A DNA stretch of 62,111 nucleotides. It comes from an uncultured Desulfobacterales bacterium (GTDB lineage Bacteria > Desulfobacterota > DSM-4660 > Desulfatiglandales > HGW-15). The position numbers and the translations under genes are program-made. The notes beneath the pieces were generated by a model that saw only the letters and a list, made by a program, of their open reading frames with translations, made no database searches and was not told where the DNA came from. How positions within the stretch are numbered: position 1 is the first letter of the stretch; every line of letters starts with the position of its first letter. Of the stretch, positions 1-62,111 are shown piece after piece. The stretch is from assembly GCA_964591925.1 (NCBI GenBank), contig CAZQCK010000002.1, positions 2,647 through 64,757 of the forward strand. Reading direction: 5' to 3'.

Positions 1-12
1 ACGGAGGGGCGG

Positions 13-1407
13 ATGTTGAGACGAGAACGGATAGCGGACGTGATGACCCAGGAGCGTGTCGGGTCCCGGACCACGGTGTGCGGGTGGGTGCGCACCAGGC
101 GGGACGCAAAGGCCGGCTTCTCTTTCATCGAGGTCAACGACGGCTCCCGCATGAAGGGACTGCAGGTCGTTGCGGACGGATCGCTGGCCAACTATCGAGA
201 CGAGATTCTCAGGCTTCAGACCGGATGCGCAGTCCGGATCACCGGAGAGATCGTGGCCTCGCCCGGCAAGGGGCAGGACGTGGAGATGCACGCCCAAGAG
301 ATCCGCGTCATTGGGTGGGCGGATCCGGAGGAGTACCCCCTTCAGAAAAAACGCCATTCCTTTGAATTCCTTCGGACCATCGCCCACCTCAGGCCCAGGA
401 CCAATACCTTCGGGGCGGTGGCCCGGGTTCGCAATGCCATGAGCATGGCCATTCACCGGTTCTTTCAGGAACGCGGGTTTCTGTACGTTCACACCCCTAT
501 CATCTCCGGAAGCGATTGCGAAGGAGCCGGAGAAATGTTCCGGGTCACCAGCCTGGACCTGGACCAGCCGCCCCGAGTCGACGGGCGCGTGGATTTCAGC
601 CGGGACTTTTTTCACGGACCTGGATTTCTCACGGTGAGCGGTCAACTGGAAGCCGAGGTCTACGCCCTGGCCATGGGGGACGTTTACACCTTCGGACCCA
701 CATTCCGGGCTGAAAACTCCAACACCTCCCGGCATCTGGCCGAGTTCTGGATGGTGGAACCGGAAATGGCCTTCTGCGACCTGGAAGGAAACATGGACCT
801 GGCCGAGGCCTTTCTCAAATCCATTTTTTCCGAGGTCCTGGACCGCTGCCAAGAGGACATGGCCTTTTTCAACCGGTTTATCGACGACTCTGTCATTGAA
901 ACCCTGAAGAGCATTGTGGCGGAAGACTTCGAGCGGCTCACCTACACGGAAGCCGTGGGCATTCTGGAGAAGGCCGACCGGCGGTTCGACTATCCCGTAT
1001 CCTGGGGGAGCGACCTCCAGTCGGAGCACGAACGGTATCTCTGCGAGCAGGTCTTCAACAAGCCCGTGATCCTGGTGGACTACCCCAGGGAAATCAAGCC
1101 TTTCTACATGAAGGTGAACGAGGACGGCCGAACCGTACGGGCCATGGACGTCCTGGTCCCCAAGGTGGGGGAAATCATCGGCGGAAGCCAGCGGGAGGAT
1201 GACCATGACACCCTCGAAGGCAGGATTCGGGAAACCGGTCTTCGGCCCGAGGAGTACTGGTGGTATCTGGAGCTGCGAAAGTTCGGGTCCACGCCCCATT
1301 CAGGTTTCGGTCTCGGTTTCGAGCGGGTGGTTCAGTTCGCCACGGGCATGGGGAACATACGCGACGTGATCCCCTTTCCTAGAACGCCGGGCAACGTCTC
1401 ATTCTGA
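13..1407 (+). CDS. asnS: asparagine--tRNA ligase
   Basis: 464-aa ORF. N-terminal OB-fold region ([24 protein letters not shown]) and class II core motifs ([33 protein letters not shown]) are typical of AsnRS. The true start may be an internal Met. Confidence 0.9.
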
Positions 1408-2105
1408 TGGAGATCATTCGCACGAGACTGGCTGAAGGAGCGAAAGAAGCCCGCGGGACCGCGGTGATAATAGACGTGTTCCGGGCGTTCACCTGCGCGC
1501 CCCTTTTTGTTCACTCCGGCGTAAGCCGTCTTTTTCTGGAAGCCGATCCGGACAGGGCCGCCGCACTGCGAAGAGAGCATCCCGACTGGCTACTGGCCGG
1601 CGAGGTGAATGAAGTGCCCATCAAGGGGGGGGATCTCGGCAACTCGCCCAGTGAAATCCTCGAAAAAGGCGAGGCGTTCTTTCGGGGCAGGACCCTGGTA
1701 CATCGGACCACAGCCGGCGTGACAGGGGCCGCCGCCGCACTCGATAGCGCCGATGAGGTCCTGCTGGGGGGCTTTCTCACGGCCCGGGCCACGGCGCAAT
1801 ATATTCAGAGGCGCAAACCTGATACGGTCACCCTCGTGGCCATGGGCTCGAGGGCGGTGGAACCGGCTCCGGAAGACGAGGCTTGCGCCGCCTATCTGGA
1901 ACACCTCCTGTGCGGAACTGCTTTTGACCCGGTGGCCGCTCTGCAGGACATCCTGTTCGCCCCTTCGACCGCCAAGTTTCTTCGCGGGGGGGCTCCCCAC
2001 CTCCCGCCGGAAGACCCGGTCCTTTGCCTGCAACGGGATCTCCTGGACATGGTGCTCGGGGCGGAACCCCGTCATGGTCGCGTGCTCGTCGAGAGAAGGG
2101 TTTAG
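1407..2105 (+). CDS. 2-phosphosulfolactate phosphatase (ComB) family protein
   Basis: 232 aa with a family-like N-terminal motif (AVIIDVFRAFTCAP). The ATG overlaps the asnS TGA (ATGA). Confidence 0.65.
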   Translation: MEIIRTRLAEGAKEARGTAVIIDVFRAFTCAPLFVHSGVSRLFLEADPDRAAALRREHPDWLLAGEVNEVPIKGGDLGNSPSEILEKGEAFFRGRTLVHRTTAGVTGAAAALDSADEVLLGGFLTARATAQYIQRRKPDTVTLVAMGSRAVEPAPEDEACAAYLEHLLCGTAFDPVAALQDILFAPSTAKFLRGGAPHLPPEDPVLCLQRDLLDMVLGAEPRHGRVLVERRV

Positions 2106-2112
2106 TCTTAAA

Positions 2113-3486
2113 TTATTCCAAATCATACCGCCGAATCTTGCTCAGAAGAACGGGACGGCTGATCTCCAGCACGCGGGCGGCCTGGGACCGGTTGCCCTTG
2201 GTAAGGGCCAGGGCCTTTTGAATCAGATCGCGCTCCAGGCGTCTGGAGGCCCGCTTGATGGACAGTGAGTCCTCCGGCGCCCCTTCGGGCGGGGTCTCCT
2301 CGCCGGCCGTGAGCGAGGCCGGCAGGTCCTCCGGTGCGATCCACGGTTCCGTCGCCAGCAGCACCGCCCTTTCCATGACGTTTTCGAGCTCGCGCACATT
2401 GCCGGGCCAATCGTGCCGTGCCAACACGGACATAACCGGGCGCGAAGCCCCTCTCACATGTCGGCCCAGCTTGCGGTTGAACCGGTGAATGAAGTGATCC
2501 ACGAGGAGGGAGATGTCCCCGCGCCGCTCGCGCAAGGGAGGCAAGTGAATGCTCATCACGTTGATGCGGTAGAAAAGGTCTTCCCGAAAACGCCCCTCCT
2601 CCACCTCGCGGCGCAAATCCCTGGCCGTGGCTGCGATCACCCGGACATCGATCTTGGAAGGCCTGGTCTCACCCAGCGGAATGATTTCCCCCTCCTGAAG
2701 CACCCGAAGAAGCTTTACCTGCAGAGACAGGGGCAGCTCACCCACCTCATCGAGCAGAATGGTTCCCCGATGCGCCTCCCTGAAAAGCCCGGGCTTGTCC
2801 TTCACCGCATCCGTGAATGCGCCCTTTCTGAACCCGAACAGCTCACTCTCCAGCAGATTTTCCGGAATGCCCCCGCAGTTGATGGACACCATGGGTCGGG
2901 AGGACCGGCTGCCGCCGGTGTGGATGGCCCTGGCTACGAGCTCTTTTCCCGTTCCGCTCTCCCCTGAGATCAACACGGTGGTTTTGTGGTCCGCCACGGT
3001 TCGGACCAGATCCATGACACGCGCCATGGAGGCACTGCCTGTTACTATCTCCCCATAGGCGAACCTGGTCTCCAGGTGCTGGACGCGGTCTTTAAGGCGC
3101 AGGTTCTCGCTCTTGAGCCGCTCCCGCTCCTCGACCTTTTTCAGGGTCAGCAGGATCTCGTCCGTCTTGAAGGGTTTGGACACATAGTCATAGGCCCCTT
3201 CCTTCATGGCCTCCACGGCGGTGTCGATGTTCCCGTAAGCACTCATCATGATGACGGTCGTATCAGGAAAGCGCTCTTTCACCCGCCTGAGGAAGGTCAT
3301 ACCGTCCATTTTCGGCATGCGGATATCGCACAGGACGAAGTCGAAGGGAATCGCCTCCATGTGCTCCAGGCCTTCCGCCCCTTCGCCGGCAAGCTCCACC
3401 TCATAACCGGCTTTCTGCAGAATGACCGAGAGCATGTGCCTCATGTTGACCTCATCGTCTATCACCAGGACACGCTGGGCGCTCAT
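2113..3486 (-). CDS. sigma-54-dependent response regulator (NtrC/Fis family)
   Basis: 457 aa. REC domain (VLVIDDE...CDIRMPKMDG), AAA+ sigma-54 interaction domain ([23 protein letters not shown]) and C-terminal Fis-type HTH (GNRSQAARVLEISRPVLLSKI). Confidence 0.9.
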   Translation of the reverse strand: MSAQRVLVIDDEVNMRHMLSVILQKAGYEVELAGEGAEGLEHMEAIPFDFVLCDIRMPKMDGMTFLRRVKERFPDTTVIMMSAYGNIDTAVEAMKEGAYDYVSKPFKTDEILLTLKKVEERERLKSENLRLKDRVQHLETRFAYGEIVTGSASMARVMDLVRTVADHKTTVLISGESGTGKELVARAIHTGGSRSSRPMVSINCGGIPENLLESELFGFRKGAFTDAVKDKPGLFREAHRGTILLDEVGELPLSLQVKLLRVLQEGEIIPLGETRPSKIDVRVIAATARDLRREVEEGRFREDLFYRINVMSIHLPPLRERRGDISLLVDHFIHRFNRKLGRHVRGASRPVMSVLARHDWPGNVRELENVMERAVLLATEPWIAPEDLPASLTAGEETPPEGAPEDSLSIKRASRRLERDLIQKALALTKGNRSQAARVLEISRPVLLSKIRRYDLE

Positions 3487-5105
3487 GGCTCACCCTCCGC
3501 GCCCGGTTGCAGGGGAAGCTGAATAATCACCTCAGTGCCCTGACCCGCTTCACTACTGATGTGAACGGCACCTTCCATGTCTTCCAGAATGCGATGGCTT
3601 ACGTAAAGACCCAGGCCGGTTCCCTTTCCCGGGTCCTTGGTGGTGTAGAAGGGGTCGAAAACCCTTGACAGCTCTTCAGGGGCGATTCCGGGGCCGTTGT
3701 CGGAAATCGTAATGTCGATCCTCGAGCCGCAAGATCGCGTTTCGATCCGAATCACGCCCTCCGCCTCTTCCCTTTCCACCCCTCGCTTTTCATACAAGGC
3801 GTCTCCCGCGTTCATCAGCAGGTTGAGAAACACCTGCCGAAGTCTGCCCGGATCCGCAAAAACAGTGTCCTCGGCGGCATCCGGAACCAACTCGGTCCGG
3901 ACGAATTTCATGGTTTTCTGCGGCTCGAGCATGTCCAGGACCTCCCGAATGAGATCGTGAACCGAAACCGCCTCCGGTTGCTTCTTCGAGGCCCGCGAGA
4001 AATCGAGAAGAGATCGAATGATCCGGCTGATCCTCATGATCTCCATCTCCACCCGCTCGAGGTAATCGGCCCGCTCCGCCTCAGTGGTGTCTTTTCTACC
4101 CATGAGCTCGAGGTAGCCGGGTATGATGCCGATGGGATTGCCTATCTCATGGGCCACCCCCGCAGCCAGACGGCCCACGGAAGCAAGCTTTTCCGAACGG
4201 AGGACCTCGTCCCGGGCCCGCCTGAGGTCCTCGTTGGTCTTTTCGAGCGTTTGGATTTGCTCCCTCATGGCTTCCTTGTTCTGGTCCAGCCTCTTCACCA
4301 TGTGGCTCAGGGAACGGGAAAGCCGGCGGATTTCACTGCCGCTGGTCGCCTCCAGGGGGACCAGAAAATCCCCGCCGGTATACTCCTCGGTCATCTTCAG
4401 CAGCCTGCGGATGGGCCGAACCACGATCCTGGAAAGGAGCACCATGCCCGCCAGGGCAAGGATCAAAGTGTCCAGGATGATATAGAGGAGCACCACCTTC
4501 TGAGAGGCCCGCAGGCTTTCATAGATGGGCACAAGGCTCCCATGCACACTGATGCCGCCAATGGTCCGCCCTTGGTCACGGGCGGGAACGGAGATGCGAA
4601 CCGACTCCGGCGCAAACCACATGACGGCCCAGACCCTGCCTGTGAATTCCACACGCTCCTGACGGGTTCTTGCGGCCCGGGCTGCAAAGGAGCGGTGAGA
4701 CCGCCCGTCCGAGCCGCCTATTGAACCGGTCTCTGCGAGAATATCCCCTCCGGCTCCCACCACGGTCACCATATCGAACCCGCTCTCGGCAAGGAGTTTC
4801 CGGGCCGCCTCCGCCAAATCCCCGCGAGCTTCGGGCAACGCCGTCCATCCCTCCAAAGCCCGGCAAAGCAGCCTTCCCGCCTCGATCCTGGCCCGAATGA
4901 GGTCCCTTTCCGCGAACCGAATCATCACCACATCGCAAAGCAGCATGGCCGCGATGATCAAAAAGCTCAGTTGGGCGATCACGCTCGCCCTTAGACTGAA
5001 GGATGGTAACCGCACCCGCCCCCTCCTCCGGGCCCTTGCCCACCTACCGAGTGATCCTGAATATCGCCGCCTTGTGGACGTTCTTTGCGCCTTGGCGGGA
5101 GACAA
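3483..5105 (-). CDS. sensor histidine kinase (HAMP-HisKA-HATPase)
   Basis: 540 aa with TM segments, an H-box (AAGVAHEIGNP), an N-box (LNLLMNAGDA) and G-boxes (DNGPGI, GTGLGL). It overlaps the regulator gene by 4 nt. The first ~45 codons are Arg-rich, so the true start is probably further in. Confidence 0.85.
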   Translation of the reverse strand: MSPAKAQRTSTRRRYSGSLGRWARARRRGRVRLPSFSLRASVIAQLSFLIIAAMLLCDVVMIRFAERDLIRARIEAGRLLCRALEGWTALPEARGDLAEAARKLLAESGFDMVTVVGAGGDILAETGSIGGSDGRSHRSFAARAARTRQERVEFTGRVWAVMWFAPESVRISVPARDQGRTIGGISVHGSLVPIYESLRASQKVVLLYIILDTLILALAGMVLLSRIVVRPIRRLLKMTEEYTGGDFLVPLEATSGSEIRRLSRSLSHMVKRLDQNKEAMREQIQTLEKTNEDLRRARDEVLRSEKLASVGRLAAGVAHEIGNPIGIIPGYLELMGRKDTTEAERADYLERVEMEIMRISRIIRSLLDFSRASKKQPEAVSVHDLIREVLDMLEPQKTMKFVRTELVPDAAEDTVFADPGRLRQVFLNLLMNAGDALYEKRGVEREEAEGVIRIETRSCGSRIDITISDNGPGIAPEELSRVFDPFYTTKDPGKGTGLGLYVSHRILEDMEGAVHISSEAGQGTEVIIQLPLQPGAEGEP

Positions 5106-5132
5106 AACGCCTTTGGCGATCGTGTGCCTTGC

Positions 5133-5915
5133 TCAGAAGACCAGTCCGAAGTAAAAATCCCGAACCCGCGGGCCGAAGAAAAAGAGAAGCATGGCACCAA
5201 GGGCGAGAAACGGTCCGAACGGGATTCGAACCCGCAATCCACGGCTTGTCAACAGCAGGGCGCCGCCCCCGATGAGAATGCCCAAAAGAGAAGAGGCCAG
5301 GATGACAAAGGGCAGATCCCGCCAGCCCATCCAGGCACCGATCATCGCAAGCAGCTTCACATCACCCAGCCCCATGCCCTCCTTTCCGGTCAATCGCTTG
5401 TACGTCCATCTCACAGCCAGCAGGGACCCGTAGCCCACCCCTGCACCTATCACTGCCTCCGTCCAGGGAATGCGCCACCAGGGGGTCATGGAAGCGGCGA
5501 TCCCTAAAACGATGCCCGGCCTGGAAATCACGTCCGGAATGATCTGGTGCTGAAGATCGACAAAGCTCACCACCAGCAGGGCGGAGACAAAGGCCAGGGA
5601 GAGACCGTAGGTCACGCCGGGGCCGTGGCGAAGCATCAGTGCGAGGCTGAGAAGACCTGTGGCGAGCTCCACCACAGGGTAACGCAGGGATATGGGATCG
5701 CCGCAATGACGGCACCGGCCTCTGAGGAGAAGGTAACCGAGGAGAGGAACATTGTCGTAGAACCGGATGCTTTCTCCGCAGGCGGGACAATGGGACGGAG
5801 GTCGGACGATGGATGCGCCTTCTTGCGGAATGCGGTAAATGCAGACGTTCAGAAAGCTTCCGAGAATCAGCCCGAAGAGAAAGGAGAAAAGGTCGATCAA
5901 AGTATTCGCATCCAT
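5133..5915 (-). CDS. pilD: prepilin peptidase (A24 family)
   Basis: CPACG...CRHCG zinc-knuckle region and multi-TM A24 core. I moved the start to Met30 of the track ORF (5915) because codons 1-29 are encoded by a repeat copy, and the same peptide recurs in two other repeat copies. Confidence 0.85.
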   Translation of the reverse strand: MDANTLIDLFSFLFGLILGSFLNVCIYRIPQEGASIVRPPSHCPACGESIRFYDNVPLLGYLLLRGRCRHCGDPISLRYPVVELATGLLSLALMLRHGPGVTYGLSLAFVSALLVVSFVDLQHQIIPDVISRPGIVLGIAASMTPWWRIPWTEAVIGAGVGYGSLLAVRWTYKRLTGKEGMGLGDVKLLAMIGAWMGWRDLPFVILASSLLGILIGGGALLLTSRGLRVRIPFGPFLALGAMLLFFFGPRVRDFYFGLVF

Positions 5916-5929
5916 GTCGTGGTCCCCAT

Positions 5930-6031
5930 GCGAAGATGCTTCGCTATACGCGGATATGCGAAGTACTGCCGGATGCCGCCGCAGATTCGGTAAACCCGGC
6001 AATCGCTAAGGGTTTTCTCGATTCAGGTTGG
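5930..6031. repeat. truncated copy of the MITE family (right part only)
   Basis: Aligns by eye with the 31738-31869 and 54197-54453 elements (gcttcgctata..tatgcgaag..gccgcagattcggtaaa..cggcaatc..aagggtttt). It ends in a degenerate right TIR, ctcgattcaggt. The left TIR is missing. Confidence 0.65.
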
Positions 6032-6130
6032 TGAAAGGCACGGTCCGCAGTCGCCTGCCCTGAAAAGAAGGCGTTCGTCCTGTGTTCGTCCTGTTGACAA
6101 ATCCCCGGGTGGACGGATAGAATCCCGCTC

Positions 6131-6721
6131 ATGATTCTGAACATCAACCCGGACAACCCGCAGCAAAGGCTCATTCAGCGCGTGGTACACGTGCTGGAGG
6201 AAGGAGGCCTTATCGCCTATCCCACGGACACGTTTTACGGGATCGGGTGTGACCTTCTGAACAAGAAGGGCATTCAGCAGATCTATCGAATCAAGAACCG
6301 CCCCTTGAAAAAACCTTTTTCCATTGTGTGCGACGGGCTCAAGGAAATCAGCCGATACGCCAAGGTCTCCAACTACGCCTACAAGACCATGAAGCGACTG
6401 CTGCCGGGACCGTATACGTTCGTGCTGGAGGGCACCAAGCTGGTTCCCAAGATCATGCTCACCAAACGCAAAACCGTGGGCATCCGGGTTCCGGACAATC
6501 TCATCTCTCTGGGGATCGTCCAAACCCTGGGAAGGCCCATCATCAGTACCAGCGCGGGCCTGGACGACCCTTACGAAATCGAGGAATCTTACAAGCCCTT
6601 TCTGGATGTGGTCGTGGATGGAGGGCCGCTTTACCCCAGCCCTTCGAGCGTAGTCTCCCTGATCGAAGATGTCCCGGAAATCATACGGGAAGGCAAGGGC
6701 GATGTCGGCATCTTCCGCTGA
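6131..6721 (+). CDS. tsaC: L-threonylcarbamoyladenylate synthase (YrdC/TsaC family)
   Basis: 196 aa with a YrdC-domain pattern (LIAYPTDTFYGIGCD...RIKNRPLKKPFSIV...GRPIISTSAG). Confidence 0.85.
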   Translation: MILNINPDNPQQRLIQRVVHVLEEGGLIAYPTDTFYGIGCDLLNKKGIQQIYRIKNRPLKKPFSIVCDGLKEISRYAKVSNYAYKTMKRLLPGPYTFVLEGTKLVPKIMLTKRKTVGIRVPDNLISLGIVQTLGRPIISTSAGLDDPYEIEESYKPFLDVVVDGGPLYPSPSSVVSLIEDVPEIIREGKGDVGIFR

Positions 6722-6767
6722 ACAAGGACCTGCGCCCGCTGGTGGAGACGCCTTCAATGGCGCCCGT

Positions 6768-7754
6768 CTAGGGGGCGCCTGAGGTCAACCCTTCCCAGCG
6801 ATAGGCCGGCCGGGCACGAAGCAGCTCCCCCGCCGCGCGAATCACGCCCCGGGTAGCCCCTTGGACCAGCAGATCCAAAAGCCCGGCAGCGGGTCGCTTT
6901 GGGTAGACCAGGGTCGGCTCGCCCTCGATGTTCCCCATCTCTTTGGCCAGCTCGACCGCGTCCTGGAAGTTTCCCAACCGGTCCACCAGCCCCAGCTCCT
7001 TGGCCCTGGCCCCGGAAAACACCCGGCCGTCCGCGATCGGCCTGATCTCTTCCACAGGCAGGCCGCGTCCCTGGGCCACGGCCTCGACAAACTGATCCTG
7101 GACATCCTGGAGCATCTCCATCATCAGCTCCCGCTCCCGGGACGTCATCTCGCGGTGAGGGGATCCAGTGTCCTTGAACTCCCCGCTCTTGATAACCTCC
7201 ATGCCCACGCCCGCCTTATCCAACAGCTCCTGCAACTGCAGAAACTGCATGATAACGCCGATGCTGCCCAGGATGCTCCCCGGGTTGGCCACGATGCGGT
7301 CCGCCGCCGAGGCGATATAATATCCCCCGGAAGCCGCCACATCGCCGGTGGAGGCAATGACGGGCTTCGTGTCCGCGGTTCTTCGAACTTCCTGGTAGAG
7401 CTCCTGGGCCGGGGCCACACCCCCGCCGGGTGAGTTGATTCGAAGTATGACCACGCGAATGCCGTCGTCTTTCTGAAACTCGAGAAGCTGGGAGAGAAGC
7501 CGTCTAGAATCCTCGATCGTTCCCTCGATGGGGAGAACGCCGATCTTCTTTCCAAAGGGTAGGACCGCTTTTGATGGGCCCAGGACATGGACAACCAGGG
7601 CCATACCGGCGCCGAGAAACACCGCCGCTGCACCGAGAATCGCCAGCACGGTCAGAATGGGTCCGCTTTTCCCTGCAAGGGCCATGATGGGCGTCAGCCT
7701 CCCCCTTTGGTTGACCTGAAAAGGAAACGCCCGGGCGGGCACGAACGGCCGCAC
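6768..7754 (-). CDS. sppA: signal peptide peptidase SppA (36K type)
   Basis: 328 aa, S49 family (VVILRINSPGGGV..., GDVAASGGYYIASAADRIVANPGSILGSIGV). The likely true start is the internal Met before the TM helix (MALAGKSGPILTVLAILG). Confidence 0.85.
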   Translation of the reverse strand: MRPFVPARAFPFQVNQRGRLTPIMALAGKSGPILTVLAILGAAAVFLGAGMALVVHVLGPSKAVLPFGKKIGVLPIEGTIEDSRRLLSQLLEFQKDDGIRVVILRINSPGGGVAPAQELYQEVRRTADTKPVIASTGDVAASGGYYIASAADRIVANPGSILGSIGVIMQFLQLQELLDKAGVGMEVIKSGEFKDTGSPHREMTSRERELMMEMLQDVQDQFVEAVAQGRGLPVEEIRPIADGRVFSGARAKELGLVDRLGNFQDAVELAKEMGNIEGEPTLVYPKRPAAGLLDLLVQGATRGVIRAAGELLRARPAYRWEGLTSGAP

Positions 7755-7784
7755 CGGGCGTCTTCCCGAACCTGACGGCGAAGA

Positions 7785-9668
7785 TCAGTCCGTTTCCGAG
7801 TCGCCGCTTTCCTCTTCCGAAACCCGGGACGGTTCCTCCGGCTCGCTGGAAGGCTCCGGCTCTTCCTCGGTCACGGCCTGCTGGCTCTGCATTTCCCTCA
7901 GAAGTTCGCCGAGGTTTGAGGTCGCCTCTCTCCGGCTGTTCATGTAGTTGCTGTAGACCTCCTTCTCGTCCGTCTCGTCGAGCTTTCGAACGGAAAGGCC
8001 TATCTTTTTCTCCGACCGGTTGACATTGATCACCTTGGACTGAATCACGTCATCCACCTTGAAGTGGCTCAGCGGGCTTCCGGTTTTGTCCTTGGCCAAC
8101 TCGGAGACATGAATCAGCCCCTCGATGCCCTCTTCCAGCTCCAGGAACACACCGAAGTCCGTAATGTTGGTGACTCGTCCCGTGACCTTGGTTCCAGGCC
8201 GGTATTTTTCCGGGACCTCATCCCAGGGATCCGTGGCCATTTGCTTGATCCCGAGAGAAAAGCGTTCGTTCTCCTTGTCGATGTTCAGAACGACGGCCTG
8301 AACCTCCTGGCCCTTCTTGTAGAGCTCTGAGGGGTGCTTGATTCGCTTGGTCCAGGAAATATCACTGATGTGCACCAATCCGTCGATTCCCTCATCGATT
8401 CCTATAAAAACGCCGAAATCGGTAATGTTCTTTATCTTGCCTTCGATGGTGGTCCCCACGGGGTATTTTTCCCCAATGACTTCCCAGGGGTTGGGTTCGG
8501 TCTGCTTCAGGCCGAGCGAAATGCGTTTGCTCTCTTTGTCGATGTTCAGCACCATGGCCTCGACCCCGTCCCCGACCTTGACCACCTGGGAGGGGTGACG
8601 AATCTTGCGCGTCCAGCTCATCTCCGAGATGTGAATCAGACCCTCGATGCCCTGCTCCACTTCCACGAAGGCCCCGTAATCGGCCAGACTTACCACACGG
8701 CCCCTGACTTTGGTGCCCACCGGATATCTCTGATCCGCCTCGGACCAGGGATCCGGCTTCAGCTGTTTCAACCCCAGAGAGACCTTTTCCGTCTCCGGAT
8801 CGAAATTGAGGACCTTCACCTGAATCGAGTCCCCGATCTTGTACATTTCGGAGGGATGGCCTACCCGGCCCCAGGACATATCGGTTATGTGGAGCAGTCC
8901 GTCAATGCCGCCCAGGTCCACGAACAAACCGTAGTCCGTGATGTTTTTAACCACACCGTCGAGAACCGCTCCCTCCTCGAGGATCTTCAGGGTCTCTTTC
9001 TTCTGCGCCGCCCTTTCTTCTTCGAGAATGGCCCGCCTGGAAAGAACGATGTTTCCCCTTCGCCTGTTGTACTTCAGGATCTTGAACTCATGGGTCGTGT
9101 TGATCAAGGCGTCGAAGTCCCTCACGGGCTTCAGATCGATCTGCGAGCCGGGCAGGAAGGCCTGGAGCCCGATGTCCACGGACATGCCCCCCTTGATCCT
9201 GGAAACTATTCGGCCTTCAATGGTCCCGTCGGCCTTGTAGATATCCCGAATGTGATCCCACACCTTGATCTTGGCCGCCTTCTCCTTGGAAAGGATTATG
9301 ACGCCGTCTTCGTCTTCCCTCCTCTCGAGCAGGACGTCGACCTGGTCCCCCACCTCGGCGCTCAGGTTGCCTTCGGCATCCAGGAACTCGCTGATCTGAA
9401 TCTGCCCTTCGGACTTGTAACCGATGTCCACGAGAACAAAATCCTTGTCGATCTGAACAATCTCCCCGCTGACGAGGTCTCCTTCCTGGGGACTCTTCAT
9501 GCTCTCTTCATAGAGCTCCATGAAGCTCTTCTCTTCCCCCCCGGCCCTCTCTTCGGAACCGCGTTCGGCATCCTGATCCGACGCTTCCCGCTCTGCTCCT
9601 GAGTGGATCTGTTCGTCCTCGGTGTTGTTCAGGGTGTTCTCTTCGGTTTGGTTAGTCAATTCGTTCAT
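7785..9668 (-). CDS. rpsA: 30S ribosomal protein S1
   Basis: Six S1 repeats (e.g. GxVxxITDFGVFxxL, GLxHISE). I set the start at Met17 of the track ORF (MNELTNQ), which has a G-rich RBS upstream. Confidence 0.95.
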   Translation of the reverse strand: MNELTNQTEENTLNNTEDEQIHSGAEREASDQDAERGSEERAGGEEKSFMELYEESMKSPQEGDLVSGEIVQIDKDFVLVDIGYKSEGQIQISEFLDAEGNLSAEVGDQVDVLLERREDEDGVIILSKEKAAKIKVWDHIRDIYKADGTIEGRIVSRIKGGMSVDIGLQAFLPGSQIDLKPVRDFDALINTTHEFKILKYNRRRGNIVLSRRAILEEERAAQKKETLKILEEGAVLDGVVKNITDYGLFVDLGGIDGLLHITDMSWGRVGHPSEMYKIGDSIQVKVLNFDPETEKVSLGLKQLKPDPWSEADQRYPVGTKVRGRVVSLADYGAFVEVEQGIEGLIHISEMSWTRKIRHPSQVVKVGDGVEAMVLNIDKESKRISLGLKQTEPNPWEVIGEKYPVGTTIEGKIKNITDFGVFIGIDEGIDGLVHISDISWTKRIKHPSELYKKGQEVQAVVLNIDKENERFSLGIKQMATDPWDEVPEKYRPGTKVTGRVTNITDFGVFLELEEGIEGLIHVSELAKDKTGSPLSHFKVDDVIQSKVINVNRSEKKIGLSVRKLDETDEKEVYSNYMNSRREATSNLGELLREMQSQQAVTEEEPEPSSEPEEPSRVSEEESGDSETD

Positions 9669-9875
9669 CAAGCTATCTACCCCCCCAAATTTTATTGTCC
9701 CGCGCACGGCACACATACAAGACGCCTTTCCTAACAGATATCATTTTGAATTTCAACCCATAAATCCTCCGCTAAGGAGGCCGGCAGAAATAAATTAGTA
9801 TCGTTCAAAAGGTTCGGCATGGTGGCCTCCTAAGCCGGATTTTCCGGCATAAACTCCCATGAGCGGGGGAGGGGT

Positions 9876-10550
9876 TCAGGTCCGGACCCCTACCGTGTCA
9901 AAAATGGACGAAACCACCTCTTCCAGGCTCATGCCGCTCGTGTCGATGATCACCGCATCCTTTGCCCGTCGAAGAGGGGCCACGGTCCTGGATGCATCCT
10001 GGCGGTCGCGCTGTTCCAGGTCTTCCATGACCCGCATCAGGGAAACATCCTCCCCCCGGCTCACACGCTCCTCGTAGCGGCGTCCGGCCCGGACCTCCAA
10101 TGACGCCGTGAGGTAAAATTTGTATCGTGCATCAGGGAACACCACCGTTCCCATGTCCCGGCCCTCGGCCACCGTGCGGCCGGCTTTTGCCAACCGCCTC
10201 TGCAGGTCGGTCATGGCCTCCCGGACCTCCGGGAGGGCGGAGACACGGGAAGACAGCATGTCCATCTCAGGGGTGCGTATGGCGGCGGATATGTCTTCGT
10301 CTCCCAACAGGCATTTTACGGCGTCGCCCTCCGGCTCGAGCGACAGCTCCAGGCTGCGGCAAAATCCGCCCAGGTTGGGGCTGAAGGGGCTTTCGAGGTC
10401 CATCCCTTCCCTTACGGCCGCGAGAGCGACCGCGCGGTACATGGCCCCTGTATCGAGGTACACATACCCCAGACGGACGGCCACGGACCGGCTGACACTG
10501 CTTTTTCCCGAGCCGGCCGGCCCGTCGATGGTCACCACGTCTCGAATCAT
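9876..10550 (-). CDS. cmk: cytidylate kinase
   Basis: 224 aa with a P-loop (IDGPAGSGKSSVSR) and the Cmk pattern (LGYVYLDTGAMYRAVA). Confidence 0.95.
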   Translation of the reverse strand: MIRDVVTIDGPAGSGKSSVSRSVAVRLGYVYLDTGAMYRAVALAAVREGMDLESPFSPNLGGFCRSLELSLEPEGDAVKCLLGDEDISAAIRTPEMDMLSSRVSALPEVREAMTDLQRRLAKAGRTVAEGRDMGTVVFPDARYKFYLTASLEVRAGRRYEERVSRGEDVSLMRVMEDLEQRDRQDASRTVAPLRRAKDAVIIDTSGMSLEEVVSSIFDTVGVRT

Positions 10551-10574
10551 ACGGATGTTCCCTCTCCAGGTACT

Positions 10575-10783
10575 GAGAAAAGACCTTTTAATATCAATCA
10601 GTTCACTTTGCGGTCTTAGCGGCCTGGTGCGAGATTTTGACTGAACGGTTTCCGGCTTCTATCCCAATAGCCCCCAAAGATCAAGCCCTTTGGCGGTTTT
10701 GGCGGCTTACTCATGATGGCCTCGCAAAAAATCACAATCTCGCGCCGAGACGAAAAATGCAATTTGAAACGCTCAACTCAGGT
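10575..10783. repeat. composite repeat patch: two inverted partial palindromic-element arms plus a solo MITE end
   Basis: 10575-10641 matches the loop and right arm of the palindromic family (aatatcaatcagttcactttgcggtctt...gcgagattttgac). 10700-10752 is the same right part in reverse orientation (catgatggcctcgcaaaaaatcacaatctcgcgccgagacg). 10759-10783 (gcaatttgaaacgctcaactcaggt) matches the MITE right end. Confidence 0.6.
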
Positions 10784-10943
10784 ATCAAAAGACGGGGTTG
10801 CGGGCGCGGGCATAGGATTTGGTCTTGACTAGAACCCCGGTGTTCATTAAAAGATAAAGAATACTTTCGGTTTGCCCGGATAACCGGGTCTTTCTCGACA
10901 ATGCGATGGCCTCTGCCATGCAACCAGGACAAGGATGGTCGCC

Positions 10944-11222
10944 ATGAACAAATCCCAGCTCATCGAAGCGCTTGCCAAGAGGGAGAACCTAGCCTTGAAA
11001 AAGGCGGAGGAGGTCGTCAACACCGTATTCGGAGACATGGAAAACGCTTTGATCCAGGGTGAACGGGTGGAAATCCGCGGCTTCGGGAGTTTCAAAATCA
11101 AGCACTACAAAGGCTACCAGGGCCGTAATCCCAAGACAGGCGAGGTCATCCACGTGGCCGACAAGAAACTCCCGTTCTTCAAGGTCGGCAAGGAGCTCAA
11201 AGAACGCGTCGACATCGCCTAG
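10944..11222 (+). CDS. ihfB: integration host factor subunit beta (DNABII family)
   Basis: MNKSQLIE...GERVEIRGFGSFKIKHYKGYQGRNPKTGEVI...PFFKVGKELKERV closely parallels E. coli IhfB. An aagga RBS lies 8 nt upstream. The track ORF starts 3 codons earlier. Confidence 0.85.
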   Translation: MNKSQLIEALAKRENLALKKAEEVVNTVFGDMENALIQGERVEIRGFGSFKIKHYKGYQGRNPKTGEVIHVADKKLPFFKVGKELKERVDIA

Positions 11223-11247
11223 ATGTAGACGCGCAGCGTACTCACAG

Positions 11248-11522
11248 CCTTGGTCGTGCTAGACGGGGAGCTAGCGGTGCCCTGTAACCCGAAATCCGCT
11301 TATGCGGGGTCGAAAGCCCCTTGGAAAGGCCGTACGGCGGGCATTCCCGGCCACCGACCCGGAAGGCGAGGCGGATCTCATGTGACCGGCTCTTACGAAC
11401 CCCGTCAGGTCCGGAAGGAAGCAGCGGTAAGTAAGGAGGTCGGTGTCATGAGCCTTTCTGTCTGTGCCGACCGTCGGTGAGGGTTTGCTCCTGCGGTCCG
11501 AACAAGGGGTGCACGGCCAAGG
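11248..11522 (+). ncRNA. ffs: signal recognition particle RNA, large (Alu-domain-containing) bacterial type
   Basis: Universal domain IV motif gtcaggtccggaaggaagcagc at 11404-11425. The 5' segment ggtcgtgctagacggggagctagcggtgccctgtaac resembles the Bacillus-type Alu domain as I recall it. The 5' end ccttggtcgtgc pairs with the 3' end gcacggccaagg. Confidence 0.85.
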
Positions 11523-11559
11523 ATCATCTTTCTCACAGCACCTCCTTTTCCCTTCCGCA

Positions 11560-12402
11560 ATGGAATATGCGAAGGCGAACACCTGCCCGGCCATGACCTA
11601 TGCAAGCGCTGATTCAGGGATTCCACTCCTGCACAATGAATACGTGATCGACGGTGCGAGCATTCCGGTCTTTCACTTCGCCCACCTCGACCCGTTACCC
11701 GGCTTGGCACACGGGATTTTCACCCGCCTGGGAGGTGTCAGCAAACCACCCTGCAGCTCCCTGAATGCGAGTTTTTCCACATCCGACCGCCCTTCCTGCG
11801 TACACGTGAACCTGGAGCGCATTCGCAGAATCATGGGTGCTGACCGTCTCGTGTCCCTCGAACAGGTCCATGGTCAAAATCTGGTGTCCATCCGACGCAA
11901 TGAAACCTCCCGGCTGCACGAACCTCTGGTGGCGGACGGACTCATCACGAACGTCCCCGGCCTGGGTCTACTTATCAAGCAGGCGGACTGCCAGGCCGTG
12001 ATACTGTTCGACCCGGTGCGCCGTGTGGTGGCCAACATTCACTGTGGATGGAGGGGAAACGTCGCCGACATTCTGGGAATCGCCGTAGAACGAATGCACC
12101 GGGACTTCGGGTGCAGTCCCGCAGATCTCGCGGCCGCAGTCGGTCCCTCTCTCGGCCCTTGTTGCGGGGAGTTCAAGGGCCACGAGAACCTCTTTCCCCC
12201 CGGCTTCCGGTCCGTCATGGTGAAACCGGACTACTTTGACCTGTGGGCCCTGAGCGGCGTCCAACTGGCGGCGGCCGGTGTCCCTCCTTCCTGCGTGGCT
12301 TTCGCCCATATTTGCACCCGGTGCCGGACCGACCTTTTCTTCTCCTATCGAGGGGAGGGAAACACGGGGCGCTTCGCCACAGTGGCCATGATCAGCGCGT
12401 GA
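11560..12402 (+). CDS. pgeF: peptidoglycan editing factor PgeF / YfiH (laccase-domain) family
   Basis: DUF152 pattern (HGIFTRLGG, QVHG, ADGLIT, ADCQAV, HCGWRG, C..CT.C). I moved the start to Met33 (11560) because the upstream part of the track ORF overlaps the SRP RNA. Confidence 0.8.
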   Translation: MEYAKANTCPAMTYASADSGIPLLHNEYVIDGASIPVFHFAHLDPLPGLAHGIFTRLGGVSKPPCSSLNASFSTSDRPSCVHVNLERIRRIMGADRLVSLEQVHGQNLVSIRRNETSRLHEPLVADGLITNVPGLGLLIKQADCQAVILFDPVRRVVANIHCGWRGNVADILGIAVERMHRDFGCSPADLAAAVGPSLGPCCGEFKGHENLFPPGFRSVMVKPDYFDLWALSGVQLAAAGVPPSCVAFAHICTRCRTDLFFSYRGEGNTGRFATVAMISA

Positions 12403-12836
12403 AGATCAAGGTGGACCCATGCGGCCGAGGGTGCCGCCCTGCGCCCGGCCGTCCATGCGAAGCGGGCTTTAAAAAGGTGTTGACACCACCGCCTCAGGCT
12501 TTTCAATATAATGGGCGTATTCATGAGCAAACCACTTGACCGCATCCACTATACAGGCTTTACGAAAGAGACGGGTTCCGCCTGTCTCGAGAACACGAGG
12601 TGACCCAGTGGGGACAGCATATCCTGGAGCAGAGATTCGATCTTCCGACGGGGGGTTGAGCATTACGCCGGCGCCGGATCCACGATGCAGTGGACTGGAC
12701 AGAGGAGATCCTCGAAACCCTGACACCGCCGTATTGACAAAACGGCGGGAAAAGCTATGATTGGTTGTCGTTTCGGCTGTCAGGTTCAAACTGACAGCCG
12801 ACTTAGCCTGCTTACCTTTCACACAGGAGACCCGAC

Positions 12837-13001
12837 ATGCCTACGTATGATTTCAAGTGTGAAAAGTGCAACAAAAAATTCTCCCAAACCATGAGCATCA
12901 CAGATTACGACAAGACCAAGTTTCGATGCCCCAAATGCAAGAGCACGCGAGTGAAACAACAAATCTCGTCCTTTCAGACCGTCACTTCCAAAAAGAGTTG
13001 A
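12837..13001 (+). CDS. FmdB-family zinc-ribbon protein (54 aa)
   Basis: Not in the ORF track (<60 aa). It reads MPTYDFKCEKCNKKFSQTMSITDYDKTKFRCPKCKSTRVKQQISSFQTVTSKKS, with a CxxC...CxxC pattern, the typical Y-x-Y/F-x-C start and a Ser-rich tail. A ggaga RBS lies upstream. Confidence 0.7.
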   Translation: MPTYDFKCEKCNKKFSQTMSITDYDKTKFRCPKCKSTRVKQQISSFQTVTSKKS

Positions 13002-13009
13002 GGCCTACC

Positions 13010-13312
13010 ATGGAATGTCCCCACTGCAAAGAGCCGCTCCCCTCGAAAACATGCCCCCAGTGCCGGGAGGAGGTACCTGAAGAAAGCCGGTACTGTCTCG
13101 CCTGCGGAGCCCCTTTTGACGAGGAGGACCACCACCAGCCCTCCGCCGACGAGGATACAGGAGGCCTGGACCTGGAAAACCGCATCCTCTGCCCGGACGG
13201 CACGTGCACGGGAATAATTGAAAACGGCCGGTGCACCGAGTGCGGGAAGCCTTATCAGGGAGGCGGTAAACCCGAAGCGGAGACGAACGACACCGAGGAG
13301 CATCGAGCCTAG
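13010..13312 (+). CDS. double zinc-ribbon domain protein
   Basis: MECPHCKEPLPSKTCPQCREEV...YCLACGAPF and CPDGTCTG...GRCTECGKPY, followed by an acidic tail. The start is Met49 of the track ORF, 9 nt after the previous stop. Confidence 0.6.
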   Translation: MECPHCKEPLPSKTCPQCREEVPEESRYCLACGAPFDEEDHHQPSADEDTGGLDLENRILCPDGTCTGIIENGRCTECGKPYQGGGKPEAETNDTEEHRA

Positions 13313-13315
13313 CCC

Positions 13316-13687
13316 ATGTACGAGCTGAAAATTCTGTCCCAATTCGCAGCTGCGCACCAGTTGAGGGGCTCCGGGGGAAAGTGCGAACACCTGCACGGAC
13401 ACAACTGGAAAGTGGAGGTCTTCGTGCGGGGTGAAACCCTGGGACACGACGGACTGCTCATCGACTTCCACGACGTCAAGACCGCCACTCACCGGGTGAT
13501 CGAGACCCTCGATCACAAGTACCTGAATGAGACGGCGCCTTTTGACCGGTGGAATCCTTCTTCAGAAAACATCGCCCGTTATCTCTTTGAATCCATCGGC
13601 AGGGAGTTGAACAGTGAACGTGTGCTTGTGAGTCGCGTGTCGGCCTGGGAGTCGGATACGGCCTGCGCGACCTACGAGGCCTCCTGA
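13316..13687 (+). CDS. queD: 6-carboxytetrahydropterin synthase
   Basis: 123 aa with the PTPS/QueD pattern (FAAAHQL...KCEHLHGHNWKVEV...DFHDVK...LDHKYLNE). Confidence 0.9.
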   Translation: MYELKILSQFAAAHQLRGSGGKCEHLHGHNWKVEVFVRGETLGHDGLLIDFHDVKTATHRVIETLDHKYLNETAPFDRWNPSSENIARYLFESIGRELNSERVLVSRVSAWESDTACATYEAS

Positions 13688-13735
13688 ACCCTCTTCCACC
13701 GGCCCGCATAAGCCGAGCGGAGGAGCGCCCATTTT

Positions 13736-14482
13736 ATGCGCATCGTGGCCGTCATACCCGTACGTTACGGATCCACCCGGTTTCCGGGCAAGCCCCTTGC
13801 TTCGATTTCCGGGCGGCCCATGGTGGAGCACGTCTATAGACGGACTTCCGAGTGCCGAAACATCTCTGCGGTTTTCGCGGCAACGGACGATGAGAGGATC
13901 CGTGCGTGCGTCCAGGGTTTCGGAGGAAAGGTTCTAATGACCCGGCAGGACCATGCTTCCGGCACGGATCGCATCGCGGAAGCCGCGGACCTGCTCAAAC
14001 TGAAGGATTCGGACGTGGTGGTCAATGTGCAGGGGGATCAGCCGCTGGTCCCCCCTTCGGTTCTGGAGGAAATGATCGAACCGCTCATACAAGACCGAGC
14101 CCTAGCCATGAGCACCCTCATGATAAAAATCCGGGACCCTGTAGAGGTCTCCAACCCTAATCATGTCAAGGTGGTGAGCGACGCCCTCGGATTTGCGCTT
14201 TACTTCTCCCGCCACCCCATTCCGTTTTACCGGGACGGGACGTCGAACGAGATTCACTACAAACACCTCGGGCTCTACGCCTATCGCGCCGGTTTCCTCA
14301 AAACATTCACCGGGCTACAGGAAGGCCGGCTCGAAAAGGCCGAAAAGCTTGAACAGCTTAGAGCCCTGGAGAATGGATACCGCATTAGGGTCGTGGAGAC
14401 GACTCACGACTCTCCCGAGGTGGACACCCCGGAGGATGTGGCGTATGTCGAGTCCATGATGGGCCGCATCCAGCCCCCTTGA
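13736..14482 (+). CDS. kdsB: 3-deoxy-manno-octulosonate cytidylyltransferase
   Basis: 248 aa (IIPVRYGSTRFPGKPLA...GTDRIAEA...VVNVQGDQP...LEQLRALENGYRI). Confidence 0.9.
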   Translation: MRIVAVIPVRYGSTRFPGKPLASISGRPMVEHVYRRTSECRNISAVFAATDDERIRACVQGFGGKVLMTRQDHASGTDRIAEAADLLKLKDSDVVVNVQGDQPLVPPSVLEEMIEPLIQDRALAMSTLMIKIRDPVEVSNPNHVKVVSDALGFALYFSRHPIPFYRDGTSNEIHYKHLGLYAYRAGFLKTFTGLQEGRLEKAEKLEQLRALENGYRIRVVETTHDSPEVDTPEDVAYVESMMGRIQPP

Positions 14483-14565
14483 CCGTAACGCTTCCGAACA
14501 CACGGAGCCCCGACCGGGCCCCATCCCCACGTCACACCCTTGCCTGAAGAGAGGCCCCTCTGAGC

Positions 14566-16287
14566 GTGCAACCTTCCTCAACAGCCTGGATTATCGGCGA
14601 ACCGGCCCTTGAAGCCCCCCGTCTGGCCCATGCAGCGGGGATTTCCGTGCTGCAGGCGCAAATCCTCCTTGGACGCGGAATCAGCACGCCGGAAGCCGCA
14701 AGGCGATTCCTCTTCCCGCGGCTCGCAGAGCTGCCCTCTCCCGAGCTGCTCAAGGATATGGACGCGTCCGTGGCCCTGGTTCTTCGTTCGATTCGAAACA
14801 AACTGCCCATAACGATCTACGGCGACTATGACGCGGATGGATTGACCGCCACGGCCCTTCTGGTGCGATTTTTCTCAGACCTGGGTCTGCCGGTGTCTCC
14901 GTATATTCCGGACCGCATTAGAGAGGGATACGGCCTGAACTCCGAAGCCGTGGACCACATCGCAGACACTAGAGGGGGGCTACTCATCACCGTGGATTGC
15001 GGCACCGGAAACATGGAAGAAGTAGAACGGGCCATGAGCCGAGGCCTGGCCGTGGTGATCACGGATCACCACCGTGTCCCTCAGGACTTTGAAGCGCTTT
15101 GCCCCGTGCTCAATCCAAAGCGCCCGGACTGTGATTTTCCGTTTCGCGAGCCGGCAGGCGTGGGCGTGGCCTTTTATCTGGCTGCTGCGGTTAGAGCGGC
15201 GTGCCGGGAGGACGGATGGTTTCGAGCCCGTCCCCAGCCGGACCTCAGAGGATACCTCGACTTGGTGGCGCTGGGGACACTGGCAGACATGGTGCCCTTG
15301 GTCGAAGAAAACCGCAGGCTGGTGAGCGCAGGAATGCAGGTCATGAAAAACAGCCGATGGCCCGGCTTGCCGGCGCTCCAAAAGCAGGCCGGCGTCGACC
15401 CGGACCAGGTATGCCCTGAGGATGTGTCCTTTCGCCTGGCTCCCCGCCTCAATGCCTCCGGCCGCCTGGGAAAGGCCCACGTGGGCCTGGACACCCTCCT
15501 CACCTCGAGCCCGGCCTCGGCAGCGCTGCTGGCTGAGCGGCTTCAGGCGCTGAACGACCGCCGCCGGCAGCTGGAGCAACGCATCCTCGGCATCCTTGAA
15601 CCGAACCTGGAGGACCCGGCGGCCATGGAGGACCGTCGAACCCTGGTCCTCTACGGGGAAGGATGGCACGAGGGCGTGCTGGGCATCGTGGCCTCCCGCA
15701 TCGCCGTACGCCACTGCCGCCCGACCCTGGTCCTGGATGTCCGCAACGGGATCGCCACGGGTTCAGGGAGAAGCATCGACGGATTCGATCTGCACAGCGC
15801 GCTTCAGGGGTTGAGTCCTCTGCTTCTTCGCTTCGGCGGACATGGCCACGCCGTGGGCCTGAGCCTGGAGACGAGGCACCTCCAGGGGCTGAGCAGAGGC
15901 CTGGAAGCCGCGGCACAAGAGCAGCTGGCCGACTCCGACCTCCACCCCCCCATGCGCGTCGAAGCGGAGCTCCCGCTGGAAGCCGTCACAAAGGAAACCA
16001 TCCAGGAGATTCAGATGCTGGGGCCTTTCGGCTCAGGGAATCCTGAACCCCTTTTTCTGGCGGGCGCACTGAACGTGCTGGAATCCAGGGTGGTGGGGGA
16101 ACGGCACTTGAAGCTGCGTGTAGGCAGTAACGGCAAGGAGCTCGAAGCCATCGCCTTTGATCAAGGCGACCTTCATCCCCTGGCCGGAGAGCGGATCCGT
16201 GCGGTCTACCACCCGCGAATCAATCGATGGAAAGGAGTGGAAAGCCTGCAGCTCAACATCCAGGCCCTGGACCGGATCGAGGGATGA
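14566..16287 (+). CDS. recJ: single-stranded-DNA-specific exonuclease RecJ
   Basis: 573 aa with DHH (IYGDYDADG, ITVDCG, ITDHH) and DHHA1 (GGHGHAVG) motifs. GTG start. Confidence 0.9.
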   Translation: MQPSSTAWIIGEPALEAPRLAHAAGISVLQAQILLGRGISTPEAARRFLFPRLAELPSPELLKDMDASVALVLRSIRNKLPITIYGDYDADGLTATALLVRFFSDLGLPVSPYIPDRIREGYGLNSEAVDHIADTRGGLLITVDCGTGNMEEVERAMSRGLAVVITDHHRVPQDFEALCPVLNPKRPDCDFPFREPAGVGVAFYLAAAVRAACREDGWFRARPQPDLRGYLDLVALGTLADMVPLVEENRRLVSAGMQVMKNSRWPGLPALQKQAGVDPDQVCPEDVSFRLAPRLNASGRLGKAHVGLDTLLTSSPASAALLAERLQALNDRRRQLEQRILGILEPNLEDPAAMEDRRTLVLYGEGWHEGVLGIVASRIAVRHCRPTLVLDVRNGIATGSGRSIDGFDLHSALQGLSPLLLRFGGHGHAVGLSLETRHLQGLSRGLEAAAQEQLADSDLHPPMRVEAELPLEAVTKETIQEIQMLGPFGSGNPEPLFLAGALNVLESRVVGERHLKLRVGSNGKELEAIAFDQGDLHPLAGERIRAVYHPRINRWKGVESLQLNIQALDRIEG

Positions 16288-16329
16288 GACGGACGCCGCG
16301 GGAGTGGGGGGAGGTTGGGACCGCCGGGC

Positions 16330-16830
16330 TCAACGAAACGGATCGCCCTCTTCCCGGAAGATCTCCGCAGCCAGATCTATGTCCTCGGGAGAGAACACGA
16401 ACAGAGCGCTGTTGCCTTCCGGAAGAGCTGAACCGTAGACATAGTTGATGTTGATGCCTTCCTCGCCGAACTTGCGGGCCAGCTCGGCCAGCATGCCGGG
16501 CTGATTGTCGATCTCCAGGGCGATGACCGGCATGATGTCGAAGATGTATCCTTTGCCGGAGAGCAGGTCGATCGCCTTGTCCGTATCGCTCACGAGCATG
16601 CGGATCAAGGCGTAATCAACGGAGTCCTTCTGCATGGAGCCGTAGCTGGCGGCCGGCGCTATCCGCTTCAGGGACTTGCCCCGGGCCTTGAACAGCTCCT
16701 TGACGTAACCCGACGCGTCCTGAATGGTCAGGGCGTCGATGTTGACTCCCCCCTCGGAAAAAAGGCTGGCCAGCTTGCCCAGTTCTCCCGGCGCATTCAG
16801 GAGAAACAGCTGGATTTCCGTTCGAACCAT
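16330..16830 (-). CDS. tandem ACT-domain protein
   Basis: 166 aa with two ACT-like halves (LLNAPGELGKLASLFSEGGVNIDAL and IDNQPGMLAELARKFGEEGININYV). Confidence 0.65.
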   Translation of the reverse strand: MVRTEIQLFLLNAPGELGKLASLFSEGGVNIDALTIQDASGYVKELFKARGKSLKRIAPAASYGSMQKDSVDYALIRMLVSDTDKAIDLLSGKGYIFDIMPVIALEIDNQPGMLAELARKFGEEGININYVYGSALPEGNSALFVFSPEDIDLAAEIFREEGDPFR

Positions 16831-16845
16831 GGTCTTTCCCCCTGC

Positions 16846-17835
16846 TCAGCGATCCATTCCCAATGAAGATGCAAGTCCTCCCCGACCCTCTCTCGGACGA
16901 AGAGTGGTGTAATCCTTCAAATAGCGCAGAAACTCCGAATCCGTGGAAAGCACCAGCGTGGTCTGCTCATCCATGGTCTCGGCGTAGACCTCCAGGCTCT
17001 GGTTGAAGGAGTAGAACTCCGGGTCTTTGCCGAATGCGCCGGCATAAATGGCGGCGGCTTGCGCATCGGCCTTTCCTTTGATCTCCTGGGCTGTGCGGTA
17101 GGCCTCCGATTGAATCTTCTTGAGCTCCTTTTCCGCGTCTCCTTCGATCTCCCGCGCCTCGCCCTGTCCCTCGGATCGGAACTTCTCCGCCATCTGCTTT
17201 CGCTCGGCGATCATACGCTGGTACACGGACTTGCGGACCTCTTCCACGTAATTGAGGCGTTTGATCTTTATATCCACCAGCTCGATTCCGAACTCCGCCA
17301 GCTTGGGTTGGGCCTGATCCAGGATCGCCTTGGTGATCTTCCGCCTGCCGGTCTTGACCCCGCCGAGACGCCTCTCCTCCTGAATCTCCTCTCCCTGAAT
17401 CTTAAAGGTGTCCAGCTCCCGGTTCGTCATTCTCACGGTCTCGATCAGGGGGTAGGAGGTAATGAGGTTGCGCACCGCCGAGTCCAGTATGTCGTCCAGG
17501 CGGCCCAGGGCTCCGGTGGTGTTGTTAACGGTCTGAAAGAAGAGCAGGGGATCCGTGATCCGCCAACGGCCGAAGGTGTCCACGTGAATGAACGTCTTGC
17601 CCAGGGTCGGAATCTGCCCTGCGTCCCCGTCCCAGTCGAGCAGGTTCTTGGCAAAATAATTCGTCTTTTGAATCAGGGGGACCTTGAAGTAAAGACCCGG
17701 CTCCTTAATGGGTTCCCCGACCAGCTTGCCGAACTGGGTCATAACCACCTGCTCGGTCTCATCCACCACGTACGCCGCGCTGAACATGGTAATCAGGGCC
17801 AGAATCACGATAACGATCAGTATCTTGGTCTTCAT
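16846..17835 (-). CDS. hflC: protease modulator HflC
   Basis: 329 aa with an N-terminal TM helix and an SPFH/band-7 domain. It follows hflK with a 4-nt overlap. Confidence 0.9.
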   Translation of the reverse strand: MKTKILIVIVILALITMFSAAYVVDETEQVVMTQFGKLVGEPIKEPGLYFKVPLIQKTNYFAKNLLDWDGDAGQIPTLGKTFIHVDTFGRWRITDPLLFFQTVNNTTGALGRLDDILDSAVRNLITSYPLIETVRMTNRELDTFKIQGEEIQEERRLGGVKTGRRKITKAILDQAQPKLAEFGIELVDIKIKRLNYVEEVRKSVYQRMIAERKQMAEKFRSEGQGEAREIEGDAEKELKKIQSEAYRTAQEIKGKADAQAAAIYAGAFGKDPEFYSFNQSLEVYAETMDEQTTLVLSTDSEFLRYLKDYTTLRPREGRGGLASSLGMDR

Positions 17836-18887
17836 TGACCACCTCCCCGGGCTACGCCCGACGCCTTCCCGAGGTTGAGCAGCGGAAGGAGGTTGTTCTG
17901 TTTTTCATCCACGATGTACTTGTCTCCCAGCTTTGGATACACGTTTCGAATCGTCTCGAGAAAGAGCCTTCTTCGAGTGATGTCCGGGGCCTTGGCATAC
18001 TCCTCGTACAGGGCCAGGAAACGCGAGGCGTTTCCATTGGCCTGGTTCACGCGCTCCAGGGCATACCCTTCGGCGCTCCTGATGGCCTTCTGGGCCTTTC
18101 CACGGGCCTGGGGAATCAGCTTGTTGTACTGCTCCCGGGCCTGGTAGACCAGTTTTTCCTTTTCCTGGATGGCCTGGTTGACCTCGTTGAAGGAGGGCTG
18201 CACCGGCTCGGGCACGTTGGTCCGCTTCATCTCGATCGTAGACAGTTTGATTCCTATCTCAGCCTCGTCGAGCTCCTTTTGCAGGAGCTCTTCTGCCTGA
18301 GTGGCGATCTCCTGTCGCTTGCTGATCACCTCGTTGATGCTCCGGTCCCCCACCACCAGCCGCATGGTGGACTCGGACAGGTCCCTGAGGGTTCCCTTCA
18401 CGTCCCGCACCTTGAACAGGTACTTGTACGGGTCATTGATCCGGTACTGAACGATCCAGGGCACCACACCCACATTCAGGTCGCCCGTGAGCATGAGAGA
18501 CTCGTTCAAATAGGCCGAGCTCGAGGCATACCTGGTCTGCTCGCGGGTCTCCACGGTGCGGAACCCGAACTCCTCCTTGTACACATAACGCACCCGCACC
18601 TTGGTGACCTTCTCGATCCCTCGCGGAAGCTTGAAGTTCAAGCCCGGCTGCGTCGTACGAGTGTACGCCCCGAAACGCTGGACCATCCCCACCTCATCCA
18701 CGGCCACCGTGTATACCATGGTCGTGAGCAGGTAGATCACCACGAGGATCGCGATGATGGATCCCCCTTTGGGAAACCGGCCCTTGAAGCCCTTGAGTTT
18801 TTCGAACAAATCCCCCAGTTGCGGAGAGGGGCCTTCGGGGCGGTTCCTTTTCTGTTGCTGCTGCAGTTTTTCCCAATCCCAAGCCAT
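17832..18887 (-). CDS. hflK: FtsH protease activity modulator HflK
   Basis: 351 aa with a TM helix and an SPFH domain, followed by the HflK-typical C-terminal region. It is paired with hflC. Confidence 0.9.
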   Translation of the reverse strand: MAWDWEKLQQQQKRNRPEGPSPQLGDLFEKLKGFKGRFPKGGSIIAILVVIYLLTTMVYTVAVDEVGMVQRFGAYTRTTQPGLNFKLPRGIEKVTKVRVRYVYKEEFGFRTVETREQTRYASSSAYLNESLMLTGDLNVGVVPWIVQYRINDPYKYLFKVRDVKGTLRDLSESTMRLVVGDRSINEVISKRQEIATQAEELLQKELDEAEIGIKLSTIEMKRTNVPEPVQPSFNEVNQAIQEKEKLVYQAREQYNKLIPQARGKAQKAIRSAEGYALERVNQANGNASRFLALYEEYAKAPDITRRRLFLETIRNVYPKLGDKYIVDEKQNNLLPLLNLGKASGVARGGGQ

Positions 18888-19045
18888 ATAAATCCCTTTG
18901 TTTCCATCTACACAAGTTGAATGGTCCTGATAAGGAGTACGGCCATGCCGCCGGCGGTTGAGCGCTTATTGAGCATATCTTTGCCAAACCCCCGATCTTC
19001 TGCTACGCTAAACAAAATCACCATCTCCGTCAAGGAATAATCCCA

Positions 19046-19423
19046 GTGAAACGCCTGAGATCCGTTGAAAAAAAAGAGTCTTCATCCGGGCCTCATGAGC
19101 AGGAGGGCCGGACCGGCAGGGATCTCACGCCGCTCAGCGAGATCCTTCAATCCCTGTTCAACGATCCCTCCCTTCCGCTCAACCCGGAAGACCACCTCAT
19201 CTGGCAGGTGTGGGACGGCGTGGTCGGGCCGGCCGTCGCCCGCAATGCAAGGCCGTCCTGGATTCACAACAAACGCCTTCGCGTACGGGTCTCCGGTCCC
19301 ATCTGGCTTCAGGAGCTCGAGTTCGTAGCTGAGACCATCCGCCACCGGCTGAACGAGGCCCTGGGGAGGCAGGCTGTGGAGCGGATCGACTTTCGCCTGG
19401 GCGATCCCAGCGCACCGGTGTGA
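19046..19423 (+). CDS. DUF721 (DciA-like) domain protein
   Basis: 125 aa. The pattern W..VVGP.VA..ARP......L.V.V....W..EL.F....I...LN is typical of DUF721. GTG start. Confidence 0.55.
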   Translation: MKRLRSVEKKESSSGPHEQEGRTGRDLTPLSEILQSLFNDPSLPLNPEDHLIWQVWDGVVGPAVARNARPSWIHNKRLRVRVSGPIWLQELEFVAETIRHRLNEALGRQAVERIDFRLGDPSAPV

Positions 19424-19427
19424 GGGG

Positions 19428-20147
19428 TTAGGGCAGCGAGTACCTCCCCTGGTCCGGAATCGGGGGAAGGACCTTCACCCCCGGCCTGCCCTCACAAACT
19501 GCCTCCACCAGCACCAGCTTGGCCTCGAATTTGAGATCCGAGTGGACGAACTGAAGGCGTTTCGGCTCCAGGCCGACGCCCCGCATGTTGGCGAGGAGGT
19601 CTGTCAGGCGCTCGGACGGATAGATCATGGCCATTCGCCCCTTGCCTCGCAGGAGCAGCCGTGCGGACCGAAGGATATCGTCCAGGGAAGTCAGTATCTC
19701 GTGGCGCGCGATCGCCCGTTCCCGGTCCGGATTGATCCTGCCGCTCTTTGCTCTCCTGTAGGGCGGATTGCACACCGCCACATGAAAGATCCCGTTTCGA
19801 AAAGGCGGGCGGCGAAGGTCTCCTCTCACCACCAGCATCTTGTGTTCGAGCCGGTTGAGCCTGGCATTCCGTACGGCTTGAACCGCCAATTCCTTTTGGA
19901 TTTCCAGCCCCGTCACCTTGGAAACCGCCCGGGAGCAGAGCATCAGGAGGGGAATAATTCCACAGCCCGTGCCCAGGTCTACGACCCGGTCCCCTTTTCT
20001 GGTGCTCACAAAATCCGCAAGCAGCAAGGCGTCCACGGAAAACCGGTATCCCTTGCCGGACTGAATGACCTGCAAGCGTCCGTCCAGAAATGAATCCACT
20101 CGCTCGCCGGCGTCTGTGCCGGAGTTATGGGGTGTGGATGCGCTCAT
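19428..20147 (-). CDS. tRNA1(Val) (adenine37-N6)-methyltransferase-like SAM methyltransferase
   Basis: 239 aa (GYRFSVDALLLADF, VVDLGTGCGIIPL, NPPY box in VCNPPYRR). Confidence 0.75.
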   Translation of the reverse strand: MSASTPHNSGTDAGERVDSFLDGRLQVIQSGKGYRFSVDALLLADFVSTRKGDRVVDLGTGCGIIPLLMLCSRAVSKVTGLEIQKELAVQAVRNARLNRLEHKMLVVRGDLRRPPFRNGIFHVAVCNPPYRRAKSGRINPDRERAIARHEILTSLDDILRSARLLLRGKGRMAMIYPSERLTDLLANMRGVGLEPKRLQFVHSDLKFEAKLVLVEAVCEGRPGVKVLPPIPDQGRYSLP

Positions 20148-21480
20148 GGGGGTCCATTCGGTTGAACACGAGACCGCTGAGCACCTTGGGGAAAAAATAG
20201 GTGGACTTTCGAGGCATCACCAGGCGGTTCGCAGCGACTTCCCGAACGTGATCAATTCTGGTTGGGTTTAGTAAGAATCCCATGTCACAATCACCGGCGG
20301 CCACCGATTGGAGGGCCCGCCTCATGTCACTTTCATAAAGAAACCGATCCTCATTGTCCAGCCATTCCACAGAATACCCCAGGGAACGCTGAAAAACCAG
20401 GCGGGAGAGGACCAAAACGTCCAGCTTTCGAAGGCAGGGGTGCAGGTCCTCCCCCATTTCCTGTTCCGCCCCCGGCCGCAGCCGCAGCAAAAGGCCCTTA
20501 TCCCTTTCGTGATGAAAATGGCCCATGGCCACGGTATCGCGCCCGGCCTTTTCGATCCTTTCCCGAATCTCGGATTCGTGTGCCGGGGCCTTTGAAAGAG
20601 GCCAAGGAAGGGTGGACACCTCGAACCAGCGATCCAGCCCCTCGGGAAAGTCCGTCTTGGGCTCGTCCCCGAAGCGGCGAATAAGACGATGGGCCGGCAG
20701 CACGGTCAGTCCGGGATCCGCCATGCTGCTGAGATACATCATGGTAAACTCATAAGAGCGGTTGCTCGAACGGTGCCCGTGTCTGGCCCTCATGAGGTTC
20801 CGGTAATTCCTGGCGGTCTCATAGCGGTGGTGACCGTCGGCAATGAGCAGGGTCTTGTCCTGCATGGCGGCCGCGGTTTTGGAAAACACCGTCTGATCTC
20901 GAACGACCCACATTCGATGAGAGGTTCCGTCTGCAAGATCAAAGGCTACATCCGGGGGGGGACCGAGTGCCTCGCGAAAACACTGAAGCACCTCATTGCG
21001 AGGATCCTCGTACAGGGCGAAAATCTGGCTGAACTGCGCACTCGTGGCCCGCATCAGGCGAAGGCGGTCGTCTTTGTGGGCGGAAAACGTCCTCTCGTGG
21101 GGAAGGATCATAGAAGAGTCCTCGTCCTCGATGCGTACGAGCGCAATCACCCCCCACCGGGTCTTGGGCCCTGATCCGTCCCCCGGATCATAGGTCATGG
21201 AGGTGACATACATGGCCGGAGCAGCGGATCGAACCAGCACATCGTTTTCAATCCAACGCTTCCAGGTCTCCGCCGTCCGTGTATACCGGTTATCCCAGTC
21301 CGAATCGCCGGTCTTCTTTTTGCCCAGGATCAGTCGAATCACGTTGTAGGGGGAGGACTCATAAAGGGCGTCCTGCGCCTCGGGTGAGATCACATCGTAA
21401 GGGGGGGCCACCAGGGAAGCCGGATCCCCCAGTCGATCCAGGTTATACATCCATCCATGAAACGGTGCGGTTTCAGTCAT
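20125..21480 (-). CDS. DUF1015 domain protein
   Basis: 451 aa. The N-terminal region (LVAPPYDVISPEAQDALYESSPYNVIRLILGK) and the ADGHHRYETA motif are typical of DUF1015. Confidence 0.8.
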   Translation of the reverse strand: MTETAPFHGWMYNLDRLGDPASLVAPPYDVISPEAQDALYESSPYNVIRLILGKKKTGDSDWDNRYTRTAETWKRWIENDVLVRSAAPAMYVTSMTYDPGDGSGPKTRWGVIALVRIEDEDSSMILPHERTFSAHKDDRLRLMRATSAQFSQIFALYEDPRNEVLQCFREALGPPPDVAFDLADGTSHRMWVVRDQTVFSKTAAAMQDKTLLIADGHHRYETARNYRNLMRARHGHRSSNRSYEFTMMYLSSMADPGLTVLPAHRLIRRFGDEPKTDFPEGLDRWFEVSTLPWPLSKAPAHESEIRERIEKAGRDTVAMGHFHHERDKGLLLRLRPGAEQEMGEDLHPCLRKLDVLVLSRLVFQRSLGYSVEWLDNEDRFLYESDMRRALQSVAAGDCDMGFLLNPTRIDHVREVAANRLVMPRKSTYFFPKVLSGLVFNRMDPHERIHTP

Positions 21481-21632
21481 AGGTCCATATCTCGAATCAG
21501 GTGTTTAGGACGGCTCGTCGCAGGAAACGCCGGTCAAACGAATTCCTCAAAGACGGCAAGCTTCGAGTGTGAATGCTGAAAGGTCGATTTACCTACCAGA
21601 TTCACCGCGCATGTCAACCGATTTTGATTTCC

Positions 21633-21660
21633 TTGACGTAAATCCCTGAACTCCTATAAT
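21633..21660 (+). promoter_or_regulatory. sigma-70-type promoter candidate for mtaD
   Basis: TTGACG (21633-21638), a 16-nt spacer, then TATAAT (21655-21660). It lies ~140 nt upstream of the preferred mtaD start. Confidence 0.45.
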
Positions 21661-21802
21661 GCCCCTACGATTACGCGTACCGACGCCGACCAGCCCGCAC
21701 GCGCCCAGGCCCGAAGGGTCACGGAAAGCCCCGGCCCCGGCGGTGGAGCACGGCCGGCATTCGGGCCGGGTCCTGAACGTATACCCTCTTTGCGAGGCGT
21801 GC

Positions 21803-23146
21803 ATGCCTGCAATCAGTCCTCCCCAGTACCATGAGGAAGACTCCCCGGACCTCATCGTCAGAGGCGGCTTGGTGCTGACATTGGCCCCAGGCCGGAAGCC
21901 GGTCAGCGACGGCGTGGTACGCATTCGTGACGGCCGCATCCTTTCCGTGGATTCGCAGGACGTGACGCTTCCCCATGTGGAAACCGTAGACGCCCGAAAC
22001 GCAATGGTGCTGCCCGGCCTCGTCAACGCCCACGGACACACGGCCATGACCCTGTTTCGGGGTTTTGCCGACGATATTCCCCTGGCTGAATGGCTCTACG
22101 ATCACATCTTCCCGGCGGAAGCCCGCTTTCTCGATCGGGAAACGGTCTACTGGGGAACCTTGCTGGGATGTCTGGAAATGATTGCTTCCGGCACCACCTG
22201 TCTGATGGACGGATACTTTTTTCAGGACGCCACAATGGAGGCCATGGACCGGTCCGGGCTTCGCGCTCTGATCGCGCAGGGAGTCATCGATTTTCCGGCC
22301 CCAGGCATTCACAGACCCGAGGACAACCTCTCGGTGGGTCGTGAGTTTCTGGAGCGCTGGAGAGGCTGTTCCGATCGCATCAGGCCGGGCTTGTTCTGCC
22401 ACAGCCCCTCCACCTGCTCTGAGAGAACCCTGCTGGGAGCCATGGAGCTCTCCCGCGAGTTCGGCAGCCCCCTTCAGACCCACTTGAGCGAGAGTATAGG
22501 TGAGGTGGACGACCTGGTCCGGCGAACCGGATTGAGGCCTGTGTTGTACCTGGATCGCATCGGGGTTTTGAGCGAGGAACTCATCGCCGCCCACGGCGTT
22601 CATCTCGACGACGAAGAAATCGCCCTTCTGGCCCAACGAGGCGTGGGCATCGCCCATGTACCCGAGAGCAACATGAAGCTGGCTTCAGGCGCAGCCGGGG
22701 TACAGCATTTTCTGGATGCCGGAATCCGCGTGGGTCTGGGCACGGACGGTTGCGCCGGCAACAACAACCTGGACCTGTTTCAAGAAATGGACACTGCGGC
22801 CAAATTGAGCAAAGTGTACGACCGGGACCCGACCCACGTGAGTGCGGAGACCGCCCTTCGAATGGCCACTTCCGGAGGGGCGGCGCTCATGGGGCTCGAG
22901 GGGGAAATAGGGACACTGGAAGCGGGAAAACGGGCGGATTTAATCGTCATCGACACGGATAGGCCTCACCTTCAACCATTGTACAATCCCGTGTCCGCGA
23001 TCGTCTACTCCGCGACCGGCGCTGATGTTCGCCACGTGGTGGTGGACGGCAAAGTGCTCATGAAGGATCGGCGTTTCACCACCCTCGACGCGCCCGAAAT
23101 CATGGAGCGCGTAAACACCATCGCCCGAAGCATTCAAGAGGGATGA
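21803..23146 (+). CDS. mtaD: 5-methylthioadenosine/S-adenosylhomocysteine deaminase-type amidohydrolase
   Basis: Amidohydrolase motifs (LPGLVNAHGHTAMT, HLSES, GTDGCAGNNNLD). I set the start at Met49 of the track ORF because the upstream 48 codons are Pro/Arg-rich and non-protein-like. Confidence 0.8.
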   Translation: MPAISPPQYHEEDSPDLIVRGGLVLTLAPGRKPVSDGVVRIRDGRILSVDSQDVTLPHVETVDARNAMVLPGLVNAHGHTAMTLFRGFADDIPLAEWLYDHIFPAEARFLDRETVYWGTLLGCLEMIASGTTCLMDGYFFQDATMEAMDRSGLRALIAQGVIDFPAPGIHRPEDNLSVGREFLERWRGCSDRIRPGLFCHSPSTCSERTLLGAMELSREFGSPLQTHLSESIGEVDDLVRRTGLRPVLYLDRIGVLSEELIAAHGVHLDDEEIALLAQRGVGIAHVPESNMKLASGAAGVQHFLDAGIRVGLGTDGCAGNNNLDLFQEMDTAAKLSKVYDRDPTHVSAETALRMATSGGAALMGLEGEIGTLEAGKRADLIVIDTDRPHLQPLYNPVSAIVYSATGADVRHVVVDGKVLMKDRRFTTLDAPEIMERVNTIARSIQEG

Positions 23147-23364
23147 GCGCTGGGACATTGCACGGCCCGGGCGGAAGGCTTCTGGGAACGAAAAGGGCCG
23201 CTTTCAGCCGAACAGATGCGATAAGGGATTGCGTTTCGAGAAGGAACTTGCTATAGACTCGCCCCTTTGTCGAAATATAACCTGGAACCCTCGAGCCTGA
23301 AAGTCCGCTCCGGTGACGCGTACCGGGCTTTCCGGCTCATGGAATCCAGTCGAGAGGTCTCTTT

Positions 23365-24735
23365 ATGAAGCAAAGCAGAAAAACCCTGCTCATCCTTTTC
23401 ACCCTGGTGATTTTCATCTTAATCGGCGTATTCACCTGGTTCATCCTGCACGTGTTCGAAGGGGAGAAACCCGAGCTCAGGATCCACCCTTTGCCGGAGT
23501 TCCTCAGTGAGGAACGCAGCTTTGCACTGGAGGCCCAGGATGGGAAACGGGGCCTGCGGTCCCTTCGGATCAGCATCCTTCAATCCGGCCGGAAGATCCC
23601 CGTGATCGAGAGGAACTTTCCCTATCAGGGCCTCTTCAACAGCGACGGCGTCCACCGGCACCAGGAGACCTTCGAGATCGATCCCAGCGCCCTCAACCTG
23701 GCGCAAGGACGGGCCGAGCTCCAGGCGGAGGTGTTCGATCATTCGAGACGCGGGGGAGGGGACGGCAATCAGACCCTGTTCACCCACAGCCTCATAGTAG
23801 ACACCACGGCCCCTTCGATCCGTGCATTGACGCGGCTCCACTACATCAATCAGGGGGGAGCCTGCCTGGTGATCTACCAGGCCTCCTCTGACACGGAGAA
23901 AAGCGGCGTGCTCGTGGACAACCTGGTTTTTCCCGGCTACCCCGCCCGGGAGACCGATTCCCCCGGCACATACCTCTGCTACTTCGCTGTCCCACACGAC
24001 ATGGATGTAAAGAGCCCTATTCGGCTGTGGGCCGAAGACCGTGCCGGGAACCAGGCCCATACCTCTTTCTATCACCGGGTTCGCGCGAAACGCTTTCAAC
24101 AGGATCGAATGAACATCACCGATGGTTTTCTGGATCGCATCCTGCCCTATTTTGCATTTTATTCCCTCTCCAAGGAAGATTCGCCTGTTGAACAATATCT
24201 CAAAATCAACAACGACCTTCGCCGCCGGAACCACGAGACCCTGGAAGAGCTTCAAGACTCCTCCGCATCCAGGCGGCTCTGGGAAGGCACGTGGATGAGG
24301 CTGCCCAATGCGGCGACCATGGCCCGATTCGGGGACCATCGCACCTATTACTACCAGGGAGAGCCCATCGATGAAAAGGACCACATGGGCGTGGACCTCG
24401 CATCGCTTGCCAACTCCCCGGTCCCGGCGGCGAATCATGGACGGGTGGTCTACGCGAAGAGGCTGGGGATCTACGGGAAGACCGTGGTACTGGATCACGG
24501 GGAGCGACTGATGTCTCTCTACGGCCACCTTAGTGACATTCAAGTGACCGAGGGCCAGGAGGTGAAGCGGGGTGAGGTGCTAGGGACCACCGGGAGCACA
24601 GGCCTGGCCGGAGGGGATCATCTGCATTTCAGTATCATGGTGAACGGCATCCCGGTGAATCCCGTGGAGTGGTGGGACGCCCACTGGATTCAGGACAACA
24701 TTTCGAAAAAACGTTCGATTATTACTGAACCTTAG
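23365..24735 (+). CDS. M23 family metallopeptidase
   Basis: 456 aa with an N-terminal TM helix and a C-terminal LytM domain (HMGVDLA...GKTVVLDHG...LYGHLS...GSTGLAGGDHLHFSI). Confidence 0.85.
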   Translation: MKQSRKTLLILFTLVIFILIGVFTWFILHVFEGEKPELRIHPLPEFLSEERSFALEAQDGKRGLRSLRISILQSGRKIPVIERNFPYQGLFNSDGVHRHQETFEIDPSALNLAQGRAELQAEVFDHSRRGGGDGNQTLFTHSLIVDTTAPSIRALTRLHYINQGGACLVIYQASSDTEKSGVLVDNLVFPGYPARETDSPGTYLCYFAVPHDMDVKSPIRLWAEDRAGNQAHTSFYHRVRAKRFQQDRMNITDGFLDRILPYFAFYSLSKEDSPVEQYLKINNDLRRRNHETLEELQDSSASRRLWEGTWMRLPNAATMARFGDHRTYYYQGEPIDEKDHMGVDLASLANSPVPAANHGRVVYAKRLGIYGKTVVLDHGERLMSLYGHLSDIQVTEGQEVKRGEVLGTTGSTGLAGGDHLHFSIMVNGIPVNPVEWWDAHWIQDNISKKRSIITEP

Positions 24736-24782
24736 CGGGCCGGTTCCATCCTCTCCTCATGATCGCGGTGTAACGGGAAAGG

Positions 24783-25307
24783 GTGAACCGCCTGCCGAGA
24801 GGGCACTGGATCATGGTTAATGAGCACCTGCCTCCACATACTCCGCCGGCTCCCCCCACTGACAAACAGGTGGCGATCCGGGAAATCATCTTCCAGATCC
24901 GCCGTTTGATGCAGGCCGGATCGCTCTATTCCAAGGAGCTGAGCAAAAAGCACCAGGTCAGCTCCGCGCAGCTCAACTGCCTGCTGGCTCTGTATGAAAA
25001 CGGACCCCTCTCCTCCTCCCAAATCGCCCGCTATATCTTTGTCAAACCCAGCACGGTCACCGGGATCATCGACCGGCTCGAGCAAAAAGGCCTGGCCAAA
25101 AGGACGCGACAATCCACCGATCGCCGCGTCATAACCATCGAGCTCACCGAATCCGGAGAACGACTGTCTGAAAACGCACCCCCGCCCATTCAGCAAAAGA
25201 TCATGGACGGTCTGAGCCGCCTTTCCGCGGAGGAAGCGAAAAGCATCCACCACGGCCTGCAAACCCTTACGCAAATGCTGGATGTACACGACCTGGAAGT
25301 CGAATAG
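24783..25307 (+). CDS. MarR family transcriptional regulator
   Basis: Winged-HTH pattern (SSAQLNCLLALYENGPLSSSQIARYIFVKPSTVTGIIDRLEQKGLAKRTRQSTDRRV). GTG at 24783, or ATG at 24813. Confidence 0.85.
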   Translation: MNRLPRGHWIMVNEHLPPHTPPAPPTDKQVAIREIIFQIRRLMQAGSLYSKELSKKHQVSSAQLNCLLALYENGPLSSSQIARYIFVKPSTVTGIIDRLEQKGLAKRTRQSTDRRVITIELTESGERLSENAPPPIQQKIMDGLSRLSAEEAKSIHHGLQTLTQMLDVHDLEVE

Positions 25308-25338
25308 CCGCTCTCCACCTGGTTCCGCAAAAATCCCC

Positions 25339-25367
25339 TTGACGGATATTTCAAAATGCGGTATATA
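25339..25367 (+). promoter_or_regulatory. sigma-70-type promoter candidate for the MttB-like/AsnB-like unit
   Basis: TTGACG (25339-25344), a 17-nt spacer, then TATATA (25362-25367). It lies in the AT-richer gap after the MarR gene. Confidence 0.5.
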
Positions 25368-25378
25368 TTTTCAGTTCA

Positions 25379-25399
25379 AATGATTTCTATTGAATCATT
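25379..25399. promoter_or_regulatory. inverted repeat, candidate MarR operator
   Basis: AATGATT-tctattg-AATCATT, perfect 7-bp arms, starting 12 nt downstream of the -10 hexamer. Confidence 0.3.
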
Positions 25400-25555
25400 A
25401 ATGGCCGAAAAACACGCGTCCCGCAGGCCTGCCCACAGCCGAGCCACGACCCGGTATTGGGCATCGGGGCGACATCCTTAATCCGCTCTCCCGTGCATCG
25501 GCGATGTTCCAAACAGATACCCGGGGAGGCACGGGCACCCAAAGGAGTCAGCATC

Positions 25556-26770
25556 GTGAATCAAACACAAATAGCACAATCTGAAAGCGTGTTCGGCAAG
25601 GAAACCGTAGAAATGCTTCTGCAGGTCCACAAGGACGCCCTGTGGATTCTGGAAAACATAGGCGTAGGTTGTAAGCAGCCGGAAATGCTGCAAGCATTTC
25701 AAGAACAGGAAGCCGAGGGCCTGGCCTATGTGTGGGAAGACAGAATCTTCGTCACCAACGACCTCGTGGAAAAATGTCTTCAGACCGTGCCCAAGGTGGA
25801 CGACTTCTTTGTTCCGAAGAGCAGCTATTTCATCGGAGGGACTGCGCCGTATATTTACGACGACGAGGCCGGTGAAGGGGGCGTCTTCCCCAAGCCGGAG
25901 CACGCAGAGAGGATCGCGAGGATCGCCGAGGAGAATGACATAGTGCACGGCATGGGGCGGGGAATCAAACTCAAGGATGAAGTCGAACAAATGAACATCA
26001 TGGTGGACAACTGCAGTAAGCCCATGTACTTCGCAGTTACTTCGGACCGTGCGCTCGAGCGGGCCATGGAGATCTACGAGACCAAAAAGGACATCATGAT
26101 CGTCTTTTGCCTCACCCGCTCACCCCTGGAGGTGAATGAAAACTTTTCCGAGCATTTTTACAAGGTGGCCAAGGCCGGTCTGCCCGTGTTTGACTCGGCC
26201 ATGCCCATGGCCGGCATCAGTGCGCCTTACTGCTACAACGGTGTCCTGGCCATGACCCATGCGGAGGTCCTCTTCGGGCTCTGCACGACCCAGCTCGTTA
26301 ATCCCGGCGTACCCTTCATTCATGCCGGGTTTCCGACCATCGCCGATCCGAGCATAGAATACAACCCGAACTACGGCCTGGTCAGCCACTTTCTTCTGAA
26401 CCTCTTCATGACCCACCTGAACCTAATGCTGGATCTTCCCTCCTGCCAGAGCTGCGGCACCACGCACGAGGAACACCCGACGGAGAAGGCCTATCAGGAC
26501 TGCCGGAATGGTCAGGCCATGTGCGAGAAGTACGGATTTCACATGATCCGGCACCCGTTCTCGTTCCTGCGATACCTGATCGACTTTTCCTTCGAAAAGC
26601 TGGAAAAGGGCATGCGCATCGCCGAGGAGATCTCTCCCGATGACGCCCCGGAGGTGGTAATGCCCGCCTATGACGAGCGGGGCATGGAGTCCATCAAGAA
26701 CATCGGTCTCGGCATGTACATGGAGGACCCGCTCACCACGGCCAATCTGGGCAAGGTATTCGTCGAATAG
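25556..26770 (+). CDS. MttB-superfamily (trimethylamine methyltransferase family) protein, short non-Pyl paralog 1
   Basis: The N-terminal pattern VHKDALWILENIGV...LVEKCLQTVPK and the central MPMAGISAPY...THAEVL resemble the non-pyrrolysine MttB family. I prefer the GTG start at 25556 (aaaggag RBS 7 nt upstream), giving 404 aa. The track ORF begins at 25457. Confidence 0.7.
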   Translation: MNQTQIAQSESVFGKETVEMLLQVHKDALWILENIGVGCKQPEMLQAFQEQEAEGLAYVWEDRIFVTNDLVEKCLQTVPKVDDFFVPKSSYFIGGTAPYIYDDEAGEGGVFPKPEHAERIARIAEENDIVHGMGRGIKLKDEVEQMNIMVDNCSKPMYFAVTSDRALERAMEIYETKKDIMIVFCLTRSPLEVNENFSEHFYKVAKAGLPVFDSAMPMAGISAPYCYNGVLAMTHAEVLFGLCTTQLVNPGVPFIHAGFPTIADPSIEYNPNYGLVSHFLLNLFMTHLNLMLDLPSCQSCGTTHEEHPTEKAYQDCRNGQAMCEKYGFHMIRHPFSFLRYLIDFSFEKLEKGMRIAEEISPDDAPEVVMPAYDERGMESIKNIGLGMYMEDPLTTANLGKVFVE

Positions 26771-26855
26771 CCTATTCTCCCGTAGCGAGGGCCCATCCAT
26801 ATAGAGACGAAGCGCTTTTTGCAAATTCTTAAAACTTTTTCAAAGGAGTCAAACC

Positions 26856-28340
26856 ATGGCAAGCATCGCGGGAATCATCTCGCAACACGGACGAATGGAG
26901 GAAGACAGCACAAAGAGCCTGAGGAAGATGCTCCGGCTCATGCGCCACAGAGGGCAGGACAACAGCATCATCCGCACCCTGTTCGACGAGCGGGGTGCCG
27001 TCGGCGCCAATGAGACCAACCTCACGCCCAGGAGAACCTACGGCACATCCCTGGAGGAAAGGCCTTACATACTGTTCGACGGCGAACTCTGCAACGAAAG
27101 GGCAGAGGGACAGGGCGACATCGACGTCTTTACGGATCTGTATGAAAAATACGAGCGGGACGCCTTTTCCCGCCTGGACGGAATCTTCTCCTGCGCCCTG
27201 GTGGAAAAGGACGAAGAGGTGATCCTGGCGAGGGATCACGTGGGATCCCGGCCCCTGTTCTACGGCTGGAACAACCACACCTTTTACTTCAGTACGGAGA
27301 TGAAAGGCCTTGTGGATCACGTCCAGTTCGACATTCACGAGCTGGAGCCCGGGCATATCTACAGCTCCAAGAAGGGGCTGAAACCGTTCGACGCCTTTCA
27401 GCCGGAGCTTCCGGACATAGGAGAGGACGTCAACGAGTGCGCCAGGAATCTACGTGAAATCATGATCGAAGCGGTGCGCAAACGGCTGGACGGTGTGGGT
27501 GCCATATCTCTGAGCGGGGGGCTGGACAGCTCTATCGTGGCGGCCATCGCCAAGGAGTTCAACCCGCACATCCTCCTGTTCACGGGAACCCTGGAAAAGT
27601 CCCCCGGTCCCGACCTGGAAAACGCCAAGGTCATGGCCGAGTTTCTGGGAATGGAGCATCACATCTACAAGATCACGGAGAAGGACATCGTCAACTTCAT
27701 ACCCGACGCCGTGTGGTACCTGGAGAGCTTTGACGAGGACTGCATCAACGGCGTCATCTCCAACTACTACGTGTCCAAAATGGTGAAGCAGCACACCAAC
27801 AGCGTGATGGTGGGCGAGGGGGCGGACGAACTCTTCGGGGGTTATCGCATGGTCCTCAAGAATCCCAAGGTAAAGAGCGACGAGCAGAGGGAACGCCTCG
27901 CACGCAAGCTGGTGGAAATCGCCTATAACACTGCGCTCAGGCGTCTGGACCGTGCGTGGATGGCCAACGGCGTGGATTACCAGACACCCTTTCTGGATTC
28001 CAAGGTCGTGGCCTTCAGTAAGCTGATCCCCATGTCGTGGAAGATTTACGGGGAGAATCAGATTGAAAAGTACGTCCTGAGGGAAGCGTTCCGGGACATG
28101 CTGCCCGAGCAAATCGCCAACAGGGAAAAGCTGCGCTTCTCCATGGGGGTGGGCATGGACGACATCATGGACGAGATCGTATCCTCCATCATCGACCCGG
28201 ACGAGATCAAAAACCGGCCCAAGGCCGCCTACGGCATGCCGTTCGCCTCCTTCAAAGAGCTTTACTATTATGACCTGTTTCTGCAACAATTTCCGCCCTC
28301 CTATGAGGGGCAAACCGTTCGGTGGGACCCGTTCAAGTAG
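26856..28340 (+). CDS. asparagine synthetase B-like amidotransferase lacking the N-terminal Cys nucleophile
   Basis: 494 aa with an Ntn-type N-domain and a PP-loop ATP pyrophosphatase domain (AISLSGGLDSSIVAA). The N-terminus is MASIAGI where the family has MCGIAGI. An aaaggag RBS lies 7 nt upstream. Confidence 0.85.
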   Translation: MASIAGIISQHGRMEEDSTKSLRKMLRLMRHRGQDNSIIRTLFDERGAVGANETNLTPRRTYGTSLEERPYILFDGELCNERAEGQGDIDVFTDLYEKYERDAFSRLDGIFSCALVEKDEEVILARDHVGSRPLFYGWNNHTFYFSTEMKGLVDHVQFDIHELEPGHIYSSKKGLKPFDAFQPELPDIGEDVNECARNLREIMIEAVRKRLDGVGAISLSGGLDSSIVAAIAKEFNPHILLFTGTLEKSPGPDLENAKVMAEFLGMEHHIYKITEKDIVNFIPDAVWYLESFDEDCINGVISNYYVSKMVKQHTNSVMVGEGADELFGGYRMVLKNPKVKSDEQRERLARKLVEIAYNTALRRLDRAWMANGVDYQTPFLDSKVVAFSKLIPMSWKIYGENQIEKYVLREAFRDMLPEQIANREKLRFSMGVGMDDIMDEIVSSIIDPDEIKNRPKAAYGMPFASFKELYYYDLFLQQFPPSYEGQTVRWDPFK

Positions 28341-28358
28341 GGGTATACACCGGCGTGC

Positions 28359-28386
28359 GGGGGCCTTGACGGCCCCCTGTATTTTC
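28359..28386 (+). terminator. stem-loop after the asnB-like gene (weak intrinsic terminator candidate)
   Basis: gggggcc-ttgac-ggccccc followed by tgtatttt. The T-tract is interrupted and merges into the adjacent palindromic repeat. Confidence 0.3.
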
Positions 28387-28484
28387 TCGCCAAGACGGCA
28401 AGACGCTAAGAAAAAAACCTCTTGATATCAATTAGTTCACTTTGCGTCTTGGGCGCGAAATTATTATTTTTTACCAGTCCATCA
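28383..28484. repeat. palindromic long-hairpin repeat element, copy inside the cluster
   Basis: ttctcgccaagacggcaagacgctaagaaaaaaacctcttgatatcaattagttcactttgcgtcttgggcgcgaaatt...ttttttaccagtccatca. It is collinear with the copies at 46336 and 58236. Confidence 0.7.
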
Positions 28485-28516
28485 GGCATAGATTATAACA
28501 TAAGGAGGACCCTCAC

Positions 28517-29848
28517 ATGGCATTTCCAACCAAAGTAAAATACGTAATCATCGGGGCGGGCGTTCACGGCCTGAGCACCGCCTGGCATCTGGCCAAGGAG
28601 CTCAAGGCCGGAAAGGCCGGCTCCGGAGAGGACATCCTGCTCCTGGACAAGACCGCCATCGGCGCGGGGGCTTCAGGTATCGCCTGCGGTGTAATCCGCA
28701 ACAACTACTTCCAGCCGGCCATGCGCGAGCTCATGGCCCAGAGTGTGGACGTATGGGAAGAGGACGCGGAAGGGTACGGATACAACCCCCTGGGATACAT
28801 GCAGATATCCTGTGAATCCATGCATGCGGACGTGGCCACCATCTATGAACAGCAAAAGGCCATCGGCTATGAGTCCGTGTTCGTGGAGGGAGAGAAGGAC
28901 TGCCTCGATTACATGCGAAAGCACATCTTTCACGACTGGCAGGCCAAAAACATAACCTCCGTACTCCACGAGAAAAAGGGTGGATTCGCCTACAACATGC
29001 GTTCCCTTTACCGGCTGGCGGACAAGGCCGAGGCAGAAGGCGTGCGCATAATGACCGACGTCCGGGTCACAGGGCTTCCCATGCAGGGCGACACGGTCAC
29101 GGCCGTGGAAACGGACAAAGGAACCATTGAGTGCGACTACGTGATCTGCGGGCCCGGCCCATGGGCCAAGACCTTCTGGGACATGCTGGGGCTCCCCAAC
29201 GAGATCGACATTCTGGGACGCGACGGGAGTGTCCACAAGGGCGTCCCCATGTGGACCTACTGGTGCCTTGTGGAGGGAACCCTGGGAGTGGAACCGGAGG
29301 TGGGCTATGACAACAACGGCAATCCTCCGCCGGTGATCCATGTAGACACCGACGCACCTCTTTACTCCAGTGAGGACGGATCGCTGATCACGGACAAGAT
29401 TTGGGGGATCTATTACAAACCGGACCTGAATTTCGGCGGCATTCAGGGCGGATCGGCCCCCTACATCGTGGAAGGTTATCCTGAGGTGGATCCTTACGGC
29501 ATCGATTCTCCCGACTTTGTCGTGGGCCCCGAGTTCGTTCACATGTGGACATCGGCCCTGGCCCACTGTCAGAAGCGATATGAGGACAAATACCGTTTCT
29601 ACAAGAACATCCCTTCAGGCGGGCTCGGCTGCTTCACTCCGGACAACTTCCCCATTTTCGACGCCTTGAAGGAAAACTGCTACCTCATGCTGGATTCGAA
29701 CCACGGCTACAAGATGATCGGCGTAGGAAAGCTCGTGGCCAAAGAAGTACTGAACGAAGAACAAGAGCTGCTCAAGCCGTTCCGTTTCGAGCGTTATGAA
29801 AAAGGGGAGCTGCACCCGGTCTCTCACAGCCCCTTCCCATGGAGCTGA
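28517..29848 (+). CDS. FAD-dependent oxidoreductase (DAO family, sarcosine oxidase beta-subunit-like)
   Basis: 443 aa with a dinucleotide-binding motif (KYVIIGAGVHGLSTAWHLAKE). The overall pattern and C-terminus (FRFERYEKGEL) resemble SoxB-type enzymes. Confidence 0.8.
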   Translation: MAFPTKVKYVIIGAGVHGLSTAWHLAKELKAGKAGSGEDILLLDKTAIGAGASGIACGVIRNNYFQPAMRELMAQSVDVWEEDAEGYGYNPLGYMQISCESMHADVATIYEQQKAIGYESVFVEGEKDCLDYMRKHIFHDWQAKNITSVLHEKKGGFAYNMRSLYRLADKAEAEGVRIMTDVRVTGLPMQGDTVTAVETDKGTIECDYVICGPGPWAKTFWDMLGLPNEIDILGRDGSVHKGVPMWTYWCLVEGTLGVEPEVGYDNNGNPPPVIHVDTDAPLYSSEDGSLITDKIWGIYYKPDLNFGGIQGGSAPYIVEGYPEVDPYGIDSPDFVVGPEFVHMWTSALAHCQKRYEDKYRFYKNIPSGGLGCFTPDNFPIFDALKENCYLMLDSNHGYKMIGVGKLVAKEVLNEEQELLKPFRFERYEKGELHPVSHSPFPWS

Positions 29849-30414
29849 CGATCCTCGGGTCTGGAGGGTGCACGGTCATTCCCAAGCCCTGTTGCAGGTG
29901 CAAGGTGTGTGAGGAGGCCAGAAGCAGGGGCGTTCCTTTTGCAAGATCGGGCCCTTCGGCCTTTGTCCACGACATTCGGCTGCTGATCGACACCCCGGCG
30001 GAAATCGCCCAACAGCTCAACCGGGAATGCATCGAGCAAGTGGAGCATCTTCTCTTCACCCACCTGGATCCGGATCACGTGGAAGGATTCCGCGTGGTCG
30101 AACAGATCGCCCTCGATTTCCGCACCTGGCGCGCCTACTCGGACAAACGCATCCGCCTGCTTCTTCCGCGTGCACTCGAGGAGAGAATGCACGGGATTCG
30201 ATCCGCATACGGCCCGCTGATCGATTTTTATGTGGGGCAGGGCTTTGTCGAGCCCGTCCTGTTCGAGGACTCGATCGATATTCAGGGCGTCGCAATACAG
30301 GCCGTCCCCATTGATCGCGGAGATCAGACCACGTTTGTGTACGTGTTCAACGACGGTGAGAAAAAGATGGTCTACGCACCTTCTTTTGATCACCCGCCGA
30401 AGCCGGGGGATTGA
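29839..30414 (+). CDS. PqqB/PhnP-like metallo-beta-lactamase-fold protein, N-terminal half only
   Basis: 191 aa. LGSGGCTVIPKPCCRCKVCEEAR resembles the Cys-rich N-terminus of PhnP/PqqB. The metal motif reads THLDPDH instead of HxHxDH. The ORF stops where family members continue. It overlaps the upstream gene by 10 nt. Confidence 0.55.
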   Translation: MELTILGSGGCTVIPKPCCRCKVCEEARSRGVPFARSGPSAFVHDIRLLIDTPAEIAQQLNRECIEQVEHLLFTHLDPDHVEGFRVVEQIALDFRTWRAYSDKRIRLLLPRALEERMHGIRSAYGPLIDFYVGQGFVEPVLFEDSIDIQGVAIQAVPIDRGDQTTFVYVFNDGEKKMVYAPSFDHPPKPGD

Positions 30415-30442
30415 ATCAACTCTAACGGCAAGGAGAACCATA

Positions 30443-31663
30443 ATGGAATCGACGGAAGCCTTGAACAACCAGGATGAAGAGAACCTCCCTCTGGAAGAGA
30501 CCGAGTTTATTAGACGCATTCATCAGGATGCGCTGCGGGTACTGGAGGAGGTGGGGGTGCGGTGTACCTCGTCCGTTGTGCGCCGCATCTTCGAAGAAAC
30601 GGGCCTGGCGGCTTATGACGAGAGCAGAGGTCACCTGCACGTTCTGACGCCCCTGGTTGAACAGGCCCTGAGCACGGTCCCCAAACGGGACACGTACTGG
30701 ATTCCGGAGAACTCCTTCGGGGTCGGGGGTACCTCCCCGTTCGTATACGACGATCAGACCGGTGAACTCATCGAACCGACCCTCGATCACCTCATCCACA
30801 TCGCCAAGACCGTAAACCAGGCCGACGGTGTCAACTTCATGGCCCGGGGGGTCCTCCTGAAGAAACAGGAGGTCAAGGTCATGGACACGATCGTGGAACA
30901 CTGTGACAAGCCTGTTTACGTGGCTGCGGTCACCGAGGAGGGCATTGCTCGCGCCAAGGAGATCCATGAAACCCGCGGGGGGATCACCATTCAGTTTTCC
31001 ATCCTCAACAGCCCGCTTTTACTCATCGAAAGCATGGTTGAACCCTTCCTGGCGTGCATCAAGGCGGGACTTCCCATCTACGTCTCCACCATGCCCATGG
31101 CCGGTCTGAGCGCCCCTTACTCCATGTCAGGACTGCTGACCCTTACGCACGCCGAGGCCTTGTTCGGCATAACCCTGACCCAGCTCGTCAACCCGGGGCT
31201 CACCACGGTCCACGCAGGGCTTCCTTCCATCGCGAACATTCAGAGAAACTACGCCGTGGACCTCGGCCTCGTTTCTCACAACGCGGCCAATCTGCTCATA
31301 GAAAAGGTGAGTAAAAGGCTGAACATCCCGTCCATCCAGACCGCCTGCACCACCAGCCAGGAGCACCCCAACAAAAAGGCCGAGGAAGAAGGGGCGGCCG
31401 GGTTCGCCATGATGAAAAAGCACGGCTTTCACCAGATGCGGCACGCCTTCGGCTTTCTCAAGGAACTGGTGTCCTTTTCCATAGCCAAACTGGAGCGCCA
31501 CATCGAGCTGATGCGGGAAACCGGTCCCGAGCAGGCCCCGGAGTACGACTTCCTCGTATACGACCCCGAAGGCCTGGAGGTGATCATTCGAAACGGCACC
31601 CAGGCCAACTACATGCGGGACGATCACACCCTCAAGAACACGGGCAAGGCCTTTCTGTACTGA
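30443..31663 (+). CDS. MttB-superfamily protein, short non-Pyl paralog 2
   Basis: 406 aa starting at MESTEALNN (aaggag RBS). It is collinear with paralog 1 (IHQDALRVLEEVGV..., MPMAGLSAPY..THAEALFG..LVNPG). Confidence 0.7.
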   Translation: MESTEALNNQDEENLPLEETEFIRRIHQDALRVLEEVGVRCTSSVVRRIFEETGLAAYDESRGHLHVLTPLVEQALSTVPKRDTYWIPENSFGVGGTSPFVYDDQTGELIEPTLDHLIHIAKTVNQADGVNFMARGVLLKKQEVKVMDTIVEHCDKPVYVAAVTEEGIARAKEIHETRGGITIQFSILNSPLLLIESMVEPFLACIKAGLPIYVSTMPMAGLSAPYSMSGLLTLTHAEALFGITLTQLVNPGLTTVHAGLPSIANIQRNYAVDLGLVSHNAANLLIEKVSKRLNIPSIQTACTTSQEHPNKKAEEEGAAGFAMMKKHGFHQMRHAFGFLKELVSFSIAKLERHIELMRETGPEQAPEYDFLVYDPEGLEVIIRNGTQANYMRDDHTLKNTGKAFLY

Positions 31664-31682
31664 ATCCACGACCCATGAATAA

Positions 31683-31716
31683 GGGGACGGCGCGATTCTC
31701 CTGCGCTGTCGTCCCC
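31683..31716 (+). terminator. GC-rich stem-loop after MttB-like 2 (no U-tract)
   Basis: ggggacg-gcgcgattctcctgcgctgt-cgtcccc. This could be a terminator or a processing/stability hairpin. Confidence 0.25.
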
Positions 31717-31737
31717 ACCGACTCCGTAACGTCTTGA

Positions 31738-31869
31738 ACCTGAATTGAGCGATTGTCGAGTTTGCCGAAGATGCAAGGAAGAAGGTGCTTCGCTATACTC
31801 AGGTATGCGAAGCGCCGAATGACGCCGCAGATTCGGTAAAAGCTGCAATTTGAAACGCTCAATTCAGGT
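31738..31869. mobile_element. MITE, short (132-bp) copy with 14-bp TIRs and a TGA target-site duplication
   Basis: The left TIR acctgaattgagcg and right TIR cgctcaattcaggt are perfect reverse complements. The element is flanked by tga (31735-31737) and tga (31870-31872). Over the first ~104 bp it differs from the 54197 copy at only 2 positions. Confidence 0.8.
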
Positions 31870-31950
31870 TGACATCTCGCCCCCTATTCTGCAGATTGTT
31901 GCGGCAGCGGAGGCGACCGGGTACGCCACCGAGCTGAAAGGGGGGCGATC

Positions 31951-34900
31951 GTGTGTGGTATCGTGGGATATTTCGGAGACGCCGGGAACAACCTCACCCG
32001 CGTGCTCACCGCCATGTCGGCCATCACATACAGGGCACCCGACAGCACGGGAGTAGGATTCTTCGGAGATGAAACCGAACCTCTCCGCACCCGCAAATCC
32101 CTTGGTTCGGTGGCCCCCCTGGTCGACGTCCTGGTCGACATTCCCGCCTACCCCAACGCGGCCGAAACATTTCACACCCTGCTGAAAAACCCGAATGAAC
32201 CCGTGCGAAACGCGCAGAAGCGGGTCCTGGAGTTCGAGGGACTTCCCCTGGACATCTTCGAAGCCCTGGACCGGGGCGAGACCTCTTATTGTTCTTTCGA
32301 GGATCTGGTCAACACGGACGACCCTTTGAACCTGGAGCCGGGAAGGCCGGGCCGACCGGATCCACTGCCCCGGGTCGCGATTCGCTCCAGAAAACAGTTC
32401 CAGCGTGTCATTCAAGAGCTCACCTGCAAGTACGACCTTTCTCCCGTAGTGGTTCGCACCCTGATTAGACGGCCCCTGGCCGAGGCCTTGAGCCGCGACT
32501 TCCAAAACGGCTCACTGACCGCTCAACCTATGGAAATCCTCAATGCCTTTGACCGGTTGTTCGATACCGCTTCGCGGGAAGAACGCTCTCCCCGGCCGCA
32601 GCGCATGTACAGTGCCGTACATCCGGACGCGCCTTATGCCGAACGCTATCTCTGGCAATACCTGGTGCGCATTCCCGTGCAGGTCCCTTCAGACTTCGAT
32701 CGAGACGGTGTCCGTTGCCTGTTCAGGCTTCTGGATGCGGCCCTGCTCAGCCGGGCCTCTTCCACACCGCAGCTGGGACCTGCCATACAGGAAACCTTCG
32801 AGTGGCTCTGGCCGGAAGGAAAAGGGGTTCAAACGACCGAGGGGTGGCGATCATGGTATTGGGCTGAAAAGGGCGTCAATGTGTTCGGGCGGGCGGCCTC
32901 CGCTGTTCTCGCCCATTTGCAACGACATGAGATTCTGCCGTCCCTGGCCATGCTGGAGGAAACCGGCGAACAGGGCGTCGAACTCCCGGCGGACGGCCGC
33001 ACGGACCCCTTCACTCTGAGGGCACTGGCCTGCCCGGTGCTCAGTCAGGGGCGATGGGCCCTTCAGTCGCCGGTAACCCTCAAAAACGCCCACCCCTTCT
33101 ATGATCACTTGCGGCACCGCGTCATCGTCCTCAACGGGCAGTTCAGCGGAGACCTGGAGGAAAACCTTCGGCGATTCCTAGAGAACGTGGCCGGATATGA
33201 TTTGCGAAGCCGGAACTCTTCCGAGTATTTCGCGCTCCTCTGGGGGTACTACTACGATGTGTTTCGAGGAGAACAGGGACGCTATGAGGCGGTCCGCGCT
33301 CAGATCGACCGGCACCTGGAGGCCTTCGGCATCGGCAGCCGCTCAATTGACTATGAAATCTACCAGCGGCTGCACGGCAAGTCTCCGGCGGAGCTCGATG
33401 CCGCTGCCTTTGTAGAGGCCGCCCGGTGCATGGCCCGGGACGGAGGACAAATCGCTGTTTCCGGCATGGGCCTGTTGAGCCCCCGCACCCTGTACGTGGC
33501 CAGCCACAACCGCCCTGTGTTCATTGTCCACCGTGCCGGCACGCAGGATTTCATGGTTGTCTCCGATGTCAATGCCGCCATGGGCCTGTTCCCGCAAGAA
33601 ATCATCCACGAAAAGGCCCTGGAGCTGTACAGGATTCAAAAAATACATCAAAGGGAGATCGCCGATCTCCGCGCACAAGGGGTTCGCAGGGAAAAGATCG
33701 TAGGGACCAAAAAACGCCAGGAACAAGAGGAAGGGCGTATCCTGGAAACCTTTGCCGTGAAGGTTTATCCCCTGGAGGGCGAAGAGGCGTTTGCCCGCAT
33801 TCAAACGAGCCCCACCTCGTCCGGGCCGGTCCGTATGGTGACCATCACGGATTTCCAGGGAAGGCCCCTTCCCTCTGTGGAACCTTTCCAGACAAGACTC
33901 AACCCTCTTCAGACCGGAAAAGACCTCCACCGCTCCTTTTACGAAACCCATTTGCTCGAGACGCCGGAGCGCTTTGAACAGATTCTTCAACTCCGCGTGT
34001 CCGAAGAGGACGAAACGCCCCGATTCGAGCTCAGGGAAAGCCTCTTGAGGAGACGCTTCGGCCGCCACCTGGCTTCCCTGGGCCGAATCGTCCTTATGGG
34101 CATGGGCAGCGCTCATCATGCCGGCATCATGGCCAGGCGCACCCTGCAGCTCGCCTTGCCGGAAATCGAGGTGGTCTCCTTGAGACCGGTGGAGGTGGAG
34201 GATCTGAAGCGCTCGATCATACCGGAAAAGGATCTGGTCCTTCTTCTGAGCTGGTCCGGGACCACGGCGGACATGGTCCGCACGGCCAACGAGCTCACAT
34301 CCATGAAGGCGGCGTGTATCGGCGTCACGGAAAAGGCGTTCTCCGATGTGGGCCTGATCACTTCCCGCAGCGTGGGCGTCATCCCCGTTCTGAGTGGTGA
34401 AGAGGTCACGGTACCGGGACTGAAAAGTATTCTCTGTATGATGTTCAACGTTTCTCTCTTCGCGGTCTGGCTTTCCTCCAGGGCGAGACCTGGCACGAAT
34501 ACGGGCCGGCTCATGGAGGGGCTTCAAGGTCTTCCCGACGTCCTCTCCGATGTGCTTCACGACGAGGCAATCGCCTCCTTCTGCCATGATCTGGCAACGA
34601 AAAGTGCCCGGAGCCGATGCGCCATGGTGATCGACGCGCTCTACTCCACCGGTGCGGGCCGCGAAGCCGCGTTTAAACTGGAAGAGACCAGCTGGAACGC
34701 CATCAGCCGCTCACTGGACTACAGGGAAGCCGCCGAGGGGCTGCCCGGGCATGATCCCTCCCGAGACCTGGTCCTCCTGAACGCGACGAACCAGGAGCGC
34801 ATTTCCGAGGCGCTGGACATCATGAGGATGCTTACGGCAAAAGACATGCCTTTTGCCGTGGTGGGGTTCTCCGGCAGACACCAGGCGGAAATGGAACAAG

Positions 34901-36510
34901 CCGCTGGAAGCGGTTTTATCGCCCTTCCCAAGATTGAAGACGAGCTCCAGCCTTTTGTGGACCTTGCATTCTATTACCAATTCGCTTTCCAATACGGTCT
35001 TGCTCACGGCAGGACATCCGAGGACTTCCCGCGCAACCGGGCCAAATCCGTGACTGCGGGACGTTCCTCAGGCCGGACCGGTCTCACGCCCGCCGCCGAG
35101 ATACTGGAAATGGAAACAACCGGAACCCACCCTGTGGTGTGCAACGCGGACCTCCCCCCGCTCTCTGAAGAGAGCCTGTGGGAGCAGGCCGCCTCTACGC
35201 CCTCTGAACGGACTTACTACGCGGGCATGAGAAAGCTGGCCGCAGCCTTACTCGAAGAAGGCGGCCCGGAAACCCTCCTCCATGCTTCCCGTTCCCGCCC
35301 CTTCAGGCTGGCCAAGACGCTCTTCGAGCAGGCACCGGATGAAGGAGAGCTGCTCCTGGTACCGATGGACAGGGCCGCCCACAGCACGGCGCGGACGCTC
35401 GGCATTCACTGGGGGCGCTTGCTGGGATGCGGTGTCCGTGTGGCCACACCGGAGGACATTCTGGCGCACCCACCCCAGGATGTACCCGTCTTCCACCTCG
35501 CGACCCGCCGTCCGAATCCCTCATCTCTTTCAGCCCTGGTGCAAGAGACATTTTCGCCCTGTTTCTACTGCGGCCCGGAACTTCCCGAAAAGGCTGCCTC
35601 CATGTTCGACACGAGGCTCGGGCACTGCGTCCTGCCCGACGAATTGCAGCCCTGCGCCGAGGAAGCCCTTTATGCCGGCTTGTTCCTTCTGTTCGCCGAC
35701 GCCTGGAAACGGGTGAACCTTGCGAGGGGCGCCACCGCTTTGCAGCAGTTGCGTCAATGCGCTCCGGCCGTCCATGCGGTCCTGAACAGCACCTCTCTTC
35801 GAGAGTCCATCTCCGAAGCCGTGCTGGACAATCGTGATTATACCACAGCCTTTTTCATCGGCCAGCCGGGGGGAACCGGGACCGCCTGGGTGCGCCGCTT
35901 CGATGAAATCTCTTGTCTTGCCATGGAATCCTATCTCTTCGGTGAGAGCGTTCACGGCCCTCTGGTGACGGTGGACTCCCGCGTGGATGTCAAGTACGTC
36001 CGAATCGAGGCTCGATCCAAAATGATCTCCACCCACGGAGAAGACCGCTTGTCCGCATGGGAGTCCCAATGCCTGAAGGGACAAACCGTGGACGATTTCC
36101 TCGCAAATCCGCCTCGAAACGTCCCGTTCTACCCACGAAGCCCCTTCTATGCGGAAGGCAGCTGGTATTTCCCGGTTCTCAGGCCCGGCTACAACCCGGA
36201 AAACGACAATCTGATCCTGCTGGACGCCACCAGCGATCGGTTCATCGGACAAATCCTGGACGAAATGGCTACCTACGGATGCCGCTACGCCCGGGTGATT
36301 CTTATCTCTCAGCAGGCGATAGAGGCAAGGCCGGATCGAAGGACACTGCACCGGTATCCCATCGGGCACGCACTCTCCCTTCCCTCCCTGTGGAGCGGCG
36401 GGCGGGAAAGGCCCATATCGGATCTCGCTCTCCCTCTGGTGCTCAACCTGGTCTCCATGGCCATGGCGTCCGAAACCAAACCCGGCCGTGCCGGTATCTC
36501 CATTCATTGA
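31951..36510 (+). CDS. 1519-aa GlmS-like protein: interrupted class II glutamine amidotransferase domain + SIS pair + additional SIS-like C-terminal module
   Basis: GTG start, then CGIVGYFG (Ntn Cys), then GRWALQSPVTLKNAHPF ~310 residues later. SIS motifs are present (RIVLMGMGSAHHAG, LLLSWSGTTADM, GREAAFKLEETSW). A GlmS-like C-terminal FPRNRAKSVT sits at residue ~1030 and is followed by ~480 more residues with another SIS-like signature (FFIGQPGGTGTAWVRRFDEISCLAMESYLFGESVHGPLV). Confidence 0.85.
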   Translation: MCGIVGYFGDAGNNLTRVLTAMSAITYRAPDSTGVGFFGDETEPLRTRKSLGSVAPLVDVLVDIPAYPNAAETFHTLLKNPNEPVRNAQKRVLEFEGLPLDIFEALDRGETSYCSFEDLVNTDDPLNLEPGRPGRPDPLPRVAIRSRKQFQRVIQELTCKYDLSPVVVRTLIRRPLAEALSRDFQNGSLTAQPMEILNAFDRLFDTASREERSPRPQRMYSAVHPDAPYAERYLWQYLVRIPVQVPSDFDRDGVRCLFRLLDAALLSRASSTPQLGPAIQETFEWLWPEGKGVQTTEGWRSWYWAEKGVNVFGRAASAVLAHLQRHEILPSLAMLEETGEQGVELPADGRTDPFTLRALACPVLSQGRWALQSPVTLKNAHPFYDHLRHRVIVLNGQFSGDLEENLRRFLENVAGYDLRSRNSSEYFALLWGYYYDVFRGEQGRYEAVRAQIDRHLEAFGIGSRSIDYEIYQRLHGKSPAELDAAAFVEAARCMARDGGQIAVSGMGLLSPRTLYVASHNRPVFIVHRAGTQDFMVVSDVNAAMGLFPQEIIHEKALELYRIQKIHQREIADLRAQGVRREKIVGTKKRQEQEEGRILETFAVKVYPLEGEEAFARIQTSPTSSGPVRMVTITDFQGRPLPSVEPFQTRLNPLQTGKDLHRSFYETHLLETPERFEQILQLRVSEEDETPRFELRESLLRRRFGRHLASLGRIVLMGMGSAHHAGIMARRTLQLALPEIEVVSLRPVEVEDLKRSIIPEKDLVLLLSWSGTTADMVRTANELTSMKAACIGVTEKAFSDVGLITSRSVGVIPVLSGEEVTVPGLKSILCMMFNVSLFAVWLSSRARPGTNTGRLMEGLQGLPDVLSDVLHDEAIASFCHDLATKSARSRCAMVIDALYSTGAGREAAFKLEETSWNAISRSLDYREAAEGLPGHDPSRDLVLLNATNQERISEALDIMRMLTAKDMPFAVVGFSGRHQAEMEQAAGSGFIALPKIEDELQPFVDLAFYYQFAFQYGLAHGRTSEDFPRNRAKSVTAGRSSGRTGLTPAAEILEMETTGTHPVVCNADLPPLSEESLWEQAASTPSERTYYAGMRKLAAALLEEGGPETLLHASRSRPFRLAKTLFEQAPDEGELLLVPMDRAAHSTARTLGIHWGRLLGCGVRVATPEDILAHPPQDVPVFHLATRRPNPSSLSALVQETFSPCFYCGPELPEKAASMFDTRLGHCVLPDELQPCAEEALYAGLFLLFADAWKRVNLARGATALQQLRQCAPAVHAVLNSTSLRESISEAVLDNRDYTTAFFIGQPGGTGTAWVRRFDEISCLAMESYLFGESVHGPLVTVDSRVDVKYVRIEARSKMISTHGEDRLSAWESQCLKGQTVDDFLANPPRNVPFYPRSPFYAEGSWYFPVLRPGYNPENDNLILLDATSDRFIGQILDEMATYGCRYARVILISQQAIEARPDRRTLHRYPIGHALSLPSLWSGGRERPISDLALPLVLNLVSMAMASETKPGRAGISIH

Positions 36511-36542
36511 TCAGGCGTTTCATAGAACAAAAGGGGGAATTA

Positions 36543-37448
36543 ATGAACGTAACCGTGTATCAGACCAACCCCACACTGCTTGATCTTCATGCAAACATGG
36601 AGGACGTCCTTGCACGCATCAAGGAGGGGCGCGAAAACGGATCCTCCCTGATGGTCTTCCCCGAGCTGGCCCTCACCGGGTACTTCGTGGGCAGCCGCTA
36701 TCACGAGGTGTCCCTTCGCCTGGACTCCGAAGAAATCCGCACCATCGCCTCAGCCACCAAAGGGACTGCGGCTGTGGTCGGATTCATCGAGGAGTCTCCG
36801 TCCATGAACTTTTACAACTCCGCGCTCGTGGCCGTGGACGGGGAAATTCTCTTTACCTATCGAAAGCTGAACCTCCCCAACTACGGCGTATTCGAAGAGC
36901 GCAAGTTCTTTTCTTCCGGAAAGCAGGTCCCCGTGTTCAAGCTGCACGATTTCACGGTGTCCGTCCTGATCTGCAACGACCTGTGGCATCCCTCACTTCC
37001 TTACCTGGGGGTCTGCCAGAAGGCGGACATCTTCGTGACGATTTTCAACTCCTCCCAAGGTTCCATGGGTACGGAGTTTTCCAACATCGAGAGTTGGGGG
37101 ATCATCAACAAGTTTTATTCCCGGATCTTCGGCATCTACAATGTCTGTGCAAACCGTGTTGGAGAAGAGTGCCACGAGAACCGAAGAAGGCGTTCCCCTG
37201 AATCGAGAGGGCCTGAGTCCGAAGCCGATTCCGACGAGATTTCCCAATCCTATCGATTCTGGGGGGGGAGTGAAATCATCAATCCCTTCGGCCAGCCCAT
37301 GGTACGCGCGGCCCTCTACGAACCGGACACCATCTCCGCGGTGCTCTCGAGGGATCTTCTTCGCCGAAAAAAGATCCTTCTTCCCTACCTTAGAAACGAC
37401 GACCCCTACTTCACCCACCGCGAGCTCCAGCGTATTCTCTACGGCTGA
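36543..37448 (+). CDS. carbon-nitrogen hydrolase (nitrilase superfamily)
   Basis: 301 aa with an E-K-C triad context (MVFPELALTGY, YRKLNLPNYG, VLICNDLWH). The start is at MNVTVYQ (aaggggg RBS), 32 nt after the upstream stop. Confidence 0.85.
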   Translation: MNVTVYQTNPTLLDLHANMEDVLARIKEGRENGSSLMVFPELALTGYFVGSRYHEVSLRLDSEEIRTIASATKGTAAVVGFIEESPSMNFYNSALVAVDGEILFTYRKLNLPNYGVFEERKFFSSGKQVPVFKLHDFTVSVLICNDLWHPSLPYLGVCQKADIFVTIFNSSQGSMGTEFSNIESWGIINKFYSRIFGIYNVCANRVGEECHENRRRRSPESRGPESEADSDEISQSYRFWGGSEIINPFGQPMVRAALYEPDTISAVLSRDLLRRKKILLPYLRNDDPYFTHRELQRILYG

Positions 37449-37522
37449 CCCGGAAGTAAGGAAGACCCACCGCGGAGGGATTCCCTATACCCATCAGACT
37501 TTGCGAAACGTGGCTCTAACCG

Positions 37523-37798
37523 CTACTCCACCACACCCTCCTTGAGCGCCACGGGCGAGGGCACAGGAACAGGCGAGCACCGGTCCTTGAAGGGGTTGTA
37601 CATCAACCGGTAAGACATACCCCGGTTCCCCTCTTCATCCATGTGATCCCAGCCGCGCACGAAATAGCGCCCGTCCATAAACGAATTTTGGGCACTGCTA
37701 AGTTTCCAATTCAGAAAGGAGGATTTTTTGGAACCTCGCTGATCGACGATGAGATTGGCAAAAAAGACCCTTTCCGGATGGAAACGAAATAGGGGCAC
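37523..37798 (-). CDS. hypothetical protein (orphan, 91 aa)
   Basis: The only ORF with normal amino-acid composition in a lower-GC gap. I recognise no family, and coding status is uncertain. Confidence 0.3.
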   Translation of the reverse strand: MPLFRFHPERVFFANLIVDQRGSKKSSFLNWKLSSAQNSFMDGRYFVRGWDHMDEEGNRGMSYRLMYNPFKDRCSPVPVPSPVALKEGVVE

Positions 37799-37982
37799 GC
37801 ATCATTGAAGCATCCGGCGTCTGTGTCAACTCCATGCTCCTTTCCGTTGATTCGAACCCGTTCACCGGTGTATAAGGGCGGAAACGACACGCACCGGCAC
37901 GGCTTACGCCTCGGCCGGCCGGCTGAGCGCTGAAAGCAACCACATTTTGTGCAGTCCATTCATGGGAAGGGAGGTCGACACC

Positions 37983-38387
37983 ATGGAACCGGGAACCGAC
38001 TTGAAGAACTATTTCGAGGAGACACAGGGGATGGGGGTTCTCTCCACTGCGGATGCCGGGGGGCATGTGGATGCAGCCGTTTTCTCACGCCCCCACGTGC
38101 TGTCCGAAGACGAGGTGGCCTTCATCATGCCTGACCGTCTGACCCACCACAACCTCCAATCCAACCCTCACGCGGCGTTCCTGTTTCGCGAGGACGGTCC
38201 GGGGTACCGGGGGGTCCGGCTCTTTCTCACCCGGCTTCGAGAGGAGAAAAACAGCGATCTGCTCAAGAGCCTGCGACGCGGCCCCCATGCCCACGAACAA
38301 GGCGATGCATCGAATCCGAGATTTCTCGTGGTGTTCCGCGTCGATCGAATCCTGCCCCTCGTGGGCCCGGGGGAGCCGGATCAATGA
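37983..38387 (+). CDS. pyridoxamine 5'-phosphate oxidase-like FMN-binding split-barrel protein
   Basis: 134 aa starting at MEPGTDLKNYF (gggaaggga RBS). The pattern GVLSTADAGGHVDAAVF...HHNLQSNPHAAFLF is typical of the PNPOx-like family. Confidence 0.65.
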   Translation: MEPGTDLKNYFEETQGMGVLSTADAGGHVDAAVFSRPHVLSEDEVAFIMPDRLTHHNLQSNPHAAFLFREDGPGYRGVRLFLTRLREEKNSDLLKSLRRGPHAHEQGDASNPRFLVVFRVDRILPLVGPGEPDQ

Positions 38388-38484
38388 ACGACCGCACGGA
38401 TTCGAACACCTGAGGACCGGAGGCGTCGAAGCCTCGCCGGGGATGACGCCGGTGTGAATCATGGACCTCGTCTCCCGTCCCGCA

Positions 38485-40569
38485 CTATTGCTCGTGATTC
38501 GACAGCACCCGCTTAAGGGCGATGCCTATACTCTCCAGGGTATAGGGCTTCTTGACGTATTCACCGGCCCCCAGGCTTTGAGCCTCCCGCACCCGCTCGT
38601 TTTCTGCAAACCCGCTGGCGATCACTGCCTTTTGGCCCGGGCGCATTCGGCGAACCTCCCGGTAAGTGTCCAGGCCGTCCATGCCCGGGTCCATAATCAT
38701 GTCGAGCACGAGCACATCAGCCTCATGTTCCTGCAAGTAGGCCAAGGCGTCCTCTCCGCTCGAGGCGGTTTCCACGACATAGTTCAACCTTTGGAGCATT
38801 CGGGTGGCAATATCCCGCTGGCCCTCCACGTCGTCAACCACGAGCACGCGCTGCCCTTCTCCCATGAAATCCGTCACCGACAAACGCGCCCGCCGCTGGA
38901 CCACGGGCCCCCTCGTGATGGGGAAGTAGAGCTCGAAAGTGGTCCCCTTTCCTTCACGGCTCATAACATCGATATATCCGTGATGGTCCTGGACCGTCCC
39001 CCAGACCACGGCCATGCCGAGACCAGTGCCGCTCCGTCCCATGACCTTCTTCGTGTAAAACGGCTCGAAAATTCTCTTGAGGTCTTCCTCAGCGATACCC
39101 ACCCCCTCATCCCTGACCCCGAGAACGACGTACTCCCCTTCACGAACATTTTCGTATCCTTTAACCGCCCTGTCAACGTAGCGATTCGTCGTGTAAATCT
39201 CGACACATCCGCCGGCCGGTTGTGATTCAGCGGCATTGGAGACCAGATTCATCAAGGTCTTTCGAAGATGGACCGGAGAGCCCTGGATGTTCAAGAGCTT
39301 CCCGCTCAGCCTGGTCTCGATTTTCACCTCGAGGTGATAGCGTACAAGCTTGTCGTGCTCCGGAGAGAGCAGATAGTTGTCGATCACCTCGTTCAGATTC
39401 AAGGCCTCGGTGTTGGTGACCCCTCGACGGGCCAGGGTGAGGAGATCCTGCACAATTGCCGCCGCCTTCTGGCCGGAATCCTGAATGGTGAGAATGGGCT
39501 TTCTGAAGGGGCTTTCCTCCGGCAGCTCCAACAACAGGAGATCGGGATAGCTAACGATTCCGGAAAGAACATTATTCAAGTCATGGGCCACCCCCCCCGC
39601 CAGAAGACCAAGGGCCTCCATTTTCTGAGATCGGGCGAGTTTTTCCTCCAGGTCGATTTTTTCCTTCTCCGCCTGCTTCCGCTCGTTGATCTCCCGATGG
39701 AGCTGCTCGTTGCTCTCCTGAAGCTCGGACGTGCGCGCCTCTACCCTGTCTTCGAGCCGGGTGTTCAAGGTCTCCAGCTCACGGTTGGATTCCTCCAAGC
39801 GGGACGCATAGGCGTCTTTCGCCGCAATGGCGTCTGTGAGCGCAATGTGCTGCCCCTTCAACCGCGTAGACATGTCATTGAAATCGGATGCCATTTCACC
39901 TATTTCGTCGCTCATGGTCAGCTCCACCTGCTGGCCCAGGTGCCCTCCATGCACCTTTCGTATGGCGTCCCGAAGTATGGAAGCAGGCCGGATCACGGAT
40001 CGTGAAAGAAACAGGTTCAGGAGCAGGGTCATGATGAAGAGGGTGCTGAGCAACAGGCTCCCAAAAAAGGCGAGGGTTATGGTGGACTCCCGTTTCATGT
40101 CAGCCAGGTCGTAATACATACGCAGGTATCCGATCTTCTCGCCGATCACTTGAATCAAAGTGGCGTACTCGACGAACGATCCGCCTTGCATCTTTCGGAT
40201 CTCGAACACCGAAGCGTTGCTGATGGCTCTTCTTTGCGCCGGGGTGAGAAACTCCGTTGCGGAGTCGTCTGTGGAGAGAAGGCATTGTCCGTCCAGATCA
40301 TACACGCTCAGAATGGCGATCCCCTTCACCTGCTGCATGTCTTGAAGGGTGCGCTTCAAGGCGAGAGGCTGATTGGCGAAAATCTCGTTGGCGAGCTCGT
40401 CTCGCTTCTGTTGAAACACCGTATCCAGAAGCACCTCGATCTCCTCGAAACGGGCGTTTCGCCTGTTGATCTCGAACGGATACAACAAGCTCCAGAAAAT
40501 GACGACGATAATAGCGCACGTCACCAGGATCGCAGCATTGATTTTGAATCGAAGGCTCTTGTTCAGCAT
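38485..40569 (-). CDS. hybrid sensor histidine kinase/response regulator
   Basis: TM helix, periplasmic sensor region, second TM helix, HAMP domain, coiled coil, HisKA (LAGGVAHDLNN), HATPase (NLVSNAAES, DEGVGI, GTGLGM) and a C-terminal REC domain (VLVVDD...LVLDMIMPGMDG). I set the start at Met15 (MLNKSLRF). Confidence 0.85.
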   Translation of the reverse strand: MLNKSLRFKINAAILVTCAIIVVIFWSLLYPFEINRRNARFEEIEVLLDTVFQQKRDELANEIFANQPLALKRTLQDMQQVKGIAILSVYDLDGQCLLSTDDSATEFLTPAQRRAISNASVFEIRKMQGGSFVEYATLIQVIGEKIGYLRMYYDLADMKRESTITLAFFGSLLLSTLFIMTLLLNLFLSRSVIRPASILRDAIRKVHGGHLGQQVELTMSDEIGEMASDFNDMSTRLKGQHIALTDAIAAKDAYASRLEESNRELETLNTRLEDRVEARTSELQESNEQLHREINERKQAEKEKIDLEEKLARSQKMEALGLLAGGVAHDLNNVLSGIVSYPDLLLLELPEESPFRKPILTIQDSGQKAAAIVQDLLTLARRGVTNTEALNLNEVIDNYLLSPEHDKLVRYHLEVKIETRLSGKLLNIQGSPVHLRKTLMNLVSNAAESQPAGGCVEIYTTNRYVDRAVKGYENVREGEYVVLGVRDEGVGIAEEDLKRIFEPFYTKKVMGRSGTGLGMAVVWGTVQDHHGYIDVMSREGKGTTFELYFPITRGPVVQRRARLSVTDFMGEGQRVLVVDDVEGQRDIATRMLQRLNYVVETASSGEDALAYLQEHEADVLVLDMIMDPGMDGLDTYREVRRMRPGQKAVIASGFAENERVREAQSLGAGEYVKKPYTLESIGIALKRVLSNHEQ

Positions 40570-40683
40570 GGTCAAAAAAGCCCCGGCTGGTGTTCCGGCA
40601 CCTCCCTTCACTGTCGAAACGGATTTGCCTTGACCTGATTTCAGGCTTGATTATTCCCGGCGCTCTTTGCAGGAAAGAAAGGC

Positions 40684-41868
40684 TCACGGCGCCACAGAAT
40701 GGCCAAGGACGCTTCCCTCCTTATCGAACCGTAGAATGATGGCCTCCTTGCCCTGGGGATCGCCCATCTCGTCGAAGCCTATGGTCCCGGTCGCCCCCTG
40801 AAACCCCCGGGTCTCTCTGAGGGCCTTCAGTACACGGGCCCGGTCCGTGCTTCCCGCACGCTCAACCGCGTGCACAAAGAGCAGGACCGCGTCATAGGTC
40901 AGCGGTATGCGCATATCGGTGATCCGTGCCTGCCCAAAACGCTCATGGTACAACCGCTTCAACACCCGGTTCCGTTCAAAGGGCAGGTCCGAATGGTAGT
41001 GAGTCGAATGATAGGCCCCCAAGACCGCATCCCCCGCGTACTTGCGCATACTCTCCCCCCACCCGTCTCCGCCCAGAAAGGTGGTGTCGACCCCCATCTT
41101 CACCGCCTGCTGCACCAGAAGCCCGCTGTCCCGAGCATAACCGGGAATGAAAAGCACGTCCGCATGTATTTTCCGGACGTGGACCAGCACATCTTCGAAG
41201 TTCACGGCTTTCCCCGTGTACGATCCTTCCCACACCACCTCGCCTCCCCTCTCCTCGAACGACCGGCGGAACATGTCGGCCAGGGTGATGGAGTAAGTCT
41301 CATGCATGTTCTTCAACACCACGGCGGTCCGCGCACCGAGCTGTTCAAAGGCGAAGCGGGCCATCACCCGCCCTTGAAAGCTGTCACTGTTGCAAATGCG
41401 GAACACGCAGTCACCGATCCGTGTGATTTGGGGCTTGGTGGCGGTAGGCGTGATCATGGGAATGCGGGCCTCCTGCAAAACAGCTGCGGTGGAGAGGGCG
41501 TGCGAGCTCCAGAGAGGGCCGATCACCCCCGCCACACCGGACTGCACCGCTTGTTCCGCTGCACCTTTCGAGCCGAGCGGCGTGCTCTGGTTGTCAATGA
41601 TGAGCAGCTCCAAAGGGTGTCCTAAAACACCGCCCGAACGGTTGATCTCATCGGCGGCCAATCTTGCCGCTCCCACAGCGGGCTGATTGTCCTCCGAAGC
41701 GATACCCGTCCTTGCAAGAATAAGGGCGATCCGGACGGGATCTTCAGCAAAGGCCGGAAAAGCCGGAAACAGCGTACCTGCAATCAAAGACAAACAGAGA
41801 ACCGGCAGGAGAAATCCCCGCCTTCTGCGCGTAGCGATCATGGTCCCTTTTCCCCTGGCATGACTCAT
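40684..41868 (-). CDS. periplasmic binding protein, LivK/branched-chain amino acid type (type 1 PBP)
   Basis: 394 aa with a signal peptide and PBP1 motifs (GVAGVIGPLWSS, FIPGYARDSG, GATGTIGFDEMGD). Confidence 0.85.
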   Translation of the reverse strand: MSHARGKGTMIATRRRRGFLLPVLCLSLIAGTLFPAFPAFAEDPVRIALILARTGIASEDNQPAVGAARLAADEINRSGGVLGHPLELLIIDNQSTPLGSKGAAEQAVQSGVAGVIGPLWSSHALSTAAVLQEARIPMITPTATKPQITRIGDCVFRICNSDSFQGRVMARFAFEQLGARTAVVLKNMHETYSITLADMFRRSFEERGGEVVWEGSYTGKAVNFEDVLVHVRKIHADVLFIPGYARDSGLLVQQAVKMGVDTTFLGGDGWGESMRKYAGDAVLGAYHSTHYHSDLPFERNRVLKRLYHERFGQARITDMRIPLTYDAVLLFVHAVERAGSTDRARVLKALRETRGFQGATGTIGFDEMGDPQGKEAIILRFDKEGSVLGHSVAP

Positions 41869-41875
41869 CCCAGCC

Positions 41876-43036
41876 TCAATTCAGGTTTTGGTCGTTCAGA
41901 CCGACCGTCTTGAGATATTCCGGCGACCCGTTGGAAACCTCCATGATGACCGCGTCCTTGATGGGGTCGCCGTGGGCGTCGAAGCTGATGGGGCCGGTCA
42001 CGCCCTCAAACCCTCGAGTACCGGCCAGGGCCCGACGCAAGGCCTGCCTGTCCACCGATCCCGCACGCTTCAAGGAGTCCACGATCAGCATTATCGCGTC
42101 AAAGGCCAGGGCCTCGGCCGCGGTCAATGAGTCGAACCCGGATCCCCCCGCCTCCACCCGGTGAGCCAGATCCACAAACCGTTGGGAGGCCTTTGTGGTT
42201 GCATCCTCGTTCCAGTGCGTGCAGTGAAATCCCTTCTTCAGGAACCGTCCTCCCCGCTCCGGAAAACTCTCGCCCACCCAGCCGTCTCCTCCCAGGAAAA
42301 CGCTGGAAACGCCCGCCTCGAGGGCTGCTTGAATAATCGCCCCGCTCTCGTCATGCCCCGGAATGAACACGATCTCAGGACGGGACCGCTGGAGCTCAAC
42401 CGCAATCTTGCGAAAGCTCTCCTGGGAATGCTTGTAGCCCGGTTCCCGCAGCACCCGCCCGCCTCCGGTTTCGAAATTCCGGCGGAACTCCTCGGCCAGA
42501 CCAAGGCTGTAATCGCTGGACAGGTCCTTGAGGATCACGGCGGTCTCCGCCCCCAGATCCTCCAGGGCGAATCGGGCCATGACCCGCCCTTGAAACGGAT
42601 CTGTGAAGCAGACTCGAAAAACGCAATCCCCGATTCGAGTCACAGCGGGATGTGTGGACATATTGGTTACCATGGGAATGGAATGCTTCTGCGCCACCCT
42701 CGCCACGGCCAGGGAATGAGAGCTCCAGGCCGCCCCCATAATGGCCGCGACCCCCATTTCAACCGCCTTGTCCGCAGCCACCTTGGAGCCGATAGGGGTA
42801 CTCGAATTGTCGATTTCCACCAGCACGAGGGGGCGTCCCAGGACCCCTCCCGATCGGTTCACCTCCTGAACGGCCAGACGGGCGCCCTGCAGGGAGGGGG
42901 CGTTGGAAGCCGCCGCAGGCCCGGTAATGGAGAAAATTGCGGCAATGCGAACGGGCTCCTCGGCCGAGCCGGCTGAGGGATGTGGAATACCGAGGACCAA
43001 GGCCAGGATGAAACCAGCCGCCCGTGTTTTCTTCAT
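41876..43036 (-). CDS. periplasmic binding protein, LivK type (paralog)
   Basis: Collinear with the downstream paralog (GVAAIMGAAWSS, FIPGHDESGA, GVTGPISFDAHGD). The start is Met25 of the track ORF (MKKTRAAGFILAL) with a gggaggag RBS. Confidence 0.85.
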   Translation of the reverse strand: MKKTRAAGFILALVLGIPHPSAGSAEEPVRIAAIFSITGPAAASNAPSLQGARLAVQEVNRSGGVLGRPLVLVEIDNSSTPIGSKVAADKAVEMGVAAIMGAAWSSHSLAVARVAQKHSIPMVTNMSTHPAVTRIGDCVFRVCFTDPFQGRVMARFALEDLGAETAVILKDLSSDYSLGLAEEFRRNFETGGGRVLREPGYKHSQESFRKIAVELQRSRPEIVFIPGHDESGAIIQAALEAGVSSVFLGGDGWVGESFPERGGRFLKKGFHCTHWNEDATTKASQRFVDLAHRVEAGGSGFDSLTAAEALAFDAIMLIVDSLKRAGSVDRQALRRALAGTRGFEGVTGPISFDAHGDPIKDAVIMEVSNGSPEYLKTVGLNDQNLN

Positions 43037-43126
43037 GGGTCTCCTCCCGCCGGATCGGCAGCAGGCCGCCCGCAGAATAGACGTCCGGGTTCGATTTGAA
43101 ACGTTCAATTCACGTTGGATAGAAAA

Positions 43127-43141
43127 GCAATAGTTATGCCA
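43127..43141 (-). promoter_or_regulatory. sigma-54 promoter candidate for the PBP-PBP-kinase operon
   Basis: The minus strand reads TGGCAT-aacta-TTGC, with GG and GC at the canonical spacing. It lies ~90 nt upstream of the 43036 start. Confidence 0.6.
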
Positions 43142-43248
43142 ATGCCTGGAATACCGGAAATAGCGGAGAAAACGGGGACAGTGCGCCTGATGGAGAAAAA
43201 ATAATCGTCAAAAAACCAACAAGGCTTGCCTGCATTGCGTCGCAGAAT

Positions 43249-46292
<3,044 letters not shown>

Positions 46293-46335
46293 TCACCCCC
46301 TTTTATGCAATGGGATATACGGAACTCTGACGAAA

Positions 46336-46412
46336 TCGTAAAAACTGTATTCTCTCGCAAAGACGCCAAGACGCTAAGAAAAGATCTTGTGATATCAACA
46401 TCAATCAGTTCA
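46336..46412. repeat. palindromic repeat element, left arm + loop only
   Basis: tcgtaaaaactgtattctctcgcaaagacgccaagacgctaagaaaa is identical to the 58236 copy. The element breaks off in the loop (atcaatcagttca) exactly at the amt stop codon. Confidence 0.65.
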
Positions 46413-47630
46413 AAGACTGTAACCGGTCTCGTTGTGAAGCACCAGGTCCAGGCCTCTTTCTTCATCCTCCTGCGGAATCCGAATGCCCACGACGAGGTCC
46501 ACTACCTTCAGGATCACCAGGGTCATGACAAAGGCGAACACCATGGTGGCGATCACGGAGACCGACTGAATCCACAGCTGTCCGGGATTTCCGAAAAACA
46601 GCCCGTCCGCCCCGTCAGGGTTCACCGCGGTGCTGGCAAACAGCCCGGTGGCCAATGCACCCCAGGTCCCGCCCAGACCGTGGATTCCGACCACATCCAG
46701 GGAATCGTCATACCCCAGAACCGTCTTCAACAGGACCCCTGCGTAACAGATTCCTCCGGCAAAGCCCCCGATGACCAGGGCGGGCACCACACCCACGAAC
46801 CCGGACGCCGGTGTGATTGCCACAAGTCCGGCCACCGCGCCGCTGGCGACCCCCAGGGTGGTCGGCTTTCCCCGGTGGATCCACTCCAGGGCCATCCACG
46901 AAACGCCTCCTGCAGCCGAGGCCACATGCGTCACCACAAAGGCATTGGCCGCAAGCCCGTTACAGGCCAGAGCGCTTCCTGCATTGAAACCGAACCACCC
47001 GAACCACAGAATCGCCGCTCCGGTCAAGGTCATGGGAAGATTGTGGGGAATGAAGGCCGTGCTTCCGTAGCCGGACCTTCGGCCGATGAACAGGGCGGCC
47101 GCCAGGGCTGAAACACCCGAGCTGATGTGCACCACCGTTCCTCCGGCGAAATCCAGCGCGCCCATGTTGCCGATCCACCCGCCCACGCCCCAGACCCAAT
47201 GACACAGGGGATTGTACACAAAGGTCGCCCAAGCCACGGTGAAGAGAAGGAACGCGCTGAACCGTACCCGCTCGGCAAACGCTCCGGAAATCAGGGCCGG
47301 CGTGAGGACGGCGAACATACACTGAAACACCATAAAGGCCAGGTGGGGAATGCTGCTCCCATAGTCCGGGCTGGGTGTCATCCCCACTCCGGACAACGCA
47401 AACCAGTCGAGTCCGCCCACAAGCCCGCCGTGGTCCGGACCGAAGGCCATGGAGTATCCCCACAGCACCCATTCCAGTGTTATGACACACAGCACGATAA
47501 AGCTCTGCATCAGGGTTCCCAGCACATTTTTCCTGCGAACCATGCCCCCGTAAAAGAGGGCCAGACCCGGCGTCATGAGCATGACGAGGGCGGCTGACAT
47601 CAATATGAAAACCGTATCCGCTGCGTTCAT
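46410..47630 (-). CDS. amtB: ammonium transporter
   Basis: Amt family (FILMSAALVMLMTPGLALFYGG, DFAGGTVVHISSG, HGLGGTWGALATG). The start is Met17 of the track ORF (aaagggagg RBS). The upstream 16 codons overlap the sigma-54 promoter. Confidence 0.9.
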   Translation of the reverse strand: MNAADTVFILMSAALVMLMTPGLALFYGGMVRRKNVLGTLMQSFIVLCVITLEWVLWGYSMAFGPDHGGLVGGLDWFALSGVGMTPSPDYGSSIPHLAFMVFQCMFAVLTPALISGAFAERVRFSAFLLFTVAWATFVYNPLCHWVWGVGGWIGNMGALDFAGGTVVHISSGVSALAAALFIGRRSGYGSTAFIPHNLPMTLTGAAILWFGWFGFNAGSALACNGLAANAFVVTHVASAAGGVSWMALEWIHRGKPTTLGVASGAVAGLVAITPASGFVGVVPALVIGGFAGGICYAGVLLKTVLGYDDSLDVVGIHGLGGTWGALATGLFASTAVNPDGADGLFFGNPGQLWIQSVSVIATMVFAFVMTLVILKVVDLVVGIRIPQEDEERGLDLVLHNETGYSL

Positions 47631-47667
47631 GAAAACCTCCCTTTCCTTGGATGTGCCCGCTTCCTTC

Positions 47668-47682
47668 GCAAGGCGCATGCCA
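47668..47682 (-). promoter_or_regulatory. sigma-54 promoter candidate for amt-glnK-glnD
   Basis: The minus strand reads TGGCAT-gcgcc-TTGC. The -12 GC lies ~38 nt upstream of the 47630 start codon. Confidence 0.65.
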
Positions 47683-47933
47683 GAACAAACAGATCCGTTT
47701 TTCTATGTATTATCAATGCATTAAGCCTAAGACCATCGCCAGGGGGCTTTTCCGCCGCCCCTGCAAAAGACAAAAACGTATAGCAAAACAGCCAATGCGA
47801 CAAAATTGGCGAAGCGGTCTTTGCGGCTTGGCGAGATAGTTTGACCTGAATTGCGAAGTCATCAAAATGGGTGGGGTTGTAAAAGTCCGGGATCCGGCAA
47901 TGTGCCGCGGACCGGATGCTGCGGGAAATCCCG

Positions 47934-47963
47934 TTGACAGGGCCGGCGGACAACGCCTAGTAT
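47934..47963 (+). promoter_or_regulatory. sigma-70-type promoter candidate upstream of the second PII gene
   Basis: TTGACA (47934-47939), an 18-nt spacer, then TAGTAT (47958-47963). It would give a ~230-nt leader. Confidence 0.3.
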
Positions 47964-48160
47964 ACAAACCGACGAACCCAAGACGCAGCATTGCCCCTCT
48001 TGGCCGGCGATCAAAGGCTCAGGGCCTGAACGACCGGAAAAGGCTGACCGGGTCATCACCGGCCCCTGCTTCATGCCGCCGCGCACACCCCGCACCACGC
48101 CGTGCAACAGGGCCGGGGAGTTCGATCGGCACTGCGCCCGGGGGTCCTCCCGAAGAATAG

Positions 48161-48538
<378 letters not shown>

Positions 48539-48565
48539 TTACCCCTCAGAAGCCACAACAAGGCC

Positions 48566-51163
48566 GTGAACGCAGCAACCGAGAGCGTCCAGCAGTTCCT
48601 GCACAGCAGGGACATCCTCGTGCAGGAAGGTCTCGAACGGGGATTCGGAATCCACACCACCCGTCGCTACACCGACCTGGTGGACCGTTTTCTGTTCCGC
48701 CTTTTTCGTGAAGCCGGCCTCGAGAGCCCCAACGGTCCGGACACGGGCTCCTCCTTCGCCGTACTGGGGGCAGGCAGCTACGGCCGGAGGGAGCTGTGTT
48801 TCGGCTCTGACGTGGATCTCCTGGTGATCCACGAAAACGGCCTACCAAAACCGCTTCGCAGACAGATCGCCAAGGCGCTCTACCCCATCTGGGATGCACG
48901 CCTGGAACTGGGATACTCCTTCCTGACCCTCGAGGAGCTGCTCCCTCTGCTTCAGAATGAATTCTCCTTTCTCACTTCCACCATGGACCTTCGATTCATC
49001 CTGGGGGACAAGGACCTCTACCGCTCTTTCGGCACCCGGATCCTGAATGAGATGCGGGCCGATCAGTCAGGACTCCTCGACCGATTCCTGCATTACCAGG
49101 AAAAGCGTGAGAAAAAATACGGCGGGGTGGATTTCTTCCTCGAGCCCGAGATCAAGGAAGGGCTGGGGGGACTGCGGGACCTTCATTTGATGGCCTGGCT
49201 CAGCCGTGTGTTCCTCGACGTGAAACGCCTGGGGCAGATCAAACAGCTTCCGGACTTCTCCCACTTCGGTCTCAGCCAGTTGATTTACTCCAAGGGGTTC
49301 CTCCTGAAGATTCGCAACCACCTGCACCTTCTCTGCGGCCGGCGGGAGGACCGCCTGCTGATCCCTCATCAGCGGGATGTGGCCCGGACCCTGGGGTACA
49401 ACGACCGGCCCTACAGCACAGGCCCTGAACGCTTTATGCGAAACCTGTACTTCCATCTGAACCGGGTGCGCTACGGCCGTGAGCAATTCATGACCAAGGC
49501 CCTGGACACCCTTCGCCCGACACCTCCGGATCCGGACACCGACCGAATCTCCGAGGAGTTCCGGATTCACAAGGGCCACGTCGTCCTGGATGGAGACGCC
49601 CTGGCGGAAAAGAGCCCCCTGGTAGTCCTGCGGGCATTCAAGGAGGCCAACCGCCTGGGGCTCTCCCTGGGTTCAGGCTTCACCTGGGAAGCGCAAAAAA
49701 AGCTGGTCTACGAAGGCAAGCATCTCGCCGCCATGCCTGAGGCCCGCAAGCTCTTTCTGGACTTGATCCTGGAGCCCAGAAGCCCCAAAGTAATGCGGCT
49801 GGCCCTGGAAATCGGATTGATCGGTCTGTTCATTCCTGAGTTCAAGCGGATTAGACACCTGGCCCAGTTCGGGTATTACCACGTGGAGACCGTGGATCTG
49901 CACTCCTTGAGCACGGTTGAAATCCTTCACGACATTTCCAGAGGAGCCTTTGACGACCAATGGCCCCAGTTCAGAAAGGCCTTTGACAATCTGGACAATC
50001 CGCACTGCCTTTACCTGGCCGGACTGATCCATGATATAGGCAAGGGCTATCGCGGCGACCATTCCCGCAAGGGGGCCGAAATCGTGCCCCGCATCCTGGA
50101 GCGGCTGGGCGTCCCCGAGGAAAACATTCGAACGGTGGCCTTTTTGGTGGAACATCATCTCCTCCTGGTGAACACCAGCCAGAAACGCGACCTGAACGAC
50201 GAAAAGACGTCCGTGCAGCTGGCGCAGACCATTCAACACACCTCCCTTCTCCACCATCTCTTTCTTCTGACCGTGGGGGATTGCTTCGCCACCGGGCCCA
50301 CAGCGTCCAGCGAATGGAAAATCACGCTCCTCACGGAGCTCTATTCCAAAGTGCACAAGGTCCTGGAGCGTGGAAGGCTCGCGTCTCCGGACGCCACCAT
50401 CAGGCTCCGCGAACGAAAGCGCTCGGTCTACAAAGCGCTCATCAGAGACCATCCCAAAAAGGACATCTCCTCTTTGATGGAGCGGGCCTCCACCCGTTAC
50501 TTTCTCAACACGCCGCAGGAGGACATCGAGGAACACTTTCGTCTTTACCTGGGCTTCGGGGACGCCGTCTTGCGCTGGACCCTGACCAAATTCGAGTCAG
50601 CCCCGGTGACCCAGGTCACCCTGTGCACTCGAGACCGGCCCGGTCTTTTCAGTCGAATGGTCGGCGTCTTTACCGTGAACAACCTCCAGGTGCTGTCGGC
50701 CAGCATTGCAACCCTGAAGAACGGCTTTGCCTTTGACATCTACCGGGTGACCAATCCGGTGGATCCCTACCGCGAAAAGGAGGTATGGGAAAACATCTAC
50801 CGGGACGCCGCCTCGGCCATTCAGGACGGAACAGACCTCGAGGAGCGGCTGGAGAAGAAACGGCGGCGGCAGCTCGAATCGTCTCAGACCCGTGTGGACT
50901 GGATTCGAAAGGTCCGAATCGACAACCAGGCCACGGATTTCTTCACCTGCATCGAGATCGCCGCCGGCCGGCGGGAAGGGTTTCTGTATGGTCTGGCCAA
51001 GGAAATGTCCGCCCTGGATCTGAACATTCGATTCGCCACGGTGTACTCCGACCGCGAAAAAATCACCGGCGTCTTTCATGTCCGGGACAACCGCGGACAA
51101 AAAATCCACGATTCGCAACGGCTGAAGACCATTCGGGAATCATTCCTTTCCATCATCGGCTGA
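48566..51163 (+). CDS. glnD: [protein-PII] uridylyltransferase paralog
   Basis: 865 aa with a complete architecture: NTase motif (GSYGRRELCFGSDVDLLVIH), HD domain (GLIHDIGKG) and two ACT domains. GTG start 27 nt after the PII stop. Confidence 0.85.
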   Translation: MNAATESVQQFLHSRDILVQEGLERGFGIHTTRRYTDLVDRFLFRLFREAGLESPNGPDTGSSFAVLGAGSYGRRELCFGSDVDLLVIHENGLPKPLRRQIAKALYPIWDARLELGYSFLTLEELLPLLQNEFSFLTSTMDLRFILGDKDLYRSFGTRILNEMRADQSGLLDRFLHYQEKREKKYGGVDFFLEPEIKEGLGGLRDLHLMAWLSRVFLDVKRLGQIKQLPDFSHFGLSQLIYSKGFLLKIRNHLHLLCGRREDRLLIPHQRDVARTLGYNDRPYSTGPERFMRNLYFHLNRVRYGREQFMTKALDTLRPTPPDPDTDRISEEFRIHKGHVVLDGDALAEKSPLVVLRAFKEANRLGLSLGSGFTWEAQKKLVYEGKHLAAMPEARKLFLDLILEPRSPKVMRLALEIGLIGLFIPEFKRIRHLAQFGYYHVETVDLHSLSTVEILHDISRGAFDDQWPQFRKAFDNLDNPHCLYLAGLIHDIGKGYRGDHSRKGAEIVPRILERLGVPEENIRTVAFLVEHHLLLVNTSQKRDLNDEKTSVQLAQTIQHTSLLHHLFLLTVGDCFATGPTASSEWKITLLTELYSKVHKVLERGRLASPDATIRLRERKRSVYKALIRDHPKKDISSLMERASTRYFLNTPQEDIEEHFRLYLGFGDAVLRWTLTKFESAPVTQVTLCTRDRPGLFSRMVGVFTVNNLQVLSASIATLKNGFAFDIYRVTNPVDPYREKEVWENIYRDAASAIQDGTDLEERLEKKRRRQLESSQTRVDWIRKVRIDNQATDFFTCIEIAAGRREGFLYGLAKEMSALDLNIRFATVYSDREKITGVFHVRDNRGQKIHDSQRLKTIRESFLSIIG

Positions 51164-51233
51164 CCCCGTGTCAGGCCCCGGCCGATGCGGAGAGCCATCT
51201 TCAAGGACCTGAATTGAGGAAGGAGATTTTTCC

Positions 51234-52532
51234 ATGGCTGAGAAACAACGAGTGAGCTCGGGGGTGCCTTCTCTCGATCTCCTGCTGGACAGCCTCCACA
51301 TAGGGGACAACGTCGTCTGGCACGACGACGCAGGCAGCCTGGCTTCCGTGTTCTGCCTGAACTTTATTCGGGCCTCACAGACCCGGAACCGCCCCTTGAT
51401 CTACGTGTCTTTTGACCGCTCTCCCAAAAACCTCCTGGACAAGCTCGGCCCCCTGGGCGAGCACTCCATGCTGAGCGTTCTGGATTGCTTTACCCACGGA
51501 AAGGGCGCCGGTTCCGATGTGTTCCAGGCCTTCTACCGGGGTCGTCGAACAAACGGCGGATGCCGAGTGATTCAGGTCAAAGAGCCCCGCAACCCGAAGG
51601 CCGTCATGGACTCCCTGCACGAGGTGCACAAAGGGCTGGAAGGTGACGTCCGCTTTGTGTTCGAAAGCCTGACGGGAATGCAGGAGCTCTGGGGAGGCGA
51701 GGAACAGATTCTGAGCTTCTACTCCCACTCCTGCCCCCGACTCTACGAGCTCAACACGGTCGCCTACTGGGTTATGGAAAAACGTGCCCATTCATCGCAA
51801 CTTCGGGCGCGAATCAACCAAATCGCCCAGGTAGCCGTGGAGATGAGCGTCAAACGCGGCACCACCTTTCTGACCGTCCTCAAGGCCGAGAACCGGCGTC
51901 TGGACACCCTGAACAAGCCGCACCGATTCTGGAGCAAGGACCTCCAGGTAACGTTCGACCCGGAGCGGGGAACCACGGGGCGGCTGGACCTGGGCACGCG
52001 TCTCAAGACCTTCCGATCCAAACGGGGTGTGAACCAAAAAGAACTGGCCGAGCTTGTCGGGGTGACCCCCAGCACCATCTCCCAAATCGAGAGCAACCTG
52101 ATCTACCCTTCGCTTCCAGCACTTCTCAAGATGTCCGAGGTGCTCGATGTGGATGTGAGCTCGTTTTTCCAGGACCGGCGGGGCACTCAGGACCGCGTTG
52201 TTTTTCCTGTTGCCGAGGCTGCGGAGACGGCCCTTGCCGGAGGCGCAGAGGGCCGCGTCCATGTCAAGCTCCTCACTCCCCCGGATGTCGCCATCGGCGC
52301 AGAGCTGTACCTCATCGAAATCCCGCCCAAGCAGGCGATTCCCTCCCACTTCTTCGTTCACAAGGGAGAGGAGCTGGGGTACGTTCTGCAGGGCAAGCTG
52401 CGGATCAAAATGAGCCATGGCGTGTTCGCGGCCTCTACAGGCGATGTGATCCACCTCGCAACGGAAACGCCGCTTCAGTGGAAAAACACCACCTCCCGGC
52501 CCGCCAAGATCCTGTGGGTCAAACTCGAGTAG
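51234..52532 (+). CDS. three-domain regulator: degenerate KaiC/RecA-like domain + XRE-family HTH + cupin
   Basis: 432 aa. The N-terminus (GVPSLDLLLDSLHIGDNVVWHDDAGSLASVF...IYVSFDRSP...RFVFESLTGM) is collinear with KaiC-like ATPases but has no GxxGxGK[ST] P-loop. An HTH (RGVNQKELAELVGVTPSTISQIESN) and a C-terminal cupin barrel follow. Confidence 0.7.
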   Translation: MAEKQRVSSGVPSLDLLLDSLHIGDNVVWHDDAGSLASVFCLNFIRASQTRNRPLIYVSFDRSPKNLLDKLGPLGEHSMLSVLDCFTHGKGAGSDVFQAFYRGRRTNGGCRVIQVKEPRNPKAVMDSLHEVHKGLEGDVRFVFESLTGMQELWGGEEQILSFYSHSCPRLYELNTVAYWVMEKRAHSSQLRARINQIAQVAVEMSVKRGTTFLTVLKAENRRLDTLNKPHRFWSKDLQVTFDPERGTTGRLDLGTRLKTFRSKRGVNQKELAELVGVTPSTISQIESNLIYPSLPALLKMSEVLDVDVSSFFQDRRGTQDRVVFPVAEAAETALAGGAEGRVHVKLLTPPDVAIGAELYLIEIPPKQAIPSHFFVHKGEELGYVLQGKLRIKMSHGVFAASTGDVIHLATETPLQWKNTTSRPAKILWVKLE

Positions 52533-52577
52533 GCAGGAAGCGAAGCACACCATTGCACGGTCCGGGAATCAGGCACG

Positions 52578-54113
52578 TCAACGATACCGTCCTGCCTCAA
52601 CACCGTACTTCTTGATCTTGTAGCCGAAAATCCGTTCGGTGGTCTTCAGGGCCCGGGCCGCTTTGCGCATGTTTCCCCGGCTGGTCTTGAGGGCGTCGAT
52701 GAGGAGTTCCCGCTCGAAGCGCTCCACCGCCTCTTTCAGGGACCGGGCCTGCAGAGTGCCCGTATCCTCGGCGGTCTGCAGGGTCGGTGGAAGGTGGTAG
52801 CTGTGGATCACCCGATCATCACACAGGAGCACCGCCCGCTCCATGCAGTTTTCCAGCTCTCGCACATTGCCCGGCCAGTGGTACTGCATCAGGGCGTCAA
52901 TGGCGGGGGTGGAGATTCGACGGATGTCCTTGCCGTATTCTCGACTGTATCTCTCCAGAAAATGGTCTGAGAGCAGCAGCAGGTCCGCTTCCCTTTCGCG
53001 CAGGGGAGGCAGGTATATGGGGTAGACATTGAGGCGGTAAAACAAGTCCTCCCGAAAAGAACCCGCCTCCACGGCGCCGGCCAGATCCTTGTTCGTGGCC
53101 GCGATGAGACGCACGTTCACCTTGAGGGTGCGGGTGCCTCCCAGCCGCTCCAGCTCACGCTCCTGGAGGACCCGGAGCAGTTTCCCCTGGCTCTCCAGGT
53201 CCAGAGAACCGATCTCGTCCAGAAAAATGGAACCGGTGTCGGCCAGTTCGAACTTTCCCTCTTTCTGCCGGTTGGCCCCGGTAAAGGCCCCTTTCTCATG
53301 ACCGAACAGCTCCGCTTCCACCAGATTGGCCGGCAGGGCGGCACAGTTCACCTTGACCAGAGGCTTGTCCACTCGAAGGCTGTTGTAATGAATGGCATTG
53401 GCCACCAGTTCCTTGCCGGTGCCGCTTTCCCCGAGAAGCAGGACGTTTGCGTTGCTCTTGGCCACCTGGGTGATCAGATGAAAAATCTCCTGCATCTTGC
53501 GGCTGTTTCCGATGATGTTGCTGAAGCTATACTTCTCCGCCAGTTCCTTGCGGAGACGTAAATTTTCTCTGCCTAACTGCTCCTTTTCTCGGTTTATTCT
53601 CTCTAAAAGGCTCATTTTTTGAGCAATAAGACCGCTTATAATGGTCAACAGCTGAACATCGTCGTCCAGGGCGGAGGCGTGGTCAAAGACCCGGTCCACG
53701 CTCAGGGCCCCGAGCACACGCCTGCCCTCCTTGATGGGTACACAGATGAAGGAGATCTTGGACTTGTCCAGCTTGCTCCTGGCCCGCGTCCGGTCCAGAA
53801 ACAGCGGCTCCTCATCCAGATGCGGAATGGCCATGGGCCGGCCCGAGTCCACCACCCGCCCGGTGATACCCTCTCCCAGCTTGTACCGCCCCCGGCTGGA
53901 TCCGGACGGGGTGCCATGGGCCACAACAATATGGATCTCTCTGGTCTCGGGCGTCAGCAGGGTGATGGATCCACGGTTCATTCCCAGCCGCTCGCTCATG
54001 ATCTCGAGCACGTCATAGAGGGTCTTGCGCAGATCCAGTGTGGCATGAAGGGCATGGGTGATCTCGAACAGGACCTGGATCTGGCCTGGTTGTGCGGTCT
54101 TCTCTTTTGGCAT
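52578..54113 (-). CDS. sigma-54-dependent transcriptional activator with N-terminal GAF domain (NifA-like architecture)
   Basis: GAF region ([18 protein letters not shown]...), AAA+ domain ([23 protein letters not shown]) and a Fis-type HTH. The start is Met17 of the track ORF (ggaaggagg RBS). Confidence 0.85.
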
Positions 54114-54196
54114 CGCTCCTCCTTCCGGCTCCGCATGACCCCTGAATGGAGCGGCTGCCACAGGGGTGCTCGTCCTTTTCGGCTATACAAAATTGT

Positions 54197-54453
54197 ACCT
54201 GAATTGAGCGATTGTCGAGTTTGCCGAAGATGCAAGGAAGAAGGTGCTTCGCTATACTCAGGTATGCGAAGCGCCTGATGACGCCGCAGATTCGGTAAAA
54301 TCGGCAATCCCGAAGGGTTTTAAACTGCAGCCTTTTCCAGGAAAAATAGCATTCATGCAAAAAGTGATGCCCCAACCGACTTCTTTGAATGGCAAGCCTC
54401 CGATATATTACATGTTTTTTGACAGGCTGCAATTTGAAACGCTCAATTCAGGT
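54197..54453. mobile_element. MITE, long (257-bp) copy with 14-bp TIRs and a TGT target-site duplication
   Basis: Same TIRs as the 31738 copy (acctgaattgagcg / cgctcaattcaggt). It is flanked by tgt (54194-54196) and tgt (54454-54456). It carries ~125 bp of extra internal sequence absent from the short copy. Confidence 0.8.
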
Positions 54454-54524
54454 TGTAGCCCATGGAGCAATGCTTTTCTTCTCGGGGAGCCGAGCGGCGG
54501 GGATTCTGTCATTTCGAAGAAACG

Positions 54525-57500
54525 CTAGGTGCGATGCCCCAGGTTTCCATAGCGATGATACATGTCACACACGGACTGGTTCTGCACGTAATGGATGAGC
54601 TCGATCCGTCCCTCCATGAGCACCGGCTCGCGGGCGATGTAAAACCCCTCTGCAGCCGCCGCAGCCAGAACGTCTTCAGGGACCCGGTCCGGGGCCGCAT
54701 AACGAACCCGGTCCAATTGCGGAAGACCTTGAATCAGCTCCTGATCCGCCTGACGCTCCACCCTCGCCAAGCCTGAAAACCGCTTCCCGTCCTCCTCGAA
54801 GAGAAAGGAGGTAACCGCATTGTCCAAGCCCGGCGGAAGGCTCAAGACCACCTCATTGCGGCAGATTGCGGCCGCGGACACCCGCGCCAGCACCTCGAAG
54901 AGCCCGTCGTCCGGGTGGAGCCGAATCGCCACAGTGCCCAGGGGCTGATACCGCAGGATGTTGTCTTGGCCGCGAAGATGGAAGAAATCCTTCTCCCGCC
55001 CGAAGGTTTGCTCGTAGTGGTACAAGTAGCTCTTGACCGCACGCACCGTCTTTTCAAGGTCCGCCCTGTGCGCCTCGGGCATCAGCCCCCAAAGCAGCTT
55101 TCGGCGCCACTCCAGAATCAGCCGCAGAAGGCCGCACTCTTGCTCAATGGCCCCGATCACCGGAGGACCGGACTCCTCGTACTGCATGAACAGGGCCACG
55201 TAATTGGGAGAGCCGGCCTTGACCGCCGGTCCCAGGGCGGATTTTCCCATGCCCCCGAAGGGCTGGCGCAGGGTCACAGCCCCGGTGGTGCCCCGATTGA
55301 CGTAGAGGTTTCCACAACGAATACCCGCCTTCCACTTCTCCTGCTCCCGCACGTCCAGGCTCTCTATGCCCGATGTGAGCCCATAGCCGGTCTGGTTTAC
55401 CAAGGCAACGGCCTCGTCCAGGTCCTCCGCCCGCATCACTCCGAGGACCGGCCCGAAAAACTCTGTCATGTGCGTGTAGCCGCCCGGCTGAACCCCCCAC
55501 TTGATCCCTGGGGTCCACAGAAGCGGGTTGCCGTCGATGTTCCGGGGTTCCAGGGCCCAGGACTCTCCCGGTTCCAGCCGGGTCAGCCCTCGCAACAGGT
55601 CCCCTTCGGGAGGACGAATCAGGGGGCCCATGCGGTTTTCAAAATCCCAGGCCGATCCGGTTCGAAAGCTCGCCGCCGCATCCACCAGGTGACGCCGGAA
55701 GGCTTCGTCCTCGTAGACCTCGGATTCCAGGACGAGCAACGATGTGGCGGAGCACTTCTGGCCGCAGTTTCCAAAGGCCGAGTAGATGATGTTTTTGACA
55801 GCCTGGTCCCGATCGCTCATGGCCGTCACAATGGTCGCATTCTTGCCACCGGTCTCAGCGGAGAGATGAACGGCGGGGTTCCGCTCCAGTATTTGCATGC
55901 CCGTTTCCGTGCCGCCCGTGAGAATGACGAAATCCACGCCCGCATGATTGGTCAAACGGGATCCCGTGGATCCACCCGGGCAGGGAAGAAACTGGAGGAC
56001 CTTCTTTGAAATACCCGCCCGCCAGAAACATTGACAGAGGATCCACGCCACCGCTACAGCATCTGTGGCGGGTTTGAGAATGACCGTGTTCCCGGCCGCA
56101 AGGGACGCGGTCACCCCCCCGCAGGGGATGGCAATGGGGAAGTTCCAGGGGCTGATCACCGCACCCACTCCCTTTCCCCGGCAGAGCACGGCCTCCATCC
56201 GGTCGAAGGTGCGGGCGGAAAAGGGGTAGTACTCGGCAAAGTCGACGGCCTCGGAGACCTCCACATCGGACTCGCTGAACACCTTCCCCGTGGTTGCCGC
56301 GGCTACACCGATGAGGTCCCCCCTGGCCCTTCTGAGCTCCACCGCCGCCCGGCTGAGGGCACGGTGGCGCTCCTCCAGGGGTTGGTCGCGCCAGCCGTCC
56401 GGGTCCGCCCCGGCCGTGGCCACGGCCCGCTCCACATCCTCCTCCGTGCCCAGGGCGAACCTGGCCACCACCACCTCATCCGGAAGCTGATTGGTGTCCA
56501 GGCAGTCTTTCGTCTCCCGCCCCGCATCCACGGCCTCGCCATCCACCACCAGTGGAATCTCCAGAACCGGATCCCCCGGCACCTTTCGCCACCGCTCCTT
56601 GAGTCCCTCCGCCCAGGCGCGATTCGCCGGAAGAGACCAGTCCGTGTCGGGCTCGTTGTTGAACTCCTTCTCATGAAACGTGCCCGCCTCCGTGGAAAAC
56701 GACTCCACCCGCCGGTCCTGGGTCCTGCGGGAATGGGTGGCGACACTGTGCATTCGGGAGCAGGAAGCCACGAACTGTTCCTTTAGAAACCTCCATGTGC
56801 CGGATTCCGGCTCGAGACCGGGGGCATAGCGAAGGAAATTCTCCTCGGCCGTGTTTTCGTCCAGACGCCGGACCAGGTAGGCGATGGCATTGATGAACTC
56901 CTCTTGAGACGCCACGGGCGCATAGAGGAGCACATCCCCGGCCATCTCGCGCAGGGCCCTTCGCACGTGGTCCGCCATGCCCTCGAGCATCTCGAAATAG
57001 AAAAACGCCTTGACGTCCCGCTGTTCGGCCAATGCATAAGCATAGGCCAGCTCGAAGAGATTGTGCGATCCGATACCCAGGTGAACGGCCCGAATGTTGT
57101 CCGGCTCCATACCGTAGTGGACCATGCGTTTGTAGTTGGCGTCCACGTCCAGCTTGTTGTCATAGGTGGCCAGGGGCCAGTTGTAAATGGCCGATTCCAC
57201 GAGCTCCATCTCCATGTTGGCTCCCTTGACAATGCGGAGCTTGATGGGACTTCCCCCGCGGGCCACCCTCCTTTGCGCCCATTCCGTGACGGCTTTCTGC
57301 TGAAGAAAGGAATCCGGCAGGTACGCCTGCAAGACGATCCCGCCCGGGTAGTCTTTGAACGCCTCCTGATCCAGGGTGCGCATGAAGGCCGCCACAGTGA
57401 GCTCCAGGTCCCGGTACTCCTCCATGTCCAGGTTGACGATTTTGGGGGCTTCCGTACCGTCGCTGCGCACGAACCGCTGACTTTGGGCCGCACGGTACAG

Positions 57501-58127
57501 CTCGGAGAGACGATCCGTAAGCACGCCCAGCGTGTGCTCAAAGGCCAGCGGCGTGATCTGGGAGTAGATGGTGGACATCTTGACTGAGATCACCTCTATA
57601 TTCGGGTTGCTCAGGTCCTCGATGTAGGTGTCAAGCCGCCGCCCGGCCTCCTTCTCACCGAGAATGGCCTCCCCCAGATGATTGATGTTCATCCGGACGC
57701 CCTGTGCCTTGCGCTTCTTCAGGTGCTCGGCCAGGACCTCCGGTTCCCCCGGTATGATGGCGCGACTGCTTTCCTGGCGCATCTTACTGATCATCTTCGG
57801 AATGGACACCGAGGGCAGGTATCGGCCCAGGCCCAGAAACATCTGCACCAGGAGGCGGTCCACTCGGGAGAAAAAATCAGGCACACCTTGTGAGCGAAGC
57901 AGATGATTGATTTGATCCGCGACCCGCCGGGGGTTCCTCGAACGGAAGCTCTGGTCGATGAGCCGGGTCAGAACCACCTTGTCACTGGGGTGATCAAGGA
58001 GCCGTTTCATCTGGTCCTGAATGTGGCGCTCTTCGGAGGTCAACAGCTCATTTGCCCGTTTTTGCCAGGACTCGGACAGGGATACGGCCTCATGAATAAT
58101 CGGATCCTGAATCGCTCGAGGCATCAT
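54525..58127 (-). CDS. putA: bifunctional proline dehydrogenase / L-glutamate gamma-semialdehyde dehydrogenase
   Basis: 1200 aa with an N-terminal proline dehydrogenase TIM-barrel region and a C-terminal aldehyde dehydrogenase domain (ETGGKNA..., GNCGQKCSA). Confidence 0.9.
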   Translation of the reverse strand: MMPRAIQDPIIHEAVSLSESWQKRANELLTSEERHIQDQMKRLLDHPSDKVVLTRLIDQSFRSRNPRRVADQINHLLRSQGVPDFFSRVDRLLVQMFLGLGRYLPSVSIPKMISKMRQESSRAIIPGEPEVLAEHLKKRKAQGVRMNINHLGEAILGEKEAGRRLDTYIEDLSNPNIEVISVKMSTIYSQITPLAFEHTLGVLTDRLSELYRAAQSQRFVRSDGTEAPKIVNLDMEEYRDLELTVAAFMRTLDQEAFKDYPGGIVLQAYLPDSFLQQKAVTEWAQRRVARGGSPIKLRIVKGANMEMELVESAIYNWPLATYDNKLDVDANYKRMVHYGMEPDNIRAVHLGIGSHNLFELAYAYALAEQRDVKAFFYFEMLEGMADHVRRALREMAGDVLLYAPVASQEEFINAIAYLVRRLDENTAEENFLRYAPGLEPESGTWRFLKEQFVASCSRMHSVATHSRRTQDRRVESFSTEAGTFHEKEFNNEPDTDWSLPANRAWAEGLKERWRKVPGDPVLEIPLVVDGEAVDAGRETKDCLDTNQLPDEVVVARFALGTEEDVERAVATAGADPDGWRDQPLEERHRALSRAAVELRRARGDLIGVAAATTGKVFSESDVEVSEAVDFAEYYPFSARTFDRMEAVLCRGKGVGAVISPWNFPIAIPCGGVTASLAAGNTVILKPATDAVAVAWILCQCFWRAGISKKVLQFLPCPGGSTGSRLTNHAGVDFVILTGGTETGMQILERNPAVHLSAETGGKNATIVTAMSDRDQAVKNIIYSAFGNCGQKCSATSLLVLESEVYEDEAFRRHLVDAAASFRTGSAWDFENRMGPLIRPPEGDLLRGLTRLEPGESWALEPRNIDGNPLLWTPGIKWGVQPGGYTHMTEFFGPVLGVMRAEDLDEAVALVNQTGYGLTSGIESLDVREQEKWKAGIRCGNLYVNRGTTGAVTLRQPFGGMGKSALGPAVKAGSPNYVALFMQYEESGPPVIGAIEQECGLLRLILEWRRKLLWGLMPEAHRADLEKTVRAVKSYLYHYEQTFGREKDFFHLRGQDNILRYQPLGTVAIRLHPDDGLFEVLARVSAAAICRNEVVLSLPPGLDNAVTSFLFEEDGKRFSGLARVERQADQELIQGLPQLDRVRYAAPDRVPEDVLAAAAAEGFYIAREPVLMEGRIELIHYVQNQSVCDMYHRYGNLGHRT

Positions 58128-58235
58128 GCTCCCTCCACTCCCTCCGCCGCCGGCCTCGGTACCGGAAGAAAATCATCAGATCCATAAATGCCGGTGATCA
58201 AATCTTCTTGTGACAGAACCTCAATGAGTGACCAA

Positions 58236-58375
58236 TTCGTAAAAACTGTATTCTCTCGCAAAGACGCCAAGACGCTAAGAAAAAACCCTGTTGATATCAA
58301 TCAGTTCACTTTGCGTCTTTGCGTCTTGGCGCGAAATTTTGATTTTTTCGAGTCCATCATGAGTAAGTCACCCAT
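58236..58375. repeat. palindromic long-hairpin repeat element, most complete copy
   Basis: The arms cgcaaagacgccaagacgc (58257-58275) and gcgtctttgcgtcttggcg (58313-58331) pair at 17 of 19 positions around a 37-nt loop containing gatatcaatcagttcac. The outer segments tcgtaaaaa / ttttttcga also pair. The right flank catcatgagtaag recurs, inverted, at 10700-10720. Confidence 0.7.
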
Positions 58376-58511
58376 AGCCCTGCAGGGCCTTGCAGCATGC
58401 ATTTTCACGATTATTGAGAGTATCAGAAAAAAGAGGGAGTTGCAAAAGGCGGAAAGCCGGGTCATCCGCCCCTGTGGTTTCCATGGGGCGGAACATCGCC
58501 TGCGGCGGTCC

Positions 58512-59954
58512 CTACTCCAGGCTGAACTTGGAAATCTCTTCCACGATGGGAACAGGGTAGTTTCCGTCAAAGCAAGCAAAGCACAGGTCTTCTCTGGGAA
58601 TGGAGGTGGCCCCGGCCAGGTTTTCCAGGCTCAGGTAACCCAGGCTGTCCAGGCCTGCGAAGGCTCGAATCTCCTCCACCGATTTGCCGGCCGCGATGAG
58701 CTCGCCCCGCGTGGAAAAATCGATTCCATAATGGCACGGACAGCAGTGGGGAGGGCAACTCACGAGCATGTGAATTTCCTCGGCTCCCACGTCGCGAAGC
58801 GTCTTTATCCGCGTGCGGGCCGTGGTGCCCCGAATGATGGAGTCCTCGATGATGAGCACCCGCTTACCTCGAAGGAGCTCCCGTACCGGGTTCAACTTAA
58901 CCTTGACCCCGAAATCCCGCATGCTCTGGGAAGGCTGAATAAATGTGCGGCCCACATAGTGGTTTCGTATCATGCCCATCTCCAGGGGAATGCCCGAGGC
59001 CTGGGCATAGCCGATGGCCGCATAGTTTCCGGAGTCCGGAAAGGGCATGACGAAATCCGCCTGCACCGGGAATTCTTCCGCCAGAAGCCGTCCCTGCCTC
59101 TTTCTGAACCCGTAGACATTCTCCCCGAACACATTGCTGTCGGGACGGGCAAAGTAGATCAGCTCGAAAATGCACTGGGCTTTTCGCTCCCCCTGAAGAA
59201 GTGACAGGCTGCGCAGCCCGTCAGGCCCTATGACCAGGACTTCCCCCGGATCGATATCCCGAATGTACTCCGCCTCCACCAGGTCCAGTGCGCAGGTCTC
59301 GGAAGCAACTACATAGCCGGAGTTGAGCCTTCCCAGACAAAGGGGGCGAAAACCATTGCGGTCCCGAATGGCTATCAGGGTGTCCTCGGTCATGAGGACC
59401 ATGGAGTAGGCTCCCTGCACCATTCCGGCCATGTCAAGCACCGCCTGTTCCAGCCCCTTTTTCAGGGATTTCGCCACGAGATGAAGAATGATCTCACTGT
59501 CCATGGTGGTCTGAAAGATGGAACCCCTGCCCTCCAGACGATTGCGAAGCGTCCGTGCGTTGACCAGGTTGCCGTTGTGCGCAATGGCCAGGGAGCGCCC
59601 CGAATGCTTGACCGTGAAAGGCTGGGCATTGACCACCAGGGAGGATCCGGTGGTGCTGTATCGAACATGCCCGAGGGCCGTGTGGCCGGACAGCCGTCCC
59701 AGGATTCGTTCATTGAAGATGTCCGCCACCAGTCCCATTTCCTTGTGGGCGGTGACCCGGCTTCCGTCCGAAACCACAATCCCCGCGCTTTCCTGGCCCC
59801 GGTGTTGAAGCGCATAGAGGCCGAAATAGGTGAGCTTGGCGGCGTCTTCGTGATGGTACACCCCGAAGATGCCGCACTCCTCCCGCGGTCTGGGTAACCG
59901 TGCGGACTCCCCGGCCGGATCAAGTCTTGCCGAACCCATGGAATCGGCTCTCAT
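58512..59954 (-). CDS. purF: amidophosphoribosyltransferase
   Basis: 480 aa with an Ntn Cys in ...PREECGIFGVYHH (residue 27), a PRPP-binding loop (VLIIEDSIIRGTT) and C-terminal Cys residues typical of the Fe-S type. The ATG overlaps the carB stop. Confidence 0.9.
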   Translation of the reverse strand: MRADSMGSARLDPAGESARLPRPREECGIFGVYHHEDAAKLTYFGLYALQHRGQESAGIVVSDGSRVTAHKEMGLVADIFNERILGRLSGHTALGHVRYSTTGSSLVVNAQPFTVKHSGRSLAIAHNGNLVNARTLRNRLEGRGSIFQTTMDSEIILHLVAKSLKKGLEQAVLDMAGMVQGAYSMVLMTEDTLIAIRDRNGFRPLCLGRLNSGYVVASETCALDLVEAEYIRDIDPGEVLVIGPDGLRSLSLLQGERKAQCIFELIYFARPDSNVFGENVYGFRKRQGRLLAEEFPVQADFVMPFPDSGNYAAIGYAQASGIPLEMGMIRNHYVGRTFIQPSQSMRDFGVKVKLNPVRELLRGKRVLIIEDSIIRGTTARTRIKTLRDVGAEEIHMLVSCPPHCCPCHYGIDFSTRGELIAAGKSVEEIRAFAGLDSLGYLSLENLAGATSIPREDLCFACFDGNYPVPIVEEISKFSLE

Positions 59955-62111
59955 CAGGCACCACCTCCATGCGGGACGACCCGGCCGCCGGGCGGTGAGG
60001 ATTCATGAAACTCCTGCAGGGTCTTCACCTCCACGCGACCCCGCCGGAGCGCCTCTATGCCCAGAGCAGCGGCCCGTGCGCCTGCAACGGTGGTGGTGTA
60101 AGGGATGTTCAGGGCCAGCGCCGCCAGTCGAATGGAGATGGATTCGGAAACGGTCTTCTTGCCGCTCACCGTGTTGATGACCCAGGCGATTTCGTTGTTC
60201 TTGATCATGTCCACGATGTGGGGGCGGCCTTCTCGAACCTTGCTCACCCGCTGGTTTGCAACGCCGTGACCGGCCAGAAAACCCGAGGTCCCGGTCGTGG
60301 CTCGAATACCGAATCCCAGCCCCGCAAGCTTGGCCGCGGTCTCCAGCAGCGCCTCCTTGTCCTCGTCCTTCACGCTGATCAGGACGGTTCCCGACAGGGG
60401 CAGGCTCTGGCCGGCGGCCATCTGGCTCTTGGCAAAGGCCAGGCCGAAGTTGCTGTCGATCCCCATAACCTCCCCGGTGGATTTCATCTCCGGTCCCAGC
60501 AGAATGTCCACCCCGGGAAACCGGTTGAACGGAAACACGGACTCCTTGACCGACACGTGTCCCGGCACCACATCCTCTTTCAGGCCGAGGTCTTTGAGGC
60601 GCGCTCCCATGATGACCTTGGTGGCCAGCTTGGCCAGCGGCACACCGGTGGCCTTGCTCACGAAGGGAACGGTACGGGAGCCTCGGGGGTTCACCTCGAT
60701 GACGTAAACGGTGCCGTCCTTGACGGCGTACTGGATGTTCATGAGGCCCACCACGCCGAGCTCCCCGGCCAGGGCCCGGGTTTGGTCCTTGATCCTCTCC
60801 AGAACCCCGGAATCGAGACTCATGGGAGGAAGCACGCACGCACTGTCGCCGCTGTGAATGCCCGCCTCCTCAATGTGCTCCATGATGCCGCCGATGATGG
60901 TGTCCTCGCCGTCGGAAACGGCGTCCACGTCGATCTCCACGGCGTTTTCCAGAAACCGGTCCAGCAGCACGGGCTTGCCCGGAGAGACCTCCACGGCGGT
61001 GTGGATGTAAGACTCGAGGGCGCGCCGGTCATAGAGGATCTCCATGGCCCTTCCGCCCAGGACAAAGGAGGGCCGAACCACCACCGGATACCCGATCTCG
61101 TCCGCCAACCGGACGGCCTGTTCCTCATGAAAGGCTATGCGGTTTTCAGGCTGCAGAATGCCTAGCTTCTGCAACAGGGCCTGAAACCGCTCCCGGTCCT
61201 CTGCCCGATCAATGCTGTCCGGGCTGGTGCCCAGGATCCGGACTCCGGCCTGCTCCAGGGGGACGGCCAGGTTGAGCGGGGTCTGCCCCCCGAATTGCAC
61301 GATGACCCCTTCGGGCTGTTCCTGGTCTATGATGTTGAGCACATCCTCACGGGTGAGCGGCTCGAAGTAGAGCTTGTCCGAGGTGTCGTAATCCGTGCTC
61401 ACGGTCTCCGGATTGCTGTTGACCATGATGCTCTCCATGCCCATTTCCCTGAGGGCAAAGGAGGCGTGCACGCAGCAGTAATCGAACTCGATGCCCTGCC
61501 CTATGCGATTGGGTCCGCCGCCCAGGATCACCACCTTGCGCCTGTTGGAGACTCGAATCTCGTTTTCCTGCTCATAGGTGGAATAGAAATAGGGGGTAAA
61601 GGCTTCGAACTCCGCCGCGCAGGTGTCCACGAGCTTGTACACCGGCTCGATCCCGAGGCGCTTTCGGAGGTCCCGCACGTCCTGCTCACTGCACTCGAAT
61701 ACCACCCCCAGCTTCATGTCCGAGTAGCCGTACTCCTTGGCTGTTCTGAGGAGGTCCCGATTCTCTTCCAAGGCCGCCGGCCCTTTCTGCGAGACGGCAC
61801 ACAGCTCGCCTTCCAGAAGAAAAATCCGGTGGAGGTGGTACAGAAACCAGGGGTCGATATGGGTGAGTTCGTTCAGCCGCTCCAGGGAGAGCCCGGCCTC
61901 CATGGCCTGGTACAGGGTGAAAAGCCGCCCTGAATTGGGATTCACCAACCGCTCCTCCAGATCCGGCACATCCGGCAAAGGAGGACACGGACCGGGCCGA
62001 TCCCGGCCCAGGCCGAACCGTCCTATCTCCAGGGACCGGACCGCCTTCTGAAGGGACTCCTTGAAGGTGCGGCCGATGGCCATGGTCTCGCCCACGGATT
62101 TCATGGAGGTG
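59954..62111 (-). CDS. carB: carbamoyl-phosphate synthase large subunit (C-terminal ~719 aa; N-terminus beyond the window)
   Basis: The second ATP-grasp half, the oligomerisation region and the MGS-like allosteric domain are recognisable (VIEVNPRGSRTVPFVSKATGVPLAK, ...). The reading frame is open to the window edge. Confidence 0.9.
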   Translation of the reverse strand, partial: TSMKSVGETMAIGRTFKESLQKAVRSLEIGRFGLGRDRPGPCPPLPDVPDLEERLVNPNSGRLFTLYQAMEAGLSLERLNELTHIDPWFLYHLHRIFLLEGELCAVSQKGPAALEENRDLLRTAKEYGYSDMKLGVVFECSEQDVRDLRKRLGIEPVYKLVDTCAAEFEAFTPYFYSTYEQENEIRVSNRRKVVILGGGPNRIGQGIEFDYCCVHASFALREMGMESIMVNSNPETVSTDYDTSDKLYFEPLTREDVLNIIDQEQPEGVIVQFGGQTPLNLAVPLEQAGVRILGTSPDSIDRAEDRERFQALLQKLGILQPENRIAFHEEQAVRLADEIGYPVVVRPSFVLGGRAMEILYDRRALESYIHTAVEVSPGKPVLLDRFLENAVEIDVDAVSDGEDTIIGGIMEHIEEAGIHSGDSACVLPPMSLDSGVLERIKDQTRALAGELGVVGLMNIQYAVKDGTVYVIEVNPRGSRTVPFVSKATGVPLAKLATKVIMGARLKDLGLKEDVVPGHVSVKESVFPFNRFPGVDILLGPEMKSTGEVMGIDSNFGLAFAKSQMAAGQSLPLSGTVLISVKDEDKEALLETAAKLAGLGFGIRATTGTSGFLAGHGVANQRVSKVREGRPHIVDMIKNNEIAWVINTVSGKKTVSESISIRLAALALNIPYTTTVAGARAAALGIEALRRGRVEVKTLQEFHESSPPGGRVVPHGGGA

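What the first reader, a model, noticed from the sequence alone, without database searches (positions are those of the whole stretch)
24783..37448. MarR-headed same-strand cluster of nitrogen/amide-handling enzymes with no pathway I can assign
Nine consecutive plus-strand genes sit together with short gaps or overlaps. They are a MarR regulator, an MttB-family protein (404 aa), an AsnB-like protein with Cys2 replaced by Ala, a SoxB-like flavoprotein, a half-length PqqB/PhnP-like MBL protein (10-nt overlap with the flavoprotein gene), a second MttB-family protein (406 aa), a 1519-aa GlmS-like GATase/SIS protein, and a nitrilase-superfamily hydrolase (32-nt gap). Each family is individually known. 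The combination has three different ammonia/amide-transfer catalysts, two methyltransferase-fold proteins without corrinoid partners, and a sugar-phosphate-isomerase-type module. It does not match any catabolic or biosynthetic route known to me. The two larger gaps inside the cluster are filled by mobile or repeat elements, so the genes may originally have been contiguous. This is my best candidate for an undescribed system, possibly making or degrading an N-methylated or amidated amino-sugar or osmolyte-like metabolite. That function is speculation.
Basis: partly seen in the sequence, partly recalled or inferred. Interest (0 to 1): 0.8.

Follow-up and report, generated by a model that had tools for sequence, protein, structure and literature searches.

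The report
Conserved methylated-amine operon, function unassigned
A set of genes that recurs in many sulfate-reducer-type sediment bacteria most likely strips methyl groups from betaine-like nitrogen compounds by an undescribed route, and may explain how such bacteria handle these compounds without oxygen.

Summary
Eight same-strand genes lie at the stated coordinates, and their families were confirmed by Pfam, NCBIfam and PDB searches.

The adjacency is not accidental. A module of MarR, a short MttB-like protein (A), a Cys-less AsnB-like protein, a 443-aa flavoprotein, an MBL protein, a second short MttB-like protein (B) and a CN-hydrolase recurs in at least 17 distinct Desulfobacterota metagenome loci at 58-88% identity.

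In one lineage the gene order is shuffled. There the module is fused to a complete corrinoid set (long MttB, B12-binding protein, pterin-binding methyltransferase), and SoxBDA replaces the flavoprotein.

Orthologs of the flavoprotein (62-68% identity) head N-methylglutamate-pathway operons in other, probably aerobic, bacteria.

The 1519-aa GlmS-like protein is an accessory insertion. It nevertheless recurs beside MttB, corrinoid and Sox genes in distant lineages.

The window's MBL gene has lost its C-terminal third. Both large gaps hold dispersed repeats.

Best reading: a MarR-controlled methylated-amine (betaine-type) demethylation module. It includes a two-part amidotransferase, with the CN-hydrolase as a NadE-like glutaminase and the dead-glutaminase AsnB as the synthetase.

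The substrate is unknown, and no publication describes the cluster.

The parts
24783..25307 (+). MarR-family regulator. The true start may be the ATG at 24813.
   Evidence: Pfam MarR, 63.8 bits. A MarR gene heads or closes the module in L007, L010, L015-L017, L087, L088 and L092.
25339..25399 (+). Promoter-like TTGACG-17-TATATA (25339-25367), followed by an operator-like TTCAAATGATTT motif and the inverted repeat AATGATT-N9-AATCATT (25377-25399).
   Evidence: The same TTGAC(A/G)-17-TAnAnT plus TTCAAAT.ATTT arrangement lies upstream of MttB_A in L007, L015, L016, L017 and L088. MarR binding is inferred, not shown.
25556..26770 (+). MttB_A: a short (404 aa), non-pyrrolysine member of the MttB superfamily.
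   Evidence: Pfam MTTB, 78.5 bits. Best PDB match is MtgB (9yce/2qne, E 1e-12). It is 84% identical to the L002 ortholog. At the MtgB glycine-betaine site, R312 is Cys here, F356 is Leu, and H348 is kept (PMC13080624).
26856..28340 (+). AsnB*: an AsnB-like PP-loop synthetase with a dead glutaminase domain.
   Evidence: Matches E. coli AsnB (1ct9) at E 7e-45. SGGLDS and GEGADELFGGY are kept. Position 2 is Ala, Thr, Pro or Ser in 115 of 115 orthologs, never Cys. T322/T323/R325/D384 of E. coli AsnB are D/C/N-S/A in the nine family members aligned.
28341..28516 (.). Intergenic gap holding a dispersed repeat and a terminator-like hairpin (28359-28377).
   Evidence: Other repeat copies lie at 58246-58319 and 46345-46382. 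The hairpin has 7 G-C pairs followed by a T run. Orthologous loci have gaps of only 20-40 nt here.
28517..29848 (+). DAO-443: an FAD-dependent amine oxidoreductase from a distinct, very conserved 443-aa family.
   Evidence: Pfam DAO covers only residues 9-227. It is 26% identical to SoxB, over the N-terminal half only. It is 87% identical to the L002 ortholog. Orthologs at 62-68% identity lie next to gmaS-mgsABC or soxBDAG.
29839..30414 (+). Truncated MBL-fold gene: 191 aa, corresponding to residues 1-190 of a 282-289-aa PhnP/PqqB-like protein.
   Evidence: tblastn with the full-length L002 ortholog matches only residues 1-190, and MttB_B starts 29 nt after the stop. Full-length copies occur in L001, L002, L007, L087, L088 and L092.
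30443..31663 (+). MttB_B: a second short MttB-superfamily paralog (406 aa), about 42% identical to MttB_A.
   Evidence: Pfam MTTB, 109.5 bits. More than 790 homolog clusters score E<1e-20, and the top 120 are all at least 73% identical. It accompanies MttB_A in every locus whose span covers both positions.
31737..31870 (.). MITE-like repeat with 18-nt inverted ends, in the gap before the giant gene.
   Evidence: A second copy lies at 54197-54300 and 54426-54455.
31951..36510 (+). 1519-aa GlmS-like amidotransferase. It has an Ntn glutaminase domain split by a helical insert of about 320 aa, a GlmS-type isomerase module (residues 641-1036), and a second alpha/beta module (1041-1519). It is accessory to the operon.
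   Evidence: Cys1 and glutaminase motifs are near-invariant (>=95%) in 104 homologs. AF2 models score pLDDT 87-88. Foldseek matches GFAT/GlmS isomerase (TM-score on target 0.85-0.88) and glutaminase domains. The gene is absent from L008, L011, L013, L018, L022, L087 and L088.
36543..37448 (+). CN-hydrolase (nitrilase superfamily), closest to the glutaminase domain of glutamine-dependent NAD+ synthetase.
   Evidence: Pfam CN_hydrolase, 111 bits. NCBIfam NAD+ synthase, 108 bits over residues 1-169. PDB 5kha matches at E 2e-21, with aligned E-K-C residues and the NLPNYGVF(E/D)E motif.

Best explanation
The region carries a lineage-specific version of a widespread operon of sediment Desulfobacterota, probably repressed by MarR. 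The operon belongs to anaerobic methylated-amine (betaine-type or N-methyl amino acid) catabolism.

Proposed working, all inferred:
1. The two short MttB-family TIM-barrel paralogs (A and B), always found together, remove N-methyl groups. They pass them to a corrinoid protein and on to tetrahydrofolate. In this genome that corrinoid protein is encoded elsewhere.
2. The 443-aa flavoprotein oxidatively removes a remaining N-methyl group from the amino-acid product. This is a sarcosine-oxidase-like step that yields formaldehyde.
3. The Cys-less AsnB-like enzyme adenylates a carboxylate that is not aspartate and converts it to an amide. The ammonia comes from the CN-hydrolase acting as a NadE-type glutaminase. 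Together they form a two-part amidotransferase.
4. The MBL hydrolase is dispensable. It is truncated in this window.
5. The 1519-aa protein is an added GlmS-like amidotransferase. Its two tandem isomerase-type modules probably imitate the GlmS dimer. Its substrate is unknown.

Shown: gene content, family assignments, conservation, co-occurrence patterns, and residue states.
Inferred: every catalytic role and the substrate class.
For: Conservation with rearrangement:
- The same genes occur in L002, L007-L018, L022, L024, L087, L088 and L089.
- L092-L094 have the order MttB_A-MBL-AsnB*-MttB_B-CNh-MarR. This sits directly downstream of a MetH-activation-like gene, a long MttB, a Pterin_bind gene and a B12-binding gene. 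SoxB-D-A is divergent and there is no DAO-443.

Methylated-amine context:
- In about 65 loci, DAO-443 orthologs (62-68% identity) have as commonest neighbours GmaS-like (21 loci), MgsA (13), MgsB (11), MgsC (7) and SoxB/SoxA-like (8 and 7) genes. In four of these loci a GFA gene also lies near DAO-443.
- OpuAC-type transporters lie beside L087 and L090.
- The giant protein lies next to MttB-corrinoid-(Pterin_bind) or SoxBDA genes in L004, L089 and L091, and near a short MttB gene and an OpuAC transporter in L090.

Amidotransferase pairing:
- AsnB* lacks Cys1 in 115 of 115 orthologs, yet keeps the PP-loop and E348.
- The CN-hydrolase is most similar to NadE glutaminase domains.
- The CN-hydrolase is present in 9 of 10 loci with AsnB* whose 3' end is visible. 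It is absent from the loci where a Cys-containing AsnB paralog is the only AsnB (L009/L010, L016).

Regulation:
- A conserved promoter plus operator-like motif lies upstream of MttB_A.
Against: - No corrinoid protein, pterin-binding methyltransferase or activase lies in the window or in the canonical loci.
- The short MttB proteins lack about 80 C-terminal residues. They also lack two of the four glycine-betaine-binding residues of MtgB.
- An ATP-consuming amidation is unusual in a catabolic route.
- AsnB* is missing in L007, and the CN-hydrolase is missing in L017.
- No AsnB-CN-hydrolase fusion was found among 150 representatives.
- AsnB* and the CN-hydrolase are never adjacent.
- In this window the MBL gene is truncated, and a strong terminator-like hairpin separates AsnB* from DAO-443. 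This copy may therefore be partly decayed or split into two transcripts.
- No cultured carrier, transcript or biochemical data exist.
Confidence: 0.45

Rival explanations
1. This is a biosynthetic operon. It makes an N-methylated, carboxamide-bearing small molecule, such as a compatible solute or signal. The MttB-like proteins would work in the methylating direction, and AsnB*/CN-hydrolase would install the amide.
For: - ATP-dependent amidation is typical of biosynthesis. AsnB* keeps a complete synthetase site.
- A glutaminase-type partner is present.
- Osmolyte transporters are nearby in two loci.
Against: - The nearest context of every informative member is catabolic. This includes DAO-443 with gmaS/mgs/sox genes, SoxBDA with a GCV_T domain, and Pterin_bind methyl-corrinoid:THF transferases.
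- Known MttB-family enzymes are demethylases (PMC13080624).
- No SAM-dependent methyltransferase and no exporter is conserved in the module.
Confidence: 0.15
2. This is an anaerobic analogue of the N-methylglutamate pathway for monomethylamine. AsnB*, with its dead glutaminase domain, ligates free methylamine to an acidic amino acid in place of GmaS. The CN-hydrolase and the MttB-like barrels process the methylamide. DAO-443 oxidises the resulting N-methyl amino acid.
For: - DAO-443 orthologs head GntR-DAO-gmaS-mgsABC operons in at least 20 loci.
- The parts list is formally parallel: an ATP-dependent amide synthetase, an amidohydrolase, TIM barrels and a flavoprotein.
- Bacteria without pyrrolysine have no known anaerobic route for monomethylamine.
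Against: - In L009/L010 and L016, AsnB* is replaced by a normal glutamine-hydrolysing AsnB paralog with an intact Cys1 site. That points to ammonia, not methylamine, as the nucleophile.
- No GmaS or Mgs homolog is in the window cluster.
- The module is fused to a quaternary-amine-type MttB, corrinoid and pterin set.
Confidence: 0.12
3. This is a support module for the corrinoid cofactor or corrinoid proteins. It would remodel or repair carboxamide side chains, rather than act on the amine substrate itself.
For: - The module is fused to corrinoid, pterin-binding and MetH-activation-like genes in L092-L094.
- Amidation and amide hydrolysis are the chemistry of corrin side chains.
Against: - Corrin amidation uses CobB/CobQ-type enzymes, not AsnB-type enzymes.
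- This reading gives no role to an amine-oxidising flavoprotein that is interchangeable with SoxBDA.
- Most loci carry no corrinoid gene at all.
Confidence: 0.05
4. The adjacency is accidental. These are unrelated genes kept together only by recent common ancestry.
For: - The wider synteny (DUF1015, Amidohydro_1, GlnD-PII-Amt) between the window, L002 and L007 is lineage inertia.
- Repeats and a terminator-like hairpin interrupt the window copy.
Against: - The module persists while its flanks change completely (L087, L088, L092).
- It persists with a shuffled internal order.
- It occurs across taxa labelled Desulfobacterales, Desulfatiglandales and others.
Confidence: 0.02

Closest known systems
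Corrinoid-dependent quaternary-amine methyltransferase systems (MtgB/MtgC/MtgA of Desulfitobacterium hafniense; MtpB, MtcB, MtyB; the aerobic MtgBCD of Ruegeria)
   Same: - The window encodes two non-pyrrolysine MttB-superfamily TIM-barrel proteins, and MtgB is their best solved relative.
- In L092-L094 the module is co-operonic with a corrinoid protein and a pterin-binding methyltransferase.
- The betaine-transporter and Sox contexts resemble those described for glycine betaine clusters (PMC12478193, PMC9768040).
   Different: - The proteins are 392-406 aa rather than about 470-500 aa.
- R312 and F356 of the MtgB betaine site are replaced.
- They always occur as an A/B paralog pair.
- No corrinoid, MTII or activase gene lies in the window or in the canonical loci.
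- They are accompanied by AsnB-like, CN-hydrolase and MBL genes, which no described system has.
N-methylglutamate pathway (GmaS, MgsABC, MgdABCD)
   Same: - The flavoprotein belongs to a family whose members (62-68% identity) sit at the head of gmaS-mgsABC operons or next to soxBDAG/mgdABCD-like genes.
- The general logic is shared: an amide synthetase, an amidohydrolase and a demethylating flavoprotein.
   Different: - No GmaS, MgsA/B/C or MgdB/C/D homolog lies in the cluster.
- DAO-443 is not MgdA/SoxB. It is 26% identical over half its length.
- The host lineages (Desulfobacterota from sediment) are presumed anaerobes.
Glutamine-dependent NAD+ synthetase (NadE: nitrilase-type glutaminase plus PP-loop synthetase)
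   Same: - The CN-hydrolase aligns best with NadE glutaminase domains, including the E-K-C residues and the NLPNYGVF(D/E)E motif.
- AsnB* carries a PP-loop ATP-pyrophosphatase synthetase domain that has lost its own glutaminase.
   Different: - These are two separate, non-adjacent genes.
- The synthetase is AsnB-type, not NadE-type.
- No fusion was found.
- A physical complex and an ammonia tunnel are untested.
Glucosamine-6-phosphate synthase (GlmS/GFAT)
   Same: - The giant protein has Cys1 and the Ntn glutaminase motifs.
- It has a double-SIS isomerase module with equivalents of the phosphate loop, K485, E488 and the C-terminal K603 tail.
- Foldseek TM-score on the target is 0.85-0.88.
   Different: - It is 1519 aa rather than about 610 aa.
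- A helical insert of about 320 aa splits the glutaminase domain.
- The Asp that binds the glutamine alpha-amino group (GlmS D123) is a near-invariant (>=95%) Ser.
- The H504 position in module 1 is not His. A GES.HGP motif lies instead in a second C-terminal module of about 480 aa with no Pfam match.
- The genomic context is methylamine genes, not cell-wall genes.
Asparagine synthetase B and its Cys-less relatives (beta-lactam synthetase, CarA, lasso-peptide cyclases)
   Same: - It has the two-domain AsnB architecture.
- The PP-loop, E348, K429 and K449 are kept.
- As in beta-lactam synthetase and CarA, the N-terminal domain cannot hydrolyse glutamine.
   Different: - It is much closer to true AsnB (157 bits) than to beta-lactam synthetase or CarA (56-63 bits).
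- The residues T322/T323/R325 are replaced. From memory, these are needed for beta-aspartyl-AMP formation.
- A separate glutaminase-like gene co-occurs with it.

Membership tests
MttB superfamily (PF06253) | Significant match to the family profile. | tested here: met
   78.5 and 109.5 bits against a gathering score of 25. MtgB and MttB structures are the only PDB sequence hits.
Trimethylamine methyltransferase MttB (pyrrolysine type) | An in-frame UAG (pyrrolysine), and a score above the equivalog cut-off. | tested here: not met
   Both ORFs are uninterrupted. TIGR02369 scores 71.7 and 82.6 bits against a cut-off of 525.
Glycine betaine methyltransferase MtgB | Betaine-binding residues Y97, R312, H348 and F356 (PMC13080624). 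| tested here: not met
   In MttB_A, R312 is Cys and F356 is Leu. H348 is kept. The Y97 region is gapped (alignment). MttB_B has Ile and Leu at the same two places.
Three-component corrinoid methyltransferase system | A cognate corrinoid protein and a methyl-corrinoid:THF/CoM methyltransferase encoded alongside. | tested here: not met
   tblastn with a B12-binding protein finds nothing in the window or in the canonical loci. The feature is met only in the variant loci L092-L094.
Three-component corrinoid methyltransferase system | Methylation of cob(I)alamin or a corrinoid protein by the substrate. | not testable with these tools
   This needs an enzyme assay.
Asparagine synthetase B (glutamine-hydrolysing) | An N-terminal Cys nucleophile and the glutamine-binding residues R49 and N74. 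| tested here: not met
   The N-terminus is MASIAG. Position 2 is A, T, P or S in 115 of 115 orthologs. By my own alignment of the sequence, R49 is Thr and N74 is Asp.
Asparagine synthetase B (glutamine-hydrolysing) | A score above the curated equivalog cut-offs. | tested here: not met
   PRK09431 scores 301.6 against 499. TIGR01536 scores 237.1 against 267.1.
Asparagine synthetase B (glutamine-hydrolysing) | The PP-loop SGGLDS and the catalytic E348 motif. | tested here: met
   Both are conserved in all aligned members.
Asparagine synthetase B (glutamine-hydrolysing) | The beta-aspartyl-AMP residues T322, T323 and R325. Their role is recalled from mutagenesis literature and was not re-read. 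| tested here: not met
   They are D, C and N/S throughout the AsnB* family. R325 is kept in the Cys-containing paralog.
Heterotetrameric sarcosine oxidase / N-methylglutamate dehydrogenase beta subunit (SoxB/MgdA) | A full-length match above the cut-off, with SoxA, SoxD and SoxG partners. | tested here: not met
   TIGR01373 scores 65.7 against 529. Identity to SoxB-like proteins is 26% over the N-terminal half. The window has no SoxA/D/G.
N-methylglutamate pathway | Presence of gmaS and mgsABC. | tested here: not met
   tblastn finds none in the cluster. Only an unrelated 29% GATase hit lies at 59777.
Glutamine-dependent NAD+ synthetase | A nitrilase-type glutaminase domain with the E-K-C triad. 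| tested here: met
   The alignment to 5kha covers FPEL, K-x-NLPNYGVF and LIC(N/E)D.
Glutamine-dependent NAD+ synthetase | A fused NAD synthetase domain, and a score above the cut-off. | tested here: not met
   The protein is 301 aa with only the CN_hydrolase domain. NF010588 scores 108 against 479.
GlmS (glutamine-fructose-6-phosphate aminotransferase) | A Cys1 Ntn glutaminase plus a double-SIS isomerase fold. | tested here: met
   The N-terminus is MCGIVG and is near-invariant (>=95% of 104 homologs). Foldseek gives TM-score on target 0.85-0.88 to the isomerase domains and 0.61 to 1xff.
GlmS (glutamine-fructose-6-phosphate aminotransferase) | A score above the equivalog cut-off, D123, H504, and a two-domain architecture of about 610 aa. 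| tested here: not met
   TIGR01135 scores 123.8 against 418. D123 is Ser and H504 is Glu in module 1. The protein is 1519 aa with two extra regions.
MarR family | A winged-helix MarR domain. | tested here: met
   PF01047, 63.8 bits.

The most novel reading that the evidence does not exclude
The module is a pyrrolysine-independent, anaerobic way to demethylate tertiary and secondary methylamines that ordinary non-Pyl MttB enzymes cannot handle. An example is dimethylglycine to sarcosine to glycine, the step after glycine betaine demethylation whose enzymes are still unknown in anaerobes (PMC9768040).

In this reading:
1. AsnB*, with CN-hydrolase-derived ammonia, first converts the substrate's carboxylate to a carboxamide. 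This lowers the pKa of the amine and makes it a better leaving group.
2. The short MttB_A/B pair lacks the carboxylate-binding Arg of MtgB. It then transfers the methyl groups to a corrinoid.
3. The flavoprotein (or SoxBDA) and a hydrolase finish the job.
Probability: 0.15. Interest if true: 0.85.

Novelty: new variant of a known kind. Interest (0 to 1): 0.62.

Why it matters
Betaines and methylamines are major nitrogen osmolytes in marine sediments. They are also 'non-competitive' methanogenic substrates.

How sulfate-reducer-type bacteria degrade them beyond the first demethylation is unresolved. The module found here is abundant: the MttB_B and AsnB* searches each returned hundreds of homolog clusters, the 120 listed for each being at least 70% identical. 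It is strongly conserved and physically linked to corrinoid, Sox and betaine-transport genes.

This makes it a concrete, testable candidate for the missing steps. It also points to three uncharacterised protein families:
- the short MttB_A/B pair;
- the 443-aa flavoprotein that also heads N-methylglutamate operons in other, probably aerobic, bacteria;
- the 1500-aa GlmS-like protein.

Tried and rejected
1. Giant-CN-hydrolase fusion. The roughly 1830-aa homologs suggested a Rosetta-stone link. However, tblastn with the CN-hydrolase finds nothing in L005, and only SIS is recorded for that protein. Rejected.
2. AsnB-CN-hydrolase fusions. None occur among the 150 best representatives. The long hits (889, 1008 and 557 aa) carry only CN_hydrolase.
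3. The giant as glutamate synthase (my first guess from its length). Rejected by Pfam, NCBIfam and PDB results.
4. A metal site in the MttB_A motif SCQSCG. It is not conserved; other loci have SFQSAG.
5. DAO-443 as MgdA/SoxB, as a JGI annotation implies. Rejected: only 26% identity over half its length, and it co-occurs with SoxB-like genes.
6. Structured RNA in the gaps. Rfam finds only the SRP RNA, elsewhere in the window.
7. Annotated relatives of DAO-443 on plasmids. None found.
8. Sequence identification of the giant's C-terminal module. No Pfam hit. hhalign to module 1 is colinear but weak, at E 0.009.
9. Nitrogen-regulation linkage (GlnD-PII-Amt downstream). Shared only with L002/L003, which carry the same contig sequence, and absent from L087, L088 and L092. 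I treat it as lineage synteny.
10. Literature searches for the gene combination. Nothing found.

Full report
**What is in the window.** ORF listing and translation plus Pfam and NCBIfam scans confirm eight plus-strand genes between 24783 and 37448:
- a MarR regulator;
- a short MttB-superfamily protein (MttB_A, 25556-26770, 404 aa, start fixed by ortholog alignment);
- an AsnB-like protein starting MASIAG (26856-28340);
- a DAO-family flavoprotein of 443 aa (28517-29848);
- a 191-aa MBL-fold ORF overlapping the flavoprotein gene by 10 nt;
- a second short MttB paralog (MttB_B, 30443-31663, about 42% identical to the first);
- a 1519-aa protein with an MCGIVG N-terminus and SIS domains (31951-36510);
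- a CN-hydrolase 32 nt further on (36543-37448).

Otherwise the description is accurate.

The MBL ORF is a truncation. The 289-aa ortholog from L002 aligns only over residues 1-190, and MttB_B starts 29 nt after the stop.

Both large intergenic gaps contain small dispersed repeats with other copies in the window. One has 18-nt inverted ends. The gap between the AsnB-like gene and the flavoprotein gene also carries a strong terminator-like hairpin. Rfam finds nothing in the region.

**Is the adjacency meaningful?** Yes.
- The closest genome relative is L001, an uncultured Desulfobacterales MAG with a giant protein 80% identical to the window's. It holds the 3' part of the cluster: MBL, MttB_B, the giant gene and CNh.
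- A locus whose giant protein is 59% identical (L002) carries the full set.
- A metagenome scan seeded with the flavoprotein returned 80 loci. tblastn of all window proteins against them shows that every locus with a flavoprotein at least 70% identical carries the set MarR, MttB_A, AsnB-type, flavoprotein, (MBL), MttB_B, (CN-hydrolase).
- Homolog searches show that MttB_B and the AsnB-like protein each have hundreds of homolog clusters, the 120 listed for each being at least 70% identical. Those that carry names come from Desulfobacterales, Desulfobacteraceae, Desulfatiglandales and similar MAGs.
- Flanks differ completely in L087 (a 5.2-Mb contig) and L088, while the seven-gene operon is intact.

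Most telling are L092-L094. There the order is MttB_A-MBL-AsnB*-MttB_B-CNh-MarR. These genes follow directly on a MetH-activation-like gene, a long (487 aa) MttB, a pterin-binding methyltransferase and a B12-binding corrinoid protein. SoxB-SoxD-SoxA is transcribed divergently, and the 443-aa flavoprotein is absent. A set of genes that stays together through reshuffling is functionally coupled.

**The giant protein is accessory.** It is present in the window, L001, L002, L007 and L089. It is absent from L008, L011, L013, L018, L022, L087, L088 and L092, where MttB_B is followed directly by the CN-hydrolase.

It is nevertheless a well-defined family of about 1515-aa proteins: 210 hits, with full-length coverage in all 120 listed, down to 40% identity. 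In distant lineages it again sits with methylamine genes:
- SoxBDA-MttB-corrinoid-giant (L004);
- DAO-443-MttB_B-SoxBDA-giant-CNh (L089);
- a short MttB gene, an OpuAC transporter, then PrpD-giant-GFA (L090);
- MttB-corrinoid-Pterin_bind-PrpD-giant (L091).

Two other loci show no such context.

An alignment of 104 members shows a near-invariant (>=95%) Cys1 and Ntn glutaminase motifs. However, the Asp that binds the glutamine alpha-amino group in GlmS is a near-invariant (>=95%) Ser. The first isomerase module keeps the phosphate loop, K485, E488 and the K603 tail, but not H504. A conserved GES.HGP.vTvD motif, resembling the GlmS H504 motif, lies in the C-terminal 480 residues.

AlphaFold models of residues 1-641 and 641-1519 are confident (pLDDT 87 and 88). 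Foldseek matches the GlmS/GFAT isomerase domains (TM-score on target 0.85-0.88) and glutaminase domains. The helical insert of about 320 aa has no match. The C-terminal module has no Pfam hit and only a weak colinear hhalign match to module 1.

I infer, but could not verify, that the two modules form an intramolecular mimic of the GlmS dimer. In GlmS, H504 is supplied by the partner subunit.

**The flavoprotein.** It is not SoxB or MgdA. Identity is 26% over the N-terminal half only, and the NCBIfam soxB score is 66 against a cut-off of 529.

Its family is unusually conserved. It is 87% identical between genomes whose giant proteins are 59% identical.

The family extends at 62-68% identity into marine and soil bacteria. 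There its commonest neighbours are GmaS-like, MgsA, MgsB and MgsC genes, a conserved 129-aa ORF and a GntR regulator. In other loci it lies beside soxBDAG-like genes, Rieske oxygenases, GMC oxidoreductases, long MttB homologs or GFA.

Together with its replacement by SoxBDA in L092, this places it in oxidative N-demethylation of N-methyl amino acids. The exact substrate is unknown.

**The AsnB-like protein and the CN-hydrolase.** AsnB* is closest to true AsnB (1ct9, E 7e-45). It keeps the PP-loop, E348, Y357, R387, K429 and K449.

Position 2 is never Cys in 115 orthologs. The E. coli AsnB residues T322, T323, R325 and D384 are D, C, N/S and A in the nine family members aligned. I recall from mutagenesis work that the first three are needed for beta-aspartyl-AMP formation. 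The acid substrate is therefore probably not aspartate.

A second AsnB paralog has an intact glutaminase site (MCGIAGC..., about 538 aa). It replaces AsnB* in L009/L010 and L016, and is added in L022, L088 and L089.

The CN-hydrolase aligns best with the glutaminase domain of glutamine-dependent NAD+ synthetase (5kha, E 2e-21). The alignment includes the catalytic E, K and C residues and the NLPNYGVF(D/E)E motif.

The CN-hydrolase is present in nine of ten loci with AsnB* whose 3' end is visible. It is absent where only the Cys-containing paralog is present. This suggests a split amidotransferase with NadE-like logic.

The evidence is modest, for four reasons:
- there are few independent lineages;
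- there is one exception each way (L017, L007);
- the two genes are never adjacent;
- no fusion occurs among 150 representatives.

**The MttB-like pair.** Both paralogs pass the Pfam threshold, and MtgB is their best solved relative. They are about 80 residues shorter than characterised members.

At the MtgB betaine site (Y97, R312, H348, F356; PMC13080624) they keep only the His. The carboxylate-binding Arg is Cys in A and Ile in B, and F356 is Leu in both.

No corrinoid gene lies in the window or in the canonical loci. The L092-type fusion shows they can share an operon with one. MttB_A and MttB_B occur together in every locus whose span covers both positions.

**Regulation.** Upstream of MttB_A, six loci share a TTGAC(A/G)-17-TAnAnT promoter-like element followed by a TTCAAAT.ATTT motif. 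This motif is a perfect palindrome, TCAAATAATTTGA, in L088. A MarR operator is the obvious inference, but it is untested.

**Interpretation.** The best-supported reading is a MarR-controlled module of anaerobic methylated-amine (betaine-type) catabolism:
- methyl transfer by the MttB_A/B pair to a corrinoid encoded elsewhere;
- oxidative removal of a remaining N-methyl group by the flavoprotein;
- an ATP-dependent amidation by AsnB* with CN-hydrolase-derived ammonia;
- an optional MBL hydrolase;
- in this lineage, an added GlmS-like amidotransferase of unknown substrate.

I put about 0.65 on the general assignment and 0.45 on the package as stated.

The rivals are a biosynthetic role, an N-methylglutamate-like methylamine route, cofactor maintenance, and chance adjacency. 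They are weighed in the structured fields.

The most novel reading not excluded is that amidation activates tertiary or secondary amines for pyrrolysine-independent methyl transfer. Dimethylglycine is an example. This would fill the step that studies of glycine-betaine-fermenting anaerobes leave open (PMC9768040).

**Novelty.** No paper in the searchable library combines these families. Every enzyme family is known, and the context is a known kind of metabolism. I therefore rate it a new variant of a known kind, with real potential for new chemistry.

The window's own copy shows signs of erosion: a truncated MBL gene, repeat insertions and an internal terminator-like hairpin. A relative such as L087, L088 or L092 would be the better experimental starting point.

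Noticed in passing
L032, L043, L046, L064, L079 and about 15 further loci (e.g. L032:9977-16419): In marine and soil bacteria, a 443-457-aa flavoprotein heads a conserved GntR | DAO-gmaS-mgsA-mgsB-mgsC-129-aa-ORF operon. It is 62-68% identical to the window's DAO. In some loci mgdABC-like genes follow, or GFA precedes. Neither this flavoprotein nor the 129-aa ORF is part of the textbook N-methylglutamate pathway.
   Followed up: partly
window 31737-31870 and 54197-54455; window 28377-28450, 58246-58319, 46345-46382: There are two families of small dispersed intergenic repeats. One is MITE-like, with 18-nt inverted ends. Both recur several times in the 62-kb window.
   Followed up: partly
window 11254-11516: Bacterial large SRP RNA (Rfam RF01854, 145 bits).
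   Followed up: no
window 43249-51163: A nitrogen-regulation block lies here: GlnD-like (minus strand), PII (45951-46289, minus), AmtB (46410-47678, minus), a second PII (48200-48538, plus) and a second GlnD-like gene (plus). The same block follows the cluster in L002. It is absent near the module in L087, L088 and L092.
   Followed up: partly
P0025, P0032, P0033, P0038, P0067 etc. (L005:2650-8136): A subset of the giant-protein family is about 1830 aa long. The extra 300 or so residues are not a CN-hydrolase and have no recorded Pfam domain.
   Followed up: partly
L087:6174-7657 and L011:4234-5414: In related loci the AsnB* gene (L087) and the MttB_B gene (L011) are each split into two ORFs. 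Like the truncated MBL in the window, these are either frameshifts or assembly errors.
   Followed up: no
L090:6414-13772, L091:6599-12548: An MmgE/PrpD-family gene lies immediately upstream of the giant gene in two distant loci. GFA and DUF3786 genes follow it in one of them. PrpD-like genes also occur near DAO-443 in L044, L068 and L070.
   Followed up: no
window 20125-24735; L002, L007: DUF1015 and a 495-aa Amidohydro_1 gene lie upstream of the cluster in the window, L002 and L007; an M23 peptidase gene accompanies them in the window and L007 only. None of these lies near the module elsewhere. This is probably lineage synteny.
   Followed up: partly
AsnB* orthologs P0268-P0386: Sixteen of 115 orthologs begin MAC(I/L/V)(A/V)G. 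They carry Cys at position 3 rather than position 2, which would not give an N-terminal nucleophile after normal Met removal.
   Followed up: no

Follow-up and report, generated by a model that had tools for sequence, protein, structure and literature searches.

The glucosamine-6-phosphate synthase GlmS (GFAT) is a textbook channelling amidotransferase of two domains and about 600 to 700 residues, whose active site needs a homodimer. In its glutaminase domain, Asp123 binds L-glutamine by its alpha-amino group. The large subunit of glutamate synthase, of about 1500 residues, also begins with a Cys1 Ntn domain, and its ammonia is channelled to a distal synthase site. Other SIS-type enzymes, such as the fructoselysine-6-phosphate deglycase FrlB, AgaS and the glucosamine-6-phosphate deaminase NagB-II, are about 330 to 350 residues long, have no glutaminase domain and each have their own complete active site. 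The role of the phosphate-binding loop in GlmS has been described (PMC3224219), as have its catalytic residues, including the roles of Glu488, Lys485 and Lys603 (PMC9272926). The equivalent of His504 from one GlmS subunit completes the active site of the neighbouring subunit, in trans (PMC3224219).

We analysed a window of 62,111 nucleotides from an uncultured Desulfobacterales bacterium, in which a single open reading frame encodes a protein of 1519 residues, 2.5 times the size of GlmS. We find it to be a genuine and conserved, though uncharacterised, relative of glucosamine-6-phosphate synthase. It resembles GlmS (1jxa, 2j6h) and human GFAT1 (6r4e) in domain order, with a Cys1 Ntn glutaminase carrying equivalents of Arg73/Trp74 and Asn98-Gly99, followed by an isomerase domain of two SIS units that has the phosphate loop, Lys485/Glu488 and a Lys603 C-tail. 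It differs from GlmS by a large insertion between GlmS positions of about 63 and 70, two smaller inserts, three substitutions (Asp123 to Ser, Gln348 to Trp and Glu351 to Thr) and the displacement of the His504 loop from the isomerase domain to an extra, degenerate module. The synthase part of the giant protein is of the GlmS SIS type and, in contrast to glutamate synthase, neither FMN nor GXGXG nor glutamate-synthase domains were found in it.

The giant gene and its family

The gene and the elements around its start are as follows.

31951..36510, + strand: giant GlmS-like gene, 1519 aa, GTG start, TGA stop at 36508-36510
31940..31945, + strand: good GGGGGG ribosome-binding site, seen in the sequence itself 5 nt ahead of the GTG
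31868..31899, + strand: upstream motif CTTGACATC...TCCTGCAGATTG (TTGACA, 17 nt, CAGATT), from the alignment with relatives

The reading frame was intact, with no stop codon between 31951 and 36510. Its second codon is TGT, which places Cys1 after the initiator Met, and the GTG-TGT start would thus expose this cysteine, as a sequence-only reading of the locus had proposed. All complete relatives begin with MCGI[VL], and essentially every one of them with MCGIV. The upstream motif was kept in 8/9 close relatives in the alignment and is a candidate promoter or operator; a consensus promoter scan did not call it as a promoter. The 287-nt leader is predicted to form a very stable fold (z = -8.3). 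Scans with Rfam, covering the window and this structured leader, found no riboswitch or glmS ribozyme. Beyond the promoter-like motif the leader fold shows no conservation in relatives, and we therefore set the leader aside as a regulatory RNA.

The full-length architecture was recovered in more than 120 protein clusters of about 1500 residues that are 40-80% identical, drawn from assemblies of NCBI, JGI, ENA and Logan with contigs as long as 4.2 Mb. A relative is encoded in 187 species-representative genomes, corresponding to about 0.1% of species. Nearly all members come from uncultured Desulfobacterota, and the gene occurs widely among uncultured Desulfobacterales, Desulfohalobiaceae and Olavius symbionts. 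As the window derives from a metagenome-type contig, it was legitimate to ask whether assembly or annotation had joined separate genes into the long frame by mistake. No support for such a fusion was found: the architecture is identical in these independent clusters, conservation is unbroken across all domain junctions, and the structure models described below are confident across the domain boundaries. The architecture therefore reflects no chance ORF and no fusion made in assembly, and the probability that we attach to an artefact is practically negligible.

Curated whole-protein models do not place the giant protein in GlmS, since it scored about one third of the cut-offs of the NCBIfam GlmS models (NF001484, 136.1 bits against a cut-off of 381; TIGR01135, 123.8 bits against 418). 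Its relatives are named solely 'SIS domain-containing' or 'hypothetical' in the databases, and full-text literature searches found no description of a giant GlmS-like protein. In agreement with the initial impression from the sequence, the architecture thus appears to correspond to no characterised enzyme or named family.

Family variants of about 1830 residues carry an extra C-terminal extension of about 305 residues, which is absent from the window. Pfam and NCBIfam scans assigned this extension to no family, hhalign found it unrelated to the other modules of the giant protein, and tblastn never found it as a separate gene, only fused. That it might be a fused copy of the CN_hydrolase encoded downstream of the giant gene here was ruled out by domain scans and neighbour comparison.

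A distant relative, P0162 (3083 aa, uncultured organism, JGI 3300029268), is homologous over about 1430 residues (25% identity, E 1e-92). It shares the insertion domain, a first isomerase domain without the His and a His-loop in the C-terminal module. It differs by an N-terminal extension of about 345 residues before the CGI motif and by about 1500 extra residues, which include a fused phosphoglucomutase/phosphomannomutase (PGM/PMM) phosphohexomutase module; PfkB/GHMP sugar kinases are encoded nearby. This fusion may be counted as evidence for a sugar-phosphate product.

The glutaminase domain and its insertions

Residue conservation was counted over 119 relatives, with E. coli GlmS from NC_000913.3 as the reference for residue equivalence. 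Ten residues discussed here and in the next section (R368, W369, H381, N395, G396, W768, S769, E905, K909 and K1032) were invariant in 119/119. The glutaminase region comprises the following parts.

31951..32109, + strand: Ntn glutaminase core, segment 1, residues 1-53, with MCGIV (Cys1) and YRAPDSTG
32110..33030, + strand: family-specific helical insertion domain, residues ~54-360, without Pfam match
33031..33870, + strand: Ntn glutaminase core, segment 2, residues 361-640
33217..33219, + strand: Ser423 codon, at the GlmS Asp123 position

An AF2 model of residues 1-640, built on a shallow alignment of 27 sequences, reached a pLDDT of 87.7 and a pTM of 0.88. In Foldseek this model matched the glutaminase domain 1xff (E 3e-5, TM 0.60 on target), as well as PurF, AsnS and EgtC, so that the top PDB folds were all Ntn amidotransferases. 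By these matches the model has the class-II Ntn fold, whose hallmarks are a four-layer alpha-beta-beta-alpha arrangement and a beta-strand that opens with Cys1. Pfam GATase_6 gave weak matches in 21/27 members.

With the profile of the N-terminal part, residues 1-65 aligned to positions 1-63 of E. coli GlmS, and ~368-434 aligned to its positions 70-131. The alignment skips the residues between 65 and ~368, indicating that about 300 residues are inserted there, and the large, unassignable insertion noticed in the sequence-only reading was thus borne out. In the model the insertion domain spans about 305 residues, is mostly helical and has a pLDDT of about 90; domain scans found no Pfam or NCBIfam family in it. 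A search of 1.84 billion representative proteins yielded only 45 matches; nearly all were of full-length size (~1450-1880 aa) and had the domain in the equivalent place, the others being short fragments. As judged from these matches, the domain was not detected outside the giant GlmS-like family. Two further helical insertions interrupt the glutaminase domain at ~436-498 and 549-601.

Segment 2 contains R368/W369 (equivalent to GlmS R73/W74), H381, the N395-G396 oxyanion hole and S423. Ser423 was found in 119/119 relatives in place of the Asp123 of GlmS; P0162 retains an Asp at this position (SENDTEV). The GlmS residues T76 and H77 are also changed, and the Ntn domain has acquired a segment rich in aromatic residues (S423-S-E-Y-F-x-L-L-W-G-Y-Y-F). 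The exchange of an alpha-amino-binding Asp for an invariant Ser suggests that the donor probably binds in another way than glutamine does in GlmS, or that it may be an amide other than ordinary glutamine. The family thus adds both a domain of about 300 residues undetected elsewhere and an altered glutamine-recognising residue. Once the initiator Met is removed, Cys1 would hydrolyse the amide donor in a core that retains the oxyanion hole, the carboxylate-binding Arg (R368) and the gating Trp (W369), and the released ammonia would then pass to the isomerase site.

The isomerase domain and the C-terminal module

The remainder of the protein comprises a GlmS-type isomerase domain and a C-terminal module.

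33871..35058, + strand: isomerase domain of GlmS type with two SIS subdomains and a C-tail, residues 641-1036
34249..34272, + strand: phosphate-binding loop S767-W-S-G-T-T-A-D774, equivalent to GlmS S347-Q-S-G-E-T-A-D
34663..34686, + strand: E905...K909.E911-E912, equivalent to GlmS E481, K485 and E488 (catalytic base)
35029..35055, + strand: C-tail P1027-R-N-R-A-K1032-S-V-T, equivalent to the GlmS Schiff-base lysine tail PRNLAK603SVT
35059..36507, + strand: C-terminal module, residues 1037-1519 (483 aa), probably a very diverged second SIS pair
35938..35976, + strand: His-loop F1330-G-E-S-V-H1335-G-P-L-V-T-V-D1342, equivalent to GlmS A499-G-E-L-K-H504-G-P-L-A-L-I-D

Residues 641-1036 aligned to GlmS 289-608, and also with GFAT1, and end in PRNRAKSVT, confirming that a normal SIS pair with the GlmS C-terminus is present. 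Pfam SIS was called in the window protein at 707-839, covering the first SIS subdomain only. Compared with GlmS 347-352 (SQSGET), the phosphate loop keeps the Ser and Thr and carries Q348W and E351T. E912 was found in 118/119 relatives, and the position of the GlmS His504 loop (925-935) is variable and lacks a His. Judged by these correspondences, the first isomerase domain is catalytically complete save for the His504 loop. Given D123S, Q348W and E351T, neither glutamine nor fructose-6-phosphate can be assumed as a substrate. An AF2 model of residues 641-1519, from a shallow alignment of 23 sequences, had a pLDDT of 86.3 and a pTM of 0.90, and Foldseek gave TM-scores of 0.85-0.89 against GlmS isomerase domains.

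In a profile search, FGESVHGPLVTVD at 1330-1342 of the C-terminal module aligned to AGELKHGPLALID, the His504 loop of GlmS. H1335 was conserved in 118/119 relatives and the surrounding loop, GES-x-HGPLVTVD, was near-invariant. An HMM of the module aligned to E. coli GlmS 450-513 (E 7e-4). With hhalign, the module and the first SIS pair were collinear over 279 columns (E 7e-4) at a probability of just 27%, and comparison with the single E. coli GlmS isomerase sequence gave a local match around the His loop only. The predicted secondary structure of the module is beta-alpha-beta. The earlier suggestion of a further SIS-like module after the GlmS C-terminus was supported, in that the last 483 residues carry the His504-type loop and probably represent a diverged SIS pair.

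That suggestion had gone further and likened the module to a fused FrlB/AgaS-type deglycase or isomerase. As an independent second active site of the FrlB, AgaS or NagB-II type (deglycase, deaminase or isomerase), it would allow two consecutive sugar-phosphate reactions on one chain. The SIS-like beta-alpha-beta layout is compatible with this idea, as are many family-invariant residues beyond the His loop (among them WE 1077-78, D1140, W1313, K1348, WE 1370-71 and DNL 1419-21), which suggest a binding pocket of its own; they are more than a His-donor needs, and the module may thus have an additional function. However, the phosphate loop and catalytic residues conserved in these enzymes are missing from the module, which is variable at the equivalents of the Ser/Thr loop (1184-1190) and of Glu488/Lys485 (1316-1320), and it has no Lys-bearing C-tail. 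Scans of the window protein found no Pfam or NCBIfam family in residues 1037-1519, including no Pfam SIS match, and across 23 members no families beyond the SIS type recurred. In a PDB profile search with residues 641-1519, SIS proteins, those of deglycase and deaminase type included, were matched only via the first SIS pair; this applied to the weak matches to NagB-II (8eol, 3hba) and to putative phosphosugar isomerases. The deglycase assignment was therefore not upheld, a second enzyme here seems unlikely to us, and a degenerate partner domain appears to fit the module better.

The losses in the two copies are complementary: the first domain lacks the His loop, and the C-terminal module lacks the phosphate loop, Glu and Lys. 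The same pattern is repeated in P0162, in spite of an identity of only 25%. These complementary losses point to a fused pseudo-dimer, whose geometry we infer from conservation and the high pTM. In the proposed mechanism, the phosphate loop, E912, K909 and K1032 of the first domain would aminate and isomerise a phosphorylated keto-sugar. The ring-opening His, which in the GlmS homodimer comes from the partner subunit, would here be H1335 of the C-terminal module, an otherwise degenerate copy of the isomerase domain that would supply it in cis. We regard it as an evenly balanced proposition that the protein is in this sense a genuine GlmS-superfamily enzyme with a new single-chain architecture. 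If the pseudo-dimer holds, it would represent a natural single-chain GlmS whose two copies have decayed in a complementary fashion. It would then illustrate clearly how subfunctionalisation follows an internal duplication, and would offer a handle on how the His-loop acts in trans.

Gene neighbourhood and possible reactions

The following genes surround the giant gene.

25457..26770, + strand: MttB-superfamily gene a, ORF of 437 aa; orthologues of 404 aa
26856..28340, + strand: AsnB-like amidotransferase, found in the close clade only
28517..29848, + strand: DAO/SoxB-like FAD oxidoreductase
30230..31663, + strand: MttB-superfamily gene b, directly upstream of the giant gene, ORF of 477 aa; orthologues of 404-406 aa
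36543..37448, + strand: CN_hydrolase gene, 301 aa, 32 nt downstream of the giant gene

Genes for MttB/corrinoid methyltransferases, OpuAC-type transporters and PrpD-like proteins recur as neighbours across the family, and the giant gene of marine sulfate-reducing bacteria usually lies within operons for the breakdown of methylated amines. The physiological role thus appears to be tied to methylated-amine (MttB/corrinoid) catabolic operons. Within the window itself, tblastn found no homologues of the corrinoid protein, OpuAC, PrpD, RACo, Fe-ADH or AOR.

In some operons the giant gene lies between the genes for the corrinoid protein and for the methyl-corrinoid:THF methyltransferase, at other loci it adjoins RACo and Met_synt_B12-like reactivation genes, and it co-occurs with different MttB subtypes, suggesting a generic role. 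Such placements would suit a protein without catalytic activity, in which a relic GlmS fold binds a metabolite and which serves corrinoid methyltransferase systems as a sensor, scaffold or regulator. For a pseudoenzyme, however, the strict invariance of the full catalytic set (Cys1, oxyanion hole, phosphate loop, Glu, Lys tail and His) at 40-80% divergence is unexpected, and we consider a sensor very unlikely.

The same operons bear on whether the protein is an ordinary glucosamine-6-phosphate synthase isozyme acting on glutamine and fructose-6-phosphate, with the insertion and the C-terminal module as regulatory or oligomerisation add-ons like the elaborations of eukaryotic GFAT. Each GlmS catalytic residue has a counterpart in the giant protein, and the module fused in P0162 is GlmM-like, representing the step after GlmS. 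Against this stand the invariant Ser in place of Asp123 together with the altered T76 and H77, the changed phosphate loop, the low scores with the GlmS equivalog models and the restriction of the family to so few species. Moreover, the gene is found in a setting of methylamine catabolism, not of cell-wall synthesis, and not beside glmU or cell-wall genes. An ordinary isozyme is thus improbable in our view.

A pseudo-dimeric enzyme could instead catalyse an undescribed reaction, in which the Ntn domain would hydrolyse a non-canonical amide and its nitrogen would be transferred to a sugar phosphate via the single-chain isomerase. Candidate amides would be an N-methylated, betaine-type, beta- or otherwise modified glutamine analogue or a gamma-glutamyl amine, which would arise during the catabolism of quaternary or methylated amines. 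We put this scenario forward tentatively and hold it to be unlikely. In marine sulfate reducers and the symbionts of gutless worms it would, if true, connect pathways of corrinoid-dependent demethylation with amino-sugar or nitrogen assimilation. In marine sediments, glycine betaine, choline and similar osmolytes serve as major sources of carbon and nitrogen and as major precursors of methane, and the operon setting with MttB/corrinoid, betaine-transporter and PrpD-like genes suggests that the giant protein marks a step in their anaerobic turnover.

For the short (404 aa) MttB genes, pyrrolysine read-through was considered and rejected: the stop of MttB gene b is TGA here, and MttB gene a is followed by only 85 nt before the next gene. 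The clade of the window has a distinct set of neighbours, consisting of the AsnB-like, DAO, MBL and CN_hydrolase genes, and the CN_hydrolase gene follows the giant gene in this close clade only.

The giant gene and its family

The sequence-only reading had described a GlmS-like open reading frame of 1519 codons with a GTG-TGT start and no internal stop, and we found it exactly so in the window:

31951-36510, + strand: giant gene, 1519 codons, GTG start, TGT as codon 2, no internal stops
5 nt before the giant gene start, + strand: ribosome-binding site GGGGGG, read from the sequence

The G+C content and skew across this region showed nothing unusual. A search of 5.8 billion proteins recovered more than 120 clusters of relatives (40-80% identity, ~1500 aa, 94-100% query coverage bar one truncated entry) as well as a sub-class of ~1830 aa, and when one genome was scanned for each GTDB species, 187 genomes encoded a relative. 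Full-length orthologues, a check that the first reading had proposed, thus exist in such numbers that the gene is not an artefact, and its architecture and family are almost certainly real. The best 80 of the 187 genomes comprised 77 Desulfobacterota (Desulfobacterales, Desulfobacteraceae, Desulfatiglandales, Desulfohalobiaceae/Desulfovermiculus and the Olavius algarvensis Delta 3 and Delta 4 symbionts) and 3 Spirochaetota; all 80 were metagenome-assembled or symbiont assemblies, with no cultured isolate among them. The statement that no characterised enzyme has this architecture also held, since relatives were named only "SIS domain-containing protein", "hypothetical protein" or, generically by JGI, "glucosamine 6-phosphate synthetase-like", and full-text literature searches yielded no description of the giant protein.

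Members of the ~1830-aa sub-class (P0025, P0032, P0033, P0038, P0045, P0063, P0067 and others) carry an extra C-terminal extension of ~305 aa with conserved Trp-rich motifs (e.g. 7219-8133 of locus L006). Neither Pfam nor the other modules of the giant protein gave a match to this extension, which was never found as a separate gene.

The 287-nt leader preceding the giant gene (31664-31950) is predicted to fold very stably (dG -132.7 kcal/mol, z = -8.3) and gave no Rfam match. It includes a GC hairpin at 31683-31716 and an extended hairpin of ~135 nt closed by a perfect 13-nt inverted repeat (CCTGAATTGAGCG / CGCTCAATTCAGG), and in this fold the GGGGGG ribosome-binding site pairs with CCCCCU at 31880-85. 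The only leader feature conserved in relatives was a motif resembling a -35/-10 pair (TTGACA, 17 nt, CAGATT) ~50-80 nt 5' of the gene, kept in 8 of 9 relatives.

A glutaminase core split by a helical insertion

On the giant protein, Pfam recognised only one SIS domain (residues 707-839), and in a PDB sequence search human GFAT1 aligned to residues 365-466 and 641-1036. An AlphaFold2 model of residues 1-640, built with 27 diverse relatives (pLDDT 87.7, pTM 0.88), matched only Ntn amidotransferases in Foldseek, namely the GlmS glutaminase domain 1xff (TM 0.60 on target), GFAT1, PurF, asparagine synthetase and EgtC. By family profile, residues 1-65 correspond to E. coli GlmS (sequence from NC_000913.3) 1-63 and residues ~368-434 to GlmS 70-131, indicating that residues ~54-360 are inserted in a loop of the Ntn core. 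The large unassigned insertion noticed at first reading was thus recovered, Pfam matching it in none of 27 members, and structure prediction, which that reading had suggested, modelled it confidently as a helical domain; further helical inserts were modelled at ~436-498 and, as a hairpin, at 549-601. Exhaustive HMMER searching of 1.84 billion representative proteins returned only 45 matches to the insertion, and since these, short fragments aside, were nearly all proteins of ~1450-1880 aa with the domain in the same place, it was not detected outside the giant-protein family.

Conservation was scored on an alignment of 119 relatives.

Residues of the giant protein and their GlmS counterparts
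Cys1; GlmS Cys1; invariant
R368; GlmS R73; invariant
W369; GlmS W74; invariant
H381; GlmS H86; invariant
N395-G396; GlmS N98-G99; invariant
S767-W-S-G-T-T (phosphate loop); GlmS S347-Q-S-G-E-T; invariant or nearly so
E905, K909, E912; GlmS E481, K485, E488; invariant or nearly so
PRNRAK1032SVT (tail); GlmS Lys603; invariant or nearly so

In place of GlmS T76 and H77 the family has an aliphatic residue and, invariantly, Gln. An invariant Ser423 aligns with GlmS Asp123, which in the 1xff complex binds the alpha-amino group of glutamine. Since the GlmS equivalents are invariant but Asp123 is replaced by Ser423, the hydrolytic machinery is probably intact and donor recognition altered. The family has SENSSEY where P0162, a distant relative at 25% identity, keeps the canonical SENDTEV.

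P0162 (3083 aa; locus L087, 8001-17252) is among the most distant relatives reached via the insertion domain; a second one, P0163, has 2946 aa. The CGI nucleophile motif of P0162 comes only at residue 346, so that the protein may have a propeptide or its start may be mis-called. Its neighbours include further giant fusions, of 2117 aa with MBL/beta-CASP and of 1860 aa with PfkB and GHMP kinase.

Two isomerase modules

NCBIfam GlmS models matched residues 629-1035 with scores near a third of cut-off, and by family profile the first isomerase domain (641-1036) aligned end to end with GlmS 289-608. The normal SIS pair ending at the GlmS C-terminus, as first read, is therefore present together with its Lys603-type tail. 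The His504 loop is missing from this domain, the stretch aligned there (925-935) being variable and free of histidine across the 119 relatives.

The C-terminal module (1037-1519) was recognised by no Pfam or PDB sequence profile, and a Pfam scan of members gave no recurrent non-SIS family. With hhalign it ran collinear to the first SIS pair across 279 columns (E 7e-4, probability 27%). Its HMM aligned to E. coli GlmS 450-513, locally confirmed by a second alignment, placing F-G-E-S-x-H1335-G-P-L-V-T-V-D on GlmS A-G-E-L-K-H504-G-P-L-A-L-I-D. The AlphaFold2 model of 641-1519 (pLDDT 86.3, pTM 0.90) contained two successive beta-alpha-beta sandwiches after a linker, and Foldseek matched it to GlmS isomerase domains at TM 0.85-0.89, a search that does not tell which module matched. 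These results point to a diverged second SIS pair; the SIS-like character proposed by the sequence-only reading is indicated by hhalign, HMM and model, without recognition by Pfam. The proposed FrlB/AgaS likeness is not supported, as the residues aligned with the phosphate loop and Lys485/Glu488 varied among the 119 relatives and the lysine tail is missing. H1335 itself is kept, in 118 of 119 sequences.

GlmS needs to be a dimer for activity, since each active site borrows the His504 equivalent of the neighbouring subunit (PMC3224219; the catalytic residues are listed in PMC9272926). In the giant protein the histidine is all that the first copy lacks, and of the second copy little beyond the histidine loop is left; the same was seen in the 25%-identical relative. 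Such complementary degeneration is what a fused pseudo-dimer derived from internal duplication would show, the C-terminal module donating His1335 in cis to the first isomerase site, a reading that we slightly favour. Many additional invariant residues beyond the His loop leave room for an extra role of the module in ligand binding or contact with the insertion domain.

The giant protein works most like GlmS/GFAT, of the same superfamily, and differs from GlmS in HMM scores below cut-off, in lacking Asp123 and a His504 loop of its own, and in size and architecture. We give even chances to its being an amide-to-ketose-phosphate aminating isomerase. Within the Ntn-amidotransferase/SIS-isomerase class its architecture is new, and its specificity probably so too. 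P0162, homologous over ~1430 residues, has a C-terminal phosphoglucomutase/phosphomannomutase (PGM/PMM) module, and close to its gene lie those for a HAD hydrolase and for a sugar kinase that fuses PfkB and GHMP. The PGM/PMM fusion would fit a superfamily product of the hexos(amin)e-phosphate type; because the P0162 lineage is very divergent and retains Asp123, it bears only indirectly on the Desulfobacterota enzymes.

Genomic neighbourhood

In the window and the close clade (at least 59% identity), the gene order is MarR, MttB-like, AsnB-like, DAO/SoxB-like, MBL-fold, MttB-like, giant gene, CN_hydrolase, all cluster genes scoring below NCBIfam cut-offs.

25457-26770, + strand: MttB-superfamily gene
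29839-30414: 191-aa ORF, weak Lactamase_B_2 match
30230-31663, + strand: MttB-superfamily gene, directly upstream of the giant gene
36543-37448: CN_hydrolase, downstream of the giant gene

Neighbours were counted within 6-8 kb at 54 non-redundant loci, using crude ORF calls, BLAST clustering and Pfam of representatives.

Genes near the giant gene (loci of 54)
MttB-superfamily genes: 28; 34 of 40 genes on the giant gene's strand
OpuAC-type ABC transporter components: 15-22
MmgE/PrpD-like gene: 13-14; usually immediately upstream of the giant gene
B12-binding corrinoid protein: 10
Pterin-binding methyltransferase: 10
GFA: 7
Fe-ADH: 6
Aldehyde:ferredoxin oxidoreductase: 5
RACo: 3

In several operons (e.g. 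L013) the giant gene lies between genes for a corrinoid protein and a methyl-corrinoid:THF methyltransferase. These recurrent MttB/corrinoid neighbours tie the family to the breakdown of methylated or quaternary amines by corrinoid-dependent routes. The MttB-like proteins of the window have only remote relatives in characterised MtgB and MttB (E 1e-12 to 1e-14 against PDB for their short subtype), and no corrinoid protein, RACo or pterin-binding methyltransferase gene was found near their genes. Both window genes, and relatives in L004, L031, L053, L058 and L060, are of this short (~404 aa) subtype.

Where the window has the 191-aa ORF, close relatives have an MBL-fold gene of 271-289 aa between DAO and the second MttB gene; the window copy is probably truncated or decaying. 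CN_hydrolase scored best against the nitrilase-type glutaminase domain of NAD+ synthase, and by best match would be another ammonia-generating amidase adjoining an amidotransferase. Further downstream, 38485-54161 encodes a hybrid histidine kinase, two Peripla_BP_6 proteins, GlnD, PII, an Amt ammonium transporter, a second GlnD-like protein and a GAF/sigma-54 activator, a putative nitrogen-regulation or nitrogen-sensing block. In L001, whose relative is 59% identical to the window protein, GlnD-PII-Amt likewise comes after the cluster, and a trio of DUF1015, MTS-type methyltransferase and Amidohydro_1 genes is conserved upstream (window 19428-23146; L001 1-3402). Elsewhere in the window, a bacterial large SRP RNA (RF01854, 145 bits) at 11254-11516 overlaps the start of a mechanically called ORF of the Cu-oxidase_4 family (11464-12402).
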